From assembly GCA_031555055.1 (NCBI GenBank), contig JAVBUT010000002.1, positions 142,418-206,417 of the forward strand: a stretch of 64,000 nucleotides of DNA, given 5' to 3'. Made by a program: the position numbers and the translations under genes. This document shows, piece by piece, positions 1-64,000 of the stretch. The stretch is from Alphaproteobacteria bacterium. GTDB taxonomy: Bacteria > Pseudomonadota > Alphaproteobacteria > Rs-D84. Below the pieces are notes generated by a model. The model did no database searches. It worked only from the letters and a program-made list of their open reading frames with translations, and had not been told where the DNA came from. Every line of letters starts with the position of its first letter. Positions within the stretch are counted from its first letter, which is position 1.

Positions 1-1
1 T

Positions 2-148
2 TATGATGCGGAATCTCTGCGCAAAGAAATTAAAGCAATGACGATTAAAATGAAACGCCATGCCGAGAATCTGGAATTCGAACGCGCCAGCGAACTGCGC
101 GACGCGATAAGAAAAATGGAAGACGATTTGTTATTAATTGATAATTGA
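2..148 (+). CDS. uvrB: Excinuclease ABC subunit B, C-terminal UVR domain (5'-truncated by window edge)
   Basis: Own translation of frame 2: YDAESLRKEIKAMTIKMKRHAENLEFERASELRDAIRKMEDDLLLIDN*, matching the UVR coiled-coil motif M..A.NLEFE.A..LRD.I. Confidence 0.75.
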   Translation, partial: YDAESLRKEIKAMTIKMKRHAENLEFERASELRDAIRKMEDDLLLIDN

Positions 149-164
149 CACTGGGTAATTGATA

Positions 165-602
165 ATGAAAGAAATAATTTTAGAAAATATTGATGAAACG
201 CGTGCGTTCGCAGCAGAATTTGCAAAAACCTTGCATGCGCCGGTAACCGTTGCATTGCACGGTGATTTAGGTATGGGAAAATCGGAAATTGCACGTACGA
301 TAATTCAAACGCTGTGTGGGGCGGAAACTGTTGTGCCGTCACCGACGTTTACAATCGTGCAAACATATGAACCAAAAGTCGACGGCACGAATCACCGGCA
401 CGAATCACGTATATCCCACTTTGATCTGTATCGTATTAACGATGTGTCCGAATTGACCGAGATTGGTCTATCGCACGCAATCGAAAATGACATCACTTTG
501 ATCGAATGGCCGGAAATCGCGGACCATATGCTGTCAAAAAACACTGTTCATATTTTTATCCAGGAATTTGGTTCTGGGCGTAAATTAAAAATTACGGAAT
601 GA
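165..602 (+). CDS. tsaE: tRNA threonylcarbamoyladenosine biosynthesis ATPase TsaE
   Basis: LHGDLGMGKS Walker A, VPSPTFTIVQTY, HFDLYRI, LIEWPE motifs. Confidence 0.95.
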   Translation: MKEIILENIDETRAFAAEFAKTLHAPVTVALHGDLGMGKSEIARTIIQTLCGAETVVPSPTFTIVQTYEPKVDGTNHRHESRISHFDLYRINDVSELTEIGLSHAIENDITLIEWPEIADHMLSKNTVHIFIQEFGSGRKLKITE

Positions 603-1281
603 TTTCAACATAGCCAAAGGTAGCGCGGCAATTAACCGGCACGGTAAATTTGCCGGCGGCATTTTTATACACTATGGCGTTGTTTCCGATGTCCTTGCTG
701 GGCATAAAACAATCAGACAACGTATGTTTTCCAAGAGAAACGGTTTGTCCGCGGACATCGTTATCGCCGGAATCTTTCGCGCCGACCGGGCATGGTGTGC
801 AATTTCCGGGGCCTGTGGAATATTGTCCTGTGGGGCAATCTTCCAGCATGGGTTGACAATCGTCGGGGCTATCGTGATCGGTATAAGACGTCCCAATTAT
901 CTGCGTGTTCGGCGGACAGGATGTGCATGTTGATCCCGTAAAAGACGTATATTTGTTATATGTATTGCCGGTGCATGACGTGCATCTGCAAAAAGGCTCA
1001 TTCTGGTCAAAGGCCACGAATCCAGGATCACAGTAACATGTGCTGTAATAATAGGACCCGGTCGGATTGCATGGACACATATAGCCGACATCGTCGCATG
1101 ACGGTAAATAATGTTGCACGCGTTCGCCGCAGATATGTCCGCCACAAATAAGAGGCAAAGTCGAGGTAGGCGTGTCGCAGCTGACAGGTGGCTGTTCCGG
1201 CGGATATATTGGCGCGTAAAGGTCGGTATGCAGAAACGCAATGCAGGCAATCATTAGAAAATGCGCGATTTTAAATCTCAT
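592..1281 (-). CDS. Secreted cysteine-rich protein with CxxCP repeats
   Basis: Signal-like N-terminus; about 20 Cys in 229 aa; CTSCTGNTY, CTSCPPNT, CPTGQYS, CTPCPVG repeats. Confidence 0.75.
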   Translation of the reverse strand: MRFKIAHFLMIACIAFLHTDLYAPIYPPEQPPVSCDTPTSTLPLICGGHICGERVQHYLPSCDDVGYMCPCNPTGSYYYSTCYCDPGFVAFDQNEPFCRCTSCTGNTYNKYTSFTGSTCTSCPPNTQIIGTSYTDHDSPDDCQPMLEDCPTGQYSTGPGNCTPCPVGAKDSGDNDVRGQTVSLGKHTLSDCFMPSKDIGNNAIVYKNAAGKFTVPVNCRATFGYVEIIP

Positions 1282-1321
1282 ATACTGGTATATTTTAAAA
1301 CATTTGTCCGACCGAGTAAAG

Positions 1322-3103
1322 TTATTCTTGGGGCATCAGGCTTTGCACGGCGATCGGGAAATCGGCGCTGTGCGCAAGATATGATCCGCTGGCCAGAAAG
1401 TCCGCGCCCGCGGCCCAGCACATCTGTGCGGTTTCAGGATTGATTCCACCATCAACGGATATTTTGAATTTCAGTCCGTAACGTTTGCGTGTATTGGCCA
1501 ATACAGATATTTTGTTCAGCGCGCCTTCGTCGAATTTTTGTCCGCCGGCGCCGGGCTTTACCGACATGACCAGAACTTCGTCTATTTCCTTTAAGACCGG
1601 TTTTAGTATATCGACGCCGCTTTCCGGATTCAGCGCGATGCCGCTGCGCTTGCCCATTTCGCGAATCTTGCGCAGTGCCGAGCGAACACCGGCCGTGTTG
1701 GTCGACACGATGATCGTGTCCGCGCCAGCGTTCGCGGCCGCCGCGGCCCAGACTGCTGGGCTTTCCGTCATCAGATGCACATGCAGGTGTGCGTCGGTGT
1801 GTTCGCGTATTTGTTTTAATTCTTCGATGCCGCCGACAACGCGATCGACAAAAAATCCGTCCATCACGTCGACATGTATCATCGAAATTCCGCCGGATTT
1901 GAATAGTTCGTACGTGGCGGGACTTTTCATGTTGAACGACAGGGTGGTCGGCATTATCGGTATAAAACGCGTTGTCTTTTTTTCCTTTCTTTGGAATATG
2001 GTTGTGATTTTTGACGCAAGGCGCCCAAACCGTTCGCGGCGCGCCAGATATGTTTTGACGCGGCCCGACTGTTCCGCCCACACGTGCGCGGACAGCGCGC
2101 GCGCCGCTGCGTCCGCCCCCAGGTTCTGAACAGGTATCCCGAATGTGATTTCAATCAGATCGTCGATCCCTTTGATGCCACTGCCGCCGCCACATAGAAA
2201 TATTTTCGACGGGCTGTATTTCGCAATGTCTGTCGTGGCTGATTCCTTGATTTCAGATATTATTTCCATCAGCATGGGCATCACGACATCATTCATGTCC
2301 GCGCGTGAAAAATCATAAGCCGAATCCGCAGGGGTAAACCGGTCCATGTCGCCAGTGTCGGCGTTTGTGACCGAACACTTGATCCGTTCCGCATCGGATA
2401 CGCATATCCCCAGTGTGACCGACACGGATTTTGTAATCGCAATTTGCCCCAACGGTATCTTTTTGAAAAATACCGGGCCGCGTCCGGACCATATTGAAAC
2501 CGTTGTGAATTCGCCGCCCATGTCGATGAACATGGCGTTCTGCTTTTTGTCGCGGAACACGGTGTCCATCAGATACGACGGATCGAAAAAGGCGTCGGCC
2601 TGGATATGCGCCGCGCGCAGCCATTCGAATATGTCCCGCATTTTTGCGTCTTCGTAAAATATCGTTCCGAACACCGACGCCAAGTGACGGTCGACATATC
2701 CGACCGGTGTCAACAGGTTGCGTGCGACCGACGTGTCGTAACGCAATGGAATGATGTGCATCGGATAAAATCCGTCTGGGGGCGATATCTGTGTAATCTG
2801 GTTGCGGACGTCCGGGGCGGTAATTCTGTGTTCGGATGACCATTGGGTGCTTTTCGCGCTCATCTCGAATTCGGCGCGGCCAAAGTTTCCAGTAATGTAC
2901 GCGGAATCAAAGCGTCCGCCGATCTGGCGTTCCAGTTCGTCTACAACGGACTTTATCGCGAACACCGGGTCCGCGCTTTGCGCCGATGTGATCGCGGATT
3001 TTGTGATGCGCCCGGATTTGACGCGGTGCGCAACCGCGCGTACGGCATGACTGCCGATATCCAGGCACAGAAAAGATGAATCGAACAAGTTCATGTTAGT
3101 CAT
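1322..3103 (-). CDS. ftsA-rpe: FtsA fused in frame to ribulose-phosphate 3-epimerase (Rpe)
   Basis: N-part: LDIGS, IDMGG, DAERIK, IFLCGGGS actin-like FtsA motifs, directly downstream of ftsQ. C-part: HVDVMDG, HVHLM, MSVKPGAGGQKF, VDGGIN Rpe motifs. Single 593-aa ORF. Confidence 0.9.
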   Translation of the reverse strand: MTNMNLFDSSFLCLDIGSHAVRAVAHRVKSGRITKSAITSAQSADPVFAIKSVVDELERQIGGRFDSAYITGNFGRAEFEMSAKSTQWSSEHRITAPDVRNQITQISPPDGFYPMHIIPLRYDTSVARNLLTPVGYVDRHLASVFGTIFYEDAKMRDIFEWLRAAHIQADAFFDPSYLMDTVFRDKKQNAMFIDMGGEFTTVSIWSGRGPVFFKKIPLGQIAITKSVSVTLGICVSDAERIKCSVTNADTGDMDRFTPADSAYDFSRADMNDVVMPMLMEIISEIKESATTDIAKYSPSKIFLCGGGSGIKGIDDLIEITFGIPVQNLGADAAARALSAHVWAEQSGRVKTYLARRERFGRLASKITTIFQRKEKKTTRFIPIMPTTLSFNMKSPATYELFKSGGISMIHVDVMDGFFVDRVVGGIEELKQIREHTDAHLHVHLMTESPAVWAAAAANAGADTIIVSTNTAGVRSALRKIREMGKRSGIALNPESGVDILKPVLKEIDEVLVMSVKPGAGGQKFDEGALNKISVLANTRKRYGLKFKISVDGGINPETAQMCWAAGADFLASGSYLAHSADFPIAVQSLMPQE

Positions 3104-3140
3104 TAGTCTTTAGTCAATAGTCATTAATCACTAAAGACTA
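3096..3140. repeat. (TTAGTCA)-type heptamer array with short inverted copy, filling ftsQ-ftsA spacer
   Basis: ttagtca ttagtct ttagtca atagtca ttaatca ctaaagacta; overlaps ftsA start and ftsQ stop. Confidence 0.8.
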
Positions 3141-3818
3141 TTTTACCAGTATTCTCGCTGTGTCGCGCATATCCAGAATCTGGATATTCTTTGACATGAT
3201 TCCGTGATTTTTATCCAATGTGACCAATGTGCTGATTGCGCCGCCAGGATTATCTTCGGGCAACATGATCGTGATGTTTTCATTTGTGTGTATGTTCCAG
3301 CGCCGGTTTTCAATCCATTCCAAATACCCAAGTTGGTTCGCAAAACCCTGGGCCAGCCGGGCAATTTCGGAAATGTCGTCAGGTAATGTGCCGCGAAACA
3401 CGACGGTTCCGCCTGGGCGGTCAGCGGTTGGGGTGTTTATAACCGTACCGTTGGCGGACACCGGGAAATAGTTCGTCCCGTCGGTCCATAATGCGACCGC
3501 GCGGTGCAGCTTTACCCGTACCGCCAGATTTCCATTCGGTAACCTGCGCACGGCGGCGGCGCGCACACTGGGGGATTGCATGACGTGCGCCTGGATTTCA
3601 TCCAGGTTTGCAGAATATGTTTTTGTTCCCGGTGCGACGCCGATGTTGGATGCGATTGCGCCCAGGTTTTTATTATTATAGTCCGCAGACAATGAAACCG
3701 AACGGATTGTTGCATTCGCGCCATGTCCCATGGTGGTCATGATAATCCGGACACTGAAATACACCGCCAGTATAACGGCGAAAACAAAACACAACCAAAA
3801 CCAGAAAGTTTTTTTCAT
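3138..3818 (-). CDS. ftsQ: Cell division protein FtsQ
   Basis: Single TM, POTRA-like V..AAVRRLPNGNLAVRV, NRRWNIH, C-terminal LDMRD; upstream of ftsA. Start set at MKKTFW (3818) behind an extended -10. Confidence 0.88.
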   Translation of the reverse strand: MKKTFWFWLCFVFAVILAVYFSVRIIMTTMGHGANATIRSVSLSADYNNKNLGAIASNIGVAPGTKTYSANLDEIQAHVMQSPSVRAAAVRRLPNGNLAVRVKLHRAVALWTDGTNYFPVSANGTVINTPTADRPGGTVVFRGTLPDDISEIARLAQGFANQLGYLEWIENRRWNIHTNENITIMLPEDNPGGAISTLVTLDKNHGIMSKNIQILDMRDTARILVK

Positions 3819-3840
3819 AAGGACAATTGTATCATAAAAA

Positions 3841-3908
3841 TAGCGCATAGTCCATAGCGCTTAGCGCATAGTGTATAGCAAAATTGCTAGTCGCTATACG
3901 CTATTAGC
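3841..3908. repeat. (TAGCGCA)-type heptamer array with inverted arm
   Basis: tagcgca tagtcca tagcgct tagcgca tagtgta tagc...gctatacgcta. Confidence 0.8.
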
Positions 3909-4296
3909 TGGCTCTTAACAAATAACCACGGCGAAACATGCACTTGCGGTACGATCCGACGGATTTAGAGCTGGAATTTGGTGGAATCGACATCAGCGTG
4001 CGCTGGCCTACATCCTGATACTCGTTCGATTGGAACGTAACCCACAGACCGTCCCAGTCAGGCATCTGACCGCTTTGGTTCGGAGAAATCAGCTTTGCCA
4101 GTCTTGAACGCGGCATGTGCGCAGGCTTGGTTATTCCCAGACACGCCTTGTGATCGCGTACAAACTGTTCGGTGGTAACCGCTTCGTTTTCCCAATTCAG
4201 CACGGTCGCATTGTCGATAAGTCCGCTGTTCGGCGACGAACAGGCGGCAAGGAGTATGAAAAATGAAAAATGAAAAATGAAAAACGGTATTCTCAT
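3904..4296 (-). CDS. Hypothetical lipoprotein
   Basis: Lipobox LAAC after FFIFHFSFFIL; DHKAC and YRKCMFRRGY resemble small two-Cys lipoproteins. Confidence 0.75.
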   Translation of the reverse strand: MRIPFFIFHFSFFILLAACSSPNSGLIDNATVLNWENEAVTTEQFVRDHKACLGITKPAHMPRSRLAKLISPNQSGQMPDWDGLWVTFQSNEYQDVGQRTLMSIPPNSSSKSVGSYRKCMFRRGYLLRAS

Positions 4297-4367
4297 GCGG
4301 TTTATTATAATTTAATTGCTTTAACAGGGCAATAACTTTTATAATCAGTTATATAAAGGAAGAGAAT

Positions 4368-4682
4368 ATGGCGGACAGTGCTCAGAATTTCATAATGCTG
4401 GCGAACTTTTACAACCAGCTGGTCACGACAATGGCGGCGATATGCGTCCAAAAGGGCGGTATTGCGATCGAAAATTATGTCGGGCGCTTTTTTGCGGCGG
4501 ACGTTTTGGAATTCGTCGTAGAATACGGCAAAAGATTGCGCGCGCCGGCCGGATCGGAAATCGGTGCAATGGTGGCGCGTCTGGACGCGGAATTCGAAAA
4601 GGTCAAAAGCCTGACCACGCCGACGCAAAAGCCGATACACGAAATGACACTGGAAGAATTCGAAAAGGTTATGAACATATAA
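4368..4682 (+). CDS. Hypothetical protein; C-terminus resembles the end of MazG-like helical domains
   Basis: SD AAGGA upstream; ADVLEFVVEYGKRL...IHEMTLEEFEKV. Confidence 0.6.
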   Translation: MADSAQNFIMLANFYNQLVTTMAAICVQKGGIAIENYVGRFFAADVLEFVVEYGKRLRAPAGSEIGAMVARLDAEFEKVKSLTTPTQKPIHEMTLEEFEKVMNI

Positions 4683-4769
4683 TAAATGAAAAATTAAAAA
4701 TGAAAAATGAAAAATGAAAAGCAGCTCATTCGTCATTGTAAATTTTTCGCAGATATAAAAGGGAAAAGA

Positions 4770-6104
4770 ATGAAAACAATATTAAAGGCATTTTTCATTT
4801 TTAATTTTTTATTTTTCATTTGTGGTTGCGCCAAGATGAATCAGAACGATATGTCACAGTACGACACCGTCCAGGTCATAGACCAACTGGTGATCGATGA
4901 AAACTCTGTGCCGATCTTTCCGAAAAAAGCGGCGCTGACTACGGATACAGCGCGCCGGTTTTCAATCGAATTGCCAAAGCGATGCACAGTCGATTGGAAT
5001 AACCAGACAGTCTTGAGCGTTGTACCCGAAGAAAAAATCGAAATAGTTCGGCTGGATGTCGGCGATCCATTGCCGGATTTTAATGTGTCCGATTACGAAT
5101 TTACCAAAATGACGGTGACCGACGCGCTGGACAAATTATTGGACGGCACGAACATCGCGGTCGTCGAAGATGAAAAACTGGTCGAGAAAATCACAGGATC
5201 GATTCAATCCGGATCGCTTTCTGATTCTGTCGAACTGATCGCGAAAATGGGCAAGGCGTATTATTCCTATGACGATGATGCGCGCGAAATACATCTGTCG
5301 CATCGCGCAAAGTGGCTGATGAAAATGCCAAAGGACGAGAATATAATCATGGCGCTGCTGGATGCTATGCACGGCGCGGATATGCGCAACCTGTTGGTGG
5401 ACTGGCAGGACAAGACAGTTATATTCGAAGGTAATTACCAGACAGAACGCGAAGTCGCGAAAATCGTCAGCGACGTCGGATCAAAGAAATACATGATCGC
5501 GTGGGATATCGACGTATACCGCGTATATCCGCGCACGGACAATCCGATCATCTGGATGAACATATTGCCGGCGTTCGGCGACAAGAATGTCCGCATGTCG
5601 ATACCGGGCGTTGTCGGGCGCGCGCTGGTGGTAAGCCCGGAAATCAATACAAAAACGCTTCAGGAATTTTTAGGTCAACAGTCAAACGTTGTTCTGGTGT
5701 CCCAGGGGCGTTTTGTGATTCCGAACGGGTGGCAGTCGCGGTTTGACATCGGCCAATGCGGCAAGGAAGACCGCCTGGAAACTGATCTGACAATTGGGGC
5801 GACGGCGAAATATCTGGATTACGCGGGAAATAAAAAGATCGATTCCAAAATCGTGCTGCGCACGGGATCGGGCGAATTGTCTTCGTTTAAAATCCCAAGC
5901 AGCGTTGGTGACAACTATGTGATTGTCGGAATTCCGACACATTCGTTCGTAACCGATCCGGTCACATTAATATCACCGTTCGCGGAACTGGTCGTATTCA
6001 TGTCGCCGCGCATGATCGCGATTACGGACGCGCAAAACTATTCGCCGGCGCCACAAATGATGCCGCTGATGGGTGATGATCTGCGAAGCTATCTAGAAGA
6101 TTAA
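4770..6104 (+). CDS. Lipoprotein with secretin-like N-terminal domains (possible lipoprotein secretin)
   Basis: Lipobox ICGC; MTVTDALDKLLDGTNI...GSLSDSVELIAKMGKAYYSYD resembles secretin N0/STN domains; beta-rich C-half ending ELVVFMSPRMI, like the secretin ELVIFITPRII motif. Confidence 0.55.
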   Translation: MKTILKAFFIFNFLFFICGCAKMNQNDMSQYDTVQVIDQLVIDENSVPIFPKKAALTTDTARRFSIELPKRCTVDWNNQTVLSVVPEEKIEIVRLDVGDPLPDFNVSDYEFTKMTVTDALDKLLDGTNIAVVEDEKLVEKITGSIQSGSLSDSVELIAKMGKAYYSYDDDAREIHLSHRAKWLMKMPKDENIIMALLDAMHGADMRNLLVDWQDKTVIFEGNYQTEREVAKIVSDVGSKKYMIAWDIDVYRVYPRTDNPIIWMNILPAFGDKNVRMSIPGVVGRALVVSPEINTKTLQEFLGQQSNVVLVSQGRFVIPNGWQSRFDIGQCGKEDRLETDLTIGATAKYLDYAGNKKIDSKIVLRTGSGELSSFKIPSSVGDNYVIVGIPTHSFVTDPVTLISPFAELVVFMSPRMIAITDAQNYSPAPQMMPLMGDDLRSYLED

Positions 6105-6119
6105 TACAAGGATATTTTT

Positions 6120-7373
6120 ATGTTCAATAAGCTGGAAAGAAAAGTTGCGTTTCGTTATATGCGCGCCAAAGGCAAGGGATTCGGCAGTGTGATTTCATGG
6201 GTGTCACTGCTGGGGATCATGCTGGGGGTGGCGACGCTGATAGTTGTGATGTCGGTCATGGGCGGATTTCATGACACATTGCTGTCGCGTATTGTCGGAA
6301 TGAACGGACATGTTGTTGTTTATCACCAAGATGGCGCGATCACAGACTATGATTATTTGATCGACAAGATGAAGCAGAATAAAGTTGTGGCCGGCACGAT
6401 CACAGGCATCGTTCCGATCGCCGAAGGCCAGGTTATGGTGTCCGCCAACGGAAATAATTCCGGCGCGATGATCCGCGGAATCCGCATGGGTGATTTGGAA
6501 GCGAAAACAGTAACCGGCACGAAAATATACGGCAAAAAATTATCAGAGATCAAGGACGGCCAGCTGGTTATCGGAAACTCTCTGGCGCGCAATCTGCATG
6601 TTACAATGGGCGAGAGTGTATCGCTGATGTCGGCAAACGGTGGCACGCCGACGGCATTCGGCATGATGCCGCGCGTTATGTCTTATCCGGTCATGTCTTC
6701 GTTCTTTATGGGTATGTACGAATATGATTCCGGATATATATTCATGCCGCTGGCAACGGCCCAGAAATACCTGAACATCGGAAATTCCGTCACACACATC
6801 GATTTGTTCTTAAAGGATCCAGAGAAAACAAACGCCGTGCGTGAAGCATTGGTAACTTTGTTGCCGGATGGTTTTGTCGTGCGCGATTGGCGCGATCTGA
6901 ATCGCGGATTTGTCGGCGCGCTTCAGGTGGAAAGCAACGTTATGTTTCTGATATTAATGCTGATCGTTATCGTTGCGGCGTTTAATATCGTGTCATCATT
7001 GGTCATGCTGGTCAAAGATAAAAATAAAGACATTGCAGTACTGCGCACATTTGGCGTATCGCGCAGATCAATGATGAAAATATTTGTTTTGTCGGGCACA
7101 TCGATCGGTGCGATCGGCGCGTTCTTTGGAACGATTCTGGGTGTAATTATTGCGATTTATATTCAGCCAATACGAGAGTTTTTCCAGTGGATAACAGGCC
7201 GCGATCTGTTTCCGGCGGAACTGTATTATCTGTCGGAATTGCCGTCCAAACTGGTTGTCACAGATGTGATCGGAATTGCGTTGATAGCGATATTGCTGGC
7301 GTTCCTGGCGACGCTGTATCCGGCGTGGAAGGCCGCCAAGACCGATCCGGTTGAAGTGCTGCGGAACGAGTGA
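6120..7373 (+). CDS. lolE: Lipoprotein-releasing ABC transporter permease LolC/E
   Basis: SLLGIMLGVATLIVVMSVMGGF, AAFNIVSSLVMLVKDK..DIAVLRT.G, ATLYPAWKAAKTDPVEVLR. Confidence 0.95.
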   Translation: MFNKLERKVAFRYMRAKGKGFGSVISWVSLLGIMLGVATLIVVMSVMGGFHDTLLSRIVGMNGHVVVYHQDGAITDYDYLIDKMKQNKVVAGTITGIVPIAEGQVMVSANGNNSGAMIRGIRMGDLEAKTVTGTKIYGKKLSEIKDGQLVIGNSLARNLHVTMGESVSLMSANGGTPTAFGMMPRVMSYPVMSSFFMGMYEYDSGYIFMPLATAQKYLNIGNSVTHIDLFLKDPEKTNAVREALVTLLPDGFVVRDWRDLNRGFVGALQVESNVMFLILMLIVIVAAFNIVSSLVMLVKDKNKDIAVLRTFGVSRRSMMKIFVLSGTSIGAIGAFFGTILGVIIAIYIQPIREFFQWITGRDLFPAELYYLSELPSKLVVTDVIGIALIAILLAFLATLYPAWKAAKTDPVEVLRNE

Positions 7374-7374
7374 T

Positions 7375-7443
7375 AATTCCCCGCCTGGGGCGGGGTGGAT
7401 TTTTTGCAGCGCCTGTATGCGGGCAAAAAAGACGGGGCGGGTT
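7375..7443. repeat. Half copy of the CCCCTCC/GGAGGGG palindromic element family
   Basis: ttccccgcctggggcggggtggatttttt...aaaaaagacggggcggg has the same layout as one arm of the elements at 37041 and 42611. Confidence 0.65.
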
Positions 7444-7467
7444 ATAATATTGAAAAGGATATGCTGT

Positions 7468-7683
7468 ATGGAAGAAAGATGTTTAAAATGTTTAAAAGAA
7501 AGAAGCAGTCTGTGCGGCAATATCATTCAATCATATAAAATATATGTGCCGTTCTGGGCGACTGAGGCAAGAGGGCGCCATGCAGTGGACGTTTTGTGCT
7601 ATAAAGAAGACTGTGCACTACGGGTTTTAGGGCAACAACAAATTATTAATTTTGCAAATCAATTACAAAAAGAATCGAGATGA
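7468..7683 (+). CDS. Small hypothetical protein inserted between lolE and lolD
   Basis: TATAAT at 7443, SD AAAGGA, ATG 7468 (MEERCLKC...QKESR); stop overlaps lolD start (ATGA). Confidence 0.5.
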   Translation: MEERCLKCLKERSSLCGNIIQSYKIYVPFWATEARGRHAVDVLCYKEDCALRVLGQQQIINFANQLQKESR

Positions 7684-8393
7684 CAAACATACTAAAATCA
7701 TTATCCAAGGTTGAACGCAAGGGCGACGTTGTGCTGTCGGTGCGGGATATCAAAAAGACATTTATAGAGGGCGGGCAACCGTTGCATATCTTGCGTGGTG
7801 GCGGGTTTGATCTGAAACGCGGGGAAATCATCGCACTGGTCGGGCCGTCGGGTTGCGGCAAATCAACGTTGCTGCAATGCGTGGGATTATTGGATCGCCC
7901 CAGCTCTGGCAGTATTATCGTGTCCGGCACATCCGTCCAGAAAATGGATGACGAAATGCGTACATATATGCGTCGTCATAAAATCGGATTTGTATATCAG
8001 CGACATAATCTGTTGTCGGACTTTACGGCGATTGAAAATGTCACGCTGCCTATGCTGGCGAACAATATGGATGAAGACATTGCAACCGCACGTGCACGCG
8101 CACTGTTAAAATCCGCCAATGTCGCGCACCGCGCCACACACAGGCCGGCCGAGATGTCCGGTGGTGAACAACAACGTACCGCTGTTGCGCGCGCGCTGGC
8201 CAATGATCCGGATATACTGTTGGCGGACGAGCCGACCGGTTCACTGGACCCGGCGCATGCCGGCGCAGTGTTCGATTTGCTTCTTGATTTGGTGCGCAAA
8301 AATAAAATGGCAATGCTGTTTGTTACGCACGATATGAATCTGGCGGCGCGCGCGGATCGGACTATAACGATAAAAGACGGGATCGTTGAATAA
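7680..8393 (+). CDS. lolD: Lipoprotein-releasing ABC transporter ATPase LolD
   Basis: GPSGCGKS, GFVYQRHNLL, MSGGEQQR, LLADEPTGSLD; follows lolE. Confidence 0.93.
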   Translation: MTNILKSLSKVERKGDVVLSVRDIKKTFIEGGQPLHILRGGGFDLKRGEIIALVGPSGCGKSTLLQCVGLLDRPSSGSIIVSGTSVQKMDDEMRTYMRRHKIGFVYQRHNLLSDFTAIENVTLPMLANNMDEDIATARARALLKSANVAHRATHRPAEMSGGEQQRTAVARALANDPDILLADEPTGSLDPAHAGAVFDLLLDLVRKNKMAMLFVTHDMNLAARADRTITIKDGIVE

Positions 8394-8415
8394 TCCTAAA
8401 TACTTTTTTCTTTTT

Positions 8416-8435
8416 GGGGCGCATATTTGCGCCCT
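8416..8435. repeat. REP-like palindrome GGGGCGCATATTTGCGCCCT
   Basis: Same core as 18281-18303, 18370-18392, 52964-52985. Confidence 0.75.
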
Positions 8436-8515
8436 TGATTTTTGCAGAATGCTTGCTATGATGACCCCAGAGATATAAGGGGGAGCGCAGAGAGATGGAC
8501 ACAAAGGAAATCAAG

Positions 8516-8980
8516 ATGGCGGAAAATAACAAAGCAAAAACAGCGCAACCAAAAACTTCATCATGCTGGAAATGGTTCTGGACAATACTGACCATATTAA
8601 TCATATTTTTTATCGGTGTATTGGTCGGAAACTGGTGCACATCGTGCAAGTGTGTAAAAAAACAGGTGATGACGCCGTCGGAACGTATTCTGTACAGCTA
8701 TCATAATCGCGCCGATATGGTCGCGCCGATCGAAAAGCCAGTTGTCGTTGCGCCGGCCAAGGTCGCGCCAGCGCCGGTGCCAGCACCGGTGGTGTCCAAA
8801 CCGATCGTAAAGCCGACCCCCAGCGTACGCAAAACATACAGTAATGTAAAAAAGCATGCCGCACCGGCACCAAAGCCAGTTGTAAAGCCAGTGACATATG
8901 TTATAGAAGAAATAACCGAAACTTATCAGCCGTGTCACACCGCACCAACGGCTGTGATAGTTGAAAAATACAGATTTTAG
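8516..8980 (+). CDS. Single-pass membrane protein with Pro/Val/Lys-rich extension
   Basis: SD AAGGA; TM WFWTILTILIIFFIGVLVG; low-complexity PAPVPAPVVSKP. Confidence 0.7.
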   Translation: MAENNKAKTAQPKTSSCWKWFWTILTILIIFFIGVLVGNWCTSCKCVKKQVMTPSERILYSYHNRADMVAPIEKPVVVAPAKVAPAPVPAPVVSKPIVKPTPSVRKTYSNVKKHAAPAPKPVVKPVTYVIEEITETYQPCHTAPTAVIVEKYRF

Positions 8981-8991
8981 TCAAAATAAAC

Positions 8992-9015
8992 AGCCCGGTA
9001 TCCCCGGGCTTTTTT
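8992..9015 (+). terminator. Intrinsic terminator
   Basis: agcccgg tatcc ccgggct followed by T-run. Confidence 0.75.
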
Positions 9016-9133
9016 CTTGCTTTATCGCCAAACTGCGCCGTATCGCGACAAGAATGGCCGGTTTTTTGGCCGTGCAATAAATACTTGATTTTGACGATGT
9101 TTAATATATAATCAATCAGCCTTTATGGAATTG

Positions 9134-9208
9134 GCGAGTATAGTTCAAAGGCTAGAATGCCAGCCTTCCAAGCTGGAAATGCGGGTTCGAGTCCCGCTAC
9201 TCGCACCA
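9134..9208 (+). tRNA. tRNA-Gly(TCC)
   Basis: Acceptor GCGAGTA/TACTCGC, anticodon arm CCAGC-CT-TCC-AA-GCTGG, T arm GCGGG-TTCGAGT-CCCGC, encoded CCA. Confidence 0.95.
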
Positions 9209-9211
9209 CTG

Positions 9212-9281
9212 ATTTTCGTTAATGACAAGGTCATTTAAGAAAATCGAGTGCCCACCGAAGCCCGCATGGCGAAGGTTGGGC
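9212..9281 (+). repeat. About 70-bp two-hairpin direct repeat, copy 1 (after tRNA-Gly)
   Basis: attttcgttaatgacaaggtcatttaagaaaatcgagtgcccaccgaagcccgcatggcgaaggttgggc; near-identical to 9577-9646. Confidence 0.85.
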
Positions 9282-9311
9282 GGAAACAGCCACTTGGGTG
9301 GCAAAAAGATT

Positions 9312-9398
9312 GGGCGTGCGCCGGAGTTGGAGAGCCGGGGCAGACTGTAAATCTGTTGGCTTATGCCTGAGCTGGTTCGAATCCAGCCACTCCCACCA
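9312..9398 (+). tRNA. tRNA-Tyr(GTA)
   Basis: Anticodon arm GCAGA-CT-GTA-AA-TCTGT, long variable arm, T arm GCTGG-TTCGAAT-CCAGC, encoded CCA. Confidence 0.92.
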
Positions 9399-9403
9399 AA
9401 TAT

Positions 9404-9426
9404 AAACCCGCCTTGTGCGGGTTTTT
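9404..9426 (+). terminator. Intrinsic terminator after tRNA-Tyr
   Basis: aaacccgc cttgt gcgggttttt. Confidence 0.75.
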
Positions 9427-9429
9427 ATT

Positions 9430-9576
9430 TGGTGGTTTGGGTTGGAGAAAGAACCACTGGTTCGAAAATTCGTCAGCAAGGACGAGCAATGCGAAGTCCG
9501 AGCGCAGTGAGCATAGCGAACGAGAATGAATTTGCGCGCCGCCGCAGGCGAGCGAATCCAGCCACTCTCACCACCA
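9430..9576 (+). repeat. tRNA-Tyr 3'-half relic with structured insertion in the T-loop
   Basis: ctggttcga (9457-9465) ... cgaatccagccactctcacca (9553-9573) duplicates the tRNA-Tyr T arm and acceptor end; tggtgg/ccacca termini can pair. Confidence 0.7.
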
Positions 9577-9646
9577 ATTTTCGTTAATGACGAAGTCATT
9601 TAAGAAAATTGAGTGCCCACCGAAGCACGCAGGGCGAAGGTCGGGC
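9577..9646 (+). repeat. About 70-bp two-hairpin direct repeat, copy 2
   Basis: Near-identical to 9212-9281. Confidence 0.85.
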
Positions 9647-9655
9647 AAAAATACA

Positions 9656-9681
9656 AAATACCGGTTTTTACCGGTATTTTT
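9656..9681. terminator. Intrinsic terminator
   Basis: aaaataccggt tttt accggtatttt. Confidence 0.7.
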
Positions 9682-9721
9682 ATTGATCTAATAATTTAAA
9701 TTAGAATATAATAATAACCAA

Positions 9722-9943
9722 ATGATAAAGGTGGATAAAATTACAAAAAAATCAAAGAATGGGTTTCCGTATTTTCGGCTCGGCATTGTGGCGATGATAA
9801 TGGCGCTGGCGGTGCATGGCTATCTGGTCATAAGCACAAGGGATTCTAACCTGGGCATATTGTTAATGCTGTTTTTGTTTTTTTATTCTGTGATGTCGGT
9901 TTTATATTGGTTGTACACAATAATAAAACGAAATAAAAAATAA
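9722..9943 (+). CDS. Small two-TM membrane protein
   Basis: Two hydrophobic segments, basic termini, own terminator. Confidence 0.6.
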   Translation: MIKVDKITKKSKNGFPYFRLGIVAMIMALAVHGYLVISTRDSNLGILLMLFLFFYSVMSVLYWLYTIIKRNKK

Positions 9944-9944
9944 T

Positions 9945-9971
9945 AAAAACCGGCCAATATGCCGGTTTTTT
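9945..9971. terminator. Bidirectional intrinsic terminator
   Basis: aaaaaccggc caatat gccggtttttt between convergent genes. Confidence 0.8.
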
Positions 9972-10015
9972 GTTGGGTGAATATGATTCGCCCCAACGGA
10001 TTATATATCGATTTT

Positions 10016-11647
10016 TTAATTAATCTCTATGCTGTCGATCAATCGGCGATCGATCGAATCCAATGATACCGGTTGAAAGTCGGGGGATTCGAAAACCTCG
10101 CTGTCGTCTTCGGGCAGTATGATAACTTCGTCATAAGCCTGGGCCGATGTCGCGCGCGCCATGTTCGCGCCGAATGTTTTCGAACGGTACTTTGATTTCA
10201 GATGTTCTGGAATCTTTATATAATCCATCGGGTTTATTCCGTCCGATACCAGTGAAATTTCCGACGGGCGCGATATGTCGTTCGGTTGTACGCCGTACAT
10301 CGGGGTCAGAAAATCTTTTGCGGCGCCCCGGACCAATCTGGTTTCGCCATTTCCGCCCAATGCGACCATCTGCAACGCGCGTTCATTGGTTCCGTTCGGA
10401 CGCAGTCTGAACAATCCGTCCAAACCGCGGTATCCCGAAGGGTCCAGCAAATACGACGCATAGGTCTTTTTAGAATGTATCATGCCGATTGCCAGATTCG
10501 CCGCGTCGAAACCAAAGCTGTCCAGGCGCGACGGGGCGCCGCCGGATACCGTTTCATACAGCTTTGCAAAATCAGCCGACTGGGGCGGCAGTGCCGCGAA
10601 TTTCGCACCGGACATCGTCAGATCGTTCAACAATTCCGGCGAATCCCACAAAGCCGTGCCGTAAAATGTCGCATCGCGCGCGGCCACGTCGTAATAGCGC
10701 AGGAATGACGCCAAAGCCTTGGAATCATTGGCATTGCCCAGGAACAGCACCGCGTCAAACGGCGCGTGTCCGATTGTGTCGGATTTTGATATTTTATCCA
10801 GTTGGGTATTGATTGATGATTTTTGTTCCGCGGTCAGTGTTTCCTGGACCAATATGTCCGACAGGATTTCCCGCGCGCGCGTGTTCGCGGCGCTGCGTGC
10901 GCTGAACATGGACGCTTTTTCGGCGGCGGATTTTATAGAATCAGAATTGCCTTCGGTATAATAGAACAGTCCGGACAGCGGAACGTCGTACAGGTTTGCA
11001 CTTTGCACAGCGCCGCCCGCCATCATCTGGCCGGATGATGTTTCCGGTGCCATAATAACAAAACTGGTCGCGCGGTCATTTGCGATTTCGCGAACAATGG
11101 CCTCTACGCTTTGCATGGGCATCAGCGCCATTGTCATAACGCCGTTTCCAACTGCGTTTGCATCCGACGTGAATGACAGGACGGGCAGGTTGTCAGGCTT
11201 CATATCGCGCAACATACGTGCGTCTTCGGCAAATACCGGGCCGATGATAATATCAGGCTGGGACGCCAAGACATTTGTTATTACATCCTGCTTTTGATTG
11301 CGGTTGCCGGTCAGGTCGTGGAATGTTACGGACACGTTTTTATAATTGCGTTGCAGGAACGCCATCTCTACCGATGTTGCAATGCCAGTTCCCAATGACG
11401 AATTCGGCCCCGACATCGGCAGCAATACCGACACGTTCTTTTGATCCGATACCGGCGTGTATGTGTACAGGCCGTCGGTGTTTCCATAAATATCGTATTC
11501 CGGATAATAAAAGGTGCTTTGCATATCAGACGGCCGGCCGGATACCGGAACATCGCCGTATTCGGAGTGCCAGCCATCGCCCCCCGTTGTGCATGCCGCA
11601 ACCAATAGACAAGAGATCAAAGACAACATATAAGATAATTTTTTCAT
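10016..11647 (-). CDS. lpoA: Penicillin-binding protein activator LpoA/LppC-family lipoprotein
   Basis: Lipobox VAAC; VLLPMSG, IIIGPVFA, GFDAANL, GLDGLFRLRPNG..ERAL motifs; divergent from rsmI as is common in proteobacteria. Confidence 0.85.
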   Translation of the reverse strand: MKKLSYMLSLISCLLVAACTTGGDGWHSEYGDVPVSGRPSDMQSTFYYPEYDIYGNTDGLYTYTPVSDQKNVSVLLPMSGPNSSLGTGIATSVEMAFLQRNYKNVSVTFHDLTGNRNQKQDVITNVLASQPDIIIGPVFAEDARMLRDMKPDNLPVLSFTSDANAVGNGVMTMALMPMQSVEAIVREIANDRATSFVIMAPETSSGQMMAGGAVQSANLYDVPLSGLFYYTEGNSDSIKSAAEKASMFSARSAANTRAREILSDILVQETLTAEQKSSINTQLDKISKSDTIGHAPFDAVLFLGNANDSKALASFLRYYDVAARDATFYGTALWDSPELLNDLTMSGAKFAALPPQSADFAKLYETVSGGAPSRLDSFGFDAANLAIGMIHSKKTYASYLLDPSGYRGLDGLFRLRPNGTNERALQMVALGGNGETRLVRGAAKDFLTPMYGVQPNDISRPSEISLVSDGINPMDYIKIPEHLKSKYRSKTFGANMARATSAQAYDEVIILPEDDSEVFESPDFQPVSLDSIDRRLIDSIEIN

Positions 11648-11719
11648 AAACATTGAAAATCCCACATTTTAATAGTATCATCACATTATAATACATATAA
11701 GCCAAATAGCAAAAATAAA

Positions 11720-12544
11720 ATGAAAACGACGAACCATGAATCATTGATTGAAAACCGCAAACCAAGCGGGCTGTACATAGTCGGGACGCCGATCGGAAAT
11801 CTTTCCGATATGTCGCCGCGCGCGGTTGATACTTTAAAGAATGTCGACCTGATCGCGTGCGAGGATACGCGCGTATTCGGAAAACTGGCGGCGCATTTCG
11901 ACATCAAGACAAAAAAGATGTCGTTTCATGAACATAACGAAACCGACGCGGCGGGCGATATTGTGGAAAAAATCCGCAATGGTGCGGCTGTTGCGCTGGT
12001 GTCGGACGCGGGCATGCCGGGGATTTCGGATCCGGGTTTTCGCGCTGTGCGCGAATGCCGTATGCAAAAATTGCCGGTGTTTGTTGTGCCGGGGCCGACC
12101 GCCGCGATGTCGGCGCTGGTGCTGTCTGGCTTTCCGACGGACCGGTTTACATTCTGCGGATTTTTTGACGACAAGAAAATTCAAAACGACAATAAAATTC
12201 GGCATACAATAATATATTACGAATCGCCAATGCGAATCATTGACACGATAAAGCTGCTGGCGCGCATAATGCCAGAGCGGCGCATCGCGATTGTTCGCGA
12301 AATCACAAAAATGTACGAGGAAACAATAATCGGGTATCCGGCGGAATTAATGCACATAGACGGTTTTCGTGGCGAGATTGTGATCGTAATCGAACCGGCG
12401 CCGGATATCAAAATGTCCGACAGTGAAATATCCGAAATCGTAAACGACATTGTGTCTGGGTCTACAAAATCCGGCGCCGCGGATATTGCGGCGCGCACCG
12501 GAATATCAAAGAAGGAGGCCTATAAAAGGCTGTTGAACAAATGA
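11720..12544 (+). CDS. rsmI: 16S rRNA C1402 2'-O-methyltransferase RsmI
   Basis: LYIVGTPIGNLSD, ACEDTR, LVSDAGMPGISDPG, YESP, REITK. Confidence 0.95.
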   Translation: MKTTNHESLIENRKPSGLYIVGTPIGNLSDMSPRAVDTLKNVDLIACEDTRVFGKLAAHFDIKTKKMSFHEHNETDAAGDIVEKIRNGAAVALVSDAGMPGISDPGFRAVRECRMQKLPVFVVPGPTAAMSALVLSGFPTDRFTFCGFFDDKKIQNDNKIRHTIIYYESPMRIIDTIKLLARIMPERRIAIVREITKMYEETIIGYPAELMHIDGFRGEIVIVIEPAPDIKMSDSEISEIVNDIVSGSTKSGAADIAARTGISKKEAYKRLLNK

Positions 12545-13092
12545 TAAAATTCGTCGGGTCTTTTGAAACCGTAAAATCGCTGCCGAAAACGCAGTTCGCG
12601 GAATACGCCTTTATCGGGCGCAGCAACGTTGGAAAATCATCGCTGATCAATGCGATCGCAGGTCAAAAAATCGCGCGCACATCAAACACGCCGGGCCGGA
12701 CCCAGTCGCTGAACCTGTTCAATTTCGGCGACCGTATCATGATTGTCGATCTGCCGGGATACGGCTATGCCAAGGTGTCCAAGGCGGACACGGCAAGGTG
12801 GCTAGAAAGATTGGAAGAGTATCTGATGACGCGGCGCCAGCTGACGCGGCTGTTCGTGCTGGTCGATTCGCGCGTCGGGGTCAAGGAATCCGATCTGGAT
12901 ATAATGTATTTCTGTGACGCGAACGGGATTTCCTATCAACTGGTGTTTACAAAAAAAGATAAAAAAGTTCGCGAGAAAACCCAATGCGAATTATGTGCAG
13001 ACGAACATCCTGCGATGATTGATGAAATTCTGGAAACGTCGGCGGAAAAAAAGCAGGGGATCGACAGGCTGCGCGAAATCATCGGTCTTTAG
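12541..13092 (+). CDS. engB: Ribosome biogenesis GTPase YihA/YsxC
   Basis: GRSNVGKSSLIN, TSNTPGRTQ, DLPGYGYAK, TKKDK. Confidence 0.95.
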   Translation: MIKFVGSFETVKSLPKTQFAEYAFIGRSNVGKSSLINAIAGQKIARTSNTPGRTQSLNLFNFGDRIMIVDLPGYGYAKVSKADTARWLERLEEYLMTRRQLTRLFVLVDSRVGVKESDLDIMYFCDANGISYQLVFTKKDKKVREKTQCELCADEHPAMIDEILETSAEKKQGIDRLREIIGL

Positions 13093-13105
13093 GCAGCGGT
13101 GCAAA

Positions 13106-15598
13106 ATGAAAAAAAACAAAAGTATCTTTTGCGCTTCGAATCCGGCAAAATTGCCGGACGCCTTGTGGGAAGTTATTCGCGACGATATCGGCGCATTATC
13201 CGATCTGATTATATTCCTGCCCAGTCGTCGCGCTGTGCGTACGGTCGAAAAGATGATTGTTGATAAAATCGGCAATGCGGCTGTTTTGCCCAAACTGGTG
13301 GCGCTGGGCGAAGGGGTTGACGATCCGGATATGGAACCGGATATTTCCGGCGATGACATTGTTTCTAATTTTGAACGCGTAATCGTTCTGGCGAAAATGC
13401 TGTCTGGGGACCCGAATGTACGAACAATATCCAATGCATTGCCGCTGGCGTCGGATATGGTGCGCATGCAGGATTATATAGAGAACGAAGGCGCCGGACA
13501 TGTCGACTGGACATCGCTGGTCGATGAAAAATATGCGGCGCATTTCCAGAAAAAAGCCGAATTTCTGACGCTGGCGGATTCTGTATTGCCAAAAATATTT
13601 CCGAATAAAATCACGGTCACGCAAAAGAGAAACGCGGATATTCGCGACTGGATTGATTATTTAAAAAATCATAAATCCAAAGTAATTGTATGCGGATCGA
13701 CCGCCAGTGTTCCGGCGTCGGCCGATCTGATGGCGCATGTCGCGAATATGCCGAACGGATATATAATCTTGCCGGGGAAAATTCCAGGGCATGAGAACGT
13801 GACCGGCGATTGTGACCCGTATGCATCGGAATTAAAATTCTTGGAAAAGATCGGTGCGATGCCGGGCGATATTCGGATTATCGATACAGGTACGTCTGCG
13901 ACTGAATTTCTGAATGCGGCGTTTTCGAACAGTGGCAATTTTGATCCAAAATTACCAGTTCCAAATTCCCAGCTAATCGAGTGCAATCGCGAAAGCGAAG
14001 AAGCGGAATGCGTCGCCGAAATCGCGGCGCGTGCGGTTGATGATAACAAATCCGTTCTGGTCATAACCCCGGACGCGGCCGGAAACCAACGCATAGCGGC
14101 GGCGTTTGCGCGGCGCAATCTGTCTGCGGATTTTTCCGGCGGCGTGTCCGGCGCAATGACGCCGATCGGTCGCGCGATACTGAATTGGATTGATGATTTG
14201 CTGGAAGCAAAGGACAAGAAGCCAGAGATTGACAATTTGTTTGAAACGATTGTATCCGCGATTGAAACAAACTTTGATCTGATGTCGCCGAAATTTGAAA
14301 TCGACGATATCGCCGGAAGTGTTCTGGATGCGATAAAACAGGCGTCCGATGTGATTTCGCGCAATGGTATCGTGCTGAACCTGGCGGATGCGCGTGCTGT
14401 AATTGCAAATGCGATATCGGGCGTATCGGTGCGTCCGCCGATGAACGACAATGCGAAAATATCCGTCTTAGGCACGATCGAATCACGCATGCAGACGGCG
14501 GATGTCGTGATATTGACCGGATTGAATGAAGGGATGTTTCCGTCACGCGGGTACGAGAATGCATGGTTGCCGCGAATGGTTGCGGAAAAAATCGGACTGC
14601 CGCCGGCGGATCGCAAAGTATCGCTGATGGCGATGGACTTTATGAATTTGTCATGCGCACAAAATGTGTATTGGTTGCGATCGCGCACCGCCGGATCAAG
14701 CCAGACGACAGAGAGCAGGTTTTTATCCCGTGTCGCCGTTGCCAATCAGTCAACAGCCAGCAATCAAAGATCAAAAATTTTAGACAATGTTCGCGCGCGC
14801 GACAATGTTCAGTATGATCGCATGGATTATTCGCCACCTGCGCCGCCGGCGGACCAGTCGGATGTCTATGTTACCGAACTGGAATTGCTGATCCATAATC
14901 CGTATGCATTTTATTGCCGGCATATTTTGCGTCTGCGCCCAAAGAATGATTATTGGGCCGAACCGGATGCGCGCGATTTCGGAAACCTGGTGCATAAAGT
15001 AATAGAGGAATCAGGAATCGGGAATCAGAAACTATCAATTGACGGTCTGGTCGAACAATTGGACGAAAAGGCGAAAACGATTTTAGAGCCGGGCAGTGTC
15101 ATCTTTCATTTCTGGCACAAGCGTTTTGTGGAAATCGCGCCGGCGATCGTATCATTATTCCAAGAATCAGGAATCAGGAATCAGAGAATAGAAATAGGAT
15201 TGGATACAATAATCGCAGGGCGCAAGGCCAGGGCGCGCGCGGATATGGTTTATGACAAACTGATTTCTGATTCTTGTAAAACGATACCTGTCGTTCTGGA
15301 TATCAAAACCGGCGCCGCGCCGAACAAGTCCCAGTTAGAGCAGGGCAATATGCCGCAATTACCATTAGAGGCGCATATGATTGGCGCAACCGTCATACAG
15401 TTTCTGCAATTGCAAAACAATAATGTGAAATTAATCGAATATTCCGGCGAACTGGCGCAAAGCATGATCAATGCGTCGCTGGATAAAGTGTCGCAGTTGT
15501 TCGGACGGTATTCCAAAGATTACGAACCGTACGAATATTATGAAACGTCCGATCCAAAGTATCAAGTTTACGACGATTTTGCGCGGGTGGATGACTAA
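13106..15598 (+). CDS. addB: Double-strand break repair protein AddB (PD-(D/E)XK nuclease)
   Basis: IFLPSRRAVR, LGTIESRMQ, VTELELLIHNPYAFY..HIL.L, RADM...DIKTG, PQLPLEA, YDDFARV. Confidence 0.88.
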   Translation: MKKNKSIFCASNPAKLPDALWEVIRDDIGALSDLIIFLPSRRAVRTVEKMIVDKIGNAAVLPKLVALGEGVDDPDMEPDISGDDIVSNFERVIVLAKMLSGDPNVRTISNALPLASDMVRMQDYIENEGAGHVDWTSLVDEKYAAHFQKKAEFLTLADSVLPKIFPNKITVTQKRNADIRDWIDYLKNHKSKVIVCGSTASVPASADLMAHVANMPNGYIILPGKIPGHENVTGDCDPYASELKFLEKIGAMPGDIRIIDTGTSATEFLNAAFSNSGNFDPKLPVPNSQLIECNRESEEAECVAEIAARAVDDNKSVLVITPDAAGNQRIAAAFARRNLSADFSGGVSGAMTPIGRAILNWIDDLLEAKDKKPEIDNLFETIVSAIETNFDLMSPKFEIDDIAGSVLDAIKQASDVISRNGIVLNLADARAVIANAISGVSVRPPMNDNAKISVLGTIESRMQTADVVILTGLNEGMFPSRGYENAWLPRMVAEKIGLPPADRKVSLMAMDFMNLSCAQNVYWLRSRTAGSSQTTESRFLSRVAVANQSTASNQRSKILDNVRARDNVQYDRMDYSPPAPPADQSDVYVTELELLIHNPYAFYCRHILRLRPKNDYWAEPDARDFGNLVHKVIEESGIGNQKLSIDGLVEQLDEKAKTILEPGSVIFHFWHKRFVEIAPAIVSLFQESGIRNQRIEIGLDTIIAGRKARARADMVYDKLISDSCKTIPVVLDIKTGAAPNKSQLEQGNMPQLPLEAHMIGATVIQFLQLQNNNVKLIEYSGELAQSMINASLDKVSQLFGRYSKDYEPYEYYETSDPKYQVYDDFARVDD

Positions 15599-15603
15599 AA
15601 AAC

Positions 15604-15667
15604 ATTAGCGCATATCGTTTGGTGTTTAACAATTATGCTATATATTATACGCTATTCACTATTCGCT
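15604..15667. repeat. Degenerate TAGCGCA/TGCGCTA heptamer array between convergent addB and xth
   Basis: ttagcgcatatcg...tatgcta tatatta tacgcta ttcacta ttcgcta. Confidence 0.6.
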
Positions 15668-15668
15668 A

Positions 15669-16466
15669 TTAACTAATGGTTAATGAAAGTCCTGCGTGGT
15701 CGGTCGGCTTGTCCGCCAGGCGCGGATTCATATCAACCGCGCAATTTTTTACATGCTGTTGGGCGGTATGATTAAGCAGGAAATAATCCAGGCGCAATCC
15801 GTGGTTCTTTTCAACAGACCCGCCGGGCGCTTTTCCGCCGCCGCCTGCGCCACCACGGTATCCGTACCATGTGTATCCGATTCCGTCCGGATCGAATTTG
15901 CGGAACGCGTCCAACCAACCAGCATCCAGCCACTTTTGCATGATCGCACGCGCGGCGGGTGCTGAAATGCTGCTGCCGCGGTATGCCGTCGGATTCCATA
16001 CGTCGCGGTCCGAAATCGCAACGTTAAAGTCGCCGCCCAGGATAACGATTTCCTCGCTGTTCAAATATTGATTAATATGTCGGCCAAAGTGTTCCATCCA
16101 TTCCAGTTTGTATGGGAACTTTGGCGACTGTTCGTTTTCGCCGTTTGGCATGTATGCATTTATAATGCGAACGCGTCCGTCAATCAGGCATTCGATATAG
16201 CGCGCGCTGGGGTCTGGATAGTTTGGCAGACCCATTGTGACGTCTTCAATTGAATGCTTGGAAAATACCGCGACCCCGTTCCAGCTTTTCTGGCCAAAGA
16301 TTTTGACGTTATATCCGTATTCGTCGAACAGATTATGCGGAAAGCACGAATTTTCACATTTCAGTTCCTGGACCAGTATGGTGTCGTATTCGCCGGCGCG
16401 CAGGATGTTTATAAAACTTTCCACGTGTGCGCGAATAGAATTGATATTAAGCGTTAAGATTTTCAT
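15669..16466 (-). CDS. xth: Exodeoxyribonuclease III
   Basis: NINSIR, QELK, NGVA, YMPNG, GDFN, LRLDY, TDH; start set at MKILTLN. Confidence 0.93.
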   Translation of the reverse strand: MKILTLNINSIRAHVESFINILRAGEYDTILVQELKCENSCFPHNLFDEYGYNVKIFGQKSWNGVAVFSKHSIEDVTMGLPNYPDPSARYIECLIDGRVRIINAYMPNGENEQSPKFPYKLEWMEHFGRHINQYLNSEEIVILGGDFNVAISDRDVWNPTAYRGSSISAPAARAIMQKWLDAGWLDAFRKFDPDGIGYTWYGYRGGAGGGGKAPGGSVEKNHGLRLDYFLLNHTAQQHVKNCAVDMNPRLADKPTDHAGLSLTIS

Positions 16467-16503
16467 AGTTTCCATCACCCGCGAAGGCCGGCGTCCCTTG
16501 TAT
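16467..16503 (-). promoter_or_regulatory. CAAGGGA + hairpin leader motif (xth)
   Basis: Minus strand TACAAGGGA-CGCCGGCCTTCGCGGGTG-ATGGAAACT-ATG. Confidence 0.6.
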
Positions 16504-16633
16504 ATATTTGAGTTGCATATGACATTCTAGTGGTTTATAATAATTCTGTCCAATATAAACACAATTAATTTTTTGTGGGTGTTTATGATACTCATCAAAA
16601 TATAACCGATCCCGTGTTAAACGGGCAAAAACG

Positions 16634-16666
16634 CAAGGGACACCCGTATGCGCGGGTGATGATAAA
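16634..16666 (+). promoter_or_regulatory. CAAGGGA + hairpin leader motif (acyl-CoA synthetase)
   Basis: CAAGGGA-CACCCGT ATGC GCGGGTG-ATGATAAA-ATG. Confidence 0.65.
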
Positions 16667-18247
16667 ATGAATATGTATCAGTTATTAGAAAAGACCGCCG
16701 GAAATCATCCGAAGAATCTTTTCCTGGTTCGCGAAGGTGTTGATTACACCAAATTCGTCGAACTGGTTAAAAAACGTGCCGCGACCATGAATGCCGCCGG
16801 TGTTAAAAAGGGCGACGTGATCGGTATTCTGGCGCACAATATCCCGGAATTTCCAATCAGCCTGTTCGCGATATGGTATCTGGGGGCGAAATGCCTGTTG
16901 CTGGACACTAATCTGACGCCTTTTGAATACAACAATATGGCCGAATTGACCGAATGCAAAATGGTTTTTGCAGAAAAGTCATTCTTTTTCAAAACCGACA
17001 AGTTCAAGTTTATGGACATAACCGCCAAAGACGGCGCGGTCAATCCTGATCTGAAACCGGCCGTTGTCGAATCAACGGAAGTCGCGACTTTGTCGTTTAC
17101 ATCCGGATCGACCGGCGTACCAAAGATCGTACCGCTGACGCACTTTAATCTGACGGAATGCGCGAATTCGCTGGAAGACATGGCCCAGTGGATACACACC
17201 GGTGACATTCTGTATGGATTCCTGCCGATGTATCATGTGTTCGGTTTTGCAATCGAAATATTGGCATCGCTGCATTTCGGCGCGGGCGTATTGCTGCAAG
17301 CGACGATCAATCCGAAAGACATCATGGATGACTTTAAGAATTTCCGTCCCCAGATAATCCCGGCCGTGCCGCGCCTGTGGGAAGTATTCCGCAACAAGAT
17401 CATCGATAATATCAAGGCCCAGAAAAAATGGTGGCTGGCGTCGTTTGTTCTGAAATATGGAAACGTTTTAAAGAAAATCGGGTTGGGCGGATTGGTCAAG
17501 AAAGTACAAACACCGGTTCTGGCCGCATTCGGTGGGCGCGCACGTCTGCTGGTTGCCGGTGGCGCCGCGACCAAGCCAGAGGTTGAAACATTCTATGAAC
17601 GTTTGGGCTTGACCTTTATCCAGGGTTACGGATTGACCGAAACAGTTGGACCAATCTGTATATCGAAACCGAACAAGCACAGATTCCCGTTCTCGTTCGG
17701 CGGGCCGATCACAAACAACGAATGCGAAATCCGCGACAAGAACGAAGACGGTGTCGGTGTTCTGTGGGTGCGCGGACACAACGTGTTCGGCGGATACCTG
17801 AACAATCCGGCCGTCAATGCCGAAGTGATCGACGATCGCGGGTTCTTTAATACCGGCGACTTGGTCACGATGGATAAAAATGGCGAGCTGCACTTTGCGG
17901 GCCGTAAAAAGCAGGTCATTGTTTTGGATTCCGGCAAAAACGTTTATCCGGACGAACTGGAAGGTATGTTCATAACAATCCCAGGTGTCAAAAACGTCGC
18001 AGTGTTCGAGCATAAGGTCAAAGGCAAAACAGTATCCTATGCGGTGTTCAGCGTCGATGACAAAATGACAATGGAAGAATTGTCCGCAGCCGTAGCAGTG
18101 GCGAACAAAAAAGTCGCCAGCTATAAATGGGTGACACATTTTGCGATGACGACGGACGATCTGCCACTGACATCTACGCAAAAGGTAAAACATCATGCGG
18201 TTCGTCAGAATCTGATTGATGGAAAATATCCATTACGTAAAGAATAA
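16667..18247 (+). CDS. Long-chain fatty acid--CoA ligase (AMP-binding family)
   Basis: FTSGSTGVPK, LPMYHVFG, QGYGLTET, FNTGDL, GRKK..IVL.SGKNVYP. Confidence 0.9.
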   Translation: MNMYQLLEKTAGNHPKNLFLVREGVDYTKFVELVKKRAATMNAAGVKKGDVIGILAHNIPEFPISLFAIWYLGAKCLLLDTNLTPFEYNNMAELTECKMVFAEKSFFFKTDKFKFMDITAKDGAVNPDLKPAVVESTEVATLSFTSGSTGVPKIVPLTHFNLTECANSLEDMAQWIHTGDILYGFLPMYHVFGFAIEILASLHFGAGVLLQATINPKDIMDDFKNFRPQIIPAVPRLWEVFRNKIIDNIKAQKKWWLASFVLKYGNVLKKIGLGGLVKKVQTPVLAAFGGRARLLVAGGAATKPEVETFYERLGLTFIQGYGLTETVGPICISKPNKHRFPFSFGGPITNNECEIRDKNEDGVGVLWVRGHNVFGGYLNNPAVNAEVIDDRGFFNTGDLVTMDKNGELHFAGRKKQVIVLDSGKNVYPDELEGMFITIPGVKNVAVFEHKVKGKTVSYAVFSVDDKMTMEELSAAVAVANKKVASYKWVTHFAMTTDDLPLTSTQKVKHHAVRQNLIDGKYPLRKE

Positions 18248-18276
18248 GAAACCGGCCGTTTGGCCGGTTTCTTTTT
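18248..18276. terminator. Intrinsic terminator
   Basis: gaaaccggcc gttt ggccggtttc ttttt. Confidence 0.8.
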
Positions 18277-18280
18277 AAAT

Positions 18281-18410
18281 GTAGGGGCGCATATTTGCGC
18301 CCTCTTTATCAACTGGATTGCTTCGCATTCGTTCGCAATGACGGACTTGTTTTTAATAGCTATTAATTAAGGGCGCAAATATGCGCCCCTAGTATCGACT
18401 AATGACTATT
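18281..18410. repeat. Composite palindromic element: inverted GTAG-type REP pair enclosing a GGATTGCTTCG...CGCAATGAC hairpin
   Basis: gtaggggcgcatatttgcgccct ... ctggattgcttcgcattcgttcgcaatgacgg ... agggcgcaaatatgcgcccctag; sister copy at 59185-59313. Confidence 0.85.
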
Positions 18411-18412
18411 CT

Positions 18413-19720
18413 TTATTTCCCCAGACACAGTTGGCCGAATGTGGCGTCCATGACTTCGGTCGCGTTGATCGCGCCCAGAATCATGCCGATGCCGTCGGCG
18501 GCGGCCCGCACGTGTTCTGCAAAAATGTCGTGATTGTCGGCCGCGATTGCAGACTTTAATTCATTCGCCGCGTCAATTAATAATACGCGTGTACGTTCGT
18601 TAATTGCGATGTCGCTTTCAGTGCCGTCCAATTTTTCGTGGATTTTTTGTTTGATCAGTTCCATCAGTTCATCAATGCCGGCGCCGGTAAGGGCAGATAC
18701 GTAAAGGTTCGAGGTTTGAGGTTTGAGGCCAGAGGTGTCCAATAAGTCGCATTTATTGATAATGACGATTTCATTGTTTTTATTACTGGTTCCTGATTCC
18801 TGATTGCTAAATACTTTAATAATCAAGTCGGCGTTAAGGATTTCGGCGTGTGTTTTCTCTATCCCGATTTTTTCAACCGGATCAATCGAATCGCGAATTC
18901 CAGCCGTATCGGATAAATTGATCAGGTATCCGTCGATGTCTAATTGGTGGCTTACCACGTCACGGGTGGTGCCCGGAATATCGGTTACAATTGCGCGAGA
19001 TTCGCCGACCAGACAATTGAACAGCGATGATTTGCCGACGTTTGTTTCACCGGTCAGAACAATATTAAATCCGCTGCGCACGGCGCGTGACGAGAAATAG
19101 CGGGAAAGCGCCGTATTTATTTCATTGTATAATTTTTGGGTTGACGCGATCAGTTTATCGCCGATGTTTGCCGGCAATTCGTCACTTGGGTAATCCAGGA
19201 TCGCCGCCGCATAGGCAGATATTTCGATCATCGCGCTGCGCCAGGCTTGGTACTTTTCAGAATCGGCGCCCATCATGGATTTTAGTGCGTGCGTGCGCTG
19301 GCGATCTGTGCGTGCATCCAGCAATGCGGCCAGTGCGTCGATTTCCACCAGATCCATTTTATTATTATAAAATGCGCGTTTTGAAAATTCGCCGGGTGTT
19401 GCCATGCGCATTCCGTGCCGGCGCAGTGTTTCAAAAATCTTTTGTATGACCGCCGGTGATCCGTGCGAATGTATTTCGATTACGTCTTGTCCGGTAAAGC
19501 TGCTTGGGCCTTGGAAATAAATCGCGACGCATTGGTCGATAGTCGCGCCGGCATCATCAATCAGATTGGTCAGGTATGCGTGTCGTGGCTGGATAAATCC
19601 GGCCAGACGGACCAGGTTTGAAAACACAGATTCCAGTTCGTCGCCCGATATGCGAATCACCGCAACGCCGGATTTCCCCGCGCCCGATGATAATGCAAAA
19701 ATCGTGTCAGTGTTTGTCAT
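18413..19720 (-). CDS. mnmE: tRNA modification GTPase MnmE
   Basis: DTIFALSSG, GVAVIRISG, SFTGQDVIE..HG, GETNVGKSSL, PGTTRD, DTAGIR, NKCD, C-terminal CLGK. Confidence 0.96.
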   Translation of the reverse strand: MTNTDTIFALSSGAGKSGVAVIRISGDELESVFSNLVRLAGFIQPRHAYLTNLIDDAGATIDQCVAIYFQGPSSFTGQDVIEIHSHGSPAVIQKIFETLRRHGMRMATPGEFSKRAFYNNKMDLVEIDALAALLDARTDRQRTHALKSMMGADSEKYQAWRSAMIEISAYAAAILDYPSDELPANIGDKLIASTQKLYNEINTALSRYFSSRAVRSGFNIVLTGETNVGKSSLFNCLVGESRAIVTDIPGTTRDVVSHQLDIDGYLINLSDTAGIRDSIDPVEKIGIEKTHAEILNADLIIKVFSNQESGTSNKNNEIVIINKCDLLDTSGLKPQTSNLYVSALTGAGIDELMELIKQKIHEKLDGTESDIAINERTRVLLIDAANELKSAIAADNHDIFAEHVRAAADGIGMILGAINATEVMDATFGQLCLGK

Positions 19721-19722
19721 TT

Positions 19723-20052
19723 TTAAGAATATAGTCTTATTAGTTCATTCATAAACATTATATCACGATACTGCGCATTTACCCTGGCCAGTTCTTTATC
19801 AGCCTCATTCCATTTGTTGTCTTGTTTCGTATAAAATCCAAGTAATGCATTTGTTAATGATATTTTTGTCTGAATATTCAATAAAATATTTTGTTCTTGT
19901 TTGTCCAAAAGCTTTTCATATTCATTTAACTTTATTTTAATCTTTGTAATCAATTCGGGGATTAAAACAGTTTCCATCTGCATATGTTCAAAATCAGCAT
20001 AACCCATAAACCATGCGCGAATATCTTTAAATATCATTTTATTTATTTTCAT
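19723..20052 (-). CDS. AT-rich hypothetical coiled-coil protein
   Basis: Overlaps ruvA stop and ends 2 bp before mnmE; fills the gap exactly. Confidence 0.65.
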   Translation of the reverse strand: MKINKMIFKDIRAWFMGYADFEHMQMETVLIPELITKIKIKLNEYEKLLDKQEQNILLNIQTKISLTNALLGFYTKQDNKWNEADKELARVNAQYRDIMFMNELIRLYS

Positions 20053-20609
20053 TTACTTATCGCCTTTAATGCCAGTGGCACCAGTTTTGTTACGTCTGTG
20101 TCAGGGTTTTCATTAACCAGTTTCTGGGCCATTTCGACAATGTCAATGCGTCTGTAACCCAATGATTCCAGCGCAGAGAGCAGGTCGGGCAATGGTGAAC
20201 TGGTTCCTGATTCCTGAAAACTTATTCCTGTTTTACCCTTTAATTCCACGATGATTTTTTCAGCGACTTTTTTACCAACGCCCGGCGCCGATGAAATCGT
20301 CTTGGCGTCGCCGGTTGCGATCGCACTCATCAATACATCTGGCTTTATGGTGGACAGAATCGCCATCGCAACCTTTGGCCCGACGCCGGACACAGTCGTC
20401 AACTGGTTGAACAGGTCCTGTTGCGCCAGTGATGTAAATCCGAACAGACGGATTGAATCTTCGCGCACGACGGTTTCAATCCACAGTGCGACAGTTGATT
20501 TTTGTGACAGATATTCTGGGCAAAAAACCTTGTACCCCACACTAGACACCATAACAATCACATATCCGTCGCCAATATGGTCAATAATTCCGTTCAGTTT
20601 TCCGATCAT
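20049..20609 (-). CDS. ruvA: Holliday junction branch migration protein RuvA
   Basis: MIGKLNG, VGYKV, VREDSIRLFGF, VSGVGPKVA, PGVGKKVAEKIIVELK, ALESLGY. Confidence 0.96.
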   Translation of the reverse strand: MIGKLNGIIDHIGDGYVIVMVSSVGYKVFCPEYLSQKSTVALWIETVVREDSIRLFGFTSLAQQDLFNQLTTVSGVGPKVAMAILSTIKPDVLMSAIATGDAKTISSAPGVGKKVAEKIIVELKGKTGISFQESGTSSPLPDLLSALESLGYRRIDIVEMAQKLVNENPDTDVTKLVPLALKAISK

Positions 20610-20735
20610 TTTTTGTCCACTTTTGCTTGTGGTCGTTATCCGACCGTCCTTTGTATTCAGTATAAAGCAAATAATTGCATAATCAAATTATTTGATTATA
20701 ATGGATCAATCTTAATATAAACGGAGTTTTTTACA

Positions 20736-21452
20736 ATGTCAGGACATTCAAAATGGAGCACGATCAAGCATAAAAAGGCGGCATTGGACGCCCAGCGTTC
20801 CGGCGAATTTACAAAGCTGGCGCGTGAAATCACTATGGCGGCGAAACTGGGCGATAAAAGTCCGGAAAACAATCCGCGCCTACGTCTGGCGATTCTGAAC
20901 GCGCGCAAGGCATCCATGCCGAACGATAATATCAAACGCGCAATAGACAAGGGCGCGGACAAAAATACCGAAAATTACGAATACGTCCGATACGAAGGAT
21001 ACGGGCCGGGATCGGTGCCGATTATTGTAGAGGCCTTGACCGACAATCCGCGTCGCACCGTGCCGGAAATCCGCAGCATATTCGCCAAAAATGGCGGAAA
21101 CATGGGCGAAGAAAATTCCGTATCGTTCCTGTTTACGCGCATGGGCCAGATTTTCTATGCGCCGATTGCCGGAAAGTCTGACGACGATATAACAATGGCT
21201 GTTATGGAGGCCGGTGGCGACGATGTCGAGACGTCAGAAGACGGTTTTATCGTAACAACCAAGCCGGATGATTTCATAGCCGTGCAAAAAGTATTATCGG
21301 ACAAGCTGGGTGAACCGGAAAAAGCAGAAATAACATGGATTCCAAATAATCCGGTCGATCTTGATGACGATACATATGCGCGCTTGGAAAAGCTGACTGA
21401 TCTGTTGTCCGAAAATGACGACGTGCAAAAGGTTATCACGGCAGCAGCATAG
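20736..21452 (+). CDS. yebC: YebC/PmpR family protein
   Basis: MSGHSKWSTIKHKK, NPRLRLA, YEGYGPG, LTDNPRRT, DDVQKV. Confidence 0.96.
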   Translation: MSGHSKWSTIKHKKAALDAQRSGEFTKLAREITMAAKLGDKSPENNPRLRLAILNARKASMPNDNIKRAIDKGADKNTENYEYVRYEGYGPGSVPIIVEALTDNPRRTVPEIRSIFAKNGGNMGEENSVSFLFTRMGQIFYAPIAGKSDDDITMAVMEAGGDDVETSEDGFIVTTKPDDFIAVQKVLSDKLGEPEKAEITWIPNNPVDLDDDTYARLEKLTDLLSENDDVQKVITAAA

Positions 21453-21473
21453 TAAAAAAAACAGGAGACAGGT

Positions 21474-21824
21474 ATGAAAATTATAGAAAAAGTTTCGTAT
21501 TTTATCGGACGCGGAAAACGCGCGCGCCAAGAAATGTACGAAGATCAGTATTATCAGGATATTAAAAACATCTTGGAAGCAAATCCGGACAATATAGACA
21601 AGAAAGATTTTGGTGGTTGTTATATTGTTTATTCATCAGTTATCAAGCAGGAAGGCAAACGTTTATATATATCGCCGTTCTATTCGTTAAGTCCCGGTCA
21701 TATTTTATTGAACGGAATGGATGTGTCATATAATGTATCGCAGGCATTTCCAAACAGAACATTCAAAATGGCGCAGGGCGCATATCAAAATAAATTCCAA
21801 CAAAATAAAGTGGCCGGAAAATAA
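21474..21824 (+). CDS. AT-rich hypothetical protein
   Basis: SD AGGAG; stop overlaps ruvC start (TAATG). Confidence 0.7.
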   Translation: MKIIEKVSYFIGRGKRARQEMYEDQYYQDIKNILEANPDNIDKKDFGGCYIVYSSVIKQEGKRLYISPFYSLSPGHILLNGMDVSYNVSQAFPNRTFKMAQGAYQNKFQQNKVAGK

Positions 21825-22312
21825 TGACGCGCATTCTTGGGATTGATCCCGGGCTTGTACACACTGGCTGGGCGATAATTGAATCGCAGGGATCATCACG
21901 TAAATATATCGCGTCGGGCGTAATCCTGCCGCCTGTCAAAGACGGGCTGGCTGTGCGACTGGCGTTTATTTTTAAAGAAATCACAAAAATTTGTGAAATG
22001 TTCGCGCCGGACGAATGCGCGATCGAAATTACTTTTTCAAACACGAATGCAAAGACAACATTGCTGTTGGGGCATGCGCGCGCAGCGGCAATGGTTGCAG
22101 TCGGGAATCGCGATATTCCAATATTTGAGTATGAACCGAACAAAATAAAAAAAGCAATCAGCGCCGCCGGTCACGCGGACAAAGATGCGGTTGCGAAAAT
22201 GGTAAAAATATTCCTGCCTGTGGCGAATCCAAAGACCGCGGACGAATCTGATGCGATTGCGATCGCGCTGGCACACAGCAATATTAATAAAATACTAGCG
22301 TATAGCAAATAG
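21824..22312 (+). CDS. ruvC: Holliday junction resolvase RuvC
   Basis: ILGIDPG...TGW, AIE, LGHAR, EYEP..IKK, GHADK, DESDAIAIA. Confidence 0.96.
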   Translation: MTRILGIDPGLVHTGWAIIESQGSSRKYIASGVILPPVKDGLAVRLAFIFKEITKICEMFAPDECAIEITFSNTNAKTTLLLGHARAAAMVAVGNRDIPIFEYEPNKIKKAISAAGHADKDAVAKMVKIFLPVANPKTADESDAIAIALAHSNINKILAYSK

Positions 22313-22352
22313 CGCTTAGCAATTAGCTTAGCCAATATTGGCTATACGCTAA
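22296..22352. repeat. TAGCG-type heptamer array with inverted arm; encodes the RuvC C-terminus and stop
   Basis: tagcgta tagcaaa tagcgct tagcaat tagc...gctatacgctaa. Confidence 0.75.
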
Positions 22353-22468
22353 TGTTTCTTTTGATTTACTTCCTATTAATATAATAGTACAATCATGATA
22401 TCCTGATAATTAGGATAAGAGGGGTCAAAATTCCCCATATAATATCTTTTAACATTAAGGAGTCCAAA

Positions 22469-22768
22469 ATGGTAAAAATGCCAAAAGATCAGATGGAATA
22501 CATCGATCACAAAATGTATCACAAACAGGCGACGTTGTTCCGCGCGTTCCTGATCAATTACGTATTGATATTGATTTACTGGCTGGCGATGATGATGCCG
22601 GGCTTTATAGAATGGGCAGCCGGTCTGACCCAAATGCCGCCGGCATTGCTGTACATCAATATGATCACATGGCTGGCGATCTGGAAGATTGCTGGCGCGG
22701 TATTGTTCCTGATACCGGCGTTGGCGATGTGGTGGGAACGCTGTTCAATGAAAAAGTATATGAAATAA
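22469..22768 (+). CDS. Small two-TM membrane protein (DUF6868-like)
   Basis: SD AAGGAG; FLINYVLILIYW...AIWKIAGAVLFLIPALA pattern. Confidence 0.75.
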   Translation: MVKMPKDQMEYIDHKMYHKQATLFRAFLINYVLILIYWLAMMMPGFIEWAAGLTQMPPALLYINMITWLAIWKIAGAVLFLIPALAMWWERCSMKKYMK

Positions 22769-22793
22769 AAAAACCGGCATTCGCCGGTTTTTT
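22767..22793. terminator. Bidirectional intrinsic terminator
   Basis: aaaaaaccggc attc gccggtttttt. Confidence 0.85.
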
Positions 22794-23562
22794 ATCGTGT
22801 TTTTTGCGGATGCATCGCCTGGGGCACATATTCGCCCAGACTGTGATTTTTATCCATAAATCCGGTGCCGTTCGGATTCAGACGATATGTTTTGGACATA
22901 TCTTTTTGTCCGGCTGATGTCGTGATAACTGTAAGTGCGCGCGGCTGTCCCATGTCGCCGCTGAACATGAATTGTTCTTTTGGTGCCTGGAATTTTTTTG
23001 CAAAAACGATGTTTCCGGTTTTGGTATTGGTCAGTACGACATAATTGTCTTTCCCAGGAACGGCGGCATTGATGTATGTGTAAACATCATCGTATGCGAC
23101 GTCGATCACGGCGCCTTTTAATTCTGCGGGATCAAATGCCGCGCCCATGGTTTTTATGTACGCGTCATATCTGCCGTCGGTTGTAAATGTTTGCGTCCCA
23201 TTCGGGTGTTTTTTTAACAAATCCGATTGGACCAGGAAATATTTTTTGCCTTTGCGGTCCTGGCGCCATGCCTGTTGGGATTTTTGATCTTCGAACTTGT
23301 CATACCAGAAAGAATCACCGTTTTTATAAAGATTCGTGACACGTACAAACAATTGCTTGTTTGCCGAAGACACATTCTTGATATTTACGACGTTTGATTC
23401 GTAAATCGTGTCCAGTTTGGCGGTTGTGGCCTTGGGCTTTGATTTTTGTTCGAAACCTTGTGCATTTGTCCGAACCGGCAAAAGCGAAGCCAGACCGACC
23501 AGAGTCGTAATCGCGGCCAGATTTCCGGCGCGGAACAGGTTTGTAAGATTTGTTTTTCTCAT
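22792..23562 (-). CDS. Hypothetical exported protein
   Basis: SD AAGAGG; MRKTNL...AAITTLVGLASLLPVRTNAQ signal-like N-terminus. Confidence 0.7.
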   Translation of the reverse strand: MRKTNLTNLFRAGNLAAITTLVGLASLLPVRTNAQGFEQKSKPKATTAKLDTIYESNVVNIKNVSSANKQLFVRVTNLYKNGDSFWYDKFEDQKSQQAWRQDRKGKKYFLVQSDLLKKHPNGTQTFTTDGRYDAYIKTMGAAFDPAELKGAVIDVAYDDVYTYINAAVPGKDNYVVLTNTKTGNIVFAKKFQAPKEQFMFSGDMGQPRALTVITTSAGQKDMSKTYRLNPNGTGFMDKNHSLGEYVPQAMHPQKTR

Positions 23563-23642
23563 GACTGCCTCTTTTGGTTTTAAAAGTTGCGTCCTACATA
23601 TATTAACTATACAACGGATTTTTGGCTGGGCCAGAAAAATCG

Positions 23643-23969
23643 TCATTTTCGAATGGTGATTTTTTCGACCGCGTCAAATCCGAAATATTTGTTTATTCGT
23701 TGTGAAATCTCTTCGCGCTGATAAGACAGTTGTAATGCGAATGCCGGATTCGCGGCGCGAACGGCAATGTTGAACCGTTTGTTTTTTGTTTTTGTGATCG
23801 CGGCCAGCTTTGCGATTGATGCGATATCACTGCCCATGATTTCATCCCACCGCGCGGCCAGATCGGCATCGGATGCGACGCGGCCGAATATTTTCATCAG
23901 TCCGCCAAACGCAGAGCCCATTGTATGCGGACGGGATATTCGACGATCAAGATTAGGTTTCTTAAACAT
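23643..23969 (-). CDS. dciA: DUF721 / DciA family protein
   Basis: LAARWDEIMGSDIA, ALQLSYQREEISQRINKYFGFDAVEKITI. Confidence 0.85.
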   Translation of the reverse strand: MFKKPNLDRRISRPHTMGSAFGGLMKIFGRVASDADLAARWDEIMGSDIASIAKLAAITKTKNKRFNIAVRAANPAFALQLSYQREEISQRINKYFGFDAVEKITIRK

Positions 23970-24055
23970 TAGCGCATAGCATATAGCGCATAGCATATAG
24001 TTTATAGTGATATTGCTAATCCGCTAATCGCTATGCGCTATATGCTATGCGCTAA
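23969..24055. repeat. TAGCGCA heptamer array forming a perfect 26-bp inverted repeat
   Basis: TTAGCGCATAGCATATAGCGCATAGC (23969-23994) and its exact reverse complement (24030-24055). Confidence 0.92.
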
Positions 24056-24058
24056 TTG

Positions 24059-25180
24059 TTAATTTGGTTTCACATACGTATATTCTTTCGGCATGAATAT
24101 GTACATCTCGCCTTGGGCGTGCTGGCCTTGGGCGTATTTATACGCTTCATCGCCGGTGCCAAAGAATATGTCCGCACGCACCCATCCGCGTATGGCGGAC
24201 CCGGTGTCTTGGGCAATCATCAGTCTGCGGAACTTGCGCCCGTCGGACAGGTTTGTGTCGACGTATACAGGCAATCCCAAGGTATACAGGGAATCGTCCA
24301 TCGCGATACTGCGTATTTTTGACAACGGTGTCCCCAGTTTTCCGACAACATCCGGCGGCACGGAAACATAGAAATAAACATATCGCGGATTTCCGTAAAT
24401 AACTTCATTGGCCAGCGCCGGGTTTTTCTTTAGGTGCGACCAGACTGCCTCGCTTGAATATCCGTCGGCGGGGCGGATGCCTTTGGTTTTTAGCTGTTCG
24501 CCGATCGATTTAAAGGGCAGGTCGTTGACCGCCGCAAAGTTCAGTTTTACCAATGACCCGTCTTCTTTCAGTTTCAGCATACCCGACCCCTGAATCTGGA
24601 TATTCTGGACATCGACGATATTCGCCCAGTACAGGACTTTGCCAATCTGCTGGTTTACGATCGTTCTTTTTTCCACGCCCTTGTAATTGCGGCCGTCGGT
24701 CGGAATGCCCATCAGCGGTTCGTTGCATTCGGCGGTTTTTGTCTTGCACGCCGGTATGATCGGGGAATAATAGCCAGTGTATGTCCCCTTGGTCCCCAGG
24801 TCTTCGTTATATATCTTGTACGGCTGGAAATTTGATTCGAACCAAGCGCGGACGGTCGCATTGTCGGCGCTTGCCGACGGCAGCATGCGGCATTTTTCAT
24901 CGAACAGCGCCTTGTCCGGGATTACGCGGCCGACGTACTGTATCTTGGCCTTGCATGAATTTCGGAATGACTGGAGTGCGTATCGAACATCGTCATCGCG
25001 CCACCCCGGCAGTTCGGAATACGATGTCCGCCGCATGTTTCCGGGAATTGTCGCATTGTTTCCGGTCTGCGAATATCCGCCACCGGATGTTGTCGGCGAC
25101 CCCAGGTCGCAACCAGTAATTGACAAGGCGATTAAAATGAAAAATGAAAAATTAAGAATGAAAAGTAGTTTTTGTCGCAT
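24059..25180 (-). CDS. mltA: Membrane-bound lytic murein transglycosylase A
   Basis: Lipobox ITGC; TGYYSP, QIQGSG, NPRYVYF, RSIAMD, AQDTGSAIRG..RADIFFG.G. Confidence 0.93.
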   Translation of the reverse strand: MRQKLLFILNFSFFILIALSITGCDLGSPTTSGGGYSQTGNNATIPGNMRRTSYSELPGWRDDDVRYALQSFRNSCKAKIQYVGRVIPDKALFDEKCRMLPSASADNATVRAWFESNFQPYKIYNEDLGTKGTYTGYYSPIIPACKTKTAECNEPLMGIPTDGRNYKGVEKRTIVNQQIGKVLYWANIVDVQNIQIQGSGMLKLKEDGSLVKLNFAAVNDLPFKSIGEQLKTKGIRPADGYSSEAVWSHLKKNPALANEVIYGNPRYVYFYVSVPPDVVGKLGTPLSKIRSIAMDDSLYTLGLPVYVDTNLSDGRKFRRLMIAQDTGSAIRGWVRADIFFGTGDEAYKYAQGQHAQGEMYIFMPKEYTYVKPN

Positions 25181-25222
25181 TTATCTCTCTCTTTTATTAA
25201 TATTCTGAAAAATGCAGGTTGA

Positions 25223-25247
25223 ATTTTTCATTCTTCATTTTTCATTT
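25223..25247. repeat. (TTTTCAT)-type array upstream of mltA, complementary to the array in the mltA signal sequence (25131-25164)
   Basis: atttttcattcttcatttttcattt versus aaatgaaaaatgaaaaattaagaatgaaaa. Confidence 0.8.
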
Positions 25248-25334
25248 GATTTATTTTTCAAGCGTTTCCCTTGAAAAATAAATCCTATACCCTATAATAT
25301 CATAAAATGGCGCGCAAAAAAAGGAGCAAGACAT

Positions 25335-25760
25335 ATGCCAAAGTTCAATATCATATCCCAATTCTTAAAAGACATTTCATTCGAAAGTCCGAATGTTCCG
25401 GAATTGTTCTTTAAACAGGACAACGGCCAGGCGAAACTGGAAATCAATATCGACATCCAGATCAAAGGCGCCGAAAACAACCTGTTCATGGTTGACCTGA
25501 TCACCAAGGTTCATTCCAAACTGGAAGCGGATTCAAAATCCATATTCTTGATCGAATCCACATATTCCGGACTGGTCCAGATGGAAGAAGAAAAGGACGA
25601 GGAAGCAAAAAAACGCACATTGCTGATCAATGTTCCGACATTGCTGTTCCCGGCGGTTCGCGCCCTGATCACACGTCTGACATCCGAATCGGGATTCCCG
25701 ACATTCACGATGCAGCCAGTTGATTTTGAAGAGCTGTATAATCAAAAGAATGCAAAATAA
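25335..25760 (+). CDS. secB: Protein-export chaperone SecB
   Basis: QFLKDISFESPNVP, FLIESTYSG, PTLLFP..R, SGFP...QPVDFEELY. Confidence 0.95.
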   Translation: MPKFNIISQFLKDISFESPNVPELFFKQDNGQAKLEINIDIQIKGAENNLFMVDLITKVHSKLEADSKSIFLIESTYSGLVQMEEEKDEEAKKRTLLINVPTLLFPAVRALITRLTSESGFPTFTMQPVDFEELYNQKNAK

Positions 25761-25786
25761 AAAAGCGCCCCGTTGGGGCGTTTTTT
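25759..25786 (+). terminator. Intrinsic terminator
   Basis: cgcccc gtt ggggcg tttttt. Confidence 0.8.
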
Positions 25787-25801
25787 AGTCACCAGTCATT
25801 A

Positions 25802-25852
25802 GTAGTGGCGCGTGGAAACGCGCCCAAGTAGGGCGCAAGTATGCGCCCCTAC
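25802..25852. repeat. Inverted pair of GTAG-type REP-like palindromes
   Basis: gtagtggcgcgtggaaacgcgccc aagt agggcgcaagtatgcgcccctac. Confidence 0.75.
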
Positions 25853-25927
25853 ACCTCCACCTTCACTTCACCTACACTTTCACTATTTTTTATGATAAAA
25901 TGTTCCCGTATCAGGGGAATGGGGAAC

Positions 25928-27136
25928 ATGTCAAAAGAAAATTACATCTCTATCAAAGAATCTGTCAGCGGGTTTTCATTCGCGAATCTTGGAATTTTCA
26001 AAGGGTTTTCCGACGGTATAATCGGTGCTGTGTGGGCGCTGGTGCTGTTGGATATATTTAATAATCCTGCAACGGTCGGTATATATTCATCCATATATTA
26101 TGCGTTTTATATGATCATCACCTTGTTTTCCGGTGAAATGTTAAAAATATCCAGCAAAGCAAAACTGTTGTATTTCAGTCTGCTGGCCGTGGCTGTGATG
26201 TATTTCATGATGGGATTTTCGATCAAGGCCGGCACGTTCATTGCGCTGGACTTTGTGTCGGCGATACCGCTTATGCTGATCAGTTCCTTGTTGTCGCTGT
26301 TTATGGCAGATTTTTCAAAAAATATAGGAATGGAAAAATTGAACGGCCGTTATGTGCTGTGGGCGAACGTCGGCGCGCTGATGGCACCGGTGATCGCCAT
26401 GTATATCGCCAGCATGTTCGGAATCCGCGCACCGTTCTTTGCGGTGGCCGCGGTCAATCTGCTGGGGCTGATTTATTTTAGATGGTTTGGAATTATCCAG
26501 CCTGATAAAAAAATACCGAAAATAAGCGCAAAAAAAACAATCCGGCAAACATGGCGAACAACGGTTGCATATTTCAAACGGCGCGATCTGGTAAATGCGT
26601 ATCTTATAAATTTTGGCCAGTACGCGATATATTCTCTGCGCGTCCTGTATGTGCCGATCATGGTGGTGCAGGCCGGATTTTCCAAGGATGTTCTGGGCTG
26701 GGTCTTGACCGCCGGGATATTGCCGTATGTGATTCTGTCCGAACCGATCGCGCGCCTGGCCAGACGGACCGGGATAAAAATATGGGTCGCGCTGGGATTC
26801 CTAAGCTTTGCGGCGTTTTCGATCGCCGCGTCAATGGCGACCGGCGTGACGCTGTTGGCGATATTCATACTGTGGCAGATTTCAGGCGCAATGATAGAGC
26901 CGCTGACGGACATATATTTTTTCAAGGCGGCCAAAGGCCCGGATCGGGAACGATTTTTCGGCGTATTTAAAACTGTAAACCGTTTGCCGCGCTTTATCGT
27001 GCCGATCATCGGCGCCGGCTTTATATGGTTCTTTGGAACGACGTCGTCGGTATGGCTGCTGACGGCCATAATAGGCGTGATAACTGGATTATTTGTATTG
27101 CTTTCCGGACGCAAAAGGACTAAGTTAAAGTCATAA
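25928..27136 (+). CDS. MFS transporter
   Basis: About 12 hydrophobic segments in two halves; [10 protein letters not shown] loop motif. Confidence 0.8.
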
Positions 27137-27153
27137 GAAAAGGAGACTTTGGT

Positions 27154-28233
27154 ATGGCAAAAAAAGTGGAAGTAAAACCGGCCGCGACGCCGGCAAAAAA
27201 TCCCGCGCTGGAATCAGCATTGGCGCAAATTCAAAAGCAGTTCGGCAAAGACGCAATCATGAAAATGGGCGACGGGTCCCAGCAGAATATAGAAGCGATT
27301 TCTTCTGGATCGCTGGGGCTGGATATTGCGCTGGGGATCGGCGGTTATCCGCGCGGTCGCATTGTTGAAATCTATGGCCCGGAATCGTCCGGCAAAACAA
27401 CATTGGCGCTGCATGCGGTCGCCGAAGCGCAAAAGAAAGGCGGAACATGCGCGTATATCGACGCGGAAAATGCACTGGACCCGTCATACGCAAAAAAACT
27501 GGGTGTGGATGTTGCGAATCTGATCATATCCCAGCCGTCGTCCGGTGAAGAAGCGTTGGAAATTGCAAACACTTTGATTTCATCCGGTGCGGTTGATGTC
27601 GTTGTAGTCGATTCTGTCGCGGCATTGATCCCCAAAGCGGAACTGGAAGGAAACATCGGTGATTCATTCGTCGGTACGACCGCGCGACTGATGTCACAGA
27701 GCTTGAAAAAACTGTCCGGATCAATTTCGCGCAGCAATACGCTGATGATATTCATCAACCAGATTCGTATGAAAATCGGCGTTATGTTCGGAAGTCCGGA
27801 AACGACATCCGGCGGAAACGCTTTGAAATTCTATGCCTCTGTACGCCTGGATATCCGCCGTATCGGCCAGATCAAGGACAAGGAGACCGTCGTCGGAAAC
27901 GAAACGCGCGTCAAAGTTGTTAAAAATAAAGTCGCGCCACCTTTCCGCGTCGTTGATTTTAAAATCATGTACGGTGAAGGGATTTCGCGCATATCGGAAA
28001 TCTTGGACATGGGCGTCAAGTATGACATAATCGAAAAGTCCGGATCGTTCTATTCTTATAATTCAGAACGCATAGGCCAGGGCGAAGCGAACGCGCGCGC
28101 ATGGCTGAAAGATCATCCGGATGTCCAGACCGAATTGCTGAATAAAATCATGGCAAAATCATCTGGCATCGCTGAAGAAATGACCACAGGTCCCGCCGCA
28201 GATGACGATACGGACGAAGCTTCGGAAGAATAA
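27154..28233 (+). CDS. recA: Recombinase RecA
   Basis: [53 protein letters not shown]. Confidence 0.99.
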
Positions 28234-28294
28234 TATTAATGTAATATATGGGGGCGGATTATATCCGCCCCTGTGATTAAAAAAGAATTTTACC

Positions 28295-29185
28295 ATGGAT
28301 GCTTTAAGAATTTGGGCGATGATGCGAATCGGTTTTCGGGGACATATCCTGAACTGGTTCTGGCGTGACAGAAACGTTCGTCGCACAGTTCGTCGTGATG
28401 TCGTATCCCAGGAAGTGCCCAGATATTTCAAACGCTATTTACCGGCCGCAGCGGCCATTGTTGAAACGCCGGCAATTCATAATGATAAAAATGAAAAAAT
28501 ATTTATGTTCTGGGGCTTTAAGCCGATACCGCCGCTGGTGGAAACATGCATGCGCCACGCTCGTCAACATTTATCGCAAGATGTTGTATTGTTAAATGAA
28601 AAAACGCTGTATGACTATATCGATTTGCCAGACATAATCATGGATAAGCAGAAAAACGGCCAGATTGAGATTGCGCATTTCTTGGATATATGCCGCGTCG
28701 AATTGCTGCATAATCATGGTGGATTTTGGTTAGATTCAACGGGATTTGTAACAGCAAAAATTCCGAAATTTATTACAGAACAAGATTTTTTTGTGTTTAT
28801 GGCAGGTAAAAAATACGGCAGTCCGTACAGCTTTATGCAAAACTGTTTTATACGATCGCGCAAGGGTGCTTATTTATTAGAAGCATGGCGTGCAATGATT
28901 CACGCGTTCTGGATGCATGAACCGCGCGAATTCGATTACTTTATGCACCAGCTGATGTTCAAAGCTGTTGTTCAAAACGACCAGCGGGCAAAAGAATATT
29001 TTGCCAGAATGCCGCATGTGGATCAGGATCCGACGCATATATTATGGGCTGATTACCGAAACGAAAAATTCGATCAGAAAGTGTTTGATAAAATAACAAC
29101 AGGTGCATTCTTTCATAAGACAACCTATCGCGACACAATAAACCCGATACCGGGATCGTTCGCAGATGTAATTCGAAATATGTAA
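28295..29185 (+). CDS. Capsular polysaccharide synthesis protein (Caps_synth/GT32-like)
   Basis: KIFMFW...PPLVETC, AHFLDICRVELL..HGGFWLDST, DYFMHQ. Confidence 0.85.
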   Translation: MDALRIWAMMRIGFRGHILNWFWRDRNVRRTVRRDVVSQEVPRYFKRYLPAAAAIVETPAIHNDKNEKIFMFWGFKPIPPLVETCMRHARQHLSQDVVLLNEKTLYDYIDLPDIIMDKQKNGQIEIAHFLDICRVELLHNHGGFWLDSTGFVTAKIPKFITEQDFFVFMAGKKYGSPYSFMQNCFIRSRKGAYLLEAWRAMIHAFWMHEPREFDYFMHQLMFKAVVQNDQRAKEYFARMPHVDQDPTHILWADYRNEKFDQKVFDKITTGAFFHKTTYRDTINPIPGSFADVIRNM

Positions 29186-29204
29186 TAAACACGAGAGGCC
29201 AGAT

Positions 29205-30107
29205 ATGAGTTTTGCAAGCAGTATGATCAGATTGGAAATCGGGCTAAAGGCGCATGTGCTGAATTGGCCATGGCGCGACAGAATGCTGCGCAGAAAAATA
29301 CGTAACGATGTGCTGGGGACTGTTCTGCCGAAATATCTGAAACGCTATTTACCACCGAAAAATTTCAAAGCGCCAACAGTCGTTCATGATGATGCCACCG
29401 AGAAGATTTATTCAATATGGTTTCAAGGAAAAGACAGCGCGCCCAAATGGGTCAAGGCATGTTTTCGCAGTGTTGAACGTAATTGTCCCCAGGAACATGT
29501 TGTGCTGGATGAAAAGACGGTTTTTGATTATATAGAACTGCCGGAATATATAATGGAAAAACGCAAGTATGGAAAAATCAGTCATGCGCATTTTGCGGAT
29601 ATTGCACGTGTTGAGTTGCTGAATAACTATGGTGGTATATGGATGGATGCGTCCGGTTATGTTACGTCCCCGCCGCCAGCATGGATGATAGAGCAGGATT
29701 TTTTTGCATATCTGGTTAATCCGGAATCTGTGGGATTTGGTTGGCGGTACAGCTTTATGCAGAACTGTTTCTTTCGCGCGCGCAAGGGTTCCTATATTTT
29801 GGCTGCATGGCGTTATATGATTCATGAATTTTGGAAACATGAAAACACCCGGCTGGACTATATGATTCATCAATTGATGTTTAAAACACTTGTTATGAAT
29901 GATCCGCGGGCGATAGCTGAATTCGCCAAGATGCCGCATGTATATCAGAATACGACGCATGCCCTGTGGTGGGAATACAAGGACAAGCCGTTTGATCAGA
30001 AAATATATGATGAAATTACTGGCAAAACATGGGTCCAAAAGACAACATATCGTAATACGGAAAATCTGACTCCCGGCAGTTTTGCAGATCATATGGTTAA
30101 AGCATAG
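29205..30107 (+). CDS. Capsular polysaccharide synthesis protein (tandem paralog)
   Basis: KIYSIWFQG...AP, HAHFADIARVELL..YGGIWMDAS; collinear with upstream paralog. Confidence 0.87.
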   Translation: MSFASSMIRLEIGLKAHVLNWPWRDRMLRRKIRNDVLGTVLPKYLKRYLPPKNFKAPTVVHDDATEKIYSIWFQGKDSAPKWVKACFRSVERNCPQEHVVLDEKTVFDYIELPEYIMEKRKYGKISHAHFADIARVELLNNYGGIWMDASGYVTSPPPAWMIEQDFFAYLVNPESVGFGWRYSFMQNCFFRARKGSYILAAWRYMIHEFWKHENTRLDYMIHQLMFKTLVMNDPRAIAEFAKMPHVYQNTTHALWWEYKDKPFDQKIYDEITGKTWVQKTTYRNTENLTPGSFADHMVKA

Positions 30108-30116
30108 GAATAAAAA

Positions 30117-30914
30117 ATGCCAAAAATATCCGTCATAATTCCTGTTTATAATGCGGGGAATTTTCTGCGCAAGTGTTTGGACAGCGTGATCGCACAATCG
30201 TTCGACGCAGTAGAAGTGATCTGTATCAATGACGGCAGTGTGGATGATTCCGGAGAAATTCTTGCCGAATATGCTGATCGTGATCCGCGCATAAAAATCA
30301 TAACAAAAAAGAATGCCGGCGCGTCCGCAGCGCGCAACGACGGTCTGGCGGCCGCGCGCGGCGAATATATTCATTTCCTGGATGCGGATGATTTTATCGA
30401 TCCGAACTATTACGATCGTATGTATGCGGCGGCCACACGCAATGACAGCGATATGGCGGCCAGCGGATTCGTCAGCGACAGCAAATATACAACCGGGATC
30501 AAATATAAAAAGAATCTGATCGTTACGGGTCTGCGCGCAAAATTCCAGAAAACAAACGCATTGGTTGATTCGTATATCTGGCGGTATTTGTTCCGTCGCG
30601 AATTTATCACCAGAAATAAATTCAAATTTAGGACAGATTTGATTTCCCAAGAAGACACAATATTCCTGCTGGATGCATTGAAACAGGCAAATTCTGTCGC
30701 GATCGTGTCGGGGACAAATTATCATTATGTTATACTAAATCCTGATTCTGCATTAAATTCGCGCGATCCGGTCAAACGCAAAAAGATCAAGGAACAATAC
30801 GTCTTGGGAAAAAAATTTCGCAGACAATTCGCGCGGGATAATAAACTAATGTCGCTGTGGCGGATGCGCAAATTGCAAAAACTGCCCATTATTGGAAAAC
30901 TAATCAAAGGATAA
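30117..30914 (+). CDS. Glycosyltransferase family 2
   Basis: ISVIIPVYN, INDGSVD, NAGASAARN.G, FLDADD, ED. Confidence 0.93.
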   Translation: MPKISVIIPVYNAGNFLRKCLDSVIAQSFDAVEVICINDGSVDDSGEILAEYADRDPRIKIITKKNAGASAARNDGLAAARGEYIHFLDADDFIDPNYYDRMYAAATRNDSDMAASGFVSDSKYTTGIKYKKNLIVTGLRAKFQKTNALVDSYIWRYLFRREFITRNKFKFRTDLISQEDTIFLLDALKQANSVAIVSGTNYHYVILNPDSALNSRDPVKRKKIKEQYVLGKKFRRQFARDNKLMSLWRMRKLQKLPIIGKLIKG

Positions 30915-30921
30915 ATTTATC

Positions 30922-31929
30922 ATGCCAAAAATTTCAGTAATCATACCAGTATTCAAAGTTGAAAAGTATTTGCGTCGTTGTCTGGATTCGCTGTTGAACC
31001 AAACGTTTGACGATTGGCAGGCGATATGTGTCAACGATTGCAGTCCGGATAATTCTGGCGCGATATTGGCCGAATATGCGGCACGTGACAAACGTATTAT
31101 GGTTGTAAATCATACGAAAAACGGCGGATTGTCGGTGGCGCGTAATACCGGTTTGAAACACGCAACCGGTGACTATGTCATGTATATTGATTCCGATGAC
31201 TTTATTCATCCCCAGACCATGGAAATCGCACTGATGTTGGCCAAGCGCGATAAATCGGACATTATTTCATACACCTATGATCGTAAGTATCGCCCCCAGC
31301 TGATGGTGCGGTACAAGCTGGGGTTTGATATAGATCATGCCATGCCGCGCGGGATCAGAAAAAAATACGATATTTCAAAAATAGACAGTTGTGTCACGGA
31401 TGATATATTCGCACACATAACCGAACAGTCACACACAAAGATAAAATGCCCGATCAAGCATTGCCAAGTATGGAAATTCATGGTCAAACGGTCTTTGTTA
31501 AAAGGTATAGAATTTATCCCGGGGATCGTTTATGAAGATCTGCCATGGTGGCTGGAAGTCGTTTTAAAACATCCGCGTACGACGATCACACAGTTGCCAC
31601 TGTATTATTATTTCCCGAACTTTGGCACATCGATTCTGCTGTCGTACAAAGCCATGCGCAAGCAGATGGATCGTCTGACCGGACTGGTGTCGATATTTAA
31701 TTTATACAAGAAAAAAGCATCACCTCGCGAAATGGAGATAGTCCAGCGCGAGTTCCTGTGGCAGTTCTATATTCATTCTTTTCGTGAAATAGGCCAACTG
31801 GACGAGAATGATAAAAAAACGGTTCGCGCAAAATTTATAGAGATGAAAAAATTGGGGATGTTTGATAATCCGCCGTTCCCGCGCGCCGTCAAATATCAAA
31901 AACGGATATTGGGATTTATTAACAACTAG
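30922..31929 (+). CDS. Glycosyltransferase family 2
   Basis: ISVIIPVFK, VNDCSPD, NGGLSVARNTG, YIDSDD, YED. Confidence 0.93.
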   Translation: MPKISVIIPVFKVEKYLRRCLDSLLNQTFDDWQAICVNDCSPDNSGAILAEYAARDKRIMVVNHTKNGGLSVARNTGLKHATGDYVMYIDSDDFIHPQTMEIALMLAKRDKSDIISYTYDRKYRPQLMVRYKLGFDIDHAMPRGIRKKYDISKIDSCVTDDIFAHITEQSHTKIKCPIKHCQVWKFMVKRSLLKGIEFIPGIVYEDLPWWLEVVLKHPRTTITQLPLYYYFPNFGTSILLSYKAMRKQMDRLTGLVSIFNLYKKKASPREMEIVQREFLWQFYIHSFREIGQLDENDKKTVRAKFIEMKKLGMFDNPPFPRAVKYQKRILGFINN

Positions 31930-32011
31930 CGTATAGCGAAATAGCAAATAGCGCATAACGTATAGCATGTTTGTTAATCGCCATACACTATGCGCTATTT
32001 GCTATACGTTA
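31927..32011. repeat. TAGCGCA heptamer inverted array between convergent glycosyltransferase genes
   Basis: tagcaaatagcgcata (31942-31957) pairs perfectly with tatgcgctatttgcta (31989-32004); both stop codons lie inside the array. Confidence 0.85.
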
Positions 32012-32865
32012 CTTTTTCTAAACCGTTCTGGGATTTTTGTGACCAGTTTCAGGCCGAACATTGCGGGTTTCGTCCATGTGTATATAGGGCGGAATATGGT
32101 CTGCAGGGTGCGGGCCAATTTTATATACGATTCACGTCTGCGTTTTTTATTTGTGATCATCAATATCGTACGTGCGATCTGGCGTTTCAAATGCTTTTGC
32201 CATGTCGGGTCGCGGCCAGCGGCCTTGGCCAATAATGTGTTGTAATCGGCGAATCCAAAGTGCAGCAGATACAGGTTTTTATCAATATGGAAATTTGTGC
32301 GCTTTACAGAATGAAATCCAGAGCCCCAGCGTGGGAATTTCTGATTTCTGATTTCTGATTTCTGATTTTTTGCAATAACTACTGGCTTTGTGTATCTTGT
32401 CGATAATAATGCATATGAACGTTGCGCCAAAAACGGTTTTGACGTATCCAGTTCGTATTCCAGATTCATATCCTGGCCCACGTCCAGCCCCAAGCCTGAT
32501 ACGGTATTTTTTATGTTCAGATCGGATAGATATTGCGCCAGCGATTTGTTCGTATTCGGGTCGACGATCAGAAATTCGTCACAGTCGCACCCGATAACCA
32601 GATCGTATCCCTGGGCGAATAATTCCGCGGCCAGCTTATTCATCAATCCAATACGATATTTATCGCCCTTGGTACGCCCCAGGGCGGGCTTTGGAATTCT
32701 GGTGATGTTCGCGCTGCCGGCGCCGCTGGGGATTTTCTGATCGACGCCGTCCAGATAGATATACAGATTCCGTTCGCCCAGTTCGCGTCCGTAATATGCG
32801 ATCCAGCGGTTCAAAAAGAATTCGTCATTATATGCCATGGTTATGGCGGCGATTTTTTTCATCAT
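32002..32865 (-). CDS. Glycosyltransferase, GT2-like (Glyco_tranf_2_4 type)
   Basis: AITMAYNDEFFLNRWIAYY, YDLVIGCDCDEFL, WGSGFH, LYLLHF. Confidence 0.8.
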   Translation of the reverse strand: MMKKIAAITMAYNDEFFLNRWIAYYGRELGERNLYIYLDGVDQKIPSGAGSANITRIPKPALGRTKGDKYRIGLMNKLAAELFAQGYDLVIGCDCDEFLIVDPNTNKSLAQYLSDLNIKNTVSGLGLDVGQDMNLEYELDTSKPFLAQRSYALLSTRYTKPVVIAKNQKSEIRNQKFPRWGSGFHSVKRTNFHIDKNLYLLHFGFADYNTLLAKAAGRDPTWQKHLKRQIARTILMITNKKRRRESYIKLARTLQTIFRPIYTWTKPAMFGLKLVTKIPERFRKSNV

Positions 32866-32868
32866 GCC

Positions 32869-33747
32869 TTAGATTCCTTCTTTGAATATTTTAACCAATG
32901 TATGTTTGATGTTACGCCAAATAATCTTGATCGGATTATTTGTTAAAAATCTTTTTACATGCGCGGCGCCGTATACATGTTTCGCGTTTTCAATAATCGC
33001 CGTGCGCATAGCGGGATCAATATGATTCAAAACATAAAGAACCTGACGCCCCAGGGCGCCGTGTTTGCGGATAAATGATGTCTTTTTGAAAAAAGGAAAG
33101 CCATGATTGAACAGATGTTTTATCTTGTTATATACCGCATGTCCGCGGACGTTAAATTTGCAAGAATATGTGCCACCATGTTCGATCATCATCCGCGTAA
33201 AGCCGTTTTCGTACAGCCATGTGACCATGCCTTTGTCCTGGTGCGTAACACCGCGGATAAATGCGTCGAATTGTTCTGATAAAAATACGCGTGGCGCAAT
33301 GCCGATAAACCAAGACTGGATATGCGGCTTGGTTTTATGTGCGTTCAGTACCATTCCGGTCGCATCCGCGCCACGCGATTCCAGATCGGTTAAAATCGCC
33401 AGGATAGGGCGCAACGGGCCATAGACGGAATCATTGACCATATAAACCCAGTCGTAATTTTGAATTATATTATTATCGCGTGCCCAGATATATCCGCGCT
33501 TGTACGAACCAAAGTCATATTCGCCATGGCGGTTTGCGCCGGCGTACATGGTGTATGATCTGATTTTGCTTAATTGTTCGGATGTCGTGTCGTTATCCAT
33601 ATAAAACACAATGTCACCCAATGCCGCCAAAGCCCGTACATACATGATCAACGATTCGTCGATAACACCGTTATGATTATTGGCGGGATCATATGCTGCG
33701 AATATAAATAAACGTCTAGGTGTATTTAGAGTGTTGTTTTTTGTCAT
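32869..33747 (-). CDS. Rhamnan synthesis protein F (RgpF)-like
   Basis: LFIFAAYD, YDFGSYKRG, MVNDSVYGP, HIQSWF, YENGFT, FPFFKK. Confidence 0.82.
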   Translation of the reverse strand: MTKNNTLNTPRRLFIFAAYDPANNHNGVIDESLIMYVRALAALGDIVFYMDNDTTSEQLSKIRSYTMYAGANRHGEYDFGSYKRGYIWARDNNIIQNYDWVYMVNDSVYGPLRPILAILTDLESRGADATGMVLNAHKTKPHIQSWFIGIAPRVFLSEQFDAFIRGVTHQDKGMVTWLYENGFTRMMIEHGGTYSCKFNVRGHAVYNKIKHLFNHGFPFFKKTSFIRKHGALGRQVLYVLNHIDPAMRTAIIENAKHVYGAAHVKRFLTNNPIKIIWRNIKHTLVKIFKEGI

Positions 33748-33845
33748 GTTGTAATTCTAGTACGGCGTCCAGTGGATGTCTAATGAATTATTGTTTTTTG
33801 TTTGGTATTTTGATACAATACACGGGACATAATAAAGAGGCAAAA

Positions 33846-34151
33846 ATGGTATATGAACAGAAATTGGTGAACTTGGTTCAAGATTATGGATATTTTAATG
33901 GTTGGTTGGATCCGGATAAGGCTGTAGGGCGTTCGTCTGAAATGGTTGAATTTATGGCGATATTGCCAAAGCCTGGTAAAAAAGAAGAGCTAAAAAAAGC
34001 CGCACAGGAATTGAATATATTTTTAAAGGAAGATAAAAAATCTTTTGGCTCTGGAAAGCCAGCCCAAGAAGTGTTGACTTTTGCATCGCAGAATCAGCCA
34101 GAATTTAAACAGATAATTCGCAAAATAGTAAAAGAAGCAAATATTAAATAA
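33846..34151 (+). CDS. AT-rich hypothetical protein
   Basis: Extended -10 TGATACAAT, SD AAGAGG, ATG 33846, terminator after stop. Confidence 0.7.
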   Translation: MVYEQKLVNLVQDYGYFNGWLDPDKAVGRSSEMVEFMAILPKPGKKEELKKAAQELNIFLKEDKKSFGSGKPAQEVLTFASQNQPEFKQIIRKIVKEANIK

Positions 34152-34176
34152 AAAATCCGGCAAACGCCGGATTTTT
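34150..34176. terminator. Bidirectional intrinsic terminator
   Basis: aaaaatccggc aaac gccggattttt. Confidence 0.85.
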
Positions 34177-34178
34177 AA

Positions 34179-36014
34179 TTATTCGCCAACGGCGCGTTTT
34201 GCGCGCTTGCGGGAATTGGCGTCCAATTCCTTTTTGCGCAGACGTATTGTCTCCGGTGTAACTTCGACTAATTCGTCATCCTGGATATACGACAGCGCGT
34301 CTTCCAGCGACAAGCGGCGTGGCGGCGCCAGGAATTGTTTTTCATCCGCGCCCGCCGCCCGCATATTGGTCAGTTCTTTGCCTTTGATCGGATTTACTTC
34401 CAGATCGTTTTCCTTGGAATGTTCGCCGATGATCATGCCGTTATAAACCTGTGTCTGCGGATCGATGAACAATGTTCCGCGCGGCTGCAGGTTAAACAAC
34501 GCGTATGTGGCGGCGGCCCCAGATTCCATGGATACCAGAACACCCGGACGGTATTGCGATATCGGGCCGCGATACGATTCGTATCCGGCGAACATACGGT
34601 TCATGATTCCTGTGCCGCGCGTGTCGGTGCGGAATTCCGACAAGTATCCGATCAGTCCGCGTGACGGCGCAGAAAATACGATTCGCGTTTTGCCGACGCC
34701 GGACGGTTTCATTTCTGTTATGATTGCCTTGCGCGTGGTCATTTTGTCGATAACAATACCGGTGAATTCGTCGTCAACGTCGATAACCAGGTCTTCGATC
34801 GGTTCCAGCATATTGCCATCTTCATCGTGACGCATAACGACGCGCGGGCGTGATACGCTCAGCTCGAACCCTTCGCGGCGCATGGTTTCGATCAGAATCC
34901 CCAGTTGCAGTTCGCCGCGGCCTGATACCTCGAATGCTTCGTTGTTTTCGGATTGTGATACGCGCAGGGCGATATTGGTTTCAGCTTCTTTGAATAATCT
35001 TTCGCCGATCATGCGTGATGTTAATTTTTTACCACCCGAACGTCCCGCCAATGGCGAAGTGTTAACAAAGAACGTCATGGTCAGTGTCGGCGGATCGATC
35101 GGCATTGCCGGGATCGGTTCCGTCACACTCAGGTCGCATAGTGTATCTGCCACGGTTGCCTTGGAGAATCCAGCGATGATGACAATATCGCCGGCGTTGG
35201 CGGATTCTAATGACACTTTTTCAATTCCGCGCCATTCGATGATTTTTGTAACTTTGGCTTGTTCGATGACGTCACCCTTCATATTCAGTGCGCGCACGGC
35301 CTGGCCGACGCGGACAGTTCCGGATTCGACTTTGCCGGTCAGGATTCGACCAACGTACGGATCGGCTTCCAGTGTGGTCGCCAGCATTTTAAATGGCGCA
35401 TCAATCGCACAGCGCGTGCCGCCACAGTCCGGCGCCGGAACGTGATCTACGATCAGCTGGAACAGGGGGGTTAAATCTTTATGTTCGTCGTTTAAATTGC
35501 GGATTGCCCAGCCGTCGCGCCCGACAGAATACAAGTATGGGAAATCCAATTGCGAATCGGTTGCGCCCAGTTTGTCAAACAGATCGAATGTTTCGGTCAA
35601 AACTTCGTCTGCGCGCTGATCGCCGCGGTCAATCTTGTTGATGCATACGATGGGCCTCAGGCCCAGTTTTAAAGCCTTGCCCAATACGAATTTGGTTTGT
35701 GGCATGGGGCCTTCGGCACTGTCCACCAGTAATACCACACCGTCAACCATGCTTAAAATACGTTCAACTTCGCCGCCAAAGTCCGCGTGGCCCGGAGTAT
35801 CCACGATATTGATTTTATAATCGCCCCATACAACGGATGTAGGCTTTGCGGAAATCGTAATACCGCGTTCTTTTTCGATATCGCCGCTGTCCATTACGCG
35901 TTCAGCCACGCGTTCGTTTTCGCGGAAAGTTCCGGCCTGTTTTAACATATTGTCAACCAGTGTAGTCTTGCCATGGTCAACGTGTGCGATGATTGCGATA
36001 TTTCTAATTTTCAT
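34179..36014 (-). CDS. typA: Translational GTPase TypA/BipA
   Basis: [51 protein letters not shown]. Confidence 0.98.
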
Positions 36015-36044
36015 TTTAATTCCTTTTCATCTTTCGGTCCGCGG

Positions 36045-36104
36045 TGCCGTCGAAAACAGACCCTCGTGTAGCGCTTGTACACGTCGGGTCTGTTTTCGAC
36101 GGCA
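36045..36104. promoter_or_regulatory. Long GC-rich hairpin in the typA upstream region
   Basis: Perfect 19-bp stem tgccgtcgaaaacagaccc/gggtctgttttcgacggca with inner cgtgta/tacacg stem. Confidence 0.65.
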
Positions 36105-36255
36105 GTCGGCACAAAATACTGAATCCGGTTTTAGCCCCTAAAAACGGGCATGGGGCACAGAATATACTATAAAAGACAGGTTTTCAAGGAATATTGAAAT
36201 ATTTTTGTTTTGTCCAGGGATATGGTATAATATAATTAAATAAAAAGGGTTTAAA

Positions 36256-36990
36256 ATGGTCACGACAATTAAAAAAGTTGGAAAAAAAGTAACTAAAAAT
36301 TTTAAACTGGCTGGTGGTATTGCCGCACTGGGTGTAATGTCTTTTTTGCCTATCAAAGGTGAGGGCCAAAACATTGAAACAAAACAGGGTACCGCACAGG
36401 GGTATATGCGAACATATTATAATGACGGTGAAGGAGATTCTACAAATTATTCAAATTATAAAAAGATTGAAATTTCTTTGGTAAAACAGAACCAAAATAT
36501 TGCAGATTCTTTAATTTCACAAGCTCTTGGCACTTTTCCTGATAATAACAATGGGGTTGTTGAAGTTATAATAAAATCAGATTTGGACACTTTGAAACTT
36601 ACATCAAATACTTTGGTAGGTTTAGAATATATATTAATAAATGCCCAAACAGGTAAATACTTTCCAAAACATGAGATAGGATACGGTTATGGAACATTAA
36701 AAGGGGTAAGATTTGTTAAGAGATATAATACAGAAGGTTTTAAGTTTCCAAAAATTATTGAAATATATCCCTTGGTATCTGAAGATAAAGAATGGGCGGA
36801 TGAAGCTAGTTTAGAACTTTTTGGCGATAGAATTAAAAATGAAATACAGGAAATAGAAAACAAGTTTAAAAAAGCTGGTTTAAAAACAGAAATTAAAATT
36901 ATGAAGGATTTCCTGCCGGAACAGGTATTATCCAGCAATAATAAAACTTATATTCCATTAGAATTGTATGGGGAAAAAGGCGGTAGATAA
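36256..36990 (+). CDS. AT-rich hypothetical exported protein
   Basis: TGGTATAAT promoter, SD AAGGG, basic N-terminus then hydrophobic LAGGIAALGVMSFLP. Confidence 0.75.
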   Translation: MVTTIKKVGKKVTKNFKLAGGIAALGVMSFLPIKGEGQNIETKQGTAQGYMRTYYNDGEGDSTNYSNYKKIEISLVKQNQNIADSLISQALGTFPDNNNGVVEVIIKSDLDTLKLTSNTLVGLEYILINAQTGKYFPKHEIGYGYGTLKGVRFVKRYNTEGFKFPKIIEIYPLVSEDKEWADEASLELFGDRIKNEIQEIENKFKKAGLKTEIKIMKDFLPEQVLSSNNKTYIPLELYGEKGGR

Positions 36991-36991
36991 T

Positions 36992-37021
36992 AAAAAATCC
37001 CGGCCATTGACCGGGAGTTTT
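36992..37021. terminator. Intrinsic terminator
   Basis: tcccgg ccattga ccggga gtttt. Confidence 0.7.
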
Positions 37022-37040
37022 GTTTGCTTGGCTAGGACTA

Positions 37041-37186
37041 AGTTCTCCTCCTGTGGAGGAGTTGATTTTTTGCGATCGCTGGTATCGCGAAGCAAAAAAG
37101 ACGAGGTGGTCTTTTAAAAAATAAAACTTGAAAAGACCACCCCGCCGCGCAAAATAGCGCCGGCACCCCTCCACAGGAGGGGAACT
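37041..37186. mobile_element. Non-coding MITE/REP-like palindromic element (CCCCTCCTGTGGAGGGG family)
   Basis: Termini agttctcctcctgtggaggag / cccctccacaggaggggaact, inner ggtggtctttt/aaaagaccacc; inverted homolog of 42611-42775. Confidence 0.75.
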
Positions 37187-37197
37187 GGTATCGCGCT

Positions 37198-38484
37198 TTA
37201 TCGTTTTCCGCCGATCTTGGTGCGGCCGCCCATTAATGGTTGCAGTGCCGCCGGGATATTTACCGACCCGTCAGCATTCTGGTGGTTTTCCAAGACAAAC
37301 GCCAATGCGCGCGGCAGGGCGATCGCGGTATTGTTCAGTGTCGCGACGAACTTTACATCATTAGTGCCGTTTTCGCGATAGCGGGTATTGGTACGACGTG
37401 CCTGGAATTCGCCGATTGACGAGCAGCTGCCGGCTTCGCCCCATCTGCTTTGTCCTGGCATCCATACTTCGACATCGCAAGTTTTTACCTTGTTAAATCC
37501 CATGTCGCCGGTTGCCAGATCAATTGTGCGTTGCGGTAATTCTAAGGCTTCAACCGCGTCGCGCAAATTGTTCAGAATCAGATCGTACATTTCGTCACTC
37601 TGTTCCGGTTTGCAGAATACGTATTGTTCAACCTTGTGGAATTCGTGTATGCGGTACAGGCCGCGGGTGTCGCGTCCGGCGGCGCCGGCTTCTTTGCGAA
37701 AGCAATGCGACAGGCCAAAGTATTTTATCGGCAAAACAGATTCTGGCAGTATTTCCCCAGAATGCAGCGAATTCATCAGGATTTCAGATGTCCCGGCCAG
37801 ACAGCGGTCCGTGCCCGCCAGCATGAATACATCATTATCCATAACAGCAGGATCAGTGCCGATGAAATGTCCGGCATCCATAATTGTCTGCGGCTTGGTC
37901 ACGGCAGACACGCGCATAAATGTGAATCCCTTGTCGATCAGTCTGGCTGTGACATAGGACTGGATCGCGTAATCCAATTCGGCGGCTTCGCCCATCAGAT
38001 GATAAACGCGCGCACCACTGATTTCGGCAACCTTGTCGTTCATCCACCAGTTGTTCATATCCAGAATTTCCCAATGCGGTCGCGGCGTGAAATCGAATTC
38101 GCGGATTTTACCGCGTTCGCTAACCACAACGTTAAACGAATCGTCCGGACCGACCGGGGCGCTGGCTGACGGTATCTGGGGCACGCGATGCAGCAGATCG
38201 TTCAGTTGGGCTTCTTTGGTGGCCAGTTCCGCCATATCGCTGGCGATTTCCGTGGCGATTTCTTTTGATTTTGCGATCAGCGCCGGTCGTGCGTCACTGT
38301 CACTGCTACTTACACTGGCACTTATTTTATTTTTTTCCGCAGTCTTAGTTTGTGTAAGTGTTTTCAGTTCGCGAACACGCGCGTCCAGTGCCAATATGGC
38401 GTCAACGTGATCGTCAAAACCTTTGACCGCGCACGCGTTTTTTATAACATCAGGATTTTCGCGAATAAATTTTATATCCAGCAT
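37198..38484 (-). CDS. serS: Serine--tRNA ligase
   Basis: MLDIKFIREN, LAGTSE, CFRKEAGAAGRDTRGLYRIHEFHKVEQ, EAGSCS, FQARR, TLNNTA. Confidence 0.97.
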   Translation of the reverse strand: MLDIKFIRENPDVIKNACAVKGFDDHVDAILALDARVRELKTLTQTKTAEKNKISASVSSSDSDARPALIAKSKEIATEIASDMAELATKEAQLNDLLHRVPQIPSASAPVGPDDSFNVVVSERGKIREFDFTPRPHWEILDMNNWWMNDKVAEISGARVYHLMGEAAELDYAIQSYVTARLIDKGFTFMRVSAVTKPQTIMDAGHFIGTDPAVMDNDVFMLAGTDRCLAGTSEILMNSLHSGEILPESVLPIKYFGLSHCFRKEAGAAGRDTRGLYRIHEFHKVEQYVFCKPEQSDEMYDLILNNLRDAVEALELPQRTIDLATGDMGFNKVKTCDVEVWMPGQSRWGEAGSCSSIGEFQARRTNTRYRENGTNDVKFVATLNNTAIALPRALAFVLENHQNADGSVNIPAALQPLMGGRTKIGGKR

Positions 38485-38498
38485 AATTTGTACCTTTA

Positions 38499-38526
38499 TA
38501 GTGTCAGTGACAGTGTTAGTGTCAGT
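38499..38526. repeat. Hexamer (AGTGTC/AGTGAC) array upstream of serS
   Basis: tagtgtc agtgac agtgtt agtgtc agt; complementary tract inside serS at 38294-38321; similar array at 49765-49792. Confidence 0.7.
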
Positions 38527-38704
38527 ATATTACTTTGTTAATTATAGATGTGTGCGACGTAAATCGCAAATGAAAGTTATATCCCCTGCGGGGATGAGGA
38601 AAATGTGCAATGCGCAAAGTTCAAAGTGCAATTGTTTTTCATAGTAAATGGATTATAAACATTTATAATTTAAAAATCAATTATTTCATTGAACATTGCG
38701 CATT

Positions 38705-39241
38705 TTAAGCGGCGACGGCTTTTTCTTCGACCGCCATTTCGTCGTCAAACAAGGCAGGCTGGGCCATGACGCGTTCAAAGCTTTTTACAAACAGATAATC
38801 CGACAAACGGTTCAAATACTGGATAATCGGGGCCAATGCCATGCCATAGCGTTCGATTTCAGGCAGTTCGCGTTCGGCCTCCATCATTTCGACGACCCGA
38901 CGTTCCGCGCGGCGGCATATCGCACGCGCCAGTGAAACATAGCCTTTGGGATTAACAAAAAACGGGGGGATAGAGTTGTTATGTGTGGAAATATAATCTT
39001 CCAATTGCCAGATTTGTTGCGCGATACGGCGTTCGTCGACAGTTTTGAAATAAAAATATCCCATCAGTTCCGACAAGAATGTCTGGACACCGTCAAACTT
39101 GTCCGCGGCCAGACCCAGCGCGCACGAAAGTTCGTCCAATGTGCCCTGGATTTCGATTACAGGATGCGTCTTGCTGGCGATCCGGTTAGGATTCAGCTGG
39201 GTCATTCCTGTATCGCCTGCCTTGGTTGTAATCTGTGCCAT
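38705..39241 (-). CDS. pduO: ATP:cob(I)alamin adenosyltransferase (PduO type)
   Basis: ITTKAGDTGMT, GTLDELS, ARAICRRAERR, YLNRLSDYLF. Confidence 0.9.
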   Translation of the reverse strand: MAQITTKAGDTGMTQLNPNRIASKTHPVIEIQGTLDELSCALGLAADKFDGVQTFLSELMGYFYFKTVDERRIAQQIWQLEDYISTHNNSIPPFFVNPKGYVSLARAICRRAERRVVEMMEAERELPEIERYGMALAPIIQYLNRLSDYLFVKSFERVMAQPALFDDEMAVEEKAVAA

Positions 39242-39350
39242 GGTAAAAATACTCCGTATTTTTTTTTAAATGTGCAATTATTGTGCGCGTTCCGCGCGAC
39301 TTTATTTAATTGCACTTTGAACATTACACATTGATATAACGGCAAAGCCA

Positions 39351-41216
39351 TTATATCAGTTCGCATCCCCCGGCCGCGCATGCGGCGTCCTGGCCGAAAT
39401 TCACAAAGTTTTGTTCTTCGCGGATATTGTCCAGATTGAATTCGCGGTGTTTGCCGGCGAACTCCTTGTATACATCTTCATTTGTGTCTTCGAACGGCGC
39501 CTGTTGGTATGACGCGTCGGAATAGGGCAGCAATGAAATGCCGGTGTAATGTTCGCGGTTTTCCCACATCCATTCGCGCACTTCGTCCCATTCGTGATTC
39601 TTGACGTTGCATGTGCAAGACACGTTGTTATAGTTGTCACCACGAACATGTCCCGGCTTTACCCAGTTTTCAAACATGTATTTCACACGGTCCAGGAATT
39701 CGATCGCGGTTTCAGACCGGCGTGTCACGGCCCCTTCGGGTGCGCGCATGACCAGCGACAGTACACCATTCTTTTCCGGTTTCATAACATCGTCTTCGAT
39801 CAGGTCCGGGAAATTTTCCGACAGATATGTATAGATCGGTTCCATCTTGTTTATGCGCAGACGACGGATGTAATGCTTGGCATGCCACGGATGAACGCCG
39901 CTGGATGTGCCCAAGACCAATGCGCCCGTGCCATCCGGTTTAATATTCGTGATACGGTCCGCCGGATTGATCCCGATCAGCTTTGCGGTTTCAATGTTTG
40001 CTTTCTTTGCGATCTCGGCCGCTTTTTTAAAATCCAGTTTGGATAAATCCGGGTGTGATGCCAGACCCGTCACCGATACGCCGACCAGCGATTGTCTTTC
40101 TGCGTTTTCACGCCACTGTGGGTGGATATATTTCAGATCGGTATATGACGCCTGCAACGTGCCCAAGACAGAAGCATAATATACGCGTTCTTCCAGATCG
40201 GCCTGGTCTGCGACGTCGCCGACATTCACAGATGTCAGGTTGCAGAAAGACCGTGATGGCATAGAAATTTCCGCGCACGGATTGATCACCCATTCCGGAT
40301 TGTTTGTCCAGATAAAGCCTGGTTCGCCGGCCTCGCTCTTTTTGCAGGCCGCATACACCGCGTCGAATTCTTCCTTGGTTGTTGTCGCACGGTCGAATTG
40401 TACGGAAATGTTGGCCAGCGCGCGTTGTGGGTTTTCTTTCCACCATTCGCCTTGCTTGGCGGTCAGCATTTCGTTGTCGTCTTTGTCGAACAGACAGATC
40501 ATGGCGGACCGGCGCACACCACCGGACAGCACTGCGTCAGAGATAAAGCAACATATGTCGAAACAATCGACGGATGTTAATCTTTTTTCGCCGTCTGTGA
40601 TTTTGCGGTCCAACAATTTTTTGACACTGGTTAAGGCTTCGCGTAAAGGTTCCGGACCAGGCGCCGGTGCCATGGACGATCTGATCAGCGCACCTTTTGG
40701 TCTGATCAGCGACAGGTCAAACTCAATATCATCGCCGGTCACGAAATATGCGTCCATTAATACTTTGATACAGTCTGCCCAGCCTTCGATAGAATCTTCT
40801 GGTTGGAATGTGACGGTCTTGCCGGTTCTGGCGACCATTTCCGGCAATTTGTCGATAAATATGTGGCGAATAGAAAATCCGACGCCGCATCCGCATAATA
40901 ATAAATAGAACAGATCGGAAAAGTCGCGCAATTCGCTGATCCCGATGGCGGAACAGTTGTAAATACGATTGTGGTTTCGCAGAATGCCGTCACCACCAAA
41001 CTGCATAGAGCGGCCAGACGGGAGAATCTTGCGGTCGGCCATGAATGTGTATGTTTTTTCAATCAAATCACGGATATGCGGGAATCTGGAAATATGCATA
41101 TTCTTGTTCCGCATCACTGTTTCGTCCCAAGTTTCGCGGCGTTTTAAATCCGGCATATACTTGGAATATTTCATATAATATGTCAAATCAGATAAAAGTT
41201 TCAGTGATTCGTTCAT
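39351..41216 (-). CDS. nrdJ: Class II adenosylcobalamin-dependent ribonucleotide reductase (monomeric RTPR-like)
   Basis: RRETW.E, LPSGR, YNCS, GCGVGFS, DSIEGWAD, GGVRRSA, NPCAEI, FCNL, IKPDG, SSGVHP, YQQAPFE, C-terminal CAAGGC; next to pduO. Confidence 0.92.
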   Translation of the reverse strand: MNESLKLLSDLTYYMKYSKYMPDLKRRETWDETVMRNKNMHISRFPHIRDLIEKTYTFMADRKILPSGRSMQFGGDGILRNHNRIYNCSAIGISELRDFSDLFYLLLCGCGVGFSIRHIFIDKLPEMVARTGKTVTFQPEDSIEGWADCIKVLMDAYFVTGDDIEFDLSLIRPKGALIRSSMAPAPGPEPLREALTSVKKLLDRKITDGEKRLTSVDCFDICCFISDAVLSGGVRRSAMICLFDKDDNEMLTAKQGEWWKENPQRALANISVQFDRATTTKEEFDAVYAACKKSEAGEPGFIWTNNPEWVINPCAEISMPSRSFCNLTSVNVGDVADQADLEERVYYASVLGTLQASYTDLKYIHPQWRENAERQSLVGVSVTGLASHPDLSKLDFKKAAEIAKKANIETAKLIGINPADRITNIKPDGTGALVLGTSSGVHPWHAKHYIRRLRINKMEPIYTYLSENFPDLIEDDVMKPEKNGVLSLVMRAPEGAVTRRSETAIEFLDRVKYMFENWVKPGHVRGDNYNNVSCTCNVKNHEWDEVREWMWENREHYTGISLLPYSDASYQQAPFEDTNEDVYKEFAGKHREFNLDNIREEQNFVNFGQDAACAAGGCELI

Positions 41217-41298
41217 GATGTGGGCGCCCTTTGGATATAACCTGTGGTTTAAAGTGTTGTTTTTCCTGTTTTTTTGCGCCCCCTCTCCGAACACGTCA

Positions 41299-41347
41299 AA
41301 TCAACAGATAGTGGTCTTTTTTACCGTTATGACACAATATATAGTAT
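41299..41347. promoter_or_regulatory. Tandem NrdR boxes upstream of nrdJ
   Basis: acacaatatatagtat (41332-41347) and reverse complement ccactatctgttgatt (41299-41314) fit consensus acaCwAtATaTwGtg; 33 bp apart. Confidence 0.85.
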
Positions 41348-41639
41348 TTTGACCATATAAGGTAAAAAAAATTATATTAAAATTAATTATTTCTGCTTGA
41401 CTTAAAAATAGGGCCGTTTTCCGGGTATTTGACCGGGGTGCGAATCAATGAAATTTTGCACAAAAAACCGCTTTGTATTAATAATTTTAGGAATCGAATC
41501 GTTAAAAGACATATTTTGTTGCGAATATGATCCCAAATATAGTGTTCTTTGATTCGAAAAGCTTGATAAAAATATGCTTTTATATACATATTGATTGTGT
41601 TATGCTGGCGCGATCAAATAAGAAAACAAGGAACATATT

Positions 41640-42542
41640 ATGTACGACATTATTATACTGGGTTCGGGACCCGCAGGATTAACGGCCGCACTGTACGGCG
41701 CGCGTGCCGGAAAAAAGACTCTGGTTTTGGGTGGTGACAAATTGGGTGGCCAGACGGCTGGGATCGCGGTGCTGGAAAATTATCCGGGATTTAACGGAAC
41801 AGGTCAGGCGCTGTCCGAATTTATGAAAGCCCAGGCCGAATCCTTTGGCGCGGAAATAGTGTTCGAACTGGTCAAATCCGTATCCGGCAATCATGATGAC
41901 GGCTTTATTGTGACAAACACCGCCGGCAAGGAATACAAATCCAAAACGGTTATCATTGCAACCGGGGCGTCCCCACGCAAACTGGAAGTCGCCGGTGCGC
42001 GCGAACTGTTCGGCAAAGGCGTTTCATACTGTGCGACATGCGACGGATTCTTTTATAATGAAAAAACAGTATTGGTCATCGGCGGCGGAAATTCCGCGCT
42101 GAACGACGCGCTGTATCTGGCGGACATCGCAGAAACCGTAAAAATCATTTACCGCAAGCCGGCATTCACCAGGGCAGAGCAGGTTCTGATTGACCGTGTA
42201 TCCGCGCGTGAGAATATCGAATGCCTGTTCAATACGGATTTGAAAGCATTGGCGCTGAAACCAGACAGCGAAGAAAACGAACTGGTCGCGACAACATTGG
42301 ACGATAAGGAAATTGTTTGTCATGGCGTGTTTGTTGCGATCGGGCATGAAGCGAACACAGATTATTTGTCCGAAGATATCAAGCGCGACAGCATGGGTCG
42401 TTTGATCCCAAGCGCGTTGCCGCACGGTATGTTTGTCGCAGGCGACGTTCATTCTGACATCAAGATGCAGATTGCAACCGCAGTCGGCACCGGGTGCAGT
42501 GCAGCCATGGACGCGATTGCGCACATCAACACGCATAATTAA
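41640..42542 (+). CDS. trxB: Thioredoxin reductase
   Basis: GSGPAGLTAA, ENYPG, IIATG, GVSYCATCDG, GGGNSA, AGDV, AVGTG. Confidence 0.93.
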   Translation: MYDIIILGSGPAGLTAALYGARAGKKTLVLGGDKLGGQTAGIAVLENYPGFNGTGQALSEFMKAQAESFGAEIVFELVKSVSGNHDDGFIVTNTAGKEYKSKTVIIATGASPRKLEVAGARELFGKGVSYCATCDGFFYNEKTVLVIGGGNSALNDALYLADIAETVKIIYRKPAFTRAEQVLIDRVSARENIECLFNTDLKALALKPDSEENELVATTLDDKEIVCHGVFVAIGHEANTDYLSEDIKRDSMGRLIPSALPHGMFVAGDVHSDIKMQIATAVGTGCSAAMDAIAHINTHN

Positions 42543-42593
42543 TAGTCAATAGTCGTTAGTATATAGTAGGGGCGCAGTCCGAAACGCGCCCTT
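42541..42593. repeat. TAGTC heptamers leading into a GTAG-type REP
   Basis: aatagtc aatagtc gttagta tatagtaggggcgcagtccgaaacgcgccct; REP nearly identical (inverted) to 59276-59305. Confidence 0.75.
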
Positions 42594-42610
42594 TATTTAT
42601 TACGTTTAAT

Positions 42611-42775
42611 TTGATCTTGCGGTTCCCCTCCTGTGGAGGGGTGGTGGAGCTGTTATCGCGAGCCGGGGTGGTCTTATAAATTTAAAATCCGGGAAAGACC
42701 ACCCCGTCTTTTTTACTCACGATACCAGTTCCGTAAAAAATCCACCCCTCCACAGGAGGGGAACCGCAAGATCAA
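42611..42775. mobile_element. Non-coding MITE/REP-like element with perfect 34-bp terminal inverted repeats
   Basis: ttgatcttgcggttcccctcctgtggaggggtgg (42611-42644) and exact reverse complement (42742-42775); inner cggggtggtctt/aagaccaccccg. Confidence 0.8.
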
Positions 42776-42803
42776 GCGCTCGGCATAAAAAAATGAATAT
42801 GCG

Positions 42804-43307
42804 CTATTTTTTATAGTATTCTTTCAGTACCGAATATGCGGCGGTGATTTTTGCGAATTCGTCGTGCGATGTTTTTTTATTCTTGGCCGTGTCCGGATGG
42901 TGCTGTTTTGCCAATGCGCGGTACGCGACACCAATTTCGCGCCATGTGGCGGAAATACTGAGCCCCAAGGTTTTCAATGCGCCGACAACGCGTGATGGTG
43001 CGGCCGGTTTTGCACTGGCAGTTTGATCGAATTTTGAACGTCCTGTTATGAAATCATTGATGAAATTTACATAGTCCGCATTATCCGACGCGGCTTGCTT
43101 TTTATCTTTCATGGATGTGCCGAACACGCCGCGTTCCCAGTCGGCTTCGATTTCATCTGGCGTCATATCGGCATAAAAATTCCAGTTTTTATTATACTCG
43201 GCCGCGTGTTCCGGACAGAAATACCAATATTCGCACAAATCGCGCGATTTCGGCGCACGGCATGTTCCGGCTTTGGTACAATTTTTGTGGTCGCATTTTT
43301 TGATCAT
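42804..43307 (-). CDS. C-terminal J-domain protein with N-terminal Cys cluster
   Basis: CDHKNC...RAPKSR....YWYFCPEHAAEYNKNWNFY; HPD motif; typical alphaproteobacterial family. Confidence 0.9.
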   Translation of the reverse strand: MIKKCDHKNCTKAGTCRAPKSRDLCEYWYFCPEHAAEYNKNWNFYADMTPDEIEADWERGVFGTSMKDKKQAASDNADYVNFINDFITGRSKFDQTASAKPAAPSRVVGALKTLGLSISATWREIGVAYRALAKQHHPDTAKNKKTSHDEFAKITAAYSVLKEYYKK

Positions 43308-44191
43308 GATTTTGCCAGCGGATGATATTGTTCGACCGTGTCACGCAGCTTGTCTGGCAGGACATGGGTATAGATTTGTGTTGTCGATATGTCTTCGTGC
43401 CCCAGCATGGTCTGGATCGCGCGCAGATTCGCACCGCCCGCCAACAGATGTGATGCAAACGAATGGCGCAGTACGTGCGGACTGACGCGATTTGGTTCAA
43501 TCCCGGCCAGCACAGCGCACTTTTTCAGTATCTTGAAAAATCCGTCGCGGGTGATGTGTTTTGTTTTTCCAGTTCCAGGAAAAACAAAACCGTGATTCGT
43601 GATTCGTGATTCGTGATTCGGTTTATGTTTTTCGTTTTCTGGTTCCCGGATTTCCAACCATTTATTCAATGCATCTATCGCGCCGGCGTGCATCGGAACC
43701 ATGCGTTCTTTCGCGCCTTTGCCATGGATCAATAATTTATCGCCAAGTATCGCGGTCATCGGCAATTCGCACAGTTCCGATACGCGCAATCCGGATGCAT
43801 ACAACAGTTCGATCATGGCGCGCAGGCGCACGGATGTCCTGATGTCGCCGGCGGACGAGATCAGCAGTTCGATTTCATCGGCGCTTAGGAATTTCGGCAG
43901 TGTCTTTTGACGCTTTGGCAGTTCCAGCGTCGCCGCCGGATTTACGCGAATGATTTTTTCCAGCATTAGAAATTTATAAAACCCGCGCAGGGCGCTGGCC
44001 TTGCGGGCAATGCTGGACGCCTTGTCCGGCAGGTTTGATAAGTATTTTTGAACATCCGCTGCCGATGCCGACACCAGGTCGCCCAGCGAGTCCGCCGCAT
44101 GCGCCAGATCGCTGCCGTAACTTTCCAGTGTTGTTCGCGACCGGCCTTTTTCGGCGGATAATGCTTCTAAAAATATTTCGATATAGTTCAT
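43304..44191 (-). CDS. xerD: Tyrosine recombinase XerD
   Basis: AEKG.S..T..SY, LPKFLS, LLYASGLRVSEL, GKGAKERMVP, VSPHVLRHSFASHLL..GANLRAIQTMLGHEDISTTQIYTHV. Confidence 0.92.
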   Translation of the reverse strand: MNYIEIFLEALSAEKGRSRTTLESYGSDLAHAADSLGDLVSASAADVQKYLSNLPDKASSIARKASALRGFYKFLMLEKIIRVNPAATLELPKRQKTLPKFLSADEIELLISSAGDIRTSVRLRAMIELLYASGLRVSELCELPMTAILGDKLLIHGKGAKERMVPMHAGAIDALNKWLEIREPENEKHKPNHESRITNHGFVFPGTGKTKHITRDGFFKILKKCAVLAGIEPNRVSPHVLRHSFASHLLAGGANLRAIQTMLGHEDISTTQIYTHVLPDKLRDTVEQYHPLAKS

Positions 44192-44199
44192 TTAACAGA

Positions 44200-44328
44200 T
44201 TAACCCAGTACGACTTCGGTCATATGCTGGACCGGGGGAAACGATATGATCATCAGAACGACCAGTATCGCCACAATGGCCCATATGATTATTTGATTGC
44301 GTGCGGTGTGTTTTTTTCTTATTGGCAT
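44200..44328 (-). CDS. 42-aa single-TM small protein not in the ORF track
   Basis: Own translation MPIRKKHTARNQIIIWAIVAILVVLMIISFPPVQHMTEVVLG*; SD AAAGGA 6 nt before ATG; fills lptG-xerD gap. Confidence 0.7.
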   Translation of the reverse strand: MPIRKKHTARNQIIIWAIVAILVVLMIISFPPVQHMTEVVLG

Positions 44329-44362
44329 ACTAAATCCTTTTTATGCGTACAGCGTCCGATCC

Positions 44363-45412
44363 CTAGACAGTATCAAAGCTTGATATGAACACGCCGCTGG
44401 CGGCGATGATGATCAGTGGCGGCGCGATGATCGCCAACAGCGCCGGCAAGGCGCCGGTTGCCCCGAACGCGTTGAATATGTTTATTAAAAAATATAACGC
44501 AAAGCACGTGATGATTCCGGTGCCGAACTTTATCCCGAAACTATAGTTTCTGCGCTGGCGCGTTTGGGAAAACGCCACCCCCAGCACGGTCATCGCAATC
44601 ATGGTCAGCGGCATGAACAACAGTGTCCAAAACTGGACCATGTGTCCGCGTACCGGTACGCCGATCCGTTCCATTTTTTTGATAAACGACGGCAGCTCAT
44701 AGAACGATATTTGCGCCGGCTGCAGATATCTGTCCAGCACGGTTTTCGGATTCAGCAGGGTATCCGCGTGCCATGCGGCTGTTTTTCCAGACCCGTCGGG
44801 CGACCATATTTTCGCGCGCGTCGCGCCAAGGCCATTGTCGGACAGTTTAACCTCTGGCGCTTCTATGCGTGCGGCCAGCCTAAAGTCTGGATTCTGTTTG
44901 AATATGGTTGTGTTTTGGAAATAAAGTGCATCATCTTCTACACGGACATTTTCCGCGCGCAATGTTATTATGCCGGTCGCGGAACTCTCGCGCAGCCATA
45001 TGATGTCATCCACCAGCGTCAGCTTGTCCGCGGTTATGTTTTTTGATGACAAATTGACGGAATACGGATTTACAACCGCGGTTGCAATGATGCCGATCAG
45101 CGCCGCGCCGATCAGAAAAGGGCGGGCCGATTGATACGGTGACATACCTGCGCTGGATACGATTACACTCTCGGTTGATTTGGTCAGATTATACGACGCC
45201 AGCAAGGTTCCCATAAACACGGCCAGTGGCAAGAACAGCGGCATATATTCCAACAGGCGCACCCACGCGTCAGTGATCGCCATTCCGACCGTCGGGTTCG
45301 ACGGCAGACGTTCAACAAACGTGATTGCGAAAATTATGCCGCAAACGACCAGCATTACAGTGCCAAAGCCCTTGAAAAAGCGGCCCATTAAAAATTTTGT
45401 AAGAATTCGCAT
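44363..45412 (-). CDS. lptG: LPS export ABC transporter permease LptF/LptG family
   Basis: LPLAVF.G.L......K..E.VI..SAGMS, IWLRE, 3+3 TM layout. Confidence 0.85.
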   Translation of the reverse strand: MRILTKFLMGRFFKGFGTVMLVVCGIIFAITFVERLPSNPTVGMAITDAWVRLLEYMPLFLPLAVFMGTLLASYNLTKSTESVIVSSAGMSPYQSARPFLIGAALIGIIATAVVNPYSVNLSSKNITADKLTLVDDIIWLRESSATGIITLRAENVRVEDDALYFQNTTIFKQNPDFRLAARIEAPEVKLSDNGLGATRAKIWSPDGSGKTAAWHADTLLNPKTVLDRYLQPAQISFYELPSFIKKMERIGVPVRGHMVQFWTLLFMPLTMIAMTVLGVAFSQTRQRRNYSFGIKFGTGIITCFALYFLINIFNAFGATGALPALLAIIAPPLIIIAASGVFISSFDTV

Positions 45413-45472
45413 ATTTCACACCCGCGGCGGGTGTCCCTTGTTACGTTCCCGCGGCGGCGGGAATCCCTTGTA
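45413..45472 (-). promoter_or_regulatory. Two tandem CAAGGGA + hairpin leader motifs (lptG)
   Basis: Minus strand TACAAGGGA-TTCCCGC CGCC GCGGGAA-CGTAA-CAAGGG-ACACCCG CCG CGGGTGT-GAAAT-ATG. Confidence 0.7.
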
Positions 45473-45527
45473 TATTTACATTTCGCGTATTATAATCTTT
45501 AAAAGACAAAATGTAAAATATTAATAA

Positions 45528-45563
45528 TACAAGGGACATCCGCCGTCGCGGATGTGAAATGAT
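45528..45563 (+). promoter_or_regulatory. CAAGGGA + hairpin leader motif (greA)
   Basis: TACAAGGG-ACATCCGC CGTC GCGGATGT-GAAATGAT-ATG. Confidence 0.7.
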
Positions 45564-46034
45564 ATGGATAAAAGACCGATTTCACGGGCGGGGTTCGACG
45601 CGCTGGTGGCAGAGCTGAAACATCTGCAAGAAGTCGAAAGACCGGAAATTTTAAACGTCGTCCAATGGGCGCGGTCGCTGGGCGACCTGTCTGAAAATGC
45701 GGATTACAGCGCGGCCAAGGAAAAACAGCGCATAATCGACAAACGCATCCGCGTGATCGAAGACATTGTGGCGAATGCTGCGATTATCGACGTGGACAGC
45801 CTGACGGGAAACCGTATCGTCTTTGGCGCACGCGTTATCGCCGAAGACCAGGACGGAAACAAAATGCAGTGCCGAATTTTGTCCGACGTCGAATCGGATG
45901 GGAAACAAGTGATTTCATGTACATCGCCGGTGGGACGGGCGCTGATCGGGAAATGCGTCGGGGACACCTGTATCGTAAAACTGCCGTCGGGTGAAAAAGA
46001 ATACGAAATACTGGAAGTAAAGTTTAAAGAATAA
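45564..46034 (+). CDS. greA: Transcription elongation factor GreA/GreB
   Basis: ERP....V.WARSLGDLSENADYSAAKE, VFGA.V, IS..SPVGRALIGK. Confidence 0.9.
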   Translation: MDKRPISRAGFDALVAELKHLQEVERPEILNVVQWARSLGDLSENADYSAAKEKQRIIDKRIRVIEDIVANAAIIDVDSLTGNRIVFGARVIAEDQDGNKMQCRILSDVESDGKQVISCTSPVGRALIGKCVGDTCIVKLPSGEKEYEILEVKFKE

Positions 46035-47749
46035 TGGCCATACGCGAACTGCCTGATTTTCTTGTAAATCAAATCGCTGCCGGCGAGGTTGTCGAACGTC
46101 CCGCGTCTGTTGTCAAAGAACTGGTCGAAAACGCGCTGGATGCGGGTGCGGACCAAATACTGGTTGACGTCGCCGACGGCGGACGCACAATGATCAGCGT
46201 GATTGACAACGGTTGCGGAATGGACAGGGACGATCTGGTCAAGTCAATTACGCGCCATGCGACATCAAAATTGCCCGGTGACGATCTGCTGGATATAAAC
46301 TTTATGGGTTTTAGGGGCGAAGCCTTGCCGTCGATCGCGTCGGTATCAGACATGACGATTGATACCAGAAAGGAATCAGGTTGGTGTCTGAACTGTACGA
46401 CCCGGGAAGTCAAACCGTCCCCGTGGGAATCCGGCACACGGATACGTGTTGCTAATCTGTTCGCGAATACGCCGGCACGGTTAAAGTTTTTACGCGGCGA
46501 CCGGGCAGAAATGATGTCCGTTGTCGAAGTGATCAAACGCCTTGCCATGGCGCGCCCGGATGTCGGATTTACATTAAATAACCGCTGGCGATTTCCCCGG
46601 GGCCAGACATTGTCTGAACGCATAATATCGGTCATGGGGGATGATGTGCGCGACCGTATGCTGGAAATTAATGAGATTGCAAACTCCACCGGCGAATTGT
46701 CACTGCGCGGATTTATATCGGAACCGACATTGCGTCGCGCGTCCGGAATAGACCAGTATCTGTTCGTCAATGGCCGTCCGGTAAAAGACAAGGTGCTGGT
46801 CGGGGCACTGCGCGCCGCATACATGGACGTTATGTCGTCGCGCGAATTTCCGATTGCGGCGCTGTATCTGGAACTGGACCCGCGGTCGGTCGACGTAAAC
46901 GTGTCGCCCGCCAAGACCGAGGTTCATTTTCTGGAACCCGGCCGGGTTCGCGGATTTATAATCCGGACACTGCGCGACGCGCTGGGGCGCACGATGATAG
47001 ATAACGTCGTCGACAATATTTCGACCGGCGAAGTTGCGTCACAACCGAATCAGACTTCGTTCATCATGGAATGGCGCGACAATGTAAAATCCGTGCACAG
47101 CGAAGATAGAAAAATTGTATTTGAAAACGAAAGTAAAATTCCTTGCGATCCAGTAAATCATGCACATACATCGATTTTGGATGCGCGGCCGCTGGGGCGT
47201 GTAATCGGTCAGATTGGCAACAAGTACATCATCGCTGAAAACGAATCCGGTCTGGTTATAATAGATCAGCACGCCGCGCATGAACGTATAACGTATGAGC
47301 GCTTGCGTAATCACGAGATCAAGGTTCAACCACTGTTGAGCCCGATTGTAATAAATCTGAAGCCAGAAGAAGTAAATGCGGTTTTAGAAGTATCGGACGA
47401 GATGAGAAAATGCGGCCTTAGCCTGGATCAATTCGGCGACGATGCGATTGCCATTTTTGAAAAACCGGCCGATTGGGACATGGATTGGGAGAAATTATTG
47501 CATGACGTTGCGGACGAAGTTATGGCGAACGGCCATTCGTCGGCGCTGCATGAAAAGCTGCACCTGAAATTGGCGAACTATGCTTGTCACCATTCGGTAC
47601 GGGCGGGCCAGAAACTGGATTTTTCGCAAATGGACGCATTATTGCGCGATATTGAAAAGACCGAGCGCGCCAGTCAATGCAATCACGGTCGCCCGGTCTA
47701 TAAGATGATTAAAATTGACGCCCTGGACGCGTTGTTTGAACGGGTTTGA
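46034..47749 (+). CDS. mutL: DNA mismatch repair endonuclease MutL
   Basis: NQIAAGEVVERPASVVKELVENALDAGA, HATSK, GFRGEAL, DQHAAHERI.YE, ACH, CNHGRP. Confidence 0.97.
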   Translation: MAIRELPDFLVNQIAAGEVVERPASVVKELVENALDAGADQILVDVADGGRTMISVIDNGCGMDRDDLVKSITRHATSKLPGDDLLDINFMGFRGEALPSIASVSDMTIDTRKESGWCLNCTTREVKPSPWESGTRIRVANLFANTPARLKFLRGDRAEMMSVVEVIKRLAMARPDVGFTLNNRWRFPRGQTLSERIISVMGDDVRDRMLEINEIANSTGELSLRGFISEPTLRRASGIDQYLFVNGRPVKDKVLVGALRAAYMDVMSSREFPIAALYLELDPRSVDVNVSPAKTEVHFLEPGRVRGFIIRTLRDALGRTMIDNVVDNISTGEVASQPNQTSFIMEWRDNVKSVHSEDRKIVFENESKIPCDPVNHAHTSILDARPLGRVIGQIGNKYIIAENESGLVIIDQHAAHERITYERLRNHEIKVQPLLSPIVINLKPEEVNAVLEVSDEMRKCGLSLDQFGDDAIAIFEKPADWDMDWEKLLHDVADEVMANGHSSALHEKLHLKLANYACHHSVRAGQKLDFSQMDALLRDIEKTERASQCNHGRPVYKMIKIDALDALFERV

Positions 47750-47834
47750 ACTTTCCCCTGAAAATCAACTATTTTTCTGGACTCCGTCCAGTTTTTTTAC
47801 TAGTCTGTTCACCAGAAACAAAGGAGAATCCTGT

Positions 47835-48143
47835 ATGGAAAACACAATAGTTGAAGTTGTAACGCCTGTCGCGGATGCCGCACCGAAAAACGATATATGG
47901 ACGCTGGTGATATACTGCGCCGTGGTATTGGGAATCATTTATTTCCTGATGGTCCGTCCAAATAAAAAACGTATGAACGAATATCAGAAAATGCTGGATT
48001 CGTTAAAGGTTGGAAATCGCGTCATGGCCGCCGGAATTTACGGTACAATCAAAAAAATCACGGACAAATCCATAGAATTGGAAATCGCCAAAGGCGTCGT
48101 TATCGAAGTAAACAAGAACGCAATCGCGGGAATAGAAGGATAA
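47835..48143 (+). CDS. yajC: Preprotein translocase subunit YajC
   Basis: SD AAGGAG; YFLMVRP.KKR, LKVG..V...GIYG.I, LEIAKGV. Confidence 0.93.
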   Translation: MENTIVEVVTPVADAAPKNDIWTLVIYCAVVLGIIYFLMVRPNKKRMNEYQKMLDSLKVGNRVMAAGIYGTIKKITDKSIELEIAKGVVIEVNKNAIAGIEG

Positions 48144-48146
48144 GAA

Positions 48147-48205
48147 CGTAATTCGTGAATCGTGATTCGTAATTCGGATCACGCGTCACGAATCACGAGT
48201 CACGG
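48147..48205. repeat. (CGTGATT)n / (AATCACG)n inverted heptamer array between yajC and secD
   Basis: cgtaatt cgtgaat cgtgatt cgtaatt cg gatcacg cgtcacg aatcacg agtcacg. Confidence 0.85.
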
Positions 48206-48214
48206 AGTTTATAA

Positions 48215-49765
48215 ATGTTCAAAAAGTTTATCATTATTTTTACAGCGATTTTCTGCTGTTTGTTGGCGGTGCCGACAATGATGCCGGAATCGACGAAATA
48301 TTTTCCGCACTGGATCGAACCGATTCCGTTGGGACTGGACCTAAAGGGCGGGGCGCAATTATTACTGGAGGTTGATACCGACACGATGATGCGGGAAAAG
48401 TCGAACCAGTTGTACGAAGGCGCGCGTACGGCCATGATCAACCGCGACAAAGGCGTGATTCGTTTTTCAAACCTGCGCAATGTGGACGGCAGGGTGTCGA
48501 TGGTTATCCGCGATGATTCGGACGTGTCCAAGGCCAAGGGGCGTTTAAAGAGCGAGCTGGGGGATACTGTCGATATCGAAAGCAGCGGTAACACAATCAC
48601 GCTGTCTTATTCGGACAAGCAGAAATCGGAAATGGTCAATGACGCACTGTCACGCAGTATTGAAATCGTACGCCGTCGTATTGACGCGCTGGGGACGAAA
48701 GAACCGTCGATCCAATCACAGGGCGGAAAGTATATCCTGGTTCAGTTGCCGGGCGTTGACAATCCTGAACGTATCAAGGACTTGATCGGCCAGACCGCAA
48801 AGATGACATTCCATCTGGTTAACGAAAGCGTGACTAATGAACAGATTGCGTCTGGGCGCGCCCCAAGTGGAACGGAATTTTTGCCGTATATGGATGGTGG
48901 CCAAATGGTTCCGGTATACACCCATATCGAAGTATCCGGTGAAAGCCTGAAAGATTCCCAGGCCGATTTTGACCAGAACAACATGCCGGTTGTTACGACT
49001 GTATTTGACGCATCCGGCGCAAGACGATTCGCAAAACTGACGACAGAACACGTCAACGAACGATTCGCGATCGTGTTGGACGGCAAGGTACTAAGCGCGC
49101 CGACAATCCGTGAACCGATTCCGGGCGGTCGTGGCCAAATATCCGGCGGATTCACATTGCAGGGTGCGAAAGACCTTGCGGTATTATTACGTTCTGGCGC
49201 ATTGCCGGCACCATTGCAGGTTATCGAAGAACGCACAGTTGGCGCGGGCCTGGGGGCGGACACAATCGCCGCAGGCAAGGTCGGATCGCTGGTCGGGCTG
49301 ATATTCATCATGCTGTTCATGGTGTTGTTCTATCGCGGGTTCGGAATGGTCGCGAATCTGGTGCTGTTGGTCAATTTGGCGATGATCATCGGGATTTCCG
49401 CGCTGTTCGGCGCGACACTGACACTGCCGGGGATTGCCGGTATCGTTCTGACCCTGGGGATGGCGGTGGATGCGAATATTCTGCCGTTTGAACGCATACG
49501 CGATGAAGTAAAAGAAGGTATGCCGACGCTGCGCGCGGTCGATCACGGTTTTCACCGTTCGCTGAAAACTGTTTTGGATTCGTATCTGACCACGCTGATT
49601 TGTTCACTGATACTGTTCCAATTCGGCGCGGGTCCTATACGCGGATTTGCGGTGACGCTGTCGATCGGTGTTATCACTACGCTGTTTACATGTATGGTTC
49701 TGGGTAAGGTGATCATTGATATGTACATGAACGGCAAGAATAAAAAGATTGGATTTATAAAATAA
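48215..49765 (+). CDS. secD: Protein translocase subunit SecD
   Basis: LGLDLKGG, RRIDALGTKEP, AIVLDG..LSAP.I, LRSGALP, TLTLPGIAGIVLTLGMAVDANIL.FERI. Confidence 0.97.
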   Translation: MFKKFIIIFTAIFCCLLAVPTMMPESTKYFPHWIEPIPLGLDLKGGAQLLLEVDTDTMMREKSNQLYEGARTAMINRDKGVIRFSNLRNVDGRVSMVIRDDSDVSKAKGRLKSELGDTVDIESSGNTITLSYSDKQKSEMVNDALSRSIEIVRRRIDALGTKEPSIQSQGGKYILVQLPGVDNPERIKDLIGQTAKMTFHLVNESVTNEQIASGRAPSGTEFLPYMDGGQMVPVYTHIEVSGESLKDSQADFDQNNMPVVTTVFDASGARRFAKLTTEHVNERFAIVLDGKVLSAPTIREPIPGGRGQISGGFTLQGAKDLAVLLRSGALPAPLQVIEERTVGAGLGADTIAAGKVGSLVGLIFIMLFMVLFYRGFGMVANLVLLVNLAMIIGISALFGATLTLPGIAGIVLTLGMAVDANILPFERIRDEVKEGMPTLRAVDHGFHRSLKTVLDSYLTTLICSLILFQFGAGPIRGFAVTLSIGVITTLFTCMVLGKVIIDMYMNGKNKKIGFIK

Positions 49766-49807
49766 GTGACAGTGTCGGTGACAGTGTCAGTAAAAAAGGT
49801 TTTAAAG

Positions 49808-50671
49808 ATGAAATTAAGTTTTATGAAATATCGCAAATTATCGTACTGGATTTCCGGTATCTTGGTGGCGCTGTCTGTTGTGTCACTGATGACCAAGGGA
49901 TTAAATTACGGGATTGACTTTGCGGGCGGCATATCGATGGAGGTTACGCCGAAATCTGCCGAATACACAATCGATAAAATGCGTTCGGATTTGAAAGAAT
50001 TCGGTCCGGAATTACAGGCGGTCGATAATCATTCTATCTTGGTGCGCGTTGGCTTGCCCAAGGGCGCGACCGACGAACAGCAGAACAACCGCGTTCGCGA
50101 AATCAAAGATATTCTGGGTGAAAAGGTTAGTTATTCCCAAGTTCAGATCGTTGGACCGAAAATCGGTGGCGAACTGGTGCGTGGCGGTATCATGGCGGTA
50201 TTGCTGTCGTTTGTTCTTATGTCGGTTTATATCTGGATACGTTATCGCGGCGGATACGCGGTTGGATCGTTTGTGTCGCTGTTGTTGGACTTTGTTCTGA
50301 TGTTCGGATTCTTTTCGATTGCGGGACTGGAATTCAATCAGACGTCAATCGCGGTGATCCTGATGGGTATCGGATATTCGATCAACGACAAGGTTGTGAA
50401 CTATGACCGCATAGAAGAAAATATCAAAAAATATCACAAAATGCCCATGACCGATCTGATCGATCTGTCGATAAACGAAATGATGCGCAGAACGATCATG
50501 ACCAGCATTTCCACCATTTTGGCGATGATTGCTTTGTTCTTCTTTGGTGGCGTGATGCTGCGCGATTTTTCGATCGCGATGACGTTTGCGGTCATTATGG
50601 GAACACTGACCAGCATTTATATTTCTAACGTCGTGCTGTATCACTTTAACCTGCGCGAATTGGACCATTAA
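49808..50671 (+). CDS. secF: Protein translocase subunit SecF
   Basis: GLNYGIDFAGG, VGPKIGGEL, IGYSINDKVV.YDRI.EN, RTIMTS. Confidence 0.96.
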   Translation: MKLSFMKYRKLSYWISGILVALSVVSLMTKGLNYGIDFAGGISMEVTPKSAEYTIDKMRSDLKEFGPELQAVDNHSILVRVGLPKGATDEQQNNRVREIKDILGEKVSYSQVQIVGPKIGGELVRGGIMAVLLSFVLMSVYIWIRYRGGYAVGSFVSLLLDFVLMFGFFSIAGLEFNQTSIAVILMGIGYSINDKVVNYDRIEENIKKYHKMPMTDLIDLSINEMMRRTIMTSISTILAMIALFFFGGVMLRDFSIAMTFAVIMGTLTSIYISNVVLYHFNLRELDH

Positions 50672-50805
50672 AATGAAAAATGAAAAATGAAGAATGAAAA
50701 AATATTTTGTCTTCATTTTATCATTACTTAGAAAAAAGCAAGGAAGGTAAATCATGAGAGCGATATTGAAATCATTTTTCATTATTCATTTTTCATTTTT
50801 CATTT
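50670..50805. repeat. (AAAATGA)n array after secF and complementary (TTTTCAT)n in the next gene's signal sequence
   Basis: aaatgaaaaatgaaaaatgaagaatgaaaaa (50671-50701) versus tttttcattattcatttttcatttttcattt (50775-50805). Confidence 0.85.
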
Positions 50806-52259
50806 GTATTGCAAATGCCGCAGAGCTGTTCGATCCAAAAGAACCGGTCCAGGATGGGATCAACGTATTCGAAACATCTGCGGTATTTTCTGATATTTAT
50901 ACCAAACTGGACAAGATCGCGTGGGGTGGCAAAGACATCAGCGTCGCGATCGAATCTTTGGAAAAAATAAATTCGAACGCCCATATTGCGGCGACCGACG
51001 AACGCGTGGTTCTGGTATGGCATGATGCGATTGTCGCTAACTATCCGAAACCTGCGAACCGCGACTGGGACGCATACGGCCAGATTACGACTGCGCTGGT
51101 TCTGAAGTTGCGCGGGCTGGACCCGGCGCTGAACCAAATGTCGGCCAGCGAAATGTACCAAACCGTTGTGGATGCGCTGATGCGTGGCGTTGATGAGAAT
51201 GGACGGTATATATATTCAAAACAGGCCGAAATTTTGGAAGACGGCCGCATACTGACTTCGGTGGGTCTTGACGGTGGTCGTGATGAACGGGAAAACTTTC
51301 GCGTCATGGGGGTTTACAAAGATTCGCCGGCCGATACTTCCGGTGTGCGCGCGGGCGACATAATAACCAAAATCAATGGAAAACGAATCGCGGAAATGTC
51401 CGACGACCAGATCGGCGGCGTGCTGTCGGGATTTAATTCCGGAACATTGAAACTGACGGTCTTGACGCCTGGCGGTGAAAAGCAAATCGTTCTGCGCCGC
51501 GCGACAGTTGTGCTGGCGGATGCGGATATAATATATCGTTCCGGTGAAAGCACCGGTATTTTGGAAATCGTCGTTCATCGCGTTTCCGACAACGCTGTGG
51601 CTATTGTCAATGAAGCCCTGGCAAAGCACGCGTCTGCGTCCGGGATAATTCTGGACCTGCGCGCGGCGACCGGAAATGACGAGCGCGCGGCGGCAAAGCT
51701 GGCCGGGCTGTTTGTCGGTGCGGTGCCGGTTATGCGGATTGTTGAAACGGCGCGCGCGGAAACAGAAATCGTGCCCGGCGGCCGGGCCGTCACGGACGCG
51801 CCTATGGTCGTGCTGATGTCAAATACCACGCGCGGAACGGCCGAAGCGATCGTTGGCGCCATGTATGAAAATAAACGCGGAATATTGGTCGGAACACCGA
51901 CAGCCGGATCGGCGCGTATTGCGACGACAATTGATTTGGAAAATGGCGGCGCGCTGGAACTGTTGAACAAATCATTAAAGACGGGTAACGGAAATCAAAT
52001 TGACGGGCGCGGGATATTTCCGCTGGTATGTTTGTCCAACATACGTTCGGATTCGCAACAGAACGCATTTTTCTTGAATGTTATAAATAACGATTTTCGC
52101 GCGCGCGATTTCAACAATGACATGGAAACCCCGGTGGAATCTATCCGCAAGGGTTGTCCTGTTATCACCAGCGGCACGGACGAAGACAATTTATCGGCGG
52201 CGGTCGCAGTAAAAATCCTGACCGATGAAAAGGTTTACAGCAAGTTGATTAATGAGTGA
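50754..52259 (+). CDS. S41A carboxyl-terminal protease (CtpA)-like protein with PDZ domain; catalytic residues substituted
   Basis: Signal peptide; PDZ SPADTSGVRAGDIITKING; IILDLR; PMVVL...TRGTAE; VGTPTAGSA; IDGRGIFP. Confidence 0.85.
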   Translation: MRAILKSFFIIHFSFFICIANAAELFDPKEPVQDGINVFETSAVFSDIYTKLDKIAWGGKDISVAIESLEKINSNAHIAATDERVVLVWHDAIVANYPKPANRDWDAYGQITTALVLKLRGLDPALNQMSASEMYQTVVDALMRGVDENGRYIYSKQAEILEDGRILTSVGLDGGRDERENFRVMGVYKDSPADTSGVRAGDIITKINGKRIAEMSDDQIGGVLSGFNSGTLKLTVLTPGGEKQIVLRRATVVLADADIIYRSGESTGILEIVVHRVSDNAVAIVNEALAKHASASGIILDLRAATGNDERAAAKLAGLFVGAVPVMRIVETARAETEIVPGGRAVTDAPMVVLMSNTTRGTAEAIVGAMYENKRGILVGTPTAGSARIATTIDLENGGALELLNKSLKTGNGNQIDGRGIFPLVCLSNIRSDSQQNAFFLNVINNDFRARDFNNDMETPVESIRKGCPVITSGTDEDNLSAAVAVKILTDEKVYSKLINE

Positions 52260-52282
52260 TTAGTGTTAGCGGTTAGTGGAGA

Positions 52283-52957
52283 ATGGTTATGTTTTTACGC
52301 AAAGATAATACGATCAAATGGAAGGAAATTGGCATCGCGGCCACGATAACTGTTGCGCTGTGTGTGGCGGGCGCATTGTGGTTTGATAAACCGATGTTTA
52401 TGTTTATGCGCGAATTCGATTGGCATGTATGGGGTCTGCTGGACCAGTTGTTCGCGACCAAGGTATGGCTGTTTGTATCCGCGGTCGCGGCGGTATTGAT
52501 CGCCGGCCGTATCGCGGCCATAAACAAGGAGCGCCGGTTTCAACTGATTCTGAAAAATTTTATTGCAGAATTCAAAGCGCGTGCAAAATCCAATCCAGGA
52601 TTTTTGGTGTTCGCGTCCGTCCTGTGTGCCAGCATTGTCGGCGGAATATTAAAGTACGGCCTGGGGCGCGCCCGTCCGATATTTTACGAGGCGCTGGGGC
52701 ATACGGGTTTTTATCCATTTACACCGGAATGGGCATTTAATTCGATGCCGTCGGGGCATGCGACTGCGTCGTTTGCGGGTCTGGTAATGATCGGTATGCT
52801 GTTTCCAAAGATCAAGTGGGCTACATGGACGGGTGCCATTATAATCGCGCTGTCACGTGTGTGCTATGGCGCGCATTGGCCGTCGGATGTAATACTTGGG
52901 GCATTTATCGGTATGGTCACGGCTGACTTGGTAAAGAGTTGGTTTTATAAGAAGTAA
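52283..52957 (+). CDS. PAP2 family membrane phosphatase (lipid A phosphatase-like)
   Basis: K..LGRARP, SMPSGH, SRV..GAHWPSDV..G. Confidence 0.92.
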   Translation: MVMFLRKDNTIKWKEIGIAATITVALCVAGALWFDKPMFMFMREFDWHVWGLLDQLFATKVWLFVSAVAAVLIAGRIAAINKERRFQLILKNFIAEFKARAKSNPGFLVFASVLCASIVGGILKYGLGRARPIFYEALGHTGFYPFTPEWAFNSMPSGHATASFAGLVMIGMLFPKIKWATWTGAIIIALSRVCYGAHWPSDVILGAFIGMVTADLVKSWFYKK

Positions 52958-52963
52958 ATATCT

Positions 52964-52985
52964 GGGCGCAAATATGCGCCCCTAC
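52964..52985. repeat. GTAG-type REP-like palindrome (inverted)
   Basis: gggcgcaaatatgcgcccctac. Confidence 0.75.
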
Positions 52986-53000
52986 AAATAAAGGCATAAT

Positions 53001-53579
53001 ATGAAAAACGCGATAATTTTACATGGTACGGATGATACACGCGAGGATGTGTTTGCTGCACCGAACAGCTTGTCTAATATGCATTGGTTCCCATGGCTGC
53101 AATGGGAATTGATAAAACAGGGCATTTTAACCCAAACGCCGGAAATGCCAAATCCATGGGATGATCAGGTAAACTATGATGAATGGGCGATGGTGTTCGA
53201 ACAATTCCCAATCAATCAATATAGTGTATTAATAGGACATTCGTGGGGTGGGGGCTTTTTATTAAAATATTTATCCCAGTATCCGGAAATAAGGATAGAT
53301 CAATTGGTTTTGGTTGCGCCATCTATTAATACCGAAAAGTGTGGTGATTTTATGAAGGGGTGGAATGGTGATACGAAACTGGCCGATCGCATTGGGCATA
53401 TAGATATCTTATATTCGGTGGATGATAATAAAGAAATAATAAACAGCGTGAAACAAATTATAAAGTTCTTTGACGTTGCAAAAAATTTTACAGTTCATAA
53501 ATTTGAAAACAAAGGACATTTTATACAAAGCAGAATAGGCAAAGAATTCCCGGAACTGTTGGCGGTGATTAACCATTAG
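53001..53579 (+). CDS. RBBP9/YdeN family alpha/beta hydrolase
   Basis: IILHG, HWFPWL, MPNP, LIGHSWGG, LVAP, S.DD, GHF, FPELL. Confidence 0.88.
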   Translation: MKNAIILHGTDDTREDVFAAPNSLSNMHWFPWLQWELIKQGILTQTPEMPNPWDDQVNYDEWAMVFEQFPINQYSVLIGHSWGGGFLLKYLSQYPEIRIDQLVLVAPSINTEKCGDFMKGWNGDTKLADRIGHIDILYSVDDNKEIINSVKQIIKFFDVAKNFTVHKFENKGHFIQSRIGKEFPELLAVINH

Positions 53580-53665
53580 CGCATAGCGCATAGCGTATAG
53601 CGATTAGCGGTTCTGCTCTGACACTATGCGCTAAGCGCTATCTCGCTATTTGCTATGCGCTAATT
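53577..53665. repeat. TAGCGCA / TGCGCTA inverted heptamer array
   Basis: tagcgca tagcgca tagcgta tagcgat tagc ... tgcgcta agcgcta tctcgcta tttgcta tgcgcta. Confidence 0.88.
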
Positions 53666-53695
53666 GTTAATTCACTTTCACCTACACCTTTACAT

Positions 53696-53711
53696 GTTTT
53701 TATGATATAAT
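53696..53711 (+). promoter_or_regulatory. Extended -10 promoter 6 nt before ftsK ATG (probable leaderless transcript)
   Basis: TTTTTATGATATAAT-TCGCGC-ATG with no SD. Confidence 0.6.
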
Positions 53712-53717
53712 TCGCGC

Positions 53718-55955
53718 ATGGCAAATAATGCAAAGTTTCTGCCGGAACGTGTGTCCGGTGCCTTGAAAAGTCTTGCCCTGCGTACGCTGGGGCTGGTGTT
53801 GCTGGCGCTGGGGGTGTGGTTTACGTTCGCGCTGTTTTTTCAAAATCCATATTTGAACGGTTTCGCCGCATCCAGCAATTTCGGCAACCAGAATCTGATT
53901 GATAATATCGTCGGATTTGTCCGGTACGGTATCGGCTTTGTGCCGGCACTATTCTTGTTTTTATGCATTGCGCGCACAGGATTGTCGTTCATGATGAACT
54001 GGTCTGATGAACGCGCGCCGGAATACAACGCATTGCGCGGGTTTATCGCGATATGTGCGGGCGCCGCCGGTTTCGGCGCGATATGGCCGGGAAACACGCT
54101 GGGCGGAATGGCGGGCAGCATTGTTGCGTCTGACATCGGATCGTTCGCAGGTCCGTGGACGTTTGTATTCGGAATTGCATTTTTATTAATATTCTTTTTA
54201 ATGGCCGGAAAGTTATTAAATATCAGCTGGCGCGACCTGCAGGCCTTGGCGCGCGCTATATACAGGTCGGTCCGCTGGATACTATCGGTGTTCCATCTGG
54301 TAAAAATGGCAGAGCCAGAAGAGGATAATTCCGACGAAGAAGAATACGAAGACGAAGAATCAAACGAAAAAGAAAAGCCAGCCCGCGCGGCGCGAAAAAA
54401 AGCCGTGCCTGTCACAAAAATAAAATCGAAAAAATCCAAAACATCCGAACACGAACACGAATACGAATTGCCTGATCCGGAATTTTTGGAAAAATCCGTA
54501 TTTGGCAAACATGTGATCACGCCGGAGTTGAAGCGCAACGGTTCCGCAATGGAGGCGCACTTTGAAGAATTCGGCGTATACGGCCATGTCGTCGGGATCA
54601 AGCCGGGGCCGGTTGTCACATTGTATGAATTCGAACCTGATTCCGGTGTGCGCATTGCCAAGGTTACCGATACCGTCAAGGATATGACCCGCGCCATGGC
54701 GGCGGAAAACATCCGTATTGCGCATATTCCGCGCACAAACTATATCGGTGTTGAAATGGTTAATTTGAATCGCCAGCCAGTGCGGTTCCAATCATTGATT
54801 ACAAACTCTGCGTTTGTGGAGTCAAAATACAAGATACCGCTGGCGCTGGGGGTTGATATCGGCGGACACCCGATGTATTTCGATCTGGCCAAGATGCCGC
54901 ATTTGCTGATCGCGGGGCGCACCGGATCGGGTAAGTCCGTATTTGTCCAGTCCATTATAATGTCGATCATGTATCACTTTACGCCTGATCGGTGCAAGCT
55001 GATGGTTGTGGACCCCAAGGCTGTGGACTTTACATTATGGGATAATATCCCGCACTTGATCACGCCGGTTCTGACGGACGCAAATTCGTCTGTGAATGCG
55101 CTGAAATGGTCTGTGCGCGATATGGAAGAAAGATACAAAAAACTGAAAGACCTGGGCGTTCAGAATATCGAAGGATATAACGACGCGGTTGCAAAGCTGC
55201 GCGCGGCCGGCAAAAAAATAACCAAACAGGTCGCCGTCGGCACCGATCCGGAAACGGGCGCGTTGGAATTCGAAGAACAAGAAGTCGACTTGTCCGACAT
55301 GCCGTACATGGTCATTATTATTGACGAGGGGGCCGACCTGATGTCTGTTGCACGTAAAGAAGTCGAGGCATGCGTCCAGCGTCTGGCGCAAAAGGCGCGC
55401 GCGGCGGGCATACACTTGGTCGCGGCGACCCAGCGCCCGGACACAACCGTCATTACCGGTGTTATCAAGGCGAATTTCCCGACACGCATATCATTCCAGG
55501 CGCGGTCAAATATCGATTCTATGACGACGCTTGGCGAAAAGGGCGCGGAACAATTATCGGCGTTCGGCGATATGCTGTTCAGCGAGGCGGGCAGGGTGCC
55601 GGTCCGAATTCACGGCGCGCTGATCGAAAATGTTGAAATCAACCGCGTGGCGGATTTCTTGCGTGCACAGGGCGAACCGGAATACGCCGAAGGTGTTGCG
55701 GACGGCGATGGCGGCGATTTTGGCGGCGCGGGTGCGACGCCGATACCGGGCATGCCGGTGAGTAAGGGCGACAAGGATTCCGACCTGTACGAACAGGCAA
55801 AGCAATACGTTGTCCGTGACAAGAAACCCACGATTTCATACATCCAGCGCAGACTTGGCGTCGGTTATAACAAGGCCGCCGGATTTATGGAACGGATGGA
55901 AACCGAAGGCGTTGTATCGGCCCCGGATGCGAATAACAAACGACAGATATTGTAA
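53718..55955 (+). CDS. ftsK: DNA translocase FtsK
   Basis: N-terminal TMs, PGPVVTLYE, DLAKMPHLLIAGRTGSGKSV, IIDE, RLAQKARAAGIHL..ATQRP, gamma domain SYIQRRLGVGYNKAA. Confidence 0.97.
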   Translation: MANNAKFLPERVSGALKSLALRTLGLVLLALGVWFTFALFFQNPYLNGFAASSNFGNQNLIDNIVGFVRYGIGFVPALFLFLCIARTGLSFMMNWSDERAPEYNALRGFIAICAGAAGFGAIWPGNTLGGMAGSIVASDIGSFAGPWTFVFGIAFLLIFFLMAGKLLNISWRDLQALARAIYRSVRWILSVFHLVKMAEPEEDNSDEEEYEDEESNEKEKPARAARKKAVPVTKIKSKKSKTSEHEHEYELPDPEFLEKSVFGKHVITPELKRNGSAMEAHFEEFGVYGHVVGIKPGPVVTLYEFEPDSGVRIAKVTDTVKDMTRAMAAENIRIAHIPRTNYIGVEMVNLNRQPVRFQSLITNSAFVESKYKIPLALGVDIGGHPMYFDLAKMPHLLIAGRTGSGKSVFVQSIIMSIMYHFTPDRCKLMVVDPKAVDFTLWDNIPHLITPVLTDANSSVNALKWSVRDMEERYKKLKDLGVQNIEGYNDAVAKLRAAGKKITKQVAVGTDPETGALEFEEQEVDLSDMPYMVIIIDEGADLMSVARKEVEACVQRLAQKARAAGIHLVAATQRPDTTVITGVIKANFPTRISFQARSNIDSMTTLGEKGAEQLSAFGDMLFSEAGRVPVRIHGALIENVEINRVADFLRAQGEPEYAEGVADGDGGDFGGAGATPIPGMPVSKGDKDSDLYEQAKQYVVRDKKPTISYIQRRLGVGYNKAAGFMERMETEGVVSAPDANNKRQIL

Positions 55956-55977
55956 AAACGCCCCACGGGGCGTTTTT
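55954..55977 (+). terminator. Intrinsic terminator
   Basis: aaaaacgcccc ac ggggcgttttt. Confidence 0.75.
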
Positions 55978-55980
55978 ATT

Positions 55981-56080
55981 AATCACTAGTCATTAGTCAA
56001 TAGTCGATAGTAGGAGTGCATATTTGCGCCCCTTATATCTGGGCGTATGCAATACGCCCCTACTAATGACTATTTACTAA
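55981..56080. repeat. Inverted REP pair nested inside inverted TAGTCA heptamer arms
   Basis: ctagtca ttagtca atagtcg ata gtaggagtgcatatttgcgccc ... gggcgtatgcaatacgcccctac taa tgacta tttacta. Confidence 0.8.
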
Positions 56081-56144
56081 AAAAGCCTTTTGTATAAAAG
56101 GCTTTTTTATGATATAATTTAGTCATAAAAAGGAGTTTTATAAC

Positions 56145-57338
56145 ATGAAAAAGCAAGTATCTTTATTCTTTCTGGCGGCCGCGATATTCGGTGTTGCGCC
56201 GGCCGTTGCCGCAACGAATTCCGGCACGTATGGCGCATCCAGCGCGGATTTGACCGGTGCGCCGGCCACGCGCGCACGCACGTCTGTGAACTATGAAAAG
56301 TATGAAACGCGCAGTTCCAGCAAGACATACACAACCAAAGATTCCGATAAAAATCTGTATTACAGCCAACCTTCATCGCGCAGCAGCGCATACAACAATA
56401 TGGGCACGACACGCACAGAATCTTCGCGCACAACGCGCAGCGAATCGTCACGCACATCGGCAAAACGCAAATACTATCTGGCGCACCCGTTTTTCCAACC
56501 GCTGGAAGGTAAGGTAGGGTCTGTGACGGACCTTTCCTATGCGTCCAGTTCTTATAATGTGGCGTTGACACCGCTGGCGGGATTTACAATCAGCGATGAT
56601 GACGCAAAGTGGGACATGAAGCGCTTTTCTGTAAAAGAAGATTTGTCGTACGGTATTACGGATCGCTTGGCGGTTGTCGGAATGCTGCAGTATGACAGCT
56701 CTACATACACAATGGACTGGTCCACCGCGCCGGATGACACGATGAAGGATTCCGGGATCAACCTGTATGGTTTGGGTCTGCAGTGGCGCTTTACCGACAG
56801 TGCGGAATGGATCGCGACACTGTCCGGATATTTCCAACACCAAACGGATATCGCGAACACATTTATCGCGGACCTGAAAGCAGGGTACAAGGTCAACACG
56901 TCGACATTCTATGGCTTGCTGCGCGGATGGCTGGTTGATTTCGAAGGTAATTCATATGGAAACGGAATCGATGACGGCAACGGCACGGCGATATTTATTG
57001 CATACGATACCGATGTCAGCACAGCATTCTATGTCGAAGGCGGTCTGGGGGTATTCACTGTCTTGGGCGAAGATTGGACATTGAATCTAGAAGCAGTGTT
57101 CGGCAACTATGACTGGCATAACCAGGCGTCGCTAAAAGGCGCGATCGGATGGCAGCCAGGCGAATCGTTCGCACTGAACCTGTATGCTAAAACAGCGATA
57201 TACGACAGCGCCGACGGCCAGGATTTGGGCTTTTGGTGGCTTGACCCGTCATTGCCGGATTGGGAACACCGCGGAACCGCCCACATCAGCAACTATGCCG
57301 AATGGACGATTGGCGCCCAGGCGATATTGTATTTCTAA
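56145..57338 (+). CDS. Outer-membrane beta-barrel protein with Ser/Thr/Arg-rich N-terminal extension
   Basis: Signal peptide, amphipathic beta strands (LSYGITDRLAV, LGLQWRF), C-terminal aromatic F. Confidence 0.78.
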   Translation: MKKQVSLFFLAAAIFGVAPAVAATNSGTYGASSADLTGAPATRARTSVNYEKYETRSSSKTYTTKDSDKNLYYSQPSSRSSAYNNMGTTRTESSRTTRSESSRTSAKRKYYLAHPFFQPLEGKVGSVTDLSYASSSYNVALTPLAGFTISDDDAKWDMKRFSVKEDLSYGITDRLAVVGMLQYDSSTYTMDWSTAPDDTMKDSGINLYGLGLQWRFTDSAEWIATLSGYFQHQTDIANTFIADLKAGYKVNTSTFYGLLRGWLVDFEGNSYGNGIDDGNGTAIFIAYDTDVSTAFYVEGGLGVFTVLGEDWTLNLEAVFGNYDWHNQASLKGAIGWQPGESFALNLYAKTAIYDSADGQDLGFWWLDPSLPDWEHRGTAHISNYAEWTIGAQAILYF

Positions 57339-57357
57339 TCGGCAAAGCCGATTAGAA

Positions 57358-57501
57358 ATAATGAAAAATTAAAAATGATATATGAAAAATAATTTTTCAT
57401 ATATCATTGGTGGTTTTTCACGGATCATATATACAAATATAAGATTTTGATATGAAGAAACTATTAACTATATTTTTCATTTTTAATTTTTCATTTTTCA
57501 T
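57358..57501. repeat. (AAAATGA)-type array upstream and complementary (TTTTCAT)n in signal sequence of the 57452 gene
   Basis: atgaaaaattaaaaatga (57361-57378) versus tcatttttaatttttcat (57477-57494), an exact reverse complement. Confidence 0.85.
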
Positions 57502-58168
57502 CTGTTCTGCGCGCGCGGACACGGGGTACGACGTCGAAGACCCGATGTTTATACTGTCTGCGACGGATTTCCTGTCACGCACGGGATTGTCAATGGACAC
57601 CGAAAGCATTTTAAAGATTTCGCAAAAATTTGCATACGGTCTGAACAACAGATTATCAGTTGGCGCATCGTTCCATTACCAACAGGATTTTGACGGGCCC
57701 GAAGACGGATTTTCAAATATCGATCTGTCCGGAACGTACCGTCTGTCCGCCGGCAGCGAAGATTCGCGTATAATATCTGACGCGCTATTCGGCGTAAAGA
57801 TCAATGGAAATGACCGTGTCCGCGATCCGGAATTTGCCGACACTGTATGGTATGCGGGATTGCGCGTCGGACGCCAGTGGTCCGGAATAACGCTGGCCGG
57901 TACTGTCAAGACCAGCTGGATTTTCGATGAAACCCGCGGAATGGCCTATATAGACTTTATACCAGAGGCTTATTTCAGATTCGATGAAAAATGGAAAATG
58001 GGAATCGGAATGGATTTCCGTGTCGCAACCAATCCTAATTTCGACCAGGAATGGGTGAACTTTAAATTCCTGCGCCAGTATGGGCGCACGCAGTATGTCG
58101 GGCATGTCGACTATGAAATCGAATCTGACGAATGGCAGTTCGGCGCGCGCGTAAACATAGTGTTCTAA
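57452..58168 (+). CDS. Outer-membrane beta-barrel protein
   Basis: Signal peptide; FAYGLNNRLSVG similar to upstream barrel; ends WQFGARVNIVF. Confidence 0.78.
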   Translation: MKKLLTIFFIFNFSFFICSARADTGYDVEDPMFILSATDFLSRTGLSMDTESILKISQKFAYGLNNRLSVGASFHYQQDFDGPEDGFSNIDLSGTYRLSAGSEDSRIISDALFGVKINGNDRVRDPEFADTVWYAGLRVGRQWSGITLAGTVKTSWIFDETRGMAYIDFIPEAYFRFDEKWKMGIGMDFRVATNPNFDQEWVNFKFLRQYGRTQYVGHVDYEIESDEWQFGARVNIVF

Positions 58169-58268
58169 AACACGGGGGATTCTTGAATATCCTGTTGACT
58201 GAATTATGTTTTTTATTCTATATTCTGGCGTGTAGGAATCAAAACACAAAAATAAAAAGGCAAAACTG

Positions 58269-59135
58269 ATGAAAAAAACTTTCTTTATATCGGCACTGGT
58301 TGCTGCGGCGTTCGTCGTTCCGGCGTTCGCATCGCAATACTTGATTAAAAAGGGCGACACGCTGTCCGAAATCGGCCGCGATCATAATCATACTGTATCG
58401 CGCCTGATGGAAATCAATCCCCAGGTCAAAGACAAAAATCTGATCTATACCGGCAAATACCTGAACTTGGATGACAATGGTGGTGCGAAATCCGCTGTGG
58501 CTGCGACAACGGCTGGCGCTGCTACTGCGGCCGCCGCTGCCACGTCCCAGGACAAGACAGCTGACACAAAATCTACTGACAAAAAAACATCCGAAGAAAC
58601 ATCAACTGCAAAATCCGAATCTGAAAACAACACCGGATTCTATGTTGCTGGTCGCGTCGGCGCCGGCCTGTTGGATAATCGCGTTTCGTCACCGGATATG
58701 CATCTGGACGGCGTGGATGTATTAATGCGCGCCGCGATCGGTTGGAACTTTGATCCGATCCGTGTCGAGGCTGAATACGGCTATATGCCGGGTGCCGCAT
58801 TTGACGTTAATGGCACACGTCTGGAAACCCAGATCAACACGGTTATGGGAAATATATTCTATGATATTGACTTGGGCACATCCGTCACACCGTTTGTAAA
58901 CGTTGGTGCTGGCTATGTCCGCATCCGTGAAACAAGCGCTGTTCCGGGCGCCACTGCTGGGCGTGAAAACAATACTGCATTGTCCGCAGGGGCCGGTATG
59001 TCGTGGGATTTCTCGGAAACACTGAAAGGCGAATTGGCGTATCGTTTCTCGGACTTTGGTCATATTCATGATGGCGCTGAAAAGCAGTCGATTGATATGC
59101 ACGAAGTCACATTTGGTCTGCGTTATCAGTTCTAA
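58269..59135 (+). CDS. LysM domain fused to an 8-stranded OmpA/opacity-type beta-barrel
   Basis: YLIKKGDTLSEIG...LMEINP......LIYTG.YL (LysM); RVEAEY, N.FYD, TPFV.VGAG, GLRYQF (barrel). Confidence 0.88.
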   Translation: MKKTFFISALVAAAFVVPAFASQYLIKKGDTLSEIGRDHNHTVSRLMEINPQVKDKNLIYTGKYLNLDDNGGAKSAVAATTAGAATAAAAATSQDKTADTKSTDKKTSEETSTAKSESENNTGFYVAGRVGAGLLDNRVSSPDMHLDGVDVLMRAAIGWNFDPIRVEAEYGYMPGAAFDVNGTRLETQINTVMGNIFYDIDLGTSVTPFVNVGAGYVRIRETSAVPGATAGRENNTALSAGAGMSWDFSETLKGELAYRFSDFGHIHDGAEKQSIDMHEVTFGLRYQF

Positions 59136-59153
59136 TAACATCTGTATGTGCAT

Positions 59154-59180
59154 AAAAACCGGCCGTTCGGCCGGTTTTTT
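59154..59180. terminator. Bidirectional intrinsic terminator
   Basis: aaaaaccggcc gttc ggccggtttttt. Confidence 0.85.
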
Positions 59181-59184
59181 GTTA

Positions 59185-59313
59185 GCAGGGGCGCGTGGAA
59201 ACACGCTATCATATTTGACTGGATTGCTTCGCATTCGCTCGCAATGACGGATTTGTTTTTTAATGGTTATAACTAAGGGCGCGTTTCGGACTGCGCCCCC
59301 TACTATTGACTAA
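59185..59313. repeat. Composite palindromic element, sister of 18281-18410
   Basis: gcaggggcgcgtggaaacacgc ... actggattgcttcgcattcgctcgcaatgacgga ... agggcgcgtttcggactgcgccccctactattgactaa. Confidence 0.85.
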
Positions 59314-59320
59314 TTCCTGA

Positions 59321-60610
59321 TTACTTTTTTCGCAGTGATTCCCAATAATCCAGGCGCTTTTTGATTTCGCGTTCGAACCCGCGTTCAATCGGGCGGTAAA
59401 ATGTCTGGCGGTGCATACCTTCGGGGAAACAATTCTGGCCACTGAATCCCGATTCTGTATTCGGCTCATACACATAACCCGATCCGTACCCTAAATTTTT
59501 CATCATCTTGGTCGGGGCGTTCAAAATGTTTTTGGGCGGCATCAGACTGCCGGAACTTTGTGCGGCTGCGTATGCGGCGCCTTGGGCGCGATAATTTGCA
59601 GTGCTTTTCGGCGCAGTGCCAAGATAAATCACCAGTTCGGTCAGGGCCAGATCGCCTTCGGGCGAACCCATGCGTTCGTAAATTTGCCAAGCGCTTAGGG
59701 CAATCTGCATCGCATTTGGATCGGCCAGGCCGATATCTTCCATCGCGAATCGGGTCAGCCGCCGGAACAGATACATCGGGTCTTGGCCCGATGTCATCAT
59801 GCGCGCCGTCCAATACAGCGCGGCGTCCGTGTCACTGGCACGTAATGATTTATGCACCGCCGATATCAGGTTGTAATGTTCGTCGCCGGACTTGTCCGAC
59901 AATGGCGCGCGCTTTTGTATTGCACTATCCAGGCCGGAAGGCGACAGATCGTTTTTAAAATTCGCAGTCCACAGATACTCGATCGTGTTCAGCAAGAAAC
60001 GCGCATCGCCGTCGGCCATTTGTGCCAAATGTATGCGCGCGTCCATGGTCAGGGGCAGTTTTTTTGATTTCTTTTTCCCAGAATCGTCATTCAGATATTT
60101 TTCGGCCCGATCCGCCAATGCCATTAAATCCGCCGTAGACAGCGGTTGCAGTACCCCGATATGGCACCGTGACAGCAACGCGTTATTCAAATTAAAGCTG
60201 GGGTTTTCAGTCGTCGCGCCAATAAACACGACCGTACCGTCTTCGAGATACGGCAACAGTGTATCCTGTTGCGTTTTGTTAAACCGGTGGATTTCATCAA
60301 TGAACAGCAAAGTGTTTCGGCCGATCGCAGTGTTCATCCTGGCGGCTTCCATCGCTTTTTTAATATCGGCCGTGCCGGAAAAAACCGCGGACATCGCGAC
60401 AAAGTCCATATCGATGGATTTTGCAAGGGCCCGCGCGATCGTCGTCTTGCCGCAACCAGGCGGTCCCCATAACAACAGGTTGGACAGCTTTTTATTATCC
60501 ACCATGCGGCGAATCAGCCCGTTTTCGCCCAATAACGAAGTCTGGCCCAATACTTCATCAATCGTATTGGGGCGCATTATATCGGCCAAGGGGCGGGTGG
60601 TTGACGCCAT
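59321..60610 (-). CDS. rarA: Replication-associated recombination protein A
   Basis: PLAD.MRP, WGPPGCGKTTIA, LFIDEIHRFNK.QQD, GATTENPSF, ISAVHKS.R.SD, EDIGLADP. Confidence 0.97.
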   Translation of the reverse strand: MASTTRPLADIMRPNTIDEVLGQTSLLGENGLIRRMVDNKKLSNLLLWGPPGCGKTTIARALAKSIDMDFVAMSAVFSGTADIKKAMEAARMNTAIGRNTLLFIDEIHRFNKTQQDTLLPYLEDGTVVFIGATTENPSFNLNNALLSRCHIGVLQPLSTADLMALADRAEKYLNDDSGKKKSKKLPLTMDARIHLAQMADGDARFLLNTIEYLWTANFKNDLSPSGLDSAIQKRAPLSDKSGDEHYNLISAVHKSLRASDTDAALYWTARMMTSGQDPMYLFRRLTRFAMEDIGLADPNAMQIALSAWQIYERMGSPEGDLALTELVIYLGTAPKSTANYRAQGAAYAAAQSSGSLMPPKNILNAPTKMMKNLGYGSGYVYEPNTESGFSGQNCFPEGMHRQTFYRPIERGFEREIKKRLDYWESLRKK

Positions 60611-60688
60611 TATTTATCTTTTACTGTAATTTTACTTATCGTTTATTTGTGATATAATCAAGATAGTACAAAATATAGGGAAATTCAA

Positions 60689-61054
60689 GTGGCTATAAAC
60701 GATACGAAAACCAATGAGTTCACGCTGGCGGTGGCAAATCTGGCTGCGGCGGCGATCGCCGCAAATCCACGGCTGAGCATGGCTGATGCAGTGCGGCAGG
60801 CAACCGAATCCCTGGCCCCGACATCTGTGTCCAAAAAGCAGATTGCCGATTCGGTCGAACCGGATCAGATACAGTGTCTGGAAGACGGAACGTGGCACAT
60901 AATGCTGCGCCGGTATATCAAGCGCAAATGGAACATGACACCCGCCCAGTACCGCGCGAAATGGGGTCTGCCGGACGATTATCCGTTTGTCGCGCCGAAC
61001 TATTCCAAAACACGTTCGAAAATCGCAAAAAAAACCGGCCTGGGGAGAAAATAA
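60689..61054 (+). CDS. mucR: Ros/MucR family transcriptional regulator
   Basis: GTG start with SD AGGGA; I.CLEDG, TP.QYR.KWGLP.DYP.VAPNYS..RS..AK..GLG. Confidence 0.92.
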   Translation: MAINDTKTNEFTLAVANLAAAAIAANPRLSMADAVRQATESLAPTSVSKKQIADSVEPDQIQCLEDGTWHIMLRRYIKRKWNMTPAQYRAKWGLPDDYPFVAPNYSKTRSKIAKKTGLGRK

Positions 61055-61057
61055 GTA

Positions 61058-62836
61058 ATGGTAAAAAAATTAAGCATATTTGGTCGTGCAAAAAAATATT
61101 TTGATCAATCAAAAACGGTAAAAAAATTGGGCGCCGGGTTTGAAAAAATTCCAAGTGGCTTGGGTAAAGCTGGTAAAAAACTGGTGTCAAAAAAAATAGA
61201 AACCTGGTACGGAAAAACCGGAAAATTGACCGGGGCGTCATTGTTAATCGCGGCCCAGGCGATTACTAAAAGCATAAAAATAATTGGGGTCGATAATCTT
61301 GTTCTGCGCACTGCGGAAATAGAATTTTCAAAAATAAAATCGAATAAAAAACTTGCCGCGTTTATAAGAAAACATCCCTTTATACCGGCTTATATCGTCA
61401 ATGCCATGTTTATGGCTGGTGTGTTTTTTGGTGGTAAAGCCACACTTGATAAAATCAAAAGCCCAGTGGAAAAAGTTGTGACCATAACAGCAGACCAATT
61501 ACCGGCATATTATAAACAAATGTCAATAGTGGTGAAGCCCGCCAATGTCGGTCTGGCGATTATTCCCGAAGGAATGCTGTATAAAGCGCTGTATACATCT
61601 GCCGATGGTATGTGGAATCTAGCAGGGTGCATAACGGTTATTCCAGTTGATAAAAACAACTTGATGGGTAAATGGCGTCCGGTCAAAGAAGGTGATACAT
61701 GTACCCCAGATGAGGCGATAATATGGATGGGTGCCTTTTTTGATAAATTCATATATCCGATATTGAATAATAATTTGAAAGTACAAGTATCAACAGATAT
61801 GTATATTGCATTGGCGGATTTTGCATACAATAACAAGGATCCGTATAATTTTGACAATCAAATGATACGTGCCTTGAACGATGGTAAGTCAGAAGAAGAC
61901 GTATTGAAAATGTTTTCTCATTATCGTGGTGGCGACAATGCGCCCACGGTTCGTCGTGGATTACTAAAGCGACGCTGGATAGAGGCTTTTGTTGCCGGTG
62001 GCGCATGCAATTATACCAGGTTGCTTGATTGTCATATATCTGGATTAACCAGTATCAATTACACGAACTTTTACACTGACGATACTAATGACAAAAGTAA
62101 GCCGTACTACAAATATGATTTTTCAGAAAGTTTGATAGAGATGTTTTATAATAAAACGGTTGCTGGCGGAATATCGATCCGTGAAGAGTTTATGAAAAGC
62201 AAAGCCGGTCGTGAATATATTAAAAAAATAGAAACAATGCCGCGCACAATAACGCTGGAAGTTGCAGAGGACAAGGTTCGCCAAGAAAAGATAGAAAAAA
62301 CGAAAAAATCACCAAAGCAATATGTTTTGGCGGATCAGATAAAAAAATTGATATCTGATGGCGAGCTCGCGCATAAACAAGGTGACTATGATGTTGCGGA
62401 ACTAAAATTTATGGACGCACTGTCATTGGATGATGAAAATTATGATGCCTATAACAGTCTATCATTCACGCTGTACAAAGCTAAGCGATACAAGGACGCA
62501 ATCGTTGCGGCACAAAAGTGCATAAATCTCGCTCATAAATTTGAAAAAACAGGTGTCGTCGATGACGATGTTTATGCAATGGCATATTATAATGCTGGAA
62601 TTTCACGTGAAGCGTTGGGGGAGTTTGAAGTTGCGTTAAAAAACTATAAGACGGCATCTCTGCGCAGTCCGGACAACCAGATATATAAAATATCAATAGA
62701 AAGTGTATCAAAAAAAATCAAAGAACAAGAAAATAAAAAAAGTACATTTAATAATGCGGTAAAAAAAGTCGATAAGAAACAGGCGGTTAAAAAAAGTTCT
62801 TTGAAAAATAATAGACAGGGACGGACTGAAAGATGA
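61058..62836 (+). CDS. Membrane-anchored GH24 (phage-type) lysozyme-like domain plus TPR repeats
   Basis: TM near aa 107-126; IIPEG...Y...DG.W, VKEGDTCTPDEA, ALADFAYN, RALNDG, GLLKRR..E; C-terminal TPRs (AYNSLSFTLYK..RYKDAI, AYYNAG..R..LGEFE.AL..YK.A...PDN). Confidence 0.72.
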   Translation: MVKKLSIFGRAKKYFDQSKTVKKLGAGFEKIPSGLGKAGKKLVSKKIETWYGKTGKLTGASLLIAAQAITKSIKIIGVDNLVLRTAEIEFSKIKSNKKLAAFIRKHPFIPAYIVNAMFMAGVFFGGKATLDKIKSPVEKVVTITADQLPAYYKQMSIVVKPANVGLAIIPEGMLYKALYTSADGMWNLAGCITVIPVDKNNLMGKWRPVKEGDTCTPDEAIIWMGAFFDKFIYPILNNNLKVQVSTDMYIALADFAYNNKDPYNFDNQMIRALNDGKSEEDVLKMFSHYRGGDNAPTVRRGLLKRRWIEAFVAGGACNYTRLLDCHISGLTSINYTNFYTDDTNDKSKPYYKYDFSESLIEMFYNKTVAGGISIREEFMKSKAGREYIKKIETMPRTITLEVAEDKVRQEKIEKTKKSPKQYVLADQIKKLISDGELAHKQGDYDVAELKFMDALSLDDENYDAYNSLSFTLYKAKRYKDAIVAAQKCINLAHKFEKTGVVDDDVYAMAYYNAGISREALGEFEVALKNYKTASLRSPDNQIYKISIESVSKKIKEQENKKSTFNNAVKKVDKKQAVKKSSLKNNRQGRTER

Positions 62837-64000
62837 AAACAATCGTAAACTATAGCGATCTGCGGTGGGAAAAATATAAAATCGATTTTAGCAAAATCGC
62901 CAATGCCGCAGCCACATCTGTGCACAAGGATTCCGAAGTGTCGGTTGTTCTGACAAACGATAAAGAAATCCATACACTGAACAAACAATATCGCGGATTT
63001 GATAAACCGACAAACGTATTGTCTTTTGAAACAGGTGACGACGAATTATTGGGGGATATTTATATTTCGTTCGATACCGTCCTGCGCGAGAGTAAAGAGC
63101 AGGGCATCCCATTCAAAGATCATGTGGCGCATATGGTTGTGCACGGTGTGTTGCATCTGATTGGGTATGATCATTTGAATGATAATGACGCTGATAAGAT
63201 GGAAAAGCGGGAAGTTGCAATTTTAAAAAAAATAGGGATAGGGAATCCGTACCGGTCAGAAGAGGGGAAAATGCTGAAATCAAAAAAAATATCAGAAAAA
63301 ATAAAGATCAAAGATGGCGGGTGCATGCAATGGGCGCTGTATCTTGTTCTGGGCGGATTGGCGTCGTTGGGGTTTGCGCCGTTCAATCTTTGGTGGGCAA
63401 CGGTGTTGGGAATCGGCGCGGCATACTATCTGACTGTGCGAAACATTGGTTCGGATAAGAAAGCCGGTTTTTGGAAAACGCTTTTGCATATTTGGCCATT
63501 CGGGGCGGGTTATGCAGCGTCCATGTTCTGGTGGGTTACCAATTCGATATATGTGGTGCCGGAACTAGCGTCGCAGTTTGCGATATGGACAATGCCGGCA
63601 ATTATCGGAATCGCACTGGTCGGCGGGATTGTCTTTGCAATCCCATTTGTATTGACGCGATGTATATACATAAAGCCTGCGGCACGGCCATTTATGTTTG
63701 CGGGTGCATGGACGCTGATCTTGTGGCTGCGCGAGTGGCTGTTTACAGGCTTTCCGTGGAATCCGATTGCGAATATTGCAATTGATTATCCGGTTATTGC
63801 GAACTCTATGTCTTTATGGGGGGCACTGGGGTTGACTTTTGTGATTATCGGATTGGTTGCGGGTGTTGTGGAATTAATAAAGTGCAAAGTGCAAGGTGCA
63901 AAGTGCGATTATCTCGCGGTATTGGTTTTTATTGTTTTAATGATAATTGGTTCTGTGTTTGGATATCGCAACATAGGGCAATCTGAGATCAAAAACTATG
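62833..64000 (+). CDS. ybeY-lnt: rRNA maturation RNase YbeY fused in frame to apolipoprotein N-acyltransferase Lnt (3'-truncated by window edge)
   Basis: Own translation from ATG 62833 is open to the window end: LN.QYRG.DKPTNVLSF, LGDIYIS, HGVLHLIGYDH, GNPY (YbeY), then LGFAPF, WWVTNSI, LREWLFTGFPWN (Lnt). Confidence 0.9.
   Translation, partial: MKTIVNYSDLRWEKYKIDFSKIANAAATSVHKDSEVSVVLTNDKEIHTLNKQYRGFDKPTNVLSFETGDDELLGDIYISFDTVLRESKEQGIPFKDHVAHMVVHGVLHLIGYDHLNDNDADKMEKREVAILKKIGIGNPYRSEEGKMLKSKKISEKIKIKDGGCMQWALYLVLGGLASLGFAPFNLWWATVLGIGAAYYLTVRNIGSDKKAGFWKTLLHIWPFGAGYAASMFWWVTNSIYVVPELASQFAIWTMPAIIGIALVGGIVFAIPFVLTRCIYIKPAARPFMFAGAWTLILWLREWLFTGFPWNPIANIAIDYPVIANSMSLWGALGLTFVIIGLVAGVVELIKCKVQGAKCDYLAVLVFIVLMIIGSVFGYRNIGQSEIKNY

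Follow-up and report, generated by a model that had tools for sequence, protein, structure and literature searches.

The short tandem arrays scattered through the window (the whole 64,000-nt stretch of DNA analyzed here) are, on balance, probably gene-less members and single arms of a lineage-specific family of IVS-type hairpins, which has spread and been homogenized at the DNA level and which, when transcribed, probably provides substrates for RNase III. An arm and its inverted copy would form a stem of 20–40 bp, and the complete element would carry a TIGR02436/PF05635 gene in its loop. The product of this gene is the “23S rRNA IVS protein” (S23p; here, IVP), a distant relative of Avd. A sequence-only reading of the window had described a window-wide system of inverted 7-bp arrays at gene junctions and pointed to a tie, in other phyla, to four-helix-bundle genes of the 23S rRNA IVS type. 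The system extends across the whole genome (G000), in both its period-7 rows and its inverted pairs, and that tie proved real and strong, as indicated by the bracketing of IVP genes and the co-distribution described below.

Heptanucleotide arrays in the window and the genome

TRF returned 73 rows for the window, 33 of them with period 7, and 860 rows for the genome, of which 316 consisted of head-to-tail heptanucleotide units. Five composition-matched third-order Markov simulations yielded a mean of 26.2 period-7 rows (21–29) among 193–221 rows, an excess of approximately 12-fold in the genome. Among the 106 genomic pairs of period-7 arrays lying ≤600 nt apart, same-unit neighbors were inverted in 44 and direct in 10, against 7.0 and 7.3 expected when labels and strands were shuffled; inverted pairs were thus enriched approximately sixfold. 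The period and the pairing noted in the sequence-only reading are therefore both well above chance. The lengths were peaked (30–35 nt in 137 of 316 arrays, 4.x copies in 144), rather than decaying monotonically as slippage alone would predict. A typical arm is approximately 31 nt long and built from a unit of 6–8 nt, mostly 7 nt, and the genomic repertoire comprises 89 canonical units, with about ten large families. All the units previously named were recovered in the window by TRF and direct reading, and inverted partners were located as follows:

Heptamers: TTAGTCA at 3096; TAGCGCA at 3840, 23970, 31933, and 53577; AAAATGA at 4256, 4684, 25134, 50670, and 57355
Further heptamers: CGTGATT at 43591 and 48147; GAATCAG at 15006 and 15164; ATTTCTG at 32337; AAAGTGC at 63879
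Hexamers: AGTGTC/AGTGAC at 38500 and 49765; CACCTW at 25848 and about 53680
Inverted partners, first half: 3840, 4684/4789, 15604/15652, 22296, 23962/24030, and 25134/25223
Inverted partners, second half: 31941/31980, 48147/48179, 50670/50772, 53577/53624, 55978/56060, and 57355/57472

At 12 loci of the window, the inverted arms were 22–38 nt long, as in terminal-inverted-repeat stems of about 20 bp or more. Folded as RNA, with mononucleotide shuffles as the control, 12 loci of the window (those with a z value below) gave z values from -1.3 (15600-15680) to -12.0 (23960-24065), with z ≤ -3.6 at 10 of them. Of 1379 paired positions in the arms, 114 were mismatched, and G·U (38) was not in excess over A·C (32). 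The mismatches thus give no hint that the sense RNA is under selection, and their pattern fits DNA-level copying or correction at least as well as RNA selection. The assembled contigs of the only RNA run containing this DNA broke at arrays, just as those of the DNA run did.

Placement of intergenic arrays

The arrays sit where translation tolerates them: in the gaps separating a stop codon from the following ribosome site, singly in protein loops (with a stop-free strand), and in pairs around the start regions of exported proteins. Intergenic density was 1.36 per kb between co-directional genes versus 0.39 per kb between convergent genes (a 3.5-fold difference), where it was lowest, and the arrays lay mostly just 5′ of start codons. 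The intergenic arrays and hairpins of the window include the following:

135..166, no strand: stop/start junction with a 4.6-copy TAATTGA array
3096..3145, no strand: TTAGTCA array, 5 copies, with a short inverted piece (fold z -2.8), occupying the junction between an FtsA-domain ORF (1322-3094, minus) and an FtsQ-domain ORF (3138-3848, minus)
3840..3905, no strand: TAGCGCA array and, after it, an inverted copy, forming a hairpin 5′ of the ftsQ-like ORF; z -4.5
15604..15675, no strand: degenerate TAGCGCA array and inverted CTATTCG array; weak, z -1.3
22296..22355, no strand: TAGCGYA array, partly repeated in inverted orientation, following an ORF that ends at 22312 (direct reading)
23962..24062, no strand: TAGCGCA/TAGCATA hairpin of 33–35 bp between two minus-strand ORFs; MFE -54.6, z -12.0
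25848..25884, no strand: degenerate CACCTW-type array adjoining a GC-rich palindrome and a promoter-like box, TATGATAAAA; a similar piece lies at 53675-53695
31927..32005, no strand: TAGCGMA hairpin between convergent ORFs; z -6.8
38500..38631, no strand: AGTGTC hexamer array (38500-38526) sharing an intergenic region with a GTGCAAA array (38605-38631); the same units form the arms of two IVP cassettes at other sites of the genome
48147..48204, plus: CGTGATT hairpin, loop 2 nt, whose insertion point falls precisely between the stop codon of yajC and the ribosome site of secD; z -6.3
49765..49791, plus: AGTGAC hexamer array at the secD-secF junction, starting one base past the secD stop codon (TAA, 49763-49765)
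53577..53662, plus: TAGCGCA hairpin whose first TAG terminates ORF 53001-53579, located 5′ of the promoter-like box of ftsK; MFE -50.1, z -9.6
55978..56075, plus: ATAGTCA/TTAGTCA array and inverted copy enclosing two GC-rich palindromes, right after a canonical terminator hairpin; z -6.7

All eight intergenic sites cited in the sequence-only reading were confirmed, those at 15604 and 22296 as degenerate TAGCGCA arrays accompanied by part of an inverted copy.

Arrays within genes and signal peptides

The arrays inside ORFs of the window are single, with no inverted partner:

15006..15189, plus: two single GGAATCA arrays, in frame (ESGIGNQ, ESGIRNQ), in a PD-(D/E)XK nuclease-domain ORF (13019-15598)
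18705..18805, minus: two single arrays, AGGTTTG and ATTCCTG (plus-strand units), in frame in mnmE/trmE (18413-19720, minus)
32337..32368, minus: perfect ATTTCTG array, 4.6 copies, reading NQKSEIRNQK on the minus strand, in a family-2 glycosyltransferase
43591..43620, minus: perfect CGTGATT array, 4.3 copies, reading NHESRITNH, in a XerC/D-type recombinase
63879..63906, plus: AAAGTGC array, 4 copies, in frame in an ORF with an Lnt N-terminal domain

In all three genes compared with array-free orthologs, the arrays were insertions of 4–10 residues. Both arrays at 15006..15189 were insertions; the array at 32337 was a 10-residue insertion missing from all five glycosyltransferase orthologs compared; and the insertion at 43591 was missing from the relatives G001, G003, and G004, with other, longer insertions at that loop in G005 and G006. 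These arrays are tolerated in frame because the unit has no stop in any phase of the sense strand.

A striking by-product of the survey was that TCATTTT arrays encode signal peptides:

4256..4284, minus: TCATTTT array lacking an upstream partner; it encodes FFIFHFSFFI, the hydrophobic core of the signal peptide (lipoprotein type) in ORF 3904-4296
4684..4821, plus: AAAATGA array, 68-nt spacer with the ribosome site and start codon (4770), and TCATTTT array encoding the signal-peptide core (KAFFIFNFLFFICGC); z -4.3
25134..25260, minus: GAAAAAT array, start-codon spacer, and TCATTTT array encoding the signal peptide of an MltA-domain lipoprotein (24059-25180); z -3.6
50670..50805, plus: AAAATGA array, spacer containing the start (50754) and its ribosome site, and TCATTTT array that encodes KSFFIIHFSFFI in the signal peptide of an S41 peptidase; z -5.7
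57355..57501, plus: GAAAAAT array, spacer with the start (57452), and ATTTTTC array encoding a signal peptide (TIFFIFNFSFFICSA); z -6.3

Compared with G004, the hydrophobic core was replaced and its length was unchanged, so these arms look overwritten in place, not inserted.

Comparison with orthologous junctions

In the interval 46000-58200, arrays occupied all six junctions in G000, with short plain spacers in G004, G001, and G003 where the junction was present. Judged from these junctions and the three genes above, the arrays are acquired insertions that are missing from array-free relatives. At the yajC-secD junction, inspection by eye showed an array hairpin in 6 of 13 IVP-bearing genomes, no two of which had the same unit, and in none of the 14 IVP-free genomes; two genomes of one genus carried unrelated units there (AGTGCA in G005, TTAACAA in G030). 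The claim that period and inverted pairing are kept while the sequence is not is borne out in that one junction bears different units in different genomes. Three GAAGTTT hairpins shared a 9-nt loop, catctcacc or its complement, and a compound unit order. Among 23 hairpins of four unit families, we found no target-site duplication, conserved flanks, or terminal sequence beyond the arrays, and no transposase could be assigned to the arrays.

Association with IVP genes

The genome contains six IVP genes (PF05635/TIGR02436), each amid such arrays, and at five of these loci the ORF lies in a hairpin loop. As the sequence-only reading had stated, the window has no four-helix-bundle gene: all six PF05635 matches lie outside it (C8:142418-206417), and the loops of the window hairpins contain no PF05635/TIGR02436 ORF. 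IVP genes were present in 17 of 61 relatives, all within the window’s own family. In 17 related genomes, 48 of the 55 IVP genes were bracketed by inverted arrays (period 7 in 42, period 6 in four, and period 8 in two), as against none of 60 control windows shifted by 1 kb. Across many bacterial and archaeal phyla, inverted 6–8-base arrays bracketed 57 of 79 IVP loci (confirmed by eye in 10) and none of 139 controls; over both surveys, 0 of 199 shifted windows were bracketed.

Among close relatives, array density tracked the number of IVP genes. Blind samples of 3–40 kb per genome were drawn from 44 relatives, and G000 was counted in full: strong arrays numbered 2.6–6.5 per 10 kb in the six genomes (G000 among them) with at least four IVP genes and 0–0.75 (median 0) in the 28 IVP-free genomes. 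This co-distribution corresponds to only about four state changes on the tree of one protein (SecD, 29 rows; IVP presence changes at least four times), among relatives that are not independent. Free arrays are nearly absent from G027, G044, and G037, which have a single IVP gene each, but their cassettes are still armed; therefore, the arms belong to the cassette. In G000, three of five cassette units recurred as free arrays more often than expected from letter-shuffled units (AGTGAC, 26 vs 2.2; GTGAATC, 30 vs 7.1; TAGCGCA, 15 vs 1.7), and the other two were not enriched. In 60–80-kb samples of four other Alphaproteobacteria with 7, 3, 3, and 1 IVP genes, the density of strong arrays per 10 kb was 0.5, 0, 0, and 0.33, indicating that an IVP gene alone is insufficient. 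In the literature searched, a link between heptamer arrays and IVP genes is hinted at only for Coxiella.

Under the reading favored here, the elements would spread by duplication, some copies retaining common loops, and slippage at the DNA level, together with strand switching from one arm to the other, would keep arms and units alike. The genome encodes RNase III, which, by analogy with the homologous Coxiella 23S rRNA IVS, may cut duplexes of 25–35 bp in operon transcripts; such cuts would separate cistrons or tune start regions. The earlier suggestion that the arrays punctuate polycistronic mRNAs would fit both their density at co-directional junctions and the cleavage of the Coxiella IVS. 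More tentatively, it is possible that bacteria and archaea harbor a not yet described class of hairpin-ended element, with TIGR02436/PF05635 cassettes as its autonomous form, and that such an element, when active, as in this gut lineage, seeds heptamer runs of approximately 31 nt across the genome. If so, the seeded runs would land between cistrons, within protein loops, and even as ready-made signal-peptide cores; the element would be the source of the long-unexplained heptanucleotide excess in cyanobacteria, Xanthomonas, Bacteroidota, and others; and the 23S rRNA IVS would merely be its best-known landing site. As likely members of the repeat population that flanks IVP genes, a family first discovered in ribosomal RNA inserts, the arrays of the window offer a handle on the old puzzle of bacterial 7-base repeats.

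Alternative explanations

A somewhat unlikely alternative is that the arrays originated only in place: slippage would favor 7-nt units, as Mrazek proposed, strand switching at quasi-palindromes would build and perfect the inverted copies in lineages with permissive replication or repair, and IVP cassettes would merely be another substrate, with nothing moving. The lack of target duplication and conserved flanks, the arms without G·U bias, and the scarcity of free arrays in IVP-bearing Alphaproteobacteria beyond this family agree with such an origin, as do the signal-peptide cores overwritten at constant length beside a T-rich region quasi-complementary to A-rich arrays, and the variable heptamer copy number reported in the Coxiella text consulted (PMC4990558). 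However, a length peak at 30–35 nt instead of a decay, a loop common to three hairpins at unrelated sites, and unrelated units at one junction within one genus (G005 and G030) speak against it. The glycosyltransferase insert, the only one cleanly measured, is 10 residues (30 nt), a non-integer number of 7-nt units, and the 28 IVP-free relatives have almost no arrays, with no difference in repair or replication identified. It is less likely still that the arrays are sites for sequence-specific RNA- or DNA-binding regulators of a post-transcriptional regulon, of the kind suggested for Beggiatoaceae repeats, in which paralogous IVP pentamers could read their own units. Their position mostly just 5′ of start codons, densest at co-directional junctions, would suit such sites, and the same placement is described for the TAACTGA repeats of Beggiatoaceae in the part of MacGregor 2015 (PMC4679880) consulted. 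The closest solved structure, 2GSC, was deposited with five chains, and arrays have approximately 4.5 units; closely related IVPs also tend toward similar units, which differ by at most one base in two of the three pairs with >70% identity. Against this, IVP similarity predicts the unit weakly (Spearman -0.19), with at most 6% of pairs below 70% identity sharing a unit; the largest G000 families (AAAATGA, GAATCAG/AGAAATC, and TTAGTCA) have no matching cassette arms in the assembled 77% of the genome; and in-frame arrays in housekeeping genes and differing units at one junction among close relatives would be odd for a regulon.

Two further explanations are very improbable. Stable stems at gene ends, some at convergent 3′ ends (31927-32005), might suggest ordinary intrinsic terminators or REP-like mRNA stabilizers, but the stems are A/T-rich rather than G+C-rich and have no T-run after them, several stand beside a separate canonical terminator (55955-55978; C4:29035; C8:272560), and many arrays enclose start regions or lie within genes. 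Convergent intergenic DNA is also the poorest in arrays, and assignment to the intrinsic-terminator class is thus disfavored. Writing of the arrays by a reverse transcriptase (RT) that repeatedly copies a short template, with IVP in the role of the diversity-generating retroelement (DGR) accessory Avd, is equally hard to credit. G000 encodes an RT (C1:~110-1150, at the contig edge) with the motif IGNLCSQ...YLNELD, which we take to be DGR-type, and RVT_1 occurs in 10 of 17 IVP-bearing versus 5 of 20 IVP-free genomes of the family. However, no IVP gene adjoins this RT, the nearest being 100 kb away; no RT was found in the array-rich G030 (79% complete) or in the less dense G034 and G042; and G038, G039, G040, G041, and G043 bear an RT with no IVP genes or arrays. 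The distant relationship of IVP to Avd would favor such writing, but the three IVP proteins scanned score 20–34 bits with NF033474 (cut-off 80) versus 100–121 bits with TIGR02436, which argues against the DGR class.

Comparison with known systems

Like REP/REPIN sequences with their RAYT, and like MITEs, the elements in G000 are short, multicopy intergenic hairpins in which gene-less forms outnumber gene-bearing ones and small elements are nested in loops. They differ in that no sequence is conserved past the 7-nt unit and in that target duplications and a terminal motif are lacking, and the candidate partner product, IVP, has to our knowledge no known nuclease fold. A weak Y1_Tnp match (21–26 bits), present in 4 of 61 relatives (three of the six array-rich genomes and one array-free genome), does not track the arrays; without a co-distributed RAYT/Y1 transposase, conserved terminal sequence, or target-site duplication, the MITE/REPIN class was rejected. 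Rickettsia palindromic elements resemble the in-gene arrays as short in-frame repeats in housekeeping genes that lengthen loops by approximately 10 residues, but the pieces described here are single tandem arrays and not palindromes.

ORF-bearing 23S rRNA IVSs are cited, in the portion of PMC4990558 consulted, for helix 45 of Coxiella burnetii and for Leptospira, Brucella, and the Xanthomonas-type S23p. According to the same source, three tandem GACAGAT heptamers, whose number differs from strain to strain, precede the S23p ORF of Coxiella, the stem measures 28 bp, and RNase III cleaves at the first heptamer repeat. The six cassettes of G000, 48 of 55 in relatives, and 57 of 79 elsewhere similarly carry a PF05635/S23p ORF in the loop of a long terminal-inverted-repeat stem. 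In contrast, the elements here are found outside rRNA, around start codons and between or inside protein-coding genes: the window copies all lie between or inside protein-coding ORFs and not in helix 25/45 of 23S rRNA. They are also ORF-less, and both arms are whole arrays of 4–5 units.

Heptanucleotide repeats over-represented in prokaryotes were described by Mrazek, Guo and Shah 2007 (cited in PMC4692102), and the latter paper, in the part considered, reports 70–75 convergent inverted pairs of GGGAATC per Xanthomonas genome, differing in length and sequence among closely related species. An IVP-gene link did not appear in term searches within the available texts of PMC4692102 and PMC4679880. 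Head-to-tail 7-nt units and over-representation place the arrays of G000 among repeats of the STRR/LSSR type, and they share with the repeats of cyanobacteria (STRR), Xanthomonas, and Beggiatoaceae, as far as the texts consulted describe them, a period of 7, 2–6 copies, and a mostly intergenic location, often 5′ of starts. In those accounts, each genome has one dominant unit, whereas G000 has 89 units in about ten large families; its arrays further differ in their peaked length, their in-frame occurrence in housekeeping genes and signal peptides, and their link to IVP genes.

Inverted heptamer arrays in the window and across the genome

Of the 73 TRF rows obtained for the 64-kb window, 33 had a period of 7, and TRF together with direct reading of the window recovered every repeat unit that the sequence-only reading had named, in the places where it had put them; the arrays at 15604 and 22296, which TRF did not list as such, proved on direct reading to be degenerate TAGCGCA arrays with a partial inverted copy. 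At 12 window loci, an array (a run of about 31 nt built from a 6–8-nt unit, mostly 7) and its own reverse complement lay no more than about 110 nt apart. The RNA folds of 10 of the 12 window loci tested were 3.6–12 SD more stable than mononucleotide shuffles, the most stable being 23960–24065 (−54.6 kcal/mol, z = −12.0) and 53570–53672 (−50.1 kcal/mol, z = −9.6).

The source genome, an Rs-D84 alphaproteobacterial assembly here called G000 (887,658 bp, 10 contigs, 77% complete), in which the window occupies C8:142418–206417, gave 860 TRF rows, including 316 of period 7, 76 of period 14, 23 of period 21, and 77 of period 6. Period 7 and inverted pairing, rather than any one sequence, had been proposed as the conserved properties of the arrays, and both were in clear excess genome-wide: five third-order Markov simulated genomes contained a mean of only 26.2 period-7 rows (21–29 of 193–221 rows), and among 106 neighboring period-7 arrays no more than 600 nt apart, 44 same-unit inverted and 10 direct pairs were found, against 7.0 and 7.3 expected when unit labels and strands were shuffled. 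The 316 arrays comprised 89 canonical units, the largest families being AAAAATG (49), AATCAGG (26), AAATCAG (25), AATAGTC (22), AATGACT (19), and AATCACG (18). The gaps between inverted arms fell into three classes, of 3–30 nt (plain hairpins), 41–112 nt, and 201–502 nt. Array length was peaked, without monotonic decay (137 of 316 arrays were 30–35 nt long and 144 had 4.x copies), and the median of 30 nt was the same in five array-rich relatives. Two outliers were observed: an AAATGAA array of 11.9 copies at C8:260924–261006, outside the window and far above the 30–35-nt mode, and, elsewhere in the TRF output for the genome, a period-7 row spanning 153 nt with 21 copies.

Placement of arrays relative to genes

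When gene ends were taken from our own crude gene calls (82% coding), 126 of 327 merged arrays were intergenic, 102 lay within ORFs, and 99 touched a gene end. Intergenic DNA contained 1.36 arrays per kb between co-directional genes, 0.90 between divergent genes, and 0.39 between convergent genes. A role of the hairpins as terminators was rejected, because the stems are not followed by a T-run and several adjoin a separate canonical terminator.

Among 63 strong arrays in confident ORFs, the sense-strand unit was free of stop codons in all phases in 57, a figure almost dictated by logic, since three heptamers run through all seven codon phases, and the opposite strand carried a stop in 55; together, these figures account for in-gene arrays being single and always in one orientation. 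The peptides encoded were EIRNQKS (15), ESGIRNQ (14), ESRITNH (7), and FFIFHFS (6). The array of an XerC/D-type recombinase gene, in which 11 of 14 flanking bases were complementary, gave rise to the idea that arrays insert into the tips of pre-existing hairpins; this was not general, as 68 arrays had a mean of 6.38 complementary flank bases compared with 6.32 at random in-gene positions (p = 0.42).

Other features were observed in the window. A conserved box similar to an extended −10 promoter, TTTTATGATATAAT, occurred directly after array hairpins and 5–25 nt upstream of several start codons, as well as at orthologous junctions in four relatives (G001, G003, G004, and G006); its position suggests very short leaders. 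Furthermore, two long ORFs without an in-frame stop each carried domains that are normally found in separate proteins, which could reflect genuine fusion, loss of a stop codon, or misassembly.

25885–25900, 53695–53712, and 56105–56125: TTTTATGATATAAT box
1322–3094 (−): long ORF with FtsA and ribulose-phosphate 3-epimerase domains
62833–63999 (+): long ORF with YbeY and the Lnt N-terminal domain

Arrays as gains at orthologous sites

The region syntenic to window positions 46000–58200 was obtained from ten relatives. Period-7 rows numbered 11 in 12.2 kb in G000, 13 in 19 kb in G006, and 4 (plus 3 of period 6) in 16 kb in G005, and the remaining relatives, including four of the same GTDB genus as G000, had 0–2 weak ones. 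At the six junctions compared, G004, G001, and G003 had plain spacers of 20–90 nt, where the junction was present, whereas G000 had arrays. In the three genes compared, the in-frame arrays were insertions relative to array-free orthologs, adding loops of about 10 residues to housekeeping enzymes:

XerC/D-type recombinase: insertion NHESRITNH
Glycosyltransferase: insertion NQKSEIRNQK
PD-(D/E)XK nuclease protein: insertions ESGIGNQ and ESGIRNQ

The recombinase loop carried other, longer insertions in G005 and G006. Judging from these alignments, the arrays are insertions confined to some lineages. At the yajC–secD junction, read by eye, an array hairpin was present in 6 of 13 genomes bearing a PF05635 gene and in 0 of 14 without one. 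The six units were all different (CGTGATT, TTAACAA, AGTGCA, GATTTMT, GATTTAA, and the octamer AGAGAATA), and G005 and G030 carried unlike units although they belong to one genus. At a different junction, a small alpha/beta-hydrolase-fold gene (window 53001–53579) was found only in G000 and G006, followed in both by array hairpins, and was absent from G001, G002, G003, and G004.

Four-helix-bundle genes are bracketed by inverted arrays

The sequence-only reading had stated that the window contains no four-helix-bundle gene, while recalling a link between heptamer arrays and such genes in other phyla. Both points held: all six PF05635 matches in G000 lie outside the window, and TRF arrays adjoin all six of these genes (hereafter IVP genes, for the “23S rRNA IVS protein” family PF05635/TIGR02436), five of which passed an inverted-arm test. 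One of the cassettes, at parA–parB (C8:73683–74107), has a CCGTGAA array. Its interpretation of the arrays is thereby supported in part, as regards a genome-wide system and its connection with this gene family. Three of the encoded proteins (L001, L003, and L004), scanned against NCBIfam, scored 100–121 bits with TIGR02436 (“four helix bundle protein”) and only 20–34 bits with the Avd protein of diversity-generating retroelements (DGRs), for which the cutoff is 80 bits. The closest solved structure was 2GSC, XCC0516 of Xanthomonas campestris, deposited with five chains.

In the inverted-arm test, the 150 nt before and after each Pfam match were compared for the best ungapped inverted match, and a gene was called bracketed, that is, a cassette, when the score was ≥12 and the arm was periodic at 6–8 nt (self-match ≥0.6). 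Across 17 related genomes, 48 of 55 IVP genes were bracketed (period 7, 42; period 6, 4; period 8, 2), compared with none of 60 control windows displaced by 1 kb. When public genomes were searched with the profile of one IVP subfamily, 80 loci, 79 of them usable, were obtained from Bacteroidota, Planctomycetota, Desulfobacterota, Acidobacteriota, Chloroflexota, candidate phyla, and three archaeal lineages; 57 of the 79 were bracketed (periods 7, 6, and 8: 45, 7, and 5, respectively) versus 0 of 139 controls, and ten were checked by eye. In 180 kb of flanking sequence outside the cassettes, these loci had 34 strong arrays, clustered at 18 of the loci (1.88 per 10 kb, compared with 0.15 in the IVP-free relatives of G000).

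Three relatives (G027, G044, and G037) had a single IVP gene and almost no free arrays, yet their cassettes were armed, which shows that the arms are part of the cassette itself rather than taken from resident hairpins. In G000, three of five cassette units were far more common as free arrays than letter-shuffled units, and the other two showed no such recurrence. By eye only, the loops of three of four free CGTGATT hairpins resembled the inner 3′ end of the CGTGATT cassette (tgtcgtttt beside the arm).

Array density follows the gene family among close relatives

PF05635 was present in 17 of 61 relatives, namely G000 and 16 of 36 other members of its family, and in none of 24 genomes from five other families of the order. 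Strong period-7 arrays were counted blind in 44 relatives, using the first 20 kb of contigs 1 and 2 with IVP loci disregarded (3–40 kb per genome).

Strong period-7 arrays per 10 kb by number of IVP genes
4–12 IVP genes: G030, 6.5; G006, 6.0; G022, 5.5; G011, 3.1; G029, 3.0; G000, 2.6 (whole genome)
1–3 IVP genes (eleven genomes; several samples only 9–11 kb): 0–2.4
No IVP gene (28 genomes): 0–0.75, median 0

The number of IVP genes and array density were correlated (Spearman rho 0.57; Mann-Whitney p = 8e−4), although the non-independence of kin inflates both values. In a quick SecD tree (29 rows), the presence of IVP genes changed at least four times, and G000 fell within an unresolved group mixing IVP-free and IVP-bearing genomes. 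In a class-wide sample, the gene occurred in 24 of 401 Alphaproteobacteria, including G000. Outside the family of G000, the tendency toward more free arrays with more IVP genes was not seen: four other IVP-bearing Alphaproteobacteria (7, 3, 3, and 1 copies) had 0.5, 0, 0, and 0.33 strong arrays per 10 kb, versus 0, 0, 0, and 0.5 in four IVP-free ones. Carrying the gene family is thus not enough to produce a genome-wide bloom.

Several candidate partners were also considered. A recognition code between protein and unit was not borne out; closely related IVPs tended toward similar units, but the overall relation was weak. A reverse transcriptase ORF lies outside the window at the very edge of contig C1 (about 110–1150), preceded by a G-run/C-run hairpin, and its motif IGNLCSQ...YLNELD is one that we take to be typical of DGR enzymes; RVT_1 occurred in 21 of 61 relatives and was neither necessary nor sufficient for the arrays. 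A Y1/RAYT transposase as mobilizer was rejected, since borderline-scoring matches were found in 4 of 61 relatives and did not follow the arrays. In G000, this match (Y1_Tnp, IS200/RAYT-like; 24.9 bits) lies in a 185-residue ORF outside the window, at C8:258953–259156, and similarly weak matches occurred in G008, G022, and G030. Rather than to the heptamer arrays, the match may be tied to another, unrelated repeat family, that of GC-rich perfect or near-perfect palindromes, examples of which are TAGGGGCGCATATTTGCGCCCT with its complement and a 34-nt arm pair 97 nt apart. These nest in the loops of heptamer hairpins in the window and at C4:29035, C8:18360, and C8:272560.

18282–18391, 37041–37186, 42611–42775, and 55995–56065: GC-rich palindromes

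Signal peptides encoded by arrays

The 41–112-nt gap class consisted almost entirely of AAAATGA ... TCATTTT pairs, in which the upstream arm is part of the 5′ leader and is followed by a spacer with ribosome site, start codon, and about six codons; the downstream TCATTTT arm encodes the hydrophobic core of a signal peptide (K-S-FFIFHFSFFI). A search of both genome strands for three TCATTTT units with ≤3 mismatches found 53 places; of the 52 with an ORF, 20 lay within the first 15 codons of an ORF of ≥80 residues, a conservative count because longest-ORF starts overshoot several true starts, and 13 of these 20 had the upstream partner arm. The window contained the following:

4256: TCATTTT-encoded signal peptide, without the upstream partner
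4789: TCATTTT-encoded signal peptide
25134: TCATTTT-encoded signal peptide of an MltA-domain lipoprotein
50772: TCATTTT-encoded signal peptide of an S41 peptidase
57472: repeat-encoded signal peptide

In G006, orthologs of two of these proteins had the same layout with other units (CCATCAT; TTGTTAT/ACAGATA), and G005 had one such ortholog with TGCCTTA. Array-free relatives had ordinary signal peptides of equal length. The arms replace the hydrophobic core at constant length, which looks like overwriting. One repeat unit now forms the hydrophobic signal-peptide core of many exported proteins.

Origin and maintenance of the arrays

In 23 hairpins of four families, neither a target duplication nor a conserved flank was seen. 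Three GAAGTTT hairpins shared a 9-nt loop and compound unit order, which indicates that they were copied from a common source. In orthologous cassettes, the arms stayed complementary while the unit drifted in all copies of both arms; for example, at one junction, recognizable as the same in both genomes by its shared upstream flank, G000 had AGTGAC units and G005 AGTGCA units. As read from the sequences, this drift is a concerted change. In a wobble test for selection on the sense RNA, the arm mismatches showed no bias, with 38 G·U-compatible and 32 A·C; complementarity thus gave no sign of upkeep by such selection alone. Slippage and strand switching between the arms at the DNA level would fit the arm data at least as well. 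The main rival to our best reading is that the arrays arose purely in place; because they are gains missing from orthologous sites in relatives and some copies share loops, we rank it below that reading.

A possible RNA role and comparison with known systems

The duplexes of 25–35 bp at operon junctions could act as RNase III sites separating cistrons, by analogy with described elements, and those around start regions might tune translation. RNase III is encoded in G000. The only RNA run containing this DNA, a metatranscriptome available as assembled contigs, covered a third of the sampled words of the stretch; its contigs stopped or branched at arrays, as did those of the DNA run.

We know of no function for PF05635/TIGR02436, a large family with solved structures, outside DGR Avd. 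An overabundance of heptanucleotide repeats in certain prokaryotes has been documented since 2007, with no cause assigned (summarized in PMC4692102); Xanthomonas GGGAATC forms 70–75 convergent pairs per genome (PMC4692102), and TAACTGA of Beggiatoaceae is placed upstream of start codons (PMC4679880). The words “intervening” and “S23” are absent from both papers, and a full-text literature search, supplements aside, for work connecting the gene family with heptamer arrays gave only one paper, on Coxiella (PMC4990558). Array density differs about twentyfold between close relatives that have the family and those that lack it, a difference visible at the very same junctions, so that G000 and its relatives form a natural experiment. 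The two puzzles can thus be approached as a single, testable question, namely whether this four-helix-bundle protein binds, processes, or propagates its own arrays of 7-base units. The repeats also act directly on proteins, which bears on how small, streamlined genomes tolerate and use selfish DNA.

The kind of element is already known, from heptanucleotide repeats and IVS elements; the family of G000 shows an unusually rich variant, which offers a clean way to probe its cause by comparison. Among described systems, the ORF-bearing 23S rRNA IVS comes closest. In the Coxiella IVS, a 28-bp stem has an S23p ORF in its loop, and ahead of this ORF stand three tandem GACAGAT heptamers, variable in number between strains; RNase III cuts at the first repeat in vitro, with the ends mapped by RACE (PMC4990558).

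Follow-up and report, generated by a model that had tools for sequence, protein, structure and literature searches.

Heptanucleotide arrays as coding sequence for signal peptides of unrelated envelope proteins in a gut alphaproteobacterium

Described repeats near start codons and within genes

Heptanucleotide simple-sequence repeats occur in several prokaryotic lineages, one example being the STRR sequences of cyanobacteria. Others are the direct TAACTGA repeats found in marine Beggiatoaceae and in cyanobacteria (MacGregor 2015, PMC4679880) and the GGGAATC repeats known from Xanthomonas and Nostoc (Rehm 2015, PMC4692102). They resemble the arrays described here, which come from a reduced-genome gut alphaproteobacterium (G000; relatives labelled Ca. 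Enterousia, order Rs-D84), in consisting of tandem 7-nt units (2–6 copies per set), in being enriched by lineage and located near start codons, and in having one orientation that is laden with stop codons in all three frames and so lies in intergenic DNA or at gene ends. The TAACTGA sets, however, are described as direct repeats upstream of start codons and as mostly untranslated, with one inverted repeat among 170 sets, and the term 'signal peptide' does not occur in that paper (PMC4679880). In G000, by contrast, arrays are commonly paired with an inverted copy, and about 29 housekeeping envelope proteins take their signal-peptide core from translation of the open orientation.

Palindromic or MITE-type repeats that are read in frame include the RPEs of Rickettsia, ERIC, YPAL/RU-2 and Correia/NEMIS elements (Delihas 2008, PMC2229807). 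In these cases inverted-repeat DNA is tolerated within coding sequence, as in G000; at one locus (YPO1552) a predicted signal peptide is partly made up of the Yersinia YPAL element, and Correia elements are co-transcribed and their hairpins cleaved by RNase III. These repeats are of unit length, with conserved interiors, and inserted whole, whereas in G000 the arms alone are conserved, the DNA between them is ancestral at the two loci tested, and the signal peptide has been replaced at constant length. The scale also differs, since the MITE-type cases described there are sporadic while roughly one in six of the predicted exported proteins of G000, including BamA and LptD, has an array-coded signal.

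The opa genes of Neisseria, which specify phase-variable surface proteins, carry CTCTT pentamers in the leader-peptide coding region. Like G000, they have a tandem repeat in the signal-peptide coding region whose unit is not a multiple of three, so that a change of copy number shifts the frame. The opa genes, however, encode dispensable paralogous antigens and have long, visibly variable tracts, whereas the tracts of G000 are short and uniform, are accompanied by an upstream complement and belong to housekeeping genes that are unrelated and for the most part essential.

Array-coded signal peptides in the window and the genome

The window is the whole 64,000-nt stretch of G000 that was analysed. 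It contains 23 matches to TTTTCATTTTTCAT (at most one mismatch) against 0.16 expected, a count reached in 0 of 100 shuffles, and TRF detects nine arrays of 4.1–5.3 units each (Table 1). There are 60 arrays in the genome, short and uniform, mostly of about four units (28 nt). The sense repeat (TTTTCAT)n has no stop codon in any of the three frames and is translated as the cyclic peptide F-S-F-F-I-F-H; as it is both stop-free and hydrophobic, it can stand in for the hydrophobic core of cleavable signal peptides. Each frame of the antisense repeat, (ATGAAAA)n, holds a stop codon and an ATG, which confines this orientation to the spaces between genes.

Table 1. Genes and repeat arms of the five array-bearing loci in the window, with the spans of the arrays (ΔG in kcal/mol).
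Feature	Position (nt)	Strand	TRF array span	Remarks
Predicted lipoprotein, 130 aa	3904–4296	-		Array-coded signal peptide MRIPFFIFHFSFFILLAAC; no Pfam family
Signal-peptide arm, four perfect TTTTCAT units	4256–4283	-	4256–4284	Encodes h-region of the 3904–4296 gene
5' arm, (AAATGAA)n, 5.3 units	4684–4720	+	4684–4720	Begins 1–3 nt past stop of co-directional ORF 4368–4682
Lipoprotein, 444 aa	4770–6104	+		Signal peptide MKTILKAFFIFNFLFFICGC; no Pfam family
Signal-peptide arm, TTTTCAT TTTTAAT TTTTTAT TTTTCAT	4789–4821	+	4789–4821	Pairs with 4684–4720, ΔG -31.4
MltA lytic transglycosylase lipoprotein	24059–25180	-		Pfam MltA and 3D; signal peptide MRQKLLFILNFSFFILIALSITGC
mltA signal-peptide arm	25134–25164	-	25134–25164	Encodes LFILNFSFFI
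mltA 5' arm, ATGAAAA-type units on - strand	25223–25247	-	25223–25260	44 nt upstream of ATG
5' arm, (AAAATGA)n, 4.6 units	50670–50701	+	50670–50701	Begins at TAA stop of secF
S41 (C-terminal processing) peptidase with PDZ domain	50754–52259	+		Pfam assignment; signal peptide MRAILKSFFIIHFSFFICIANA
Signal-peptide arm, 4.9 units	50772–50805	+	50772–50805	Pairs with 50670–50701, ΔG -37.2
5' arm	57355–57390	+	57355–57390	22 nt past stop of porin-like gene 56145–57338
Exported protein, 238 aa	57452–58168	+		Signal peptide MKKLLTIFFIFNFSFFICSARA; no Pfam family
Signal-peptide arm, 4.3 units	57472–57501	+	57472–57501	57477–57494 is the exact reverse complement of 57361–57378

The first-pass annotation had reported that a single heptamer array writes the hydrophobic cores of five unrelated exported proteins, four of them with a complementary tract upstream. 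These observations were confirmed: the five ORFs read exactly as claimed, each with a (TTTTCAT)n-encoded core of the type FFI[FLI][HN]FSFFI, the upstream tracts are present on the sense strand and end 49, 44, 53 and 77 nt before the ATG, and the exact reverse complement claimed at the last locus is seen in the sequence. Its interpretation, that the repeat generates signal peptides and may couple translation to RNA folding, is partly supported. The first element extends genome-wide, as 28 intact genes and one frameshifted gene (29 in total) have an array-coded signal peptide. All 28 intact signal peptides have normal AXA or lipobox c-regions, and the mature parts of these proteins gave no non-self blastp matches at E ≤ 1e-3, which argues against paralogy and bears out the claim of unrelated hosts. 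The set includes proteins with Pfam matches to BamA, LptD, TolB, BamB-like, SurA_N-like, MltA, SLT_2, S11, M23, S41, OmpA-family, DUF2147 and CagX, and judged by these assignments it is one of housekeeping envelope functions. About 29 unrelated genes have the 28-mer in common together with a similar n-region, I[IL]K[SA], and the reading phase of the array is identical in 21 of 25.

The frameshifted gene (C8:5104-7207) specifies a 701-aa Cys-rich exported protein, and its conserved ATG is out of frame with the body exactly at a 2-unit array. Orthologues were matched in 15/15 family genomes searched, and most of the 14 loci read have intact signal peptides, which indicates that unit indels do break array-coded genes. 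The first-pass annotation had suggested that single-unit slippage would shift the frame (phase variation). The arrays would then be contingency loci, with 7-nt changes switching envelope genes between on and off states. The unit length, which is not a multiple of three, and the one broken gene among 29 agree with slippage as such. However, BamA, LptD and TolB, all of them essential or nearly so in Gram-negative bacteria, are among the array-coded proteins, making adaptive switching unlikely, and the arrays are short and uniform. No 7-nt indel rows were found at the two loci compared, in contigs only, where rare variants are invisible. Contingency loci are accordingly given the least credence among the explanations considered here, while the broken gene can be read as a slippage signature of repeat dynamics at the DNA level, the reading preferred below.

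Upstream inverted arms and predicted RNA folding

About 20 of the 29 array-coded genes have an inverted (ATGAAAA)n arm, 0–111 nt 5' of the ATG, the gap being 44–66 nt in 10 of 17 tabulated pairs. At 12 of 17 loci the arm is found at -4 to +22 nt from a co-directional upstream stop codon; the mltA arm sits in the divergent secB-mltA spacer. The junctions number about 880, yet about 19 of some 24 upstream-type arms adjoin one of the 28 array-coded genes (P about 5e-28 by a rough hypergeometric estimate). The arm is missing in nine of the 29 genes, so the signal-peptide arrays can do without it. Three of the genes without an arm (LptD, C8:9709 and C9:10330) have overlapping or 2-nt stop/start junctions that are too tight to house one, and the 3904–4296 gene, also without an arm, has a TATAAT ending 7 nt 5' of its ATG.

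An mRNA stem with the RBS and AUG in its loop had been proposed from the window, and all four leaders are indeed predicted to fold arm to arm (4770, mltA, 50754 and 57452: -31.4, -23.4, -37.2 and -38.9 kcal/mol; z = -4.4, -2.8, -5.1 and -7.0). Arm-to-arm folding with at least 15 bp is predicted for 15 of 17 pairs (mean MFE -34 kcal/mol); in the S41 pair, 34 of 37 positions are Watson–Crick and the other three are mismatches. A cis-acting RNA stem-loop is therefore one possible explanation: the purine arm at the upstream stop would pair with the signal-peptide arm in a polycistronic mRNA, and the resulting A-U-rich stem of 20–38 bp around the RBS and AUG could tune envelope protein synthesis. 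It could be an RNase III substrate, as in Correia/NEMIS (RNase III is encoded in G000), a thermolabile stem, or a device for translational coupling in which the terminating ribosome of the upstream gene melts the 5' arm. Co-transcription is plausible at the 12 loci with a nearby co-directional stop, and the secF-S41 spacer of relatives is operon-like (about 15–45 nt). In 11 of 17 spacers a partial sense copy offers an alternative local hairpin (the 5' part alone folds at -10 kcal/mol or lower); an example is the copy at about 50709–50724, past the arm at 50670–50701. The 3' half of the last 5' arm of the window (57374–57389) is also the left arm of a perfect 16-bp local hairpin (right arm 57393–57408). 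Mismatches in the stems favour G-U over A-C on the sense strand (16 versus 6; two-sided p = 0.05), as expected of an RNA stem, yet the same bias can arise from constraint on the coding sequence of the 3' arm. Between species, it is complementarity that recurs rather than the sequence of the unit.

Other evidence makes this explanation doubtful. The RBS and AUG lie in the 45–110 nt loop of the predicted stem and are not sequestered. A promoter lies between the two arms at tolB (family-conserved) and at the C8:5100 gene (an extended -10 conserved in relatives). At three of 17 loci a terminator hairpin is directly 5' of the arm, and four array-coded genes have TATAAT 6–7 nt before the ATG, which suggests leaderless mRNAs. 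From these signals the upstream arm is probably not part of the transcript at tolB, C8:5100 and three to four further loci, contrary to what a stem in the transcript demands, but such pairs are equally well kept, arms behind terminators still being 29/30 and 32/32 Watson–Crick at two loci. At the four window loci, scans for promoters and terminators gave results no better than chance. Nine of 29 genes have no arm to pair with, and local inverted copying accounts for the complementarity without selection.

The retention of pairs where the 5' arm is probably untranscribed would also agree with arms that act as DNA, as inverted sites of a DNA-binding regulator that loops the promoter/start region of an envelope regulon. 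The promoters at tolB and C8:5100 are bracketed by arms, and the centre-to-centre spacing of arms (about 70–140 bp) can be likened to that of the gal OE/OI operators. Such operator pairs are very unlikely, however, as each related species has its own unit, in one case an octamer, so that the regulator would have to co-evolve rapidly, and one of the two sites is missing in 9/29 genes.

Relatives and the origin of the arrays

A 21-mer of the array family has 73 matches in G000, six in G021, one in G019 and none in the other 38 of 40 relatives, four of which belong to the same genus as G000; on these counts the (TTTTCAT)n family is lineage-specific. Orthologues of the S41 protease, TolB, MltA, the VirB9-like protein and the 4770–6104 lipoprotein (conserved in 25/25 genomes searched) have a signal peptide at the equivalent position, of equal length but with ordinary codons and another sequence, and the conserved mature part follows directly. 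Signal peptides are thus kept in these orthologues while the FFI[FLI][HN]FSFFI-type peptide is not; retention of the peptide in non-repetitive codons, which the first-pass annotation had named as refuting its reading, does not apply, and in none of the five does an alternative start lie downstream of the array. Among 80 tolB loci of Ca. Enterousia-type MAGs, all 79 that could be scored have an ordinary signal peptide, ending just 5' of the conserved ELKVDI (21–23 aa where inspected by eye), and in no case does an inverted repeat reach a score of 14. The TolB signal peptide of G000, array included, is 23 aa. The alignments indicate that tolB was overwritten in place with the length of its signal peptide unchanged, and the S41, MltA, lipoprotein and VirB9-like genes are alike in this respect. 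Over the whole set, about 29 unrelated envelope genes have had their hydrophobic core exchanged for the array in this manner.

Several related species have a like architecture built from their own 7- or 8-nt units, each with its own upstream complement. Arm pairs are present at the S41 junction in 6/22 loci, each with its own unit, and at the lipoprotein junction in 3/24 (units TTTTCAT, TTGTTCC and GCTCTTT). G023 has an (ATTCCTT)n family (48 matches), and G016 an octamer family, (TTCTCTTA)n, with 122 matches, encoding FSYSLILLFS in at least 11 exported proteins. In G016 a whole module (purine arm, GC palindrome, purine arm, spacer of about 60 nt, pyrimidine arm) is conserved over at least six loci, and two intergenic copies in G021 have arms, terminator and spacer in common.

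These modules would fit a small non-autonomous, MITE-like cassette with array-built terminal inverted repeats, which brings an RBS, a start codon and a signal peptide along when it inserts whole at the 5' ends of genes. Compared with relatives, G000 has secF-S41 and VirB8-like/VirB9-like spacers that are 50–70 nt longer; it has an ORF for a RAYT-like Y1 transposase, and a MITE forming part of a signal peptide is described by Delihas (PMC2229807). In G000, however, spacers differ between copies, and the DNA enclosed by the arms of tolB and of C8:5100 is ancestral: its promoter, SD, ATG and n-region can be aligned with relatives. The constant length of the signal peptides points to replacement rather than insertion, some arrays have no upstream arm, and the Y1_Tnp match, which has no array adjoining it, is a weak one, at 24.9 bits where the cut-off is 23. 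A cassette of this kind is considered improbable.

The reading we prefer, with a probability of about one half, is that repeat dynamics at the DNA level (overwriting, inverted copying and slippage) were tolerated by permissive signal peptides. Arrays of about four (TTTTCAT) units would have spread among the 5' ends of genes for exported proteins, with gene-conversion-like copying seeding them from locus to locus and keeping them homogeneous and slippage altering their copy number, while the upstream arms would have been born by template-switch inverted duplication. The arms of one pair are more alike than arms from other loci (p = 0.0006 by permutation). A perfect inverted repeat of 40 nt at C7:28720/28825 reaches 10 nt past the array into gene-specific sequence; the Ile-Pro codons of that stretch are common to same-genus orthologues, which marks the upstream copy as derived. 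For at least this locus, sequence comparison shows an upstream copy templated locally from the signal-peptide arm. Arrays without arms, and arms that often lie outside the nearest transcript, also argue for dynamics at the DNA level. Three points count against it: the tight association of arms with genes and their regular geometry could reflect either purifying selection on neutral insertions or function, the G-U excess among stem mismatches is what an RNA stem predicts, and the seeding of the same 28-mer and n-region into about 29 unrelated genes would have to be ascribed to gene conversion.

Tolerance would be expected, as signal peptides take nearly any hydrophobic sequence and the site past an upstream stop codon may be neutral. 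The array-coded peptide would then serve as any Sec or lipoprotein signal does, and the RNA stem would be incidental, though it might have side effects where the mRNA is polycistronic. On this reading of repeat dynamics, simple repeat DNA would have overwritten working protein-targeting signals across a genome.

The TTTTCAT family and the signal peptides it encodes

The TTTTCATTTTTCAT sequence (≤1 mismatch) occurs 23 times in the window against an expected 0.16, a count reached in 0 of 100 shuffles, and Tandem Repeats Finder returned nine arrays of 4.1–5.3 units at the places cited in the first-pass annotation. Head-to-tail 7-nt units form a genome-wide family: the source assembly (G000, GCA_031555055.1; 887,658 bp, 10 contigs, ~47% GC, 77% complete), in which the window occupies C8:142418–206417, carries 60 arrays of the (TTTTCAT) type, and AAAAATG is the commonest of its 107 period-7 runs. 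Array-coded genes number 29, of which 28 are intact and one is broken. The 28 intact ORFs carry the array within codons ~4–20 and specify the N-terminus M-(K/R/N)-x-I-(I/L)-K-(S/A)-FFI(F/L/I)(H/N/Y)FSFFI, and then a c-region of the usual AXA or lipobox kind. The five peptides written out earlier for the window agree with the ORF starts found there. Since a strict home-made signal-peptide rule picks out 162 of 881 greedy ORFs (and lets through 7 of 471 internal decoys), the array type makes up about one-sixth of the exported proteins, a rough figure; a looser first rule was over-inclusive (269 of 881 ORFs) and the strict one was used instead.

The array-coded proteins are otherwise unrelated, as BLASTp among their mature parts gave no non-self match at E ≤ 1e-3. 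Pfam names two of the five window proteins (see table). Across the assembly, the Pfam assignments are BamA (Omp85 with five POTRA domains), LptD, TolB, a BamB-like PQQ_2 lipoprotein, a SurA_N-like protein, MltA, an SLT_2 transglycosylase, an S11 D,D-carboxypeptidase, an M23 peptidase, the S41 protease, an OmpA-family lipoprotein, a DUF2147 protein and a CagX/VirB9-like protein, while about twelve have no Pfam family. Neighbouring window genes include some with ordinary signal peptides. Two other features of the window are a 593-aa ORF that may be a fusion protein, and a short stretch with very high summed contig depth that is probably a repeat common to many other organisms or loci.

The heptamer is suited to this coding role. 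Its length of 7 nt is no multiple of three, so that each unit is read in another frame than the last, three units covering all frames: TTT TCA TTT TTC ATT TTT CAT gives F-S-F-F-I-F-H from any entry frame and is free of stops, and the complement, ATG AAA AAT GAA AAA TGA, presents ATG and TGA in every frame. The stop-free pyrimidine orientation can therefore serve as a hydrophobic core, and the purine orientation, with its ATG and TGA, is restricted to intergenic sequence. The TTTTCAT family alone is found in signal peptides because the other abundant heptamers of the assembly contain a stop whichever strand is read cyclically, or have an open strand that specifies polar residues. At one exported protein (C8:120954–121629), upstream-type ATGAAAA units write the likely N-terminus, MKNEK, before an ordinary hydrophobic core, and the purine orientation there supplies the start codon and the charged n-region.

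Positions of the features discussed. Plain numbers are window coordinates, C is a contig of the source assembly and L an extracted locus.
Feature	Location	Strand	Description
593-aa ORF	1322–3103	−	FtsA-like N-terminal half, ribulose-phosphate-3-epimerase-like C-terminal half, by eye
FtsQ-like ORF	3138–3848		adjoins the 593-aa ORF
Array-coded gene	3904–4296	−	no Pfam family
Array-coded lipoprotein gene	4770–6104	+	no Pfam family
Heptamer-arm hairpin	23970–24056		ATAGCGC/CGCTATG; directly 3' of mltA stop
mltA	24059–25180	−	MltA and 3D
Heptamer-arm hairpin	48147–48204		CGTAATT/TCACGAG
S41 protease gene	50754–52259	+	S41 and PDZ
Heptamer-arm hairpin	53575–53662		TAGCGCA/CTATGCG
Genes with ordinary signal peptides	56145–57338; 58269–59135		
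Reverse complements	57361–57378; 57477–57494		exact
Alternative local hairpin	57374–57408		perfect, 16 bp
Array-coded gene	57452–58168	+	no Pfam family
High-depth stretch	59217–59240		depth ~3,600 (DNA run); 1-nt length variants at 59233 and 59236
Conserved block upstream of tolB	C2: ~22210–22300		L112–L122 in relatives
Arm pair of VirB9-like gene	C7:28720/28825		perfect 40-nt inverted repeat
Upstream arm of broken gene	C8:4994–5021		full 4 units
Broken gene	C8:5100–7207 (L278 201–2310)		conserved ATG, 2-unit array, 60-codon dead end
Body of broken gene	C8:5104–7207		701 codons, other frame than conserved ATG
Array-coded genes without arm	C8:9709; C9:10330		
Further paired gene	C8:16899		position of ATG
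Y1_Tnp-like ORF	C8:258794–259327 (L229 795–1328)		177 aa
Palindrome preceding Y1_Tnp-like ORF	L229 766–824		24 nt, GC-rich
Intergenic pair	C8:260926–261146 (L229 2920–3154)		11 units (77 nt), the longest array; 4-unit inverted partner 112 nt away

Upstream arms and their transcriptional setting

About 20 of the 29 array-coded genes have an upstream arm of inverted units. Inverted pairs less than ~200 nt apart number 19 in the assembly, 17 of them at the starts of intact array genes, one at the broken gene and one purely intergenic; two further pairs belong to BamA and to the gene with its ATG at C8:16899. The 19 co-occurrences of arm and gene have a rough hypergeometric P of 5e-28 (~24 upstream-type arms, 28 genes, ~880 junctions). 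In the window, the complementary (AAAATGA)n tracts reported by the first-pass annotation are present on the sense strand at four of the five genes, ending 44–77 nt before the ATG, and the exact reverse complementarity it noted at the last of these holds (see table). The intergenic pair has a second palindrome (26 nt) nested between its arms and a terminator-like GC hairpin on each side, and contains no gene start. Three hairpins with short loops and arms of other heptamers are also found in the window.

Alignment of 18 pairs over 524 positions gave 487 Watson-Crick pairs, 16 G-U, 6 A-C and 15 other; the 16:6 ratio of G-U to A-C mismatches is borderline (p = 0.05) and confounded by coding constraint. 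At 12 of 17 loci a co-directional gene ends close by, the arm starting between −4 and +22 nt from its stop codon and sometimes providing that stop; the gap from arm to ATG is 44–66 nt in 10 of 17. Of 25 array-coded genes, 21 have a 3' arm that starts 10–25 nt past the ATG, and in 16 the distance is 13 or 22 nt. Nine array-coded genes lack an arm, and three of them (LptD, C8:9709 and C9:10330) lie at stop/start junctions that overlap or are 2 nt apart; the coding array is thus the self-sufficient part.

An mRNA stem holding the ribosome-binding site and AUG in its loop had been proposed from the window sequence. The predicted folds retain the stem itself, with at least 15 bp from arm to arm in 15 of 17 pairs (mean MFE −34 kcal/mol) and the SD and AUG within a loop of 45–110 nt, but the structure occludes neither the SD nor the start codon. 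In 11 of 17 spacers (5' part alone ≤ −10 kcal/mol) a partial sense copy allows an alternative local hairpin, as in the perfect example at 57374–57408. Co-transcription of both arms, which such a stem requires, is plausible from the sequence at the 12 loci where the arm abuts a co-directional stop, and a polycistronic stem is possible there, but a single transcript is unlikely at tolB, at the broken gene and at the three loci where a GC hairpin and T-run directly precede the arm. As a rival reading of the pairs, a stem acting in cis on the RNA is considered unlikely.

At tolB, a block of the form TTG(c/a)TT-17-TATAAAAT, followed by a GGAAAGGAA-type SD, is kept in most of the family orthologues aligned, and in G000 this conserved promoter lies between the arms, the 5' arm being at −112 to −84. 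The broken gene has a TGTGATAAAAT-N(10–12)-AGAGAGA-ATG block kept in at least seven relatives, also between the arms, its full upstream arm being upstream of the conserved extended −10. Two terminator-preceded pairs show 29/30 and 32/32 Watson-Crick matches. TATAAT occurs 6–7 nt before the ATG at four array-coded genes, two of them paired, which suggests leaderless mRNAs at these four. At the four window loci, scans for promoter and terminator consensus sequences found about as many matches as in shuffled sequence. With conserved promoters and terminators beside some arms, the property common to all pairs is a DNA inverted repeat and not co-transcription. Invertible promoters were considered, as the repeats flank conserved promoters at two loci, but the contigs examined at two loci list no strand-change joints, and the essential targets argue against this reading. 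Pairs of operators are a very improbable reading of the same repeats. Upstream of tolB, and of the variable region holding the G000 arm, there is a ~60-nt non-coding block (gactatatca.tgt...cttgtcaatacatttgt...gtaat) conserved at the nucleotide level in seven of eight aligned family relatives, a candidate for a small RNA or a second promoter.

A broader proposal is a regulator-free, genome-wide cis module, in which the purine arm on the upstream stop and the pyrimidine signal-peptide arm would form a long A-U stem that co-controls ~20 envelope-biogenesis genes post-transcriptionally, re-invented in each species with its own 7- or 8-nt word. The genes concerned may include those for BamA, TolB, the SurA-like protein, MltA and proteases, and control may be exerted by RNase III cleavage of read-through transcripts (RNase III is encoded in G000), by temperature or by coupling to upstream translation. 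This is somewhat less probable than the cis-acting stem as such; if true, it would mean that whole arrays covary and that a regulon can be built in a new way.

Related genomes and the origin of the arrays

The closest sampled genomes are from uncultured gut Alphaproteobacteria (0.7–1.1 Mb), several of which are labelled Candidatus Enterousia or Rickettsiales bacterium; one match, KS320-82, has been assigned to Enterousia, order Rs-D84 (PMC12306168). The array 21-mer has 73 matches in G000; among the relatives, G021 has six and G019 one, and the remaining 38, four of which belong to the same genus, have none. A signal peptide is present at the N-terminus of every one of the 20 S41 orthologues examined, with a sequence other than that of G000, and the conserved mature sequence aligns from query residue ~20–24 in 19 of them. 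Arm pairs at the S41 junction were called at an inverted-repeat score of ≥14, above every shuffle. By this measure the junction has a pair of upstream and signal-peptide arms in 6 of 22 loci, with a different unit each time (AAGGAAT, AGTAATC/AGTAAAC, AGTAGAC, AGAGAAT and others). The junction before the 4770 lipoprotein has one in 3 of 24 genomes (TTTTCAT, TTGTTCC, GCTCTTT) and arrays without a complement in two more. MltA and TolB have a pair in G000 only (MltA, 1/24; TolB, 1/23 loci in one scoring and 0/79 orthologues in another).

Other families occur in two relatives. One, (ATTCCTT)n, gives 48 matches in G023. In G016, an octamer family, (TTCTCTTA)n, has 122 matches and encodes FSYSLILLFS in at least 11 exported proteins, including orthologues of four G000 array genes; TAAGAGAA arms lie upstream, together with a nested GC palindrome, and the spacer is conserved from copy to copy. 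The dispersed element is composite, in the order TAAGAGAA array, GC palindrome (~21 nt), TAAGAGAA, ~60-nt spacer and TTCTCTTA array, and the spacer is readable as a Lys/Arg-rich n-region (examples are L036, L049, L058, L045, L047 and L031; L036 and L049 have identical spacers at different genes). Judged from these genomes, the architecture is recurrent and its word species-specific. Mobility as a MITE-like cassette would fit the terminal inverted repeats of the 18 aligned pairs and is better supported in G016, where the interior is conserved between copies, but the spacers of G000 share only a short TTTTTC motif, and the interiors at tolB and the broken gene are ancestral promoter, SD and ATG, making this reading improbable. 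A RAYT/REP origin was rejected: an ORF with a weak Y1_Tnp (IS200/RAYT-like) match exists (24.9 bits, cut-off 23; H-L-H motif), but has no link to the arrays. That ORF is preceded by a palindrome and could mobilise one GC-rich palindromic repeat family of G000.

The arrays were written in place. In 79 of 79 scorable orthologues, the TolB signal peptide (~21–23 aa, typically MLKKIL...PARA) ends just before ELKVDI; that of G000 has 23 aa, MLKNIIKSFFILHFSFFIGIAHA, and is followed by EIKVDI. A constant length is also seen in the S41 and VirB9-like proteins, and with length and end unchanged in all three, the array replaced the core and was not added to it. Relative to the ATG, 21 of 25 genes read the array in one and the same phase. 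Different loci use identical codons, and where variants occur they alter the amino acid (F to L or I, H to N or Y, S to L); the unit variants TCTTCAT and TATTCAT are also found in the non-coding upstream arms. Shared phase, identical codons and the same variants in non-coding arms argue for copying of DNA and not convergent peptide selection, and the latter was rejected as the cause of the uniformity on the grounds of the codons, the amino-acid-changing variants and the non-coding arms. Arms resemble their own partner more closely than they do the arms of other loci (mean score 24.2 vs 21.2, permutation p = 0.0006). At the VirB9-like gene, the inverted repeat reaches 10 nt past the array into the Leu-Ile-Pro codons; same-genus orthologues have Ile/Met-Pro at the same place and an intergenic spacer of ~26 nt, compared with 97 nt in G000. 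The shared Pro-containing stretch and shorter spacers indicate that this upstream arm is a derived inverted copy of the coding arm.

The best joint reading, with a probability of about 0.5, is a DNA-level repeat family that acts by overwriting, local inverted copying and slippage. Its translatable strand would overwrite signal-peptide cores, and the array would have spread between genes by gene-conversion-like copying. Inverted copies would arise locally by template switching, the direction being evident at the VirB9-like locus and presumed elsewhere, and units would slip, with one gene broken. Such changes would survive because any hydrophobic core is tolerated in a signal peptide and the nucleotides immediately past an upstream stop are free. 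Loss of mismatch repair was rejected as the cause, as MutS, the one component searched, is present.

The broken gene encodes a Cys-rich exported protein without a Pfam family, and each of the 15 family genomes searched gave a matching orthologue. The reading frame of the G000 gene breaks in the 2-unit TTTTCAT array, the offset being 1 nt modulo 3, as a copy-number change of the 7-nt unit produces. Fourteen orthologous loci were read: the signal peptide is intact in most, one locus lies on a contig that begins within the gene, and two are unjudgeable. From sequence, the G000 copy may be a pseudogene, an off state or an assembly error.

Repeats occur in leader-peptide coding regions of phase-variable antigens, and the first-pass annotation had suggested phase variation by slippage. 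A one-unit change within these reading frames does shift the frame, and 1 of 29 genes is out of frame at its array in the assembly, but the arrays are short and uniform, and the targets (BamA, LptD, TolB, S11 carboxypeptidase and MltA among them) are not dispensable surface or antigen genes; BamA, LptD and TolB in particular are poor candidates for on/off switching. Contingency loci are accordingly the least probable of the readings. The public data examined were Logan contigs, taken from a DNA run that may be the source and from two metatranscriptome runs belonging to a single study. At two loci, these contigs, whose unitigs break at arrays, list no transcript ends, 7-nt indels or strand-change joints; contigs that link arms through short unrelated spacers derive from other loci or organisms. 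A metagenome scan for close strains with the S41 gene gave a best locus of 67% identity.

Relation to known repeats and significance

Heptanucleotide repeats adjoining start codons are known (PMC4679880). As described in the available part of that TAACTGA paper, which makes no mention of signal peptides, they are direct, untranslated and without a signal-peptide link, whereas those described here are translated as signal-peptide cores and mostly have an inverted partner. Palindromic elements read in frame, and one partial signal peptide derived from a MITE, are on record (PMC2229807), and repeats are not mentioned in the accessible part of the Rs-D84/Enterousia genome paper (PMC12306168). Searches of full-text literature, exclusive of supplements, returned no report of genome-wide, repeat-array-written signal peptides of housekeeping envelope proteins with paired upstream complements.

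Signal peptides are a textbook case of sequences that are essential yet loosely constrained. Here, the hydrophobic core of about one-sixth of the exported proteins has been rewritten by one short repeat since the split from the nearest sampled relatives; the rewritten set includes core outer-membrane assembly machinery, and sister lineages did likewise with other words. This is a tangible, datable case of targeting signals evolving in concert through repeat dynamics, not peptide selection, and it offers natural 'designed' signal peptides for testing the requirements of Sec and Lsp. In uncultured bacteria with small genomes, gene calling and signal-peptide prediction have to cope with systematically repeat-coded N-termini. 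If the paired arms are functional, they would constitute a regulon defined by a repeat and not by a regulator.

Follow-up and report, generated by a model that had tools for sequence, protein, structure and literature searches.

A module of about 35 bp, consisting of a Shine-Dalgarno (SD)-like AAGGGA box followed by a hairpin, occurs in 11 copies in this alphaproteobacterial genome, and seven of the copies end 5-10 nt ahead of a start codon in the sense orientation, before xth, an acyl-CoA ligase gene, lptG, greA, rsmE, prfA, and a TraG-like gene. The repeat probably now serves several housekeeping genes of this small gut bacterium as their ribosome-binding site (RBS), and on balance we favor a reading of the modules as repeat-derived split (noncontiguous) RBSs of the kind found at phage T4 genes 38 and 25, in which the hairpin would be looped out to bring a distant SD close to the AUG. 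The window referred to below is the whole stretch of DNA analyzed, 64,000 nt in length.

Within the window, an earlier note had described a shared leader motif before xth, the acyl-CoA ligase gene, lptG (as two tandem copies), and greA, and we find the motif at each of these places, with 6-9 nt between hairpin and ATG. The xth module (16467..16501, minus strand) has its ACAAGGGA box at 16494-16501, the hairpin CGCCGGC-CTTC-GCGGGTG with one G-G mismatch at 16476-16493, a 9-nt spacer at 16467-16475, and its ATG at 16466-16464; it scores 41.5 bits against our covariance model, and in-frame GTG and ATG codons lie at the end of its stem. The ligase module (16634..16666, plus strand) scores 39.4 bits and carries CAAGGGA at 16634-16640 (AAGGGA at 16635-16640), the hairpin CACCCGT-ATGC-GCGGGTG at 16641-16658, and an 8-nt spacer before the ATG at 16667. 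Ahead of lptG, the proximal module (45413..45441, minus strand) comprises ACAAGGGA at 45434-41, the hairpin CACCCG-CCG-CGGGTG at 45419-33, and a 6-nt spacer at 45413-18 before the ATG at 45412-45410; in tandem with it stands the distal module (45442..45476, minus strand; 44.8 bits), which carries ATATACAAGGGA, with its box at 45464-71 and the hairpin TTCCCGC-CGCC-GCGGGAA at 45446-63, followed by CGTA. The greA module (45524..45563, plus strand; 47 bits) carries ATAATACAAGGGA, with its box at 45529-36, the hairpin CATCCGC-CGTC-GCGGATG at 45537-54, and a 9-nt spacer before the ATG at 45564. The box ACAAGGGA occurs six times in the window against 0.76 expected, a count reached in 0 of 100 shuffles. 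We rejected ruvA, proposed as a weaker version of the motif, since its stem has 5 bp and is followed by 22 nt before the ATG and the covariance model misses it even at E<=10.

Across the genome, the covariance model returned ten matches of 39-48 bits, with the next best at 27 bits, and the lptG proximal copy, added by alignment, brings the total to 11; the modules are thus a discrete family. The AAGGGA box is present in nine of them, and four lie away from start codons. With simple ORF picks made for this analysis as gene calls, the start-proximal placement of the other seven has a binomial estimate of 1.8e-9 (about 2e-9) under random intergenic placement, so that enrichment before start codons, a check that the earlier note had set, is established, and the start codons of the ligase gene, greA, lptG, xth, and prfA match the N-termini of their orthologues. 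The hairpin is evidently kept as a paired structure. Among 44 different copies taken from this genome and its relatives, the latter being non-independent samples, 99% of cells pair and six of the seven pairs have changed on both sides, values reached in 0 of 500 shuffles; both the G-U wobbles and the compensatory change noted earlier (CACCCG/CGGGTG versus CATCCG/CGGATG) are confirmed. The sense strand of the modules has eight G-T wobbles versus one C-A, and the stems are GC-rich, with predicted stabilities of -7.5 to -10.5 kcal/mol that make them very stable at 37 C.

Comparison with relatives indicates that the modules are lineage-specific insertions. The hairpin was found in one of 80 ligase orthologue leaders (79 of 80 are without it), at 0 of 12 greA sites, and at 0 of 9 prfA sites, and the covariance model matched none of the 4 genomes from the same genus, 9 of 24 from the same family, and 0 of 16 from other families of the order. 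In same-genus relatives, hisS and prfA overlap as ATGA, while the junction here holds about 35 extra bases, TTAATACAAGGGA-hairpin-TAAA, with no divergent gene and no room for a promoter. Relatives have neither an evident SD nor a module at lptG, their SD at xth is different or missing, and by the same comparison the native SDs at xth and the ligase gene have been lost or displaced in this genome. From the prfA insert and the different or absent SDs of relatives at xth and lptG, it follows that the AAGGGA box is element-borne, having arrived with the insertion at these three genes. Possible direct repeats, ATGCAAC / ATGGAAAC at xth and TAAAG at prfA, flank the two insertions, in a comparison with genomes that are only about 80% identical.

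The hairpin itself belongs to a selfish DNA repeat of wide distribution, the CGTC-tagged REP of the dRS3/NTS type (Ssn-related motif), and is not a dedicated leader RNA. CGTC-tagged REPs of family CGTC-1 were described by Di Nocera, De Gregorio, and Rocco in 2013 (PMC3733652), and are the same class as the Neisseria dRS3/NTS repeats and the Ssn-related motifs (SRM) of Chenal et al. 2025 (PMC11893778). The consensus of the relatives' copies, GGATTCCCGCCTGCGCGGGAATGAC, fits the dRS3 pattern ATTCCC(N8)GGGAAT as given in PMC3898611, where it is identical to the Nf1-type dRS3, and also the NTS sequence CGTCATTCCCGCGMAVGCGGGAATCYRG given in PMC11893778; the exact 25-mer occurs in more than 120 stretches from many phyla. 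The modules share with CGTC-1/dRS3/NTS a hairpin of ATTCCCGC, a 4-nt loop, and GCGGGAAT, together with a dispersed, multi-copy, sometimes intragenic distribution that is patchy across genomes and often takes the form of head-to-head inverted pairs. The palindrome ATTCCC(N8)GGGAAT that defines the class, an 8-bp stem starting AT with a 4-nt loop, is exact in two of the 11 modules (rsmE and C5). A TTCCCGC/GCGGGAA stem, unchanged or altered once, is found in six; the remaining five carry the compensated variants CACCCG, CATCCG, CCCCTG, and CGCCGG. The loop has 4 nt in ten of the 11.

The CGTC/TGTC head that also characterizes the class is another matter: no TGAC follows the stem on the module strand in any of the 11, although 24 of 37 copies in relatives have the head, as does a second family in this genome, TGTCATTCCCGC-GCAG-GCGGGAAT. 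For this reason we class the modules as headless derivatives and not as canonical members. Across this genome and its relatives, 9 of 23 headless copies are start-proximal versus 0 of 24 copies with TGAC, and the same start-proximal architecture is found once each in the relatives G009 and G021 and a third MAG, L037. The tail departs from the class as well, reading CCC(TTGTAT), with complement (ATACAA)GGG, in place of the short CCA tail, which many relatives' copies have as CCA(TTG); on the complement, AAGGGA thus stands here where the class has TGG. Location sets the modules apart too, since PMC3733652 describes the class as mostly downstream of genes, whereas seven of the 11 here lie 5-10 nt upstream of starts in the sense orientation. 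The terms 'Shine', 'ribosome', and 'start codon' are absent from the main texts of PMC3733652 and PMC11893778, which do not discuss gene 5' ends as a location.

How such a repeat could supply an RBS is suggested by its geometry. In the seven start-proximal modules, 21-28 nt of linear sequence separate the SD box from the AUG; with the hairpin looped out, the distances are 5, 6, 6, 8, 9, 9, and 10 nt. AAAGG and AAGGA are over-represented in the upstream regions of this genome, where AAGG most often stands 6-11 nt from the ATG, so the proposal of an SD too distant in linear sequence and normally spaced once the hairpin is looped out has held up. The 16S 3' end, taken from three relatives, is GGATCACCTCCTTT, and the comparison with this anti-SD that had been suggested gives a box duplex of -4.6 kcal/mol versus -5.2 kcal/mol for the native ACAAGGAA, so that the box pairs about as well as native SDs. 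It is this combination of normal looped-out spacing and native-like 16S pairing that leads us to read the modules as split RBSs; the use of the box as SD and the looping-out of the hairpin during initiation are what we infer from it. The module derives from a CGTC-tagged palindromic repeat, copies of which, in this lineage, went in sense-oriented just ahead of start codons, in some cases displacing the native SD and at prfA replacing the overlapping stop/start junction. The complement of the repeat tail, reading AAGGGA, would pair with the 16S 3' end, while the stem-loop of the repeat itself would fill the spacer between SD and AUG; the CGTC head has decayed into the short A-rich spacer. A hairpin of about -8 to -10 kcal/mol would most likely stay folded on the mRNA and bulge out, leaving the box 5-10 nt from the AUG.

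Split RBSs have been recognized in a small number of phage and E. coli genes. Those of T4 genes 38 and 25 (Gold 1988; Nivinskas et al. 1999, as summarized in PMC3014915 and PMC7297116) likewise combine a distant SD, a stable hairpin in the spacer, and a normal effective spacing, which changes from 22 to 5 nt and from 27 to 11 nt (PMC3014915). The T4 cases, however, are single, gene-specific, and proven by mutagenesis, whereas here one repeat family, read from sequence alone, would furnish at least seven unrelated genes of the cell with both SD and hairpin. A literature search for REP or miniature-repeat elements acting as an SD or split RBS gave nothing relevant among the best-ranked matches. 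Weighing against the split-RBS reading are the four modules that lie away from starts and, at xth, the in-frame GTG and ATG codons where the stem ends.

Alternatively, the repeats could be tolerated selfish DNA with no RBS role, which settle or persist in the short, AT-rich 5' regions that a compact genome offers, while translation proceeds SD-independently from the A-rich stretch after the hairpin or, when the stem opens transiently, through the G-rich 3' arm. We think this unlikely, though it deserves serious weight. In a crude scan, 541 of 838 gene calls have no AAGG within 60 nt of the start, so SD-independent initiation may be common and the box may be dispensable; same-genus prfA, coupled to hisS through ATGA, and lptG are expressed without an SD of their own; and PMC3733652 presents the class generally as non-coding repeats, mostly at gene 3' ends. 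In the ligase and xth modules, a melted stem would free the 3' arm and flank, GGGTGAT, for a duplex of -10 kcal/mol with the 16S tail, stronger than that of the box, but melting would cost 7.5-10.5 kcal/mol. Against this alternative also stands the AAGGGA box itself, present in nine of the 11 modules; relatives' headed copies, none of them start-proximal, mostly carry the non-SD boxes CAATGGA and CAAGAGA, which pair with the 16S tail at only -2.4 and -2.9 kcal/mol. The canonical effective spacing in seven of seven start-proximal modules and the loss or displacement of native SDs ahead of xth and the ligase gene likewise argue against it.

A bolder version of the split-RBS reading, which we put forward tentatively and regard as doubtful, is that this subfamily of Ssn-related repeats is a portable ribosome-binding cassette with its own SD, inserted or retained specifically at translation start regions, its stem looped out of the mRNA channel of the ribosome; such a cassette could stand in for native RBSs, and even for translational coupling, at essential genes without being lethal. 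If this were true, bacteria would use split RBSs naturally and repeatedly, and a repeat class of unexplained spread would have a niche at gene 5' ends. One genome here offers at least seven natural candidate cases from the same small repeat, with 'empty' orthologous sites in relatives, a ready-made series for testing how the 30S subunit accommodates a hairpin between SD and AUG, and the prfA junction, where an ATGA stop/start overlap has been replaced by an SD-like box and hairpin, suggests that dRS3/NTS/SRM repeats can rewire gene starts.

The modules had also been proposed to be parts of a small element donating both promoters and RBSs, with inverted ends at both divergent gene pairs. As a dispersed repeat with lineage-specific copies and an element-borne SD-like box, they fit the RBS part; the promoter part is unsupported between xth and the ligase gene, where the ligase promoter and leader are ancestral (16513..16559, plus strand; TTGCAT at 16513-18, a 17-nt spacer, TATAAT at 16536-41, and GTCCAATATAAA at 16548-59) and kept in most of 80 relatives. 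As this promoter lies between the two modules, they are separate, independent insertions; only the lptG-distal and greA modules form one longer inverted repeat (z -5.99); those at xth, the ligase gene, prfA, and lptG-proximal are single. The modules resemble the Correia elements of Neisseria and other miniature repeats that carry expression signals to nearby genes, likewise small non-autonomous repeats in 5' regions that may alter the expression of an adjacent gene. Correia elements, at 100-155 bp, end in terminal repeats of their own and supply promoters and processing sites, whereas the module has about 35 bp and would donate an RBS, with promoter donation unsupported at xth and the ligase gene.

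At the lptG/greA pair, where transcription starts, as throughout, are consensus guesses from sequence, a consensus scan predicts an lptG promoter, TTTACA-17-TATAAT (45489..45517, minus strand; 11 of 12 matches), whose -10 overlaps a plus-strand TATAAT at 45491-96; 17 nt upstream of the latter, on the greA side, stands TTGTAT at 45468-73. This arrangement speaks for a reading in which the repeats act at the DNA level, as single-strand nuclease or recombination sites or as -35 donors for a divergent promoter (the complement TCCCTTGTAT contains TTGTAT), with start proximity as a by-product. The long inverted repeat of the lptG-distal and greA modules, the TTGTAA-17-TATAAT at the copy beside the GIY-YIG gene of this genome, and the modulation of natural transformation by NTS/Ssn in Neisseria (PMC11893778) are in keeping with such a role. 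At xth/ligase, however, the -35 in use (TTGCAT) is an ancestral one that lies apart from the module, the rsmE/TraG-like pair has a spacing that does not fit a good -10, the prfA module sits in an operon junction, and the start-proximal copies lack the head that marks canonical NTS/SRM repeats, so we judge a DNA-level function improbable. The ATA before the box was set aside as a -10 hexamer because xth, lptG, and the ligase gene have better promoters upstream and prfA has no room for one; greA is the exception, as a weak plus-strand promoter-like site ends right at its box, which, if this site is used, would be absent from greA mRNA. In a metatranscriptome run, 24% of sampled words from window positions 40001-50000 were present, and only short low-depth contigs were recovered over 42001-49000; none of those listed covers a module, the nearest (45125-45332) lying inside lptG.

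A conserved, covarying stem at the translation start of seven genes could also work as an RNA thermometer, or as an operator bound at the RNA or DNA level by a protein that co-regulates them, such as a GIY-YIG Ssn-like protein; SsnA, according to PMC11893778, binds NTS hairpins specifically in single-stranded DNA. Such control, which the earlier note had offered as one option, now seems very improbable. The genes served (xth, the acyl-CoA ligase gene, lptG, greA, rsmE, prfA, and the TraG-like gene) have no common pathway, and any regulon would have to be very young, given the four same-genus genomes searched without a module. Known thermometers such as ROSE and fourU sequester the SD or AUG in a weak, meltable stem, whereas here AAGGGA precedes a GC-rich, very stable stem and the AUG comes 5-10 nt after it. 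Rfam returned two tRNAs only at gathering score, and the sub-threshold matches at E<=1, to long-hairpin miRNA models and to WsnRNA46 (25.9 bits versus a cut-off of 65.3), we take to reflect the inverted repeat and not homology. The small GIY-YIG ORF of this genome (C8:21917-22147), a putative Ssn-type gene, lacks the C-terminal ~25 residues found in relatives.

Other candidate partners of the modules were sought among mobile and neighboring genes. IS110 (PF01548) was not found in this genome or in four module-bearing relatives, and among these five genomes the Y1/RAYT family occurs here only (NF047646, 87 bits). GTAG-tagged REPs associated with RAYT are likewise short hairpin repeats, but the modules have no GTAG tag, and since the RAYT gene is flanked by GTAG REPs with a different hairpin (GTAGCGCGACCTTG...), it is not an obvious partner. 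At 80 loci carrying the 25-mer in other phyla, no family of neighbors (ORFs of at least 100 aa, a cut-off that would miss GIY-YIG genes of ~100 aa) was shared by more than 4 loci. The small GIY-YIG gene linked to the class stands beside a TGTC-tagged copy in this genome, is found in eight of nine relatives with modules versus 9 of 31 without, and in the relatives G009 and G006 is bracketed by inverted copies of the repeat.

The earlier note's observation of a shared leader motif, an SD-like box followed by a GC hairpin and a short spacer, is confirmed, and the motif is present at each of the genes named there, twice at lptG. The xth leader reads ACAAGGGA, an 18-nt hairpin, 9 nt and ATG; that of the divergently paired acyl-CoA ligase gene reads CAAGGGA, an 18-nt hairpin, 8 nt and ATG; lptG carries two modules in tandem, the proximal one with a 15-nt hairpin and 6 nt; and greA has an 18-nt hairpin and 9 nt. 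The window contains 6 occurrences of the box ACAAGGGA, where 0.76 would be expected, and the gene identities were confirmed with NCBIfam. The supposed weak version before ruvA has a 5-bp stem, and it was dropped from the family because 22 nt separate its stem from the ATG and our covariance model of the module (R1) does not match it. The source genome, in which the window spans C8:142418-206417, comprises 888 kb in 10 contigs (47% GC, estimated 77% complete), and its ligase gene has close relatives in gut MAGs whose label is Candidatus Enterousia, Alphaproteobacteria or Rickettsiales.

R1 was built from 12 aligned copies, 11 from the source genome and 1 from L037, a relative's MAG with a module before the ligase gene. 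It gave 10 matches at 39-48 bits in the source genome, the next best reaching 27 bits, and the proximal lptG copy, aligned though not separately reported by R1, brings the total to 11 modules. Seven of the 11 end 5-10 nt 5' of a start codon, all in sense orientation (rsmE 6 nt, a TraG/VirD4-like gene 5, prfA 10, ligase 8, xth 9, lptG 6 and greA 9), and three divergent gene pairs hold six of these seven. The others are the distal lptG copy, a copy ~90 nt ahead of a lipoprotein gene, one on contig C5 in or near an ORF and one on contig C4 between two terminator-like hairpins. Against random intergenic placement, with a background of 840 crude ORF calls (simple ORF picks) and 100.8 kb of intergenic DNA, at least 7 of 11 at starts has a binomial P of ~1.8e-9, so the motif is enriched before start codons. 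Orthologues back the annotated N-termini: the ligase (MNMYQLLE) agrees with 80 relatives, xth (MKILTLN) and prfA (MII) agree with their orthologues, the lptG start (MRILT) is identical in one relative, and greA begins MDKRP where orthologues have MEKKP or MDKKP. These alignments indicate that the annotated starts of all five genes are the real ones. At xth an in-frame GTG and ATG also lie at the stem end, and either may be an alternative start.

Immediately 5' of starts in the source genome, the pentamers AAAGG and AAGGA show the strongest enrichment, and 202 genes have an AAGG that ends 6-11 nt from the start. The genome's 16S gene is truncated by the end of a contig, and the anti-SD comparison was made with the 16S tail of three relatives (GGATCACCTCCTTT). 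With this tail the box ACAAGGGA forms a duplex of -4.6 kcal/mol, compared with -5.2 and -5.8 kcal/mol for the native types ACAAGGAA and AAAAGGAA; the relatives' boxes ACAAUGGA and ACAAGAGA reach -2.4 and -2.9 kcal/mol. The hairpins have energies of -7.5 to -10.5 kcal/mol, and their 3' arms could pair with the 16S tail at -4.3 to -10 only once the stem is melted, which makes the box the cheaper pairing site in all 7 modules. Box and AUG are 21-28 nt apart in linear sequence, and looping out the stem leaves 5, 6, 6, 8, 9, 9 and 10 nt, within the native range, just as had been proposed. The modules would share the SD-hairpin-AUG geometry of T4 gene 38, where a spacing of 22 nt shrinks to 5, and of T4 gene 25, where 27 nt become 11, both shown experimentally (PMC3014915, PMC7297116). 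The box may be dispensable for initiation, since many genes of the source genome have no obvious SD. A weak promoter-like site before greA has its end at the box. RNA contigs are sparse here, and the promoter assignments are consensus matches or, for some, follow from conservation among relatives.

In about 75 of 80 relatives the ligase leader reads TTGCxxTCC, 17 nt, TATAAT, GTCCAATATAAAAACAACAAGGA, 9-10 nt and ATG, and among all 80 only L037 has an AAGGGA-hairpin there. The ancestral promoter, TTGCAT-17-TATAAT-GTCCAATATAAA, sits in the window between the xth and ligase modules, which are therefore separate insertions; the idea that they form the inverted ends of one element gives way to two independent insertions around that promoter. 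The relatives' xth leader is AAAGGAATGCAAAC-ATG, and in the window ATGCAA is parted from the ATG by ~45 nt, box and hairpin included. The greA/lptG spacers of 12 relatives are free of modules and show no evident SD for lptG. By sequence comparison the cleanest insertion is at prfA. In the same-genus relatives L290, L292 and L293, hisS and prfA overlap at ATGA (translational coupling); in the source genome (C6:55790-55845), ~35 inserted bases (TTAATACAAGGGA, hairpin, TAAA) lie 6 nt upstream of the prfA ATG, hisS is cut early at a new TAA, the hisS-prfA gap is 37 nt and the native GCAAA is kept before the ATG. Since this insert is present in the source genome and absent from its same-genus relatives, the SD-like box arrived with the element. 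R1 matches 9 of 24 further genomes from the source genome's family; the four same-genus genomes (89-98% complete) and 16 genomes from other families in the order gave no match. Judged by these comparisons, the modules are insertions.

Separately, the xth-ligase spacer of the relatives (L005 and most of L002-L081) is only ~85 nt long, a very compact, interlocked divergent promoter. The ligase -35 (TTGCAT) shares positions with the opposite-strand xth SD (AAGGAA), and a TTGT -35-like box for xth is the complement of the ligase SD (ACAAGGA).

By its sequence the hairpin belongs to a repeat class that is already known and widespread. The consensus in module-bearing relatives, (T)ATACAA[T/G]GGATTCCCGCCTGCGCGGGAATGAC(G), often in inverted pairs, is the Neisseria dRS3 repeat (ATTCCC(N8)GGGAAT) in its Nf1-targeted subtype form (ATTCCCRCCTRCGCGGRAAK; PMC3898611) and the reverse complement of the NTS (CGTCATTCCCGCGMAVGCGGGAATCYRG; PMC11893778). 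On this match it falls into CGTC-1, a family of CGTC-tagged REPs (PMC3733652), and the exact 25-mer occurs in at least 120 stretches from many phyla. Chenal et al. link Ssn-related motifs to the small GIY-YIG single-strand nuclease genes that they flank (PMC11893778). In two relatives (G009 and G006) an inverted copy pair brackets a 102-112-aa GIY-YIG gene, and in the source genome, at the locus C8:21855-22147, a TGTC-tagged copy lies just upstream of a shorter, 77-aa GIY-YIG ORF without the C-terminal ~25 residues present in relatives. A small GIY-YIG gene is found in 8 of 9 module-positive relatives versus 9 of 31 module-negative ones, an association overstated because related genomes are not independent. 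The TGTC-tagged copy belongs to a second, canonical dRS3/SRM family in the source genome, TGTCATTCCCGC-GCAG-GCGGGAAT-AGGGTCTAT, whose other loci are C2:2680-2800, C6:161574, C6:188751-188870, C8:32811, C8:49498 and C8:112711. Inverted pairs of ~135 bp occur at 2 of the 7 loci, and none of the family's copies comes as close as 30 nt to the start of a gene.

What sets the start-proximal copies apart is the lack of a TGAC head beside the stem, the complement of the CGTC head of dRS3/NTS/SRM repeats. Among 47 distinct copies, none of the 24 headed ones lies 5-10 nt before a start, compared with 9 of the 23 headless ones (Fisher 6e-4): six in the source genome and a single copy in each of G009, G021 and L037, the proximal lptG copy being a tenth beyond these nine. 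The relatives' headed copies mostly have CAATGGA or CAAGAGA where the source genome has CAAGGGA. At least seven housekeeping genes would have, immediately ahead of them, an SD box and a looped-out stem supplied by a headless copy. The main texts of PMC3733652 and PMC11893778 contain no 'Shine', 'ribosome' or 'start codon', and a description of the start-proximal SD-plus-hairpin arrangement was found neither there nor in a wider literature search.

In an alignment of 44 distinct copies fitted to the R1 structure, which favours pairing, 99% of cells are paired, and both sides have changed in 6 of 7 pairs (45 cells), a level approached neither by any of 500 shuffles nor by a slid register. Covariation alone fits an RNA hairpin or a DNA hairpin alike. 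The strand shown has 8 G-T wobbles versus 1 C-A, which hints weakly at selection on this strand, be it as RNA or as single-stranded DNA.

One repeat copy in a relative (L108:1501-1535; G006:C1:106235-106269) falls within the reading frame of an ORF, close to its 5' end, and is translated as MDSRLRGN; the part after it looks like the N-terminus of a putative DUF59/Fe-S assembly protein. One contig of DNA run X1 matches the window only from position 45515 rightwards, its leftward sequence being unrelated, which may reflect a strain variant or another repeat copy. Outside the window, a gene at C8:258794-259327 (L143:995-1528) encodes a REP-associated tyrosine transposase (87 bits to NF047646, 24.8 bits to Pfam Y1_Tnp) and has inverted GTAG-tagged REPs on both sides, GTAGCGCGACCTTG-loop-CAAGGTCGC, a family distinct from the leader modules. 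A third hairpin repeat of the source genome, the GTAG-tagged, REP-like GTAGGGGCGCA-N-TTGCGCCCC, occurs on several contigs (for example C1:52765, C5:57713, C3:2540, C7:36549 and C8:22160), sometimes 10-25 nt upstream of ORF starts. At C1:60-115, near a contig start, ~12 G, CAG and 8 C form a -21 kcal/mol hairpin that is followed, after ~7 nt, by an in-frame ATG; the run may be an assembly artefact.
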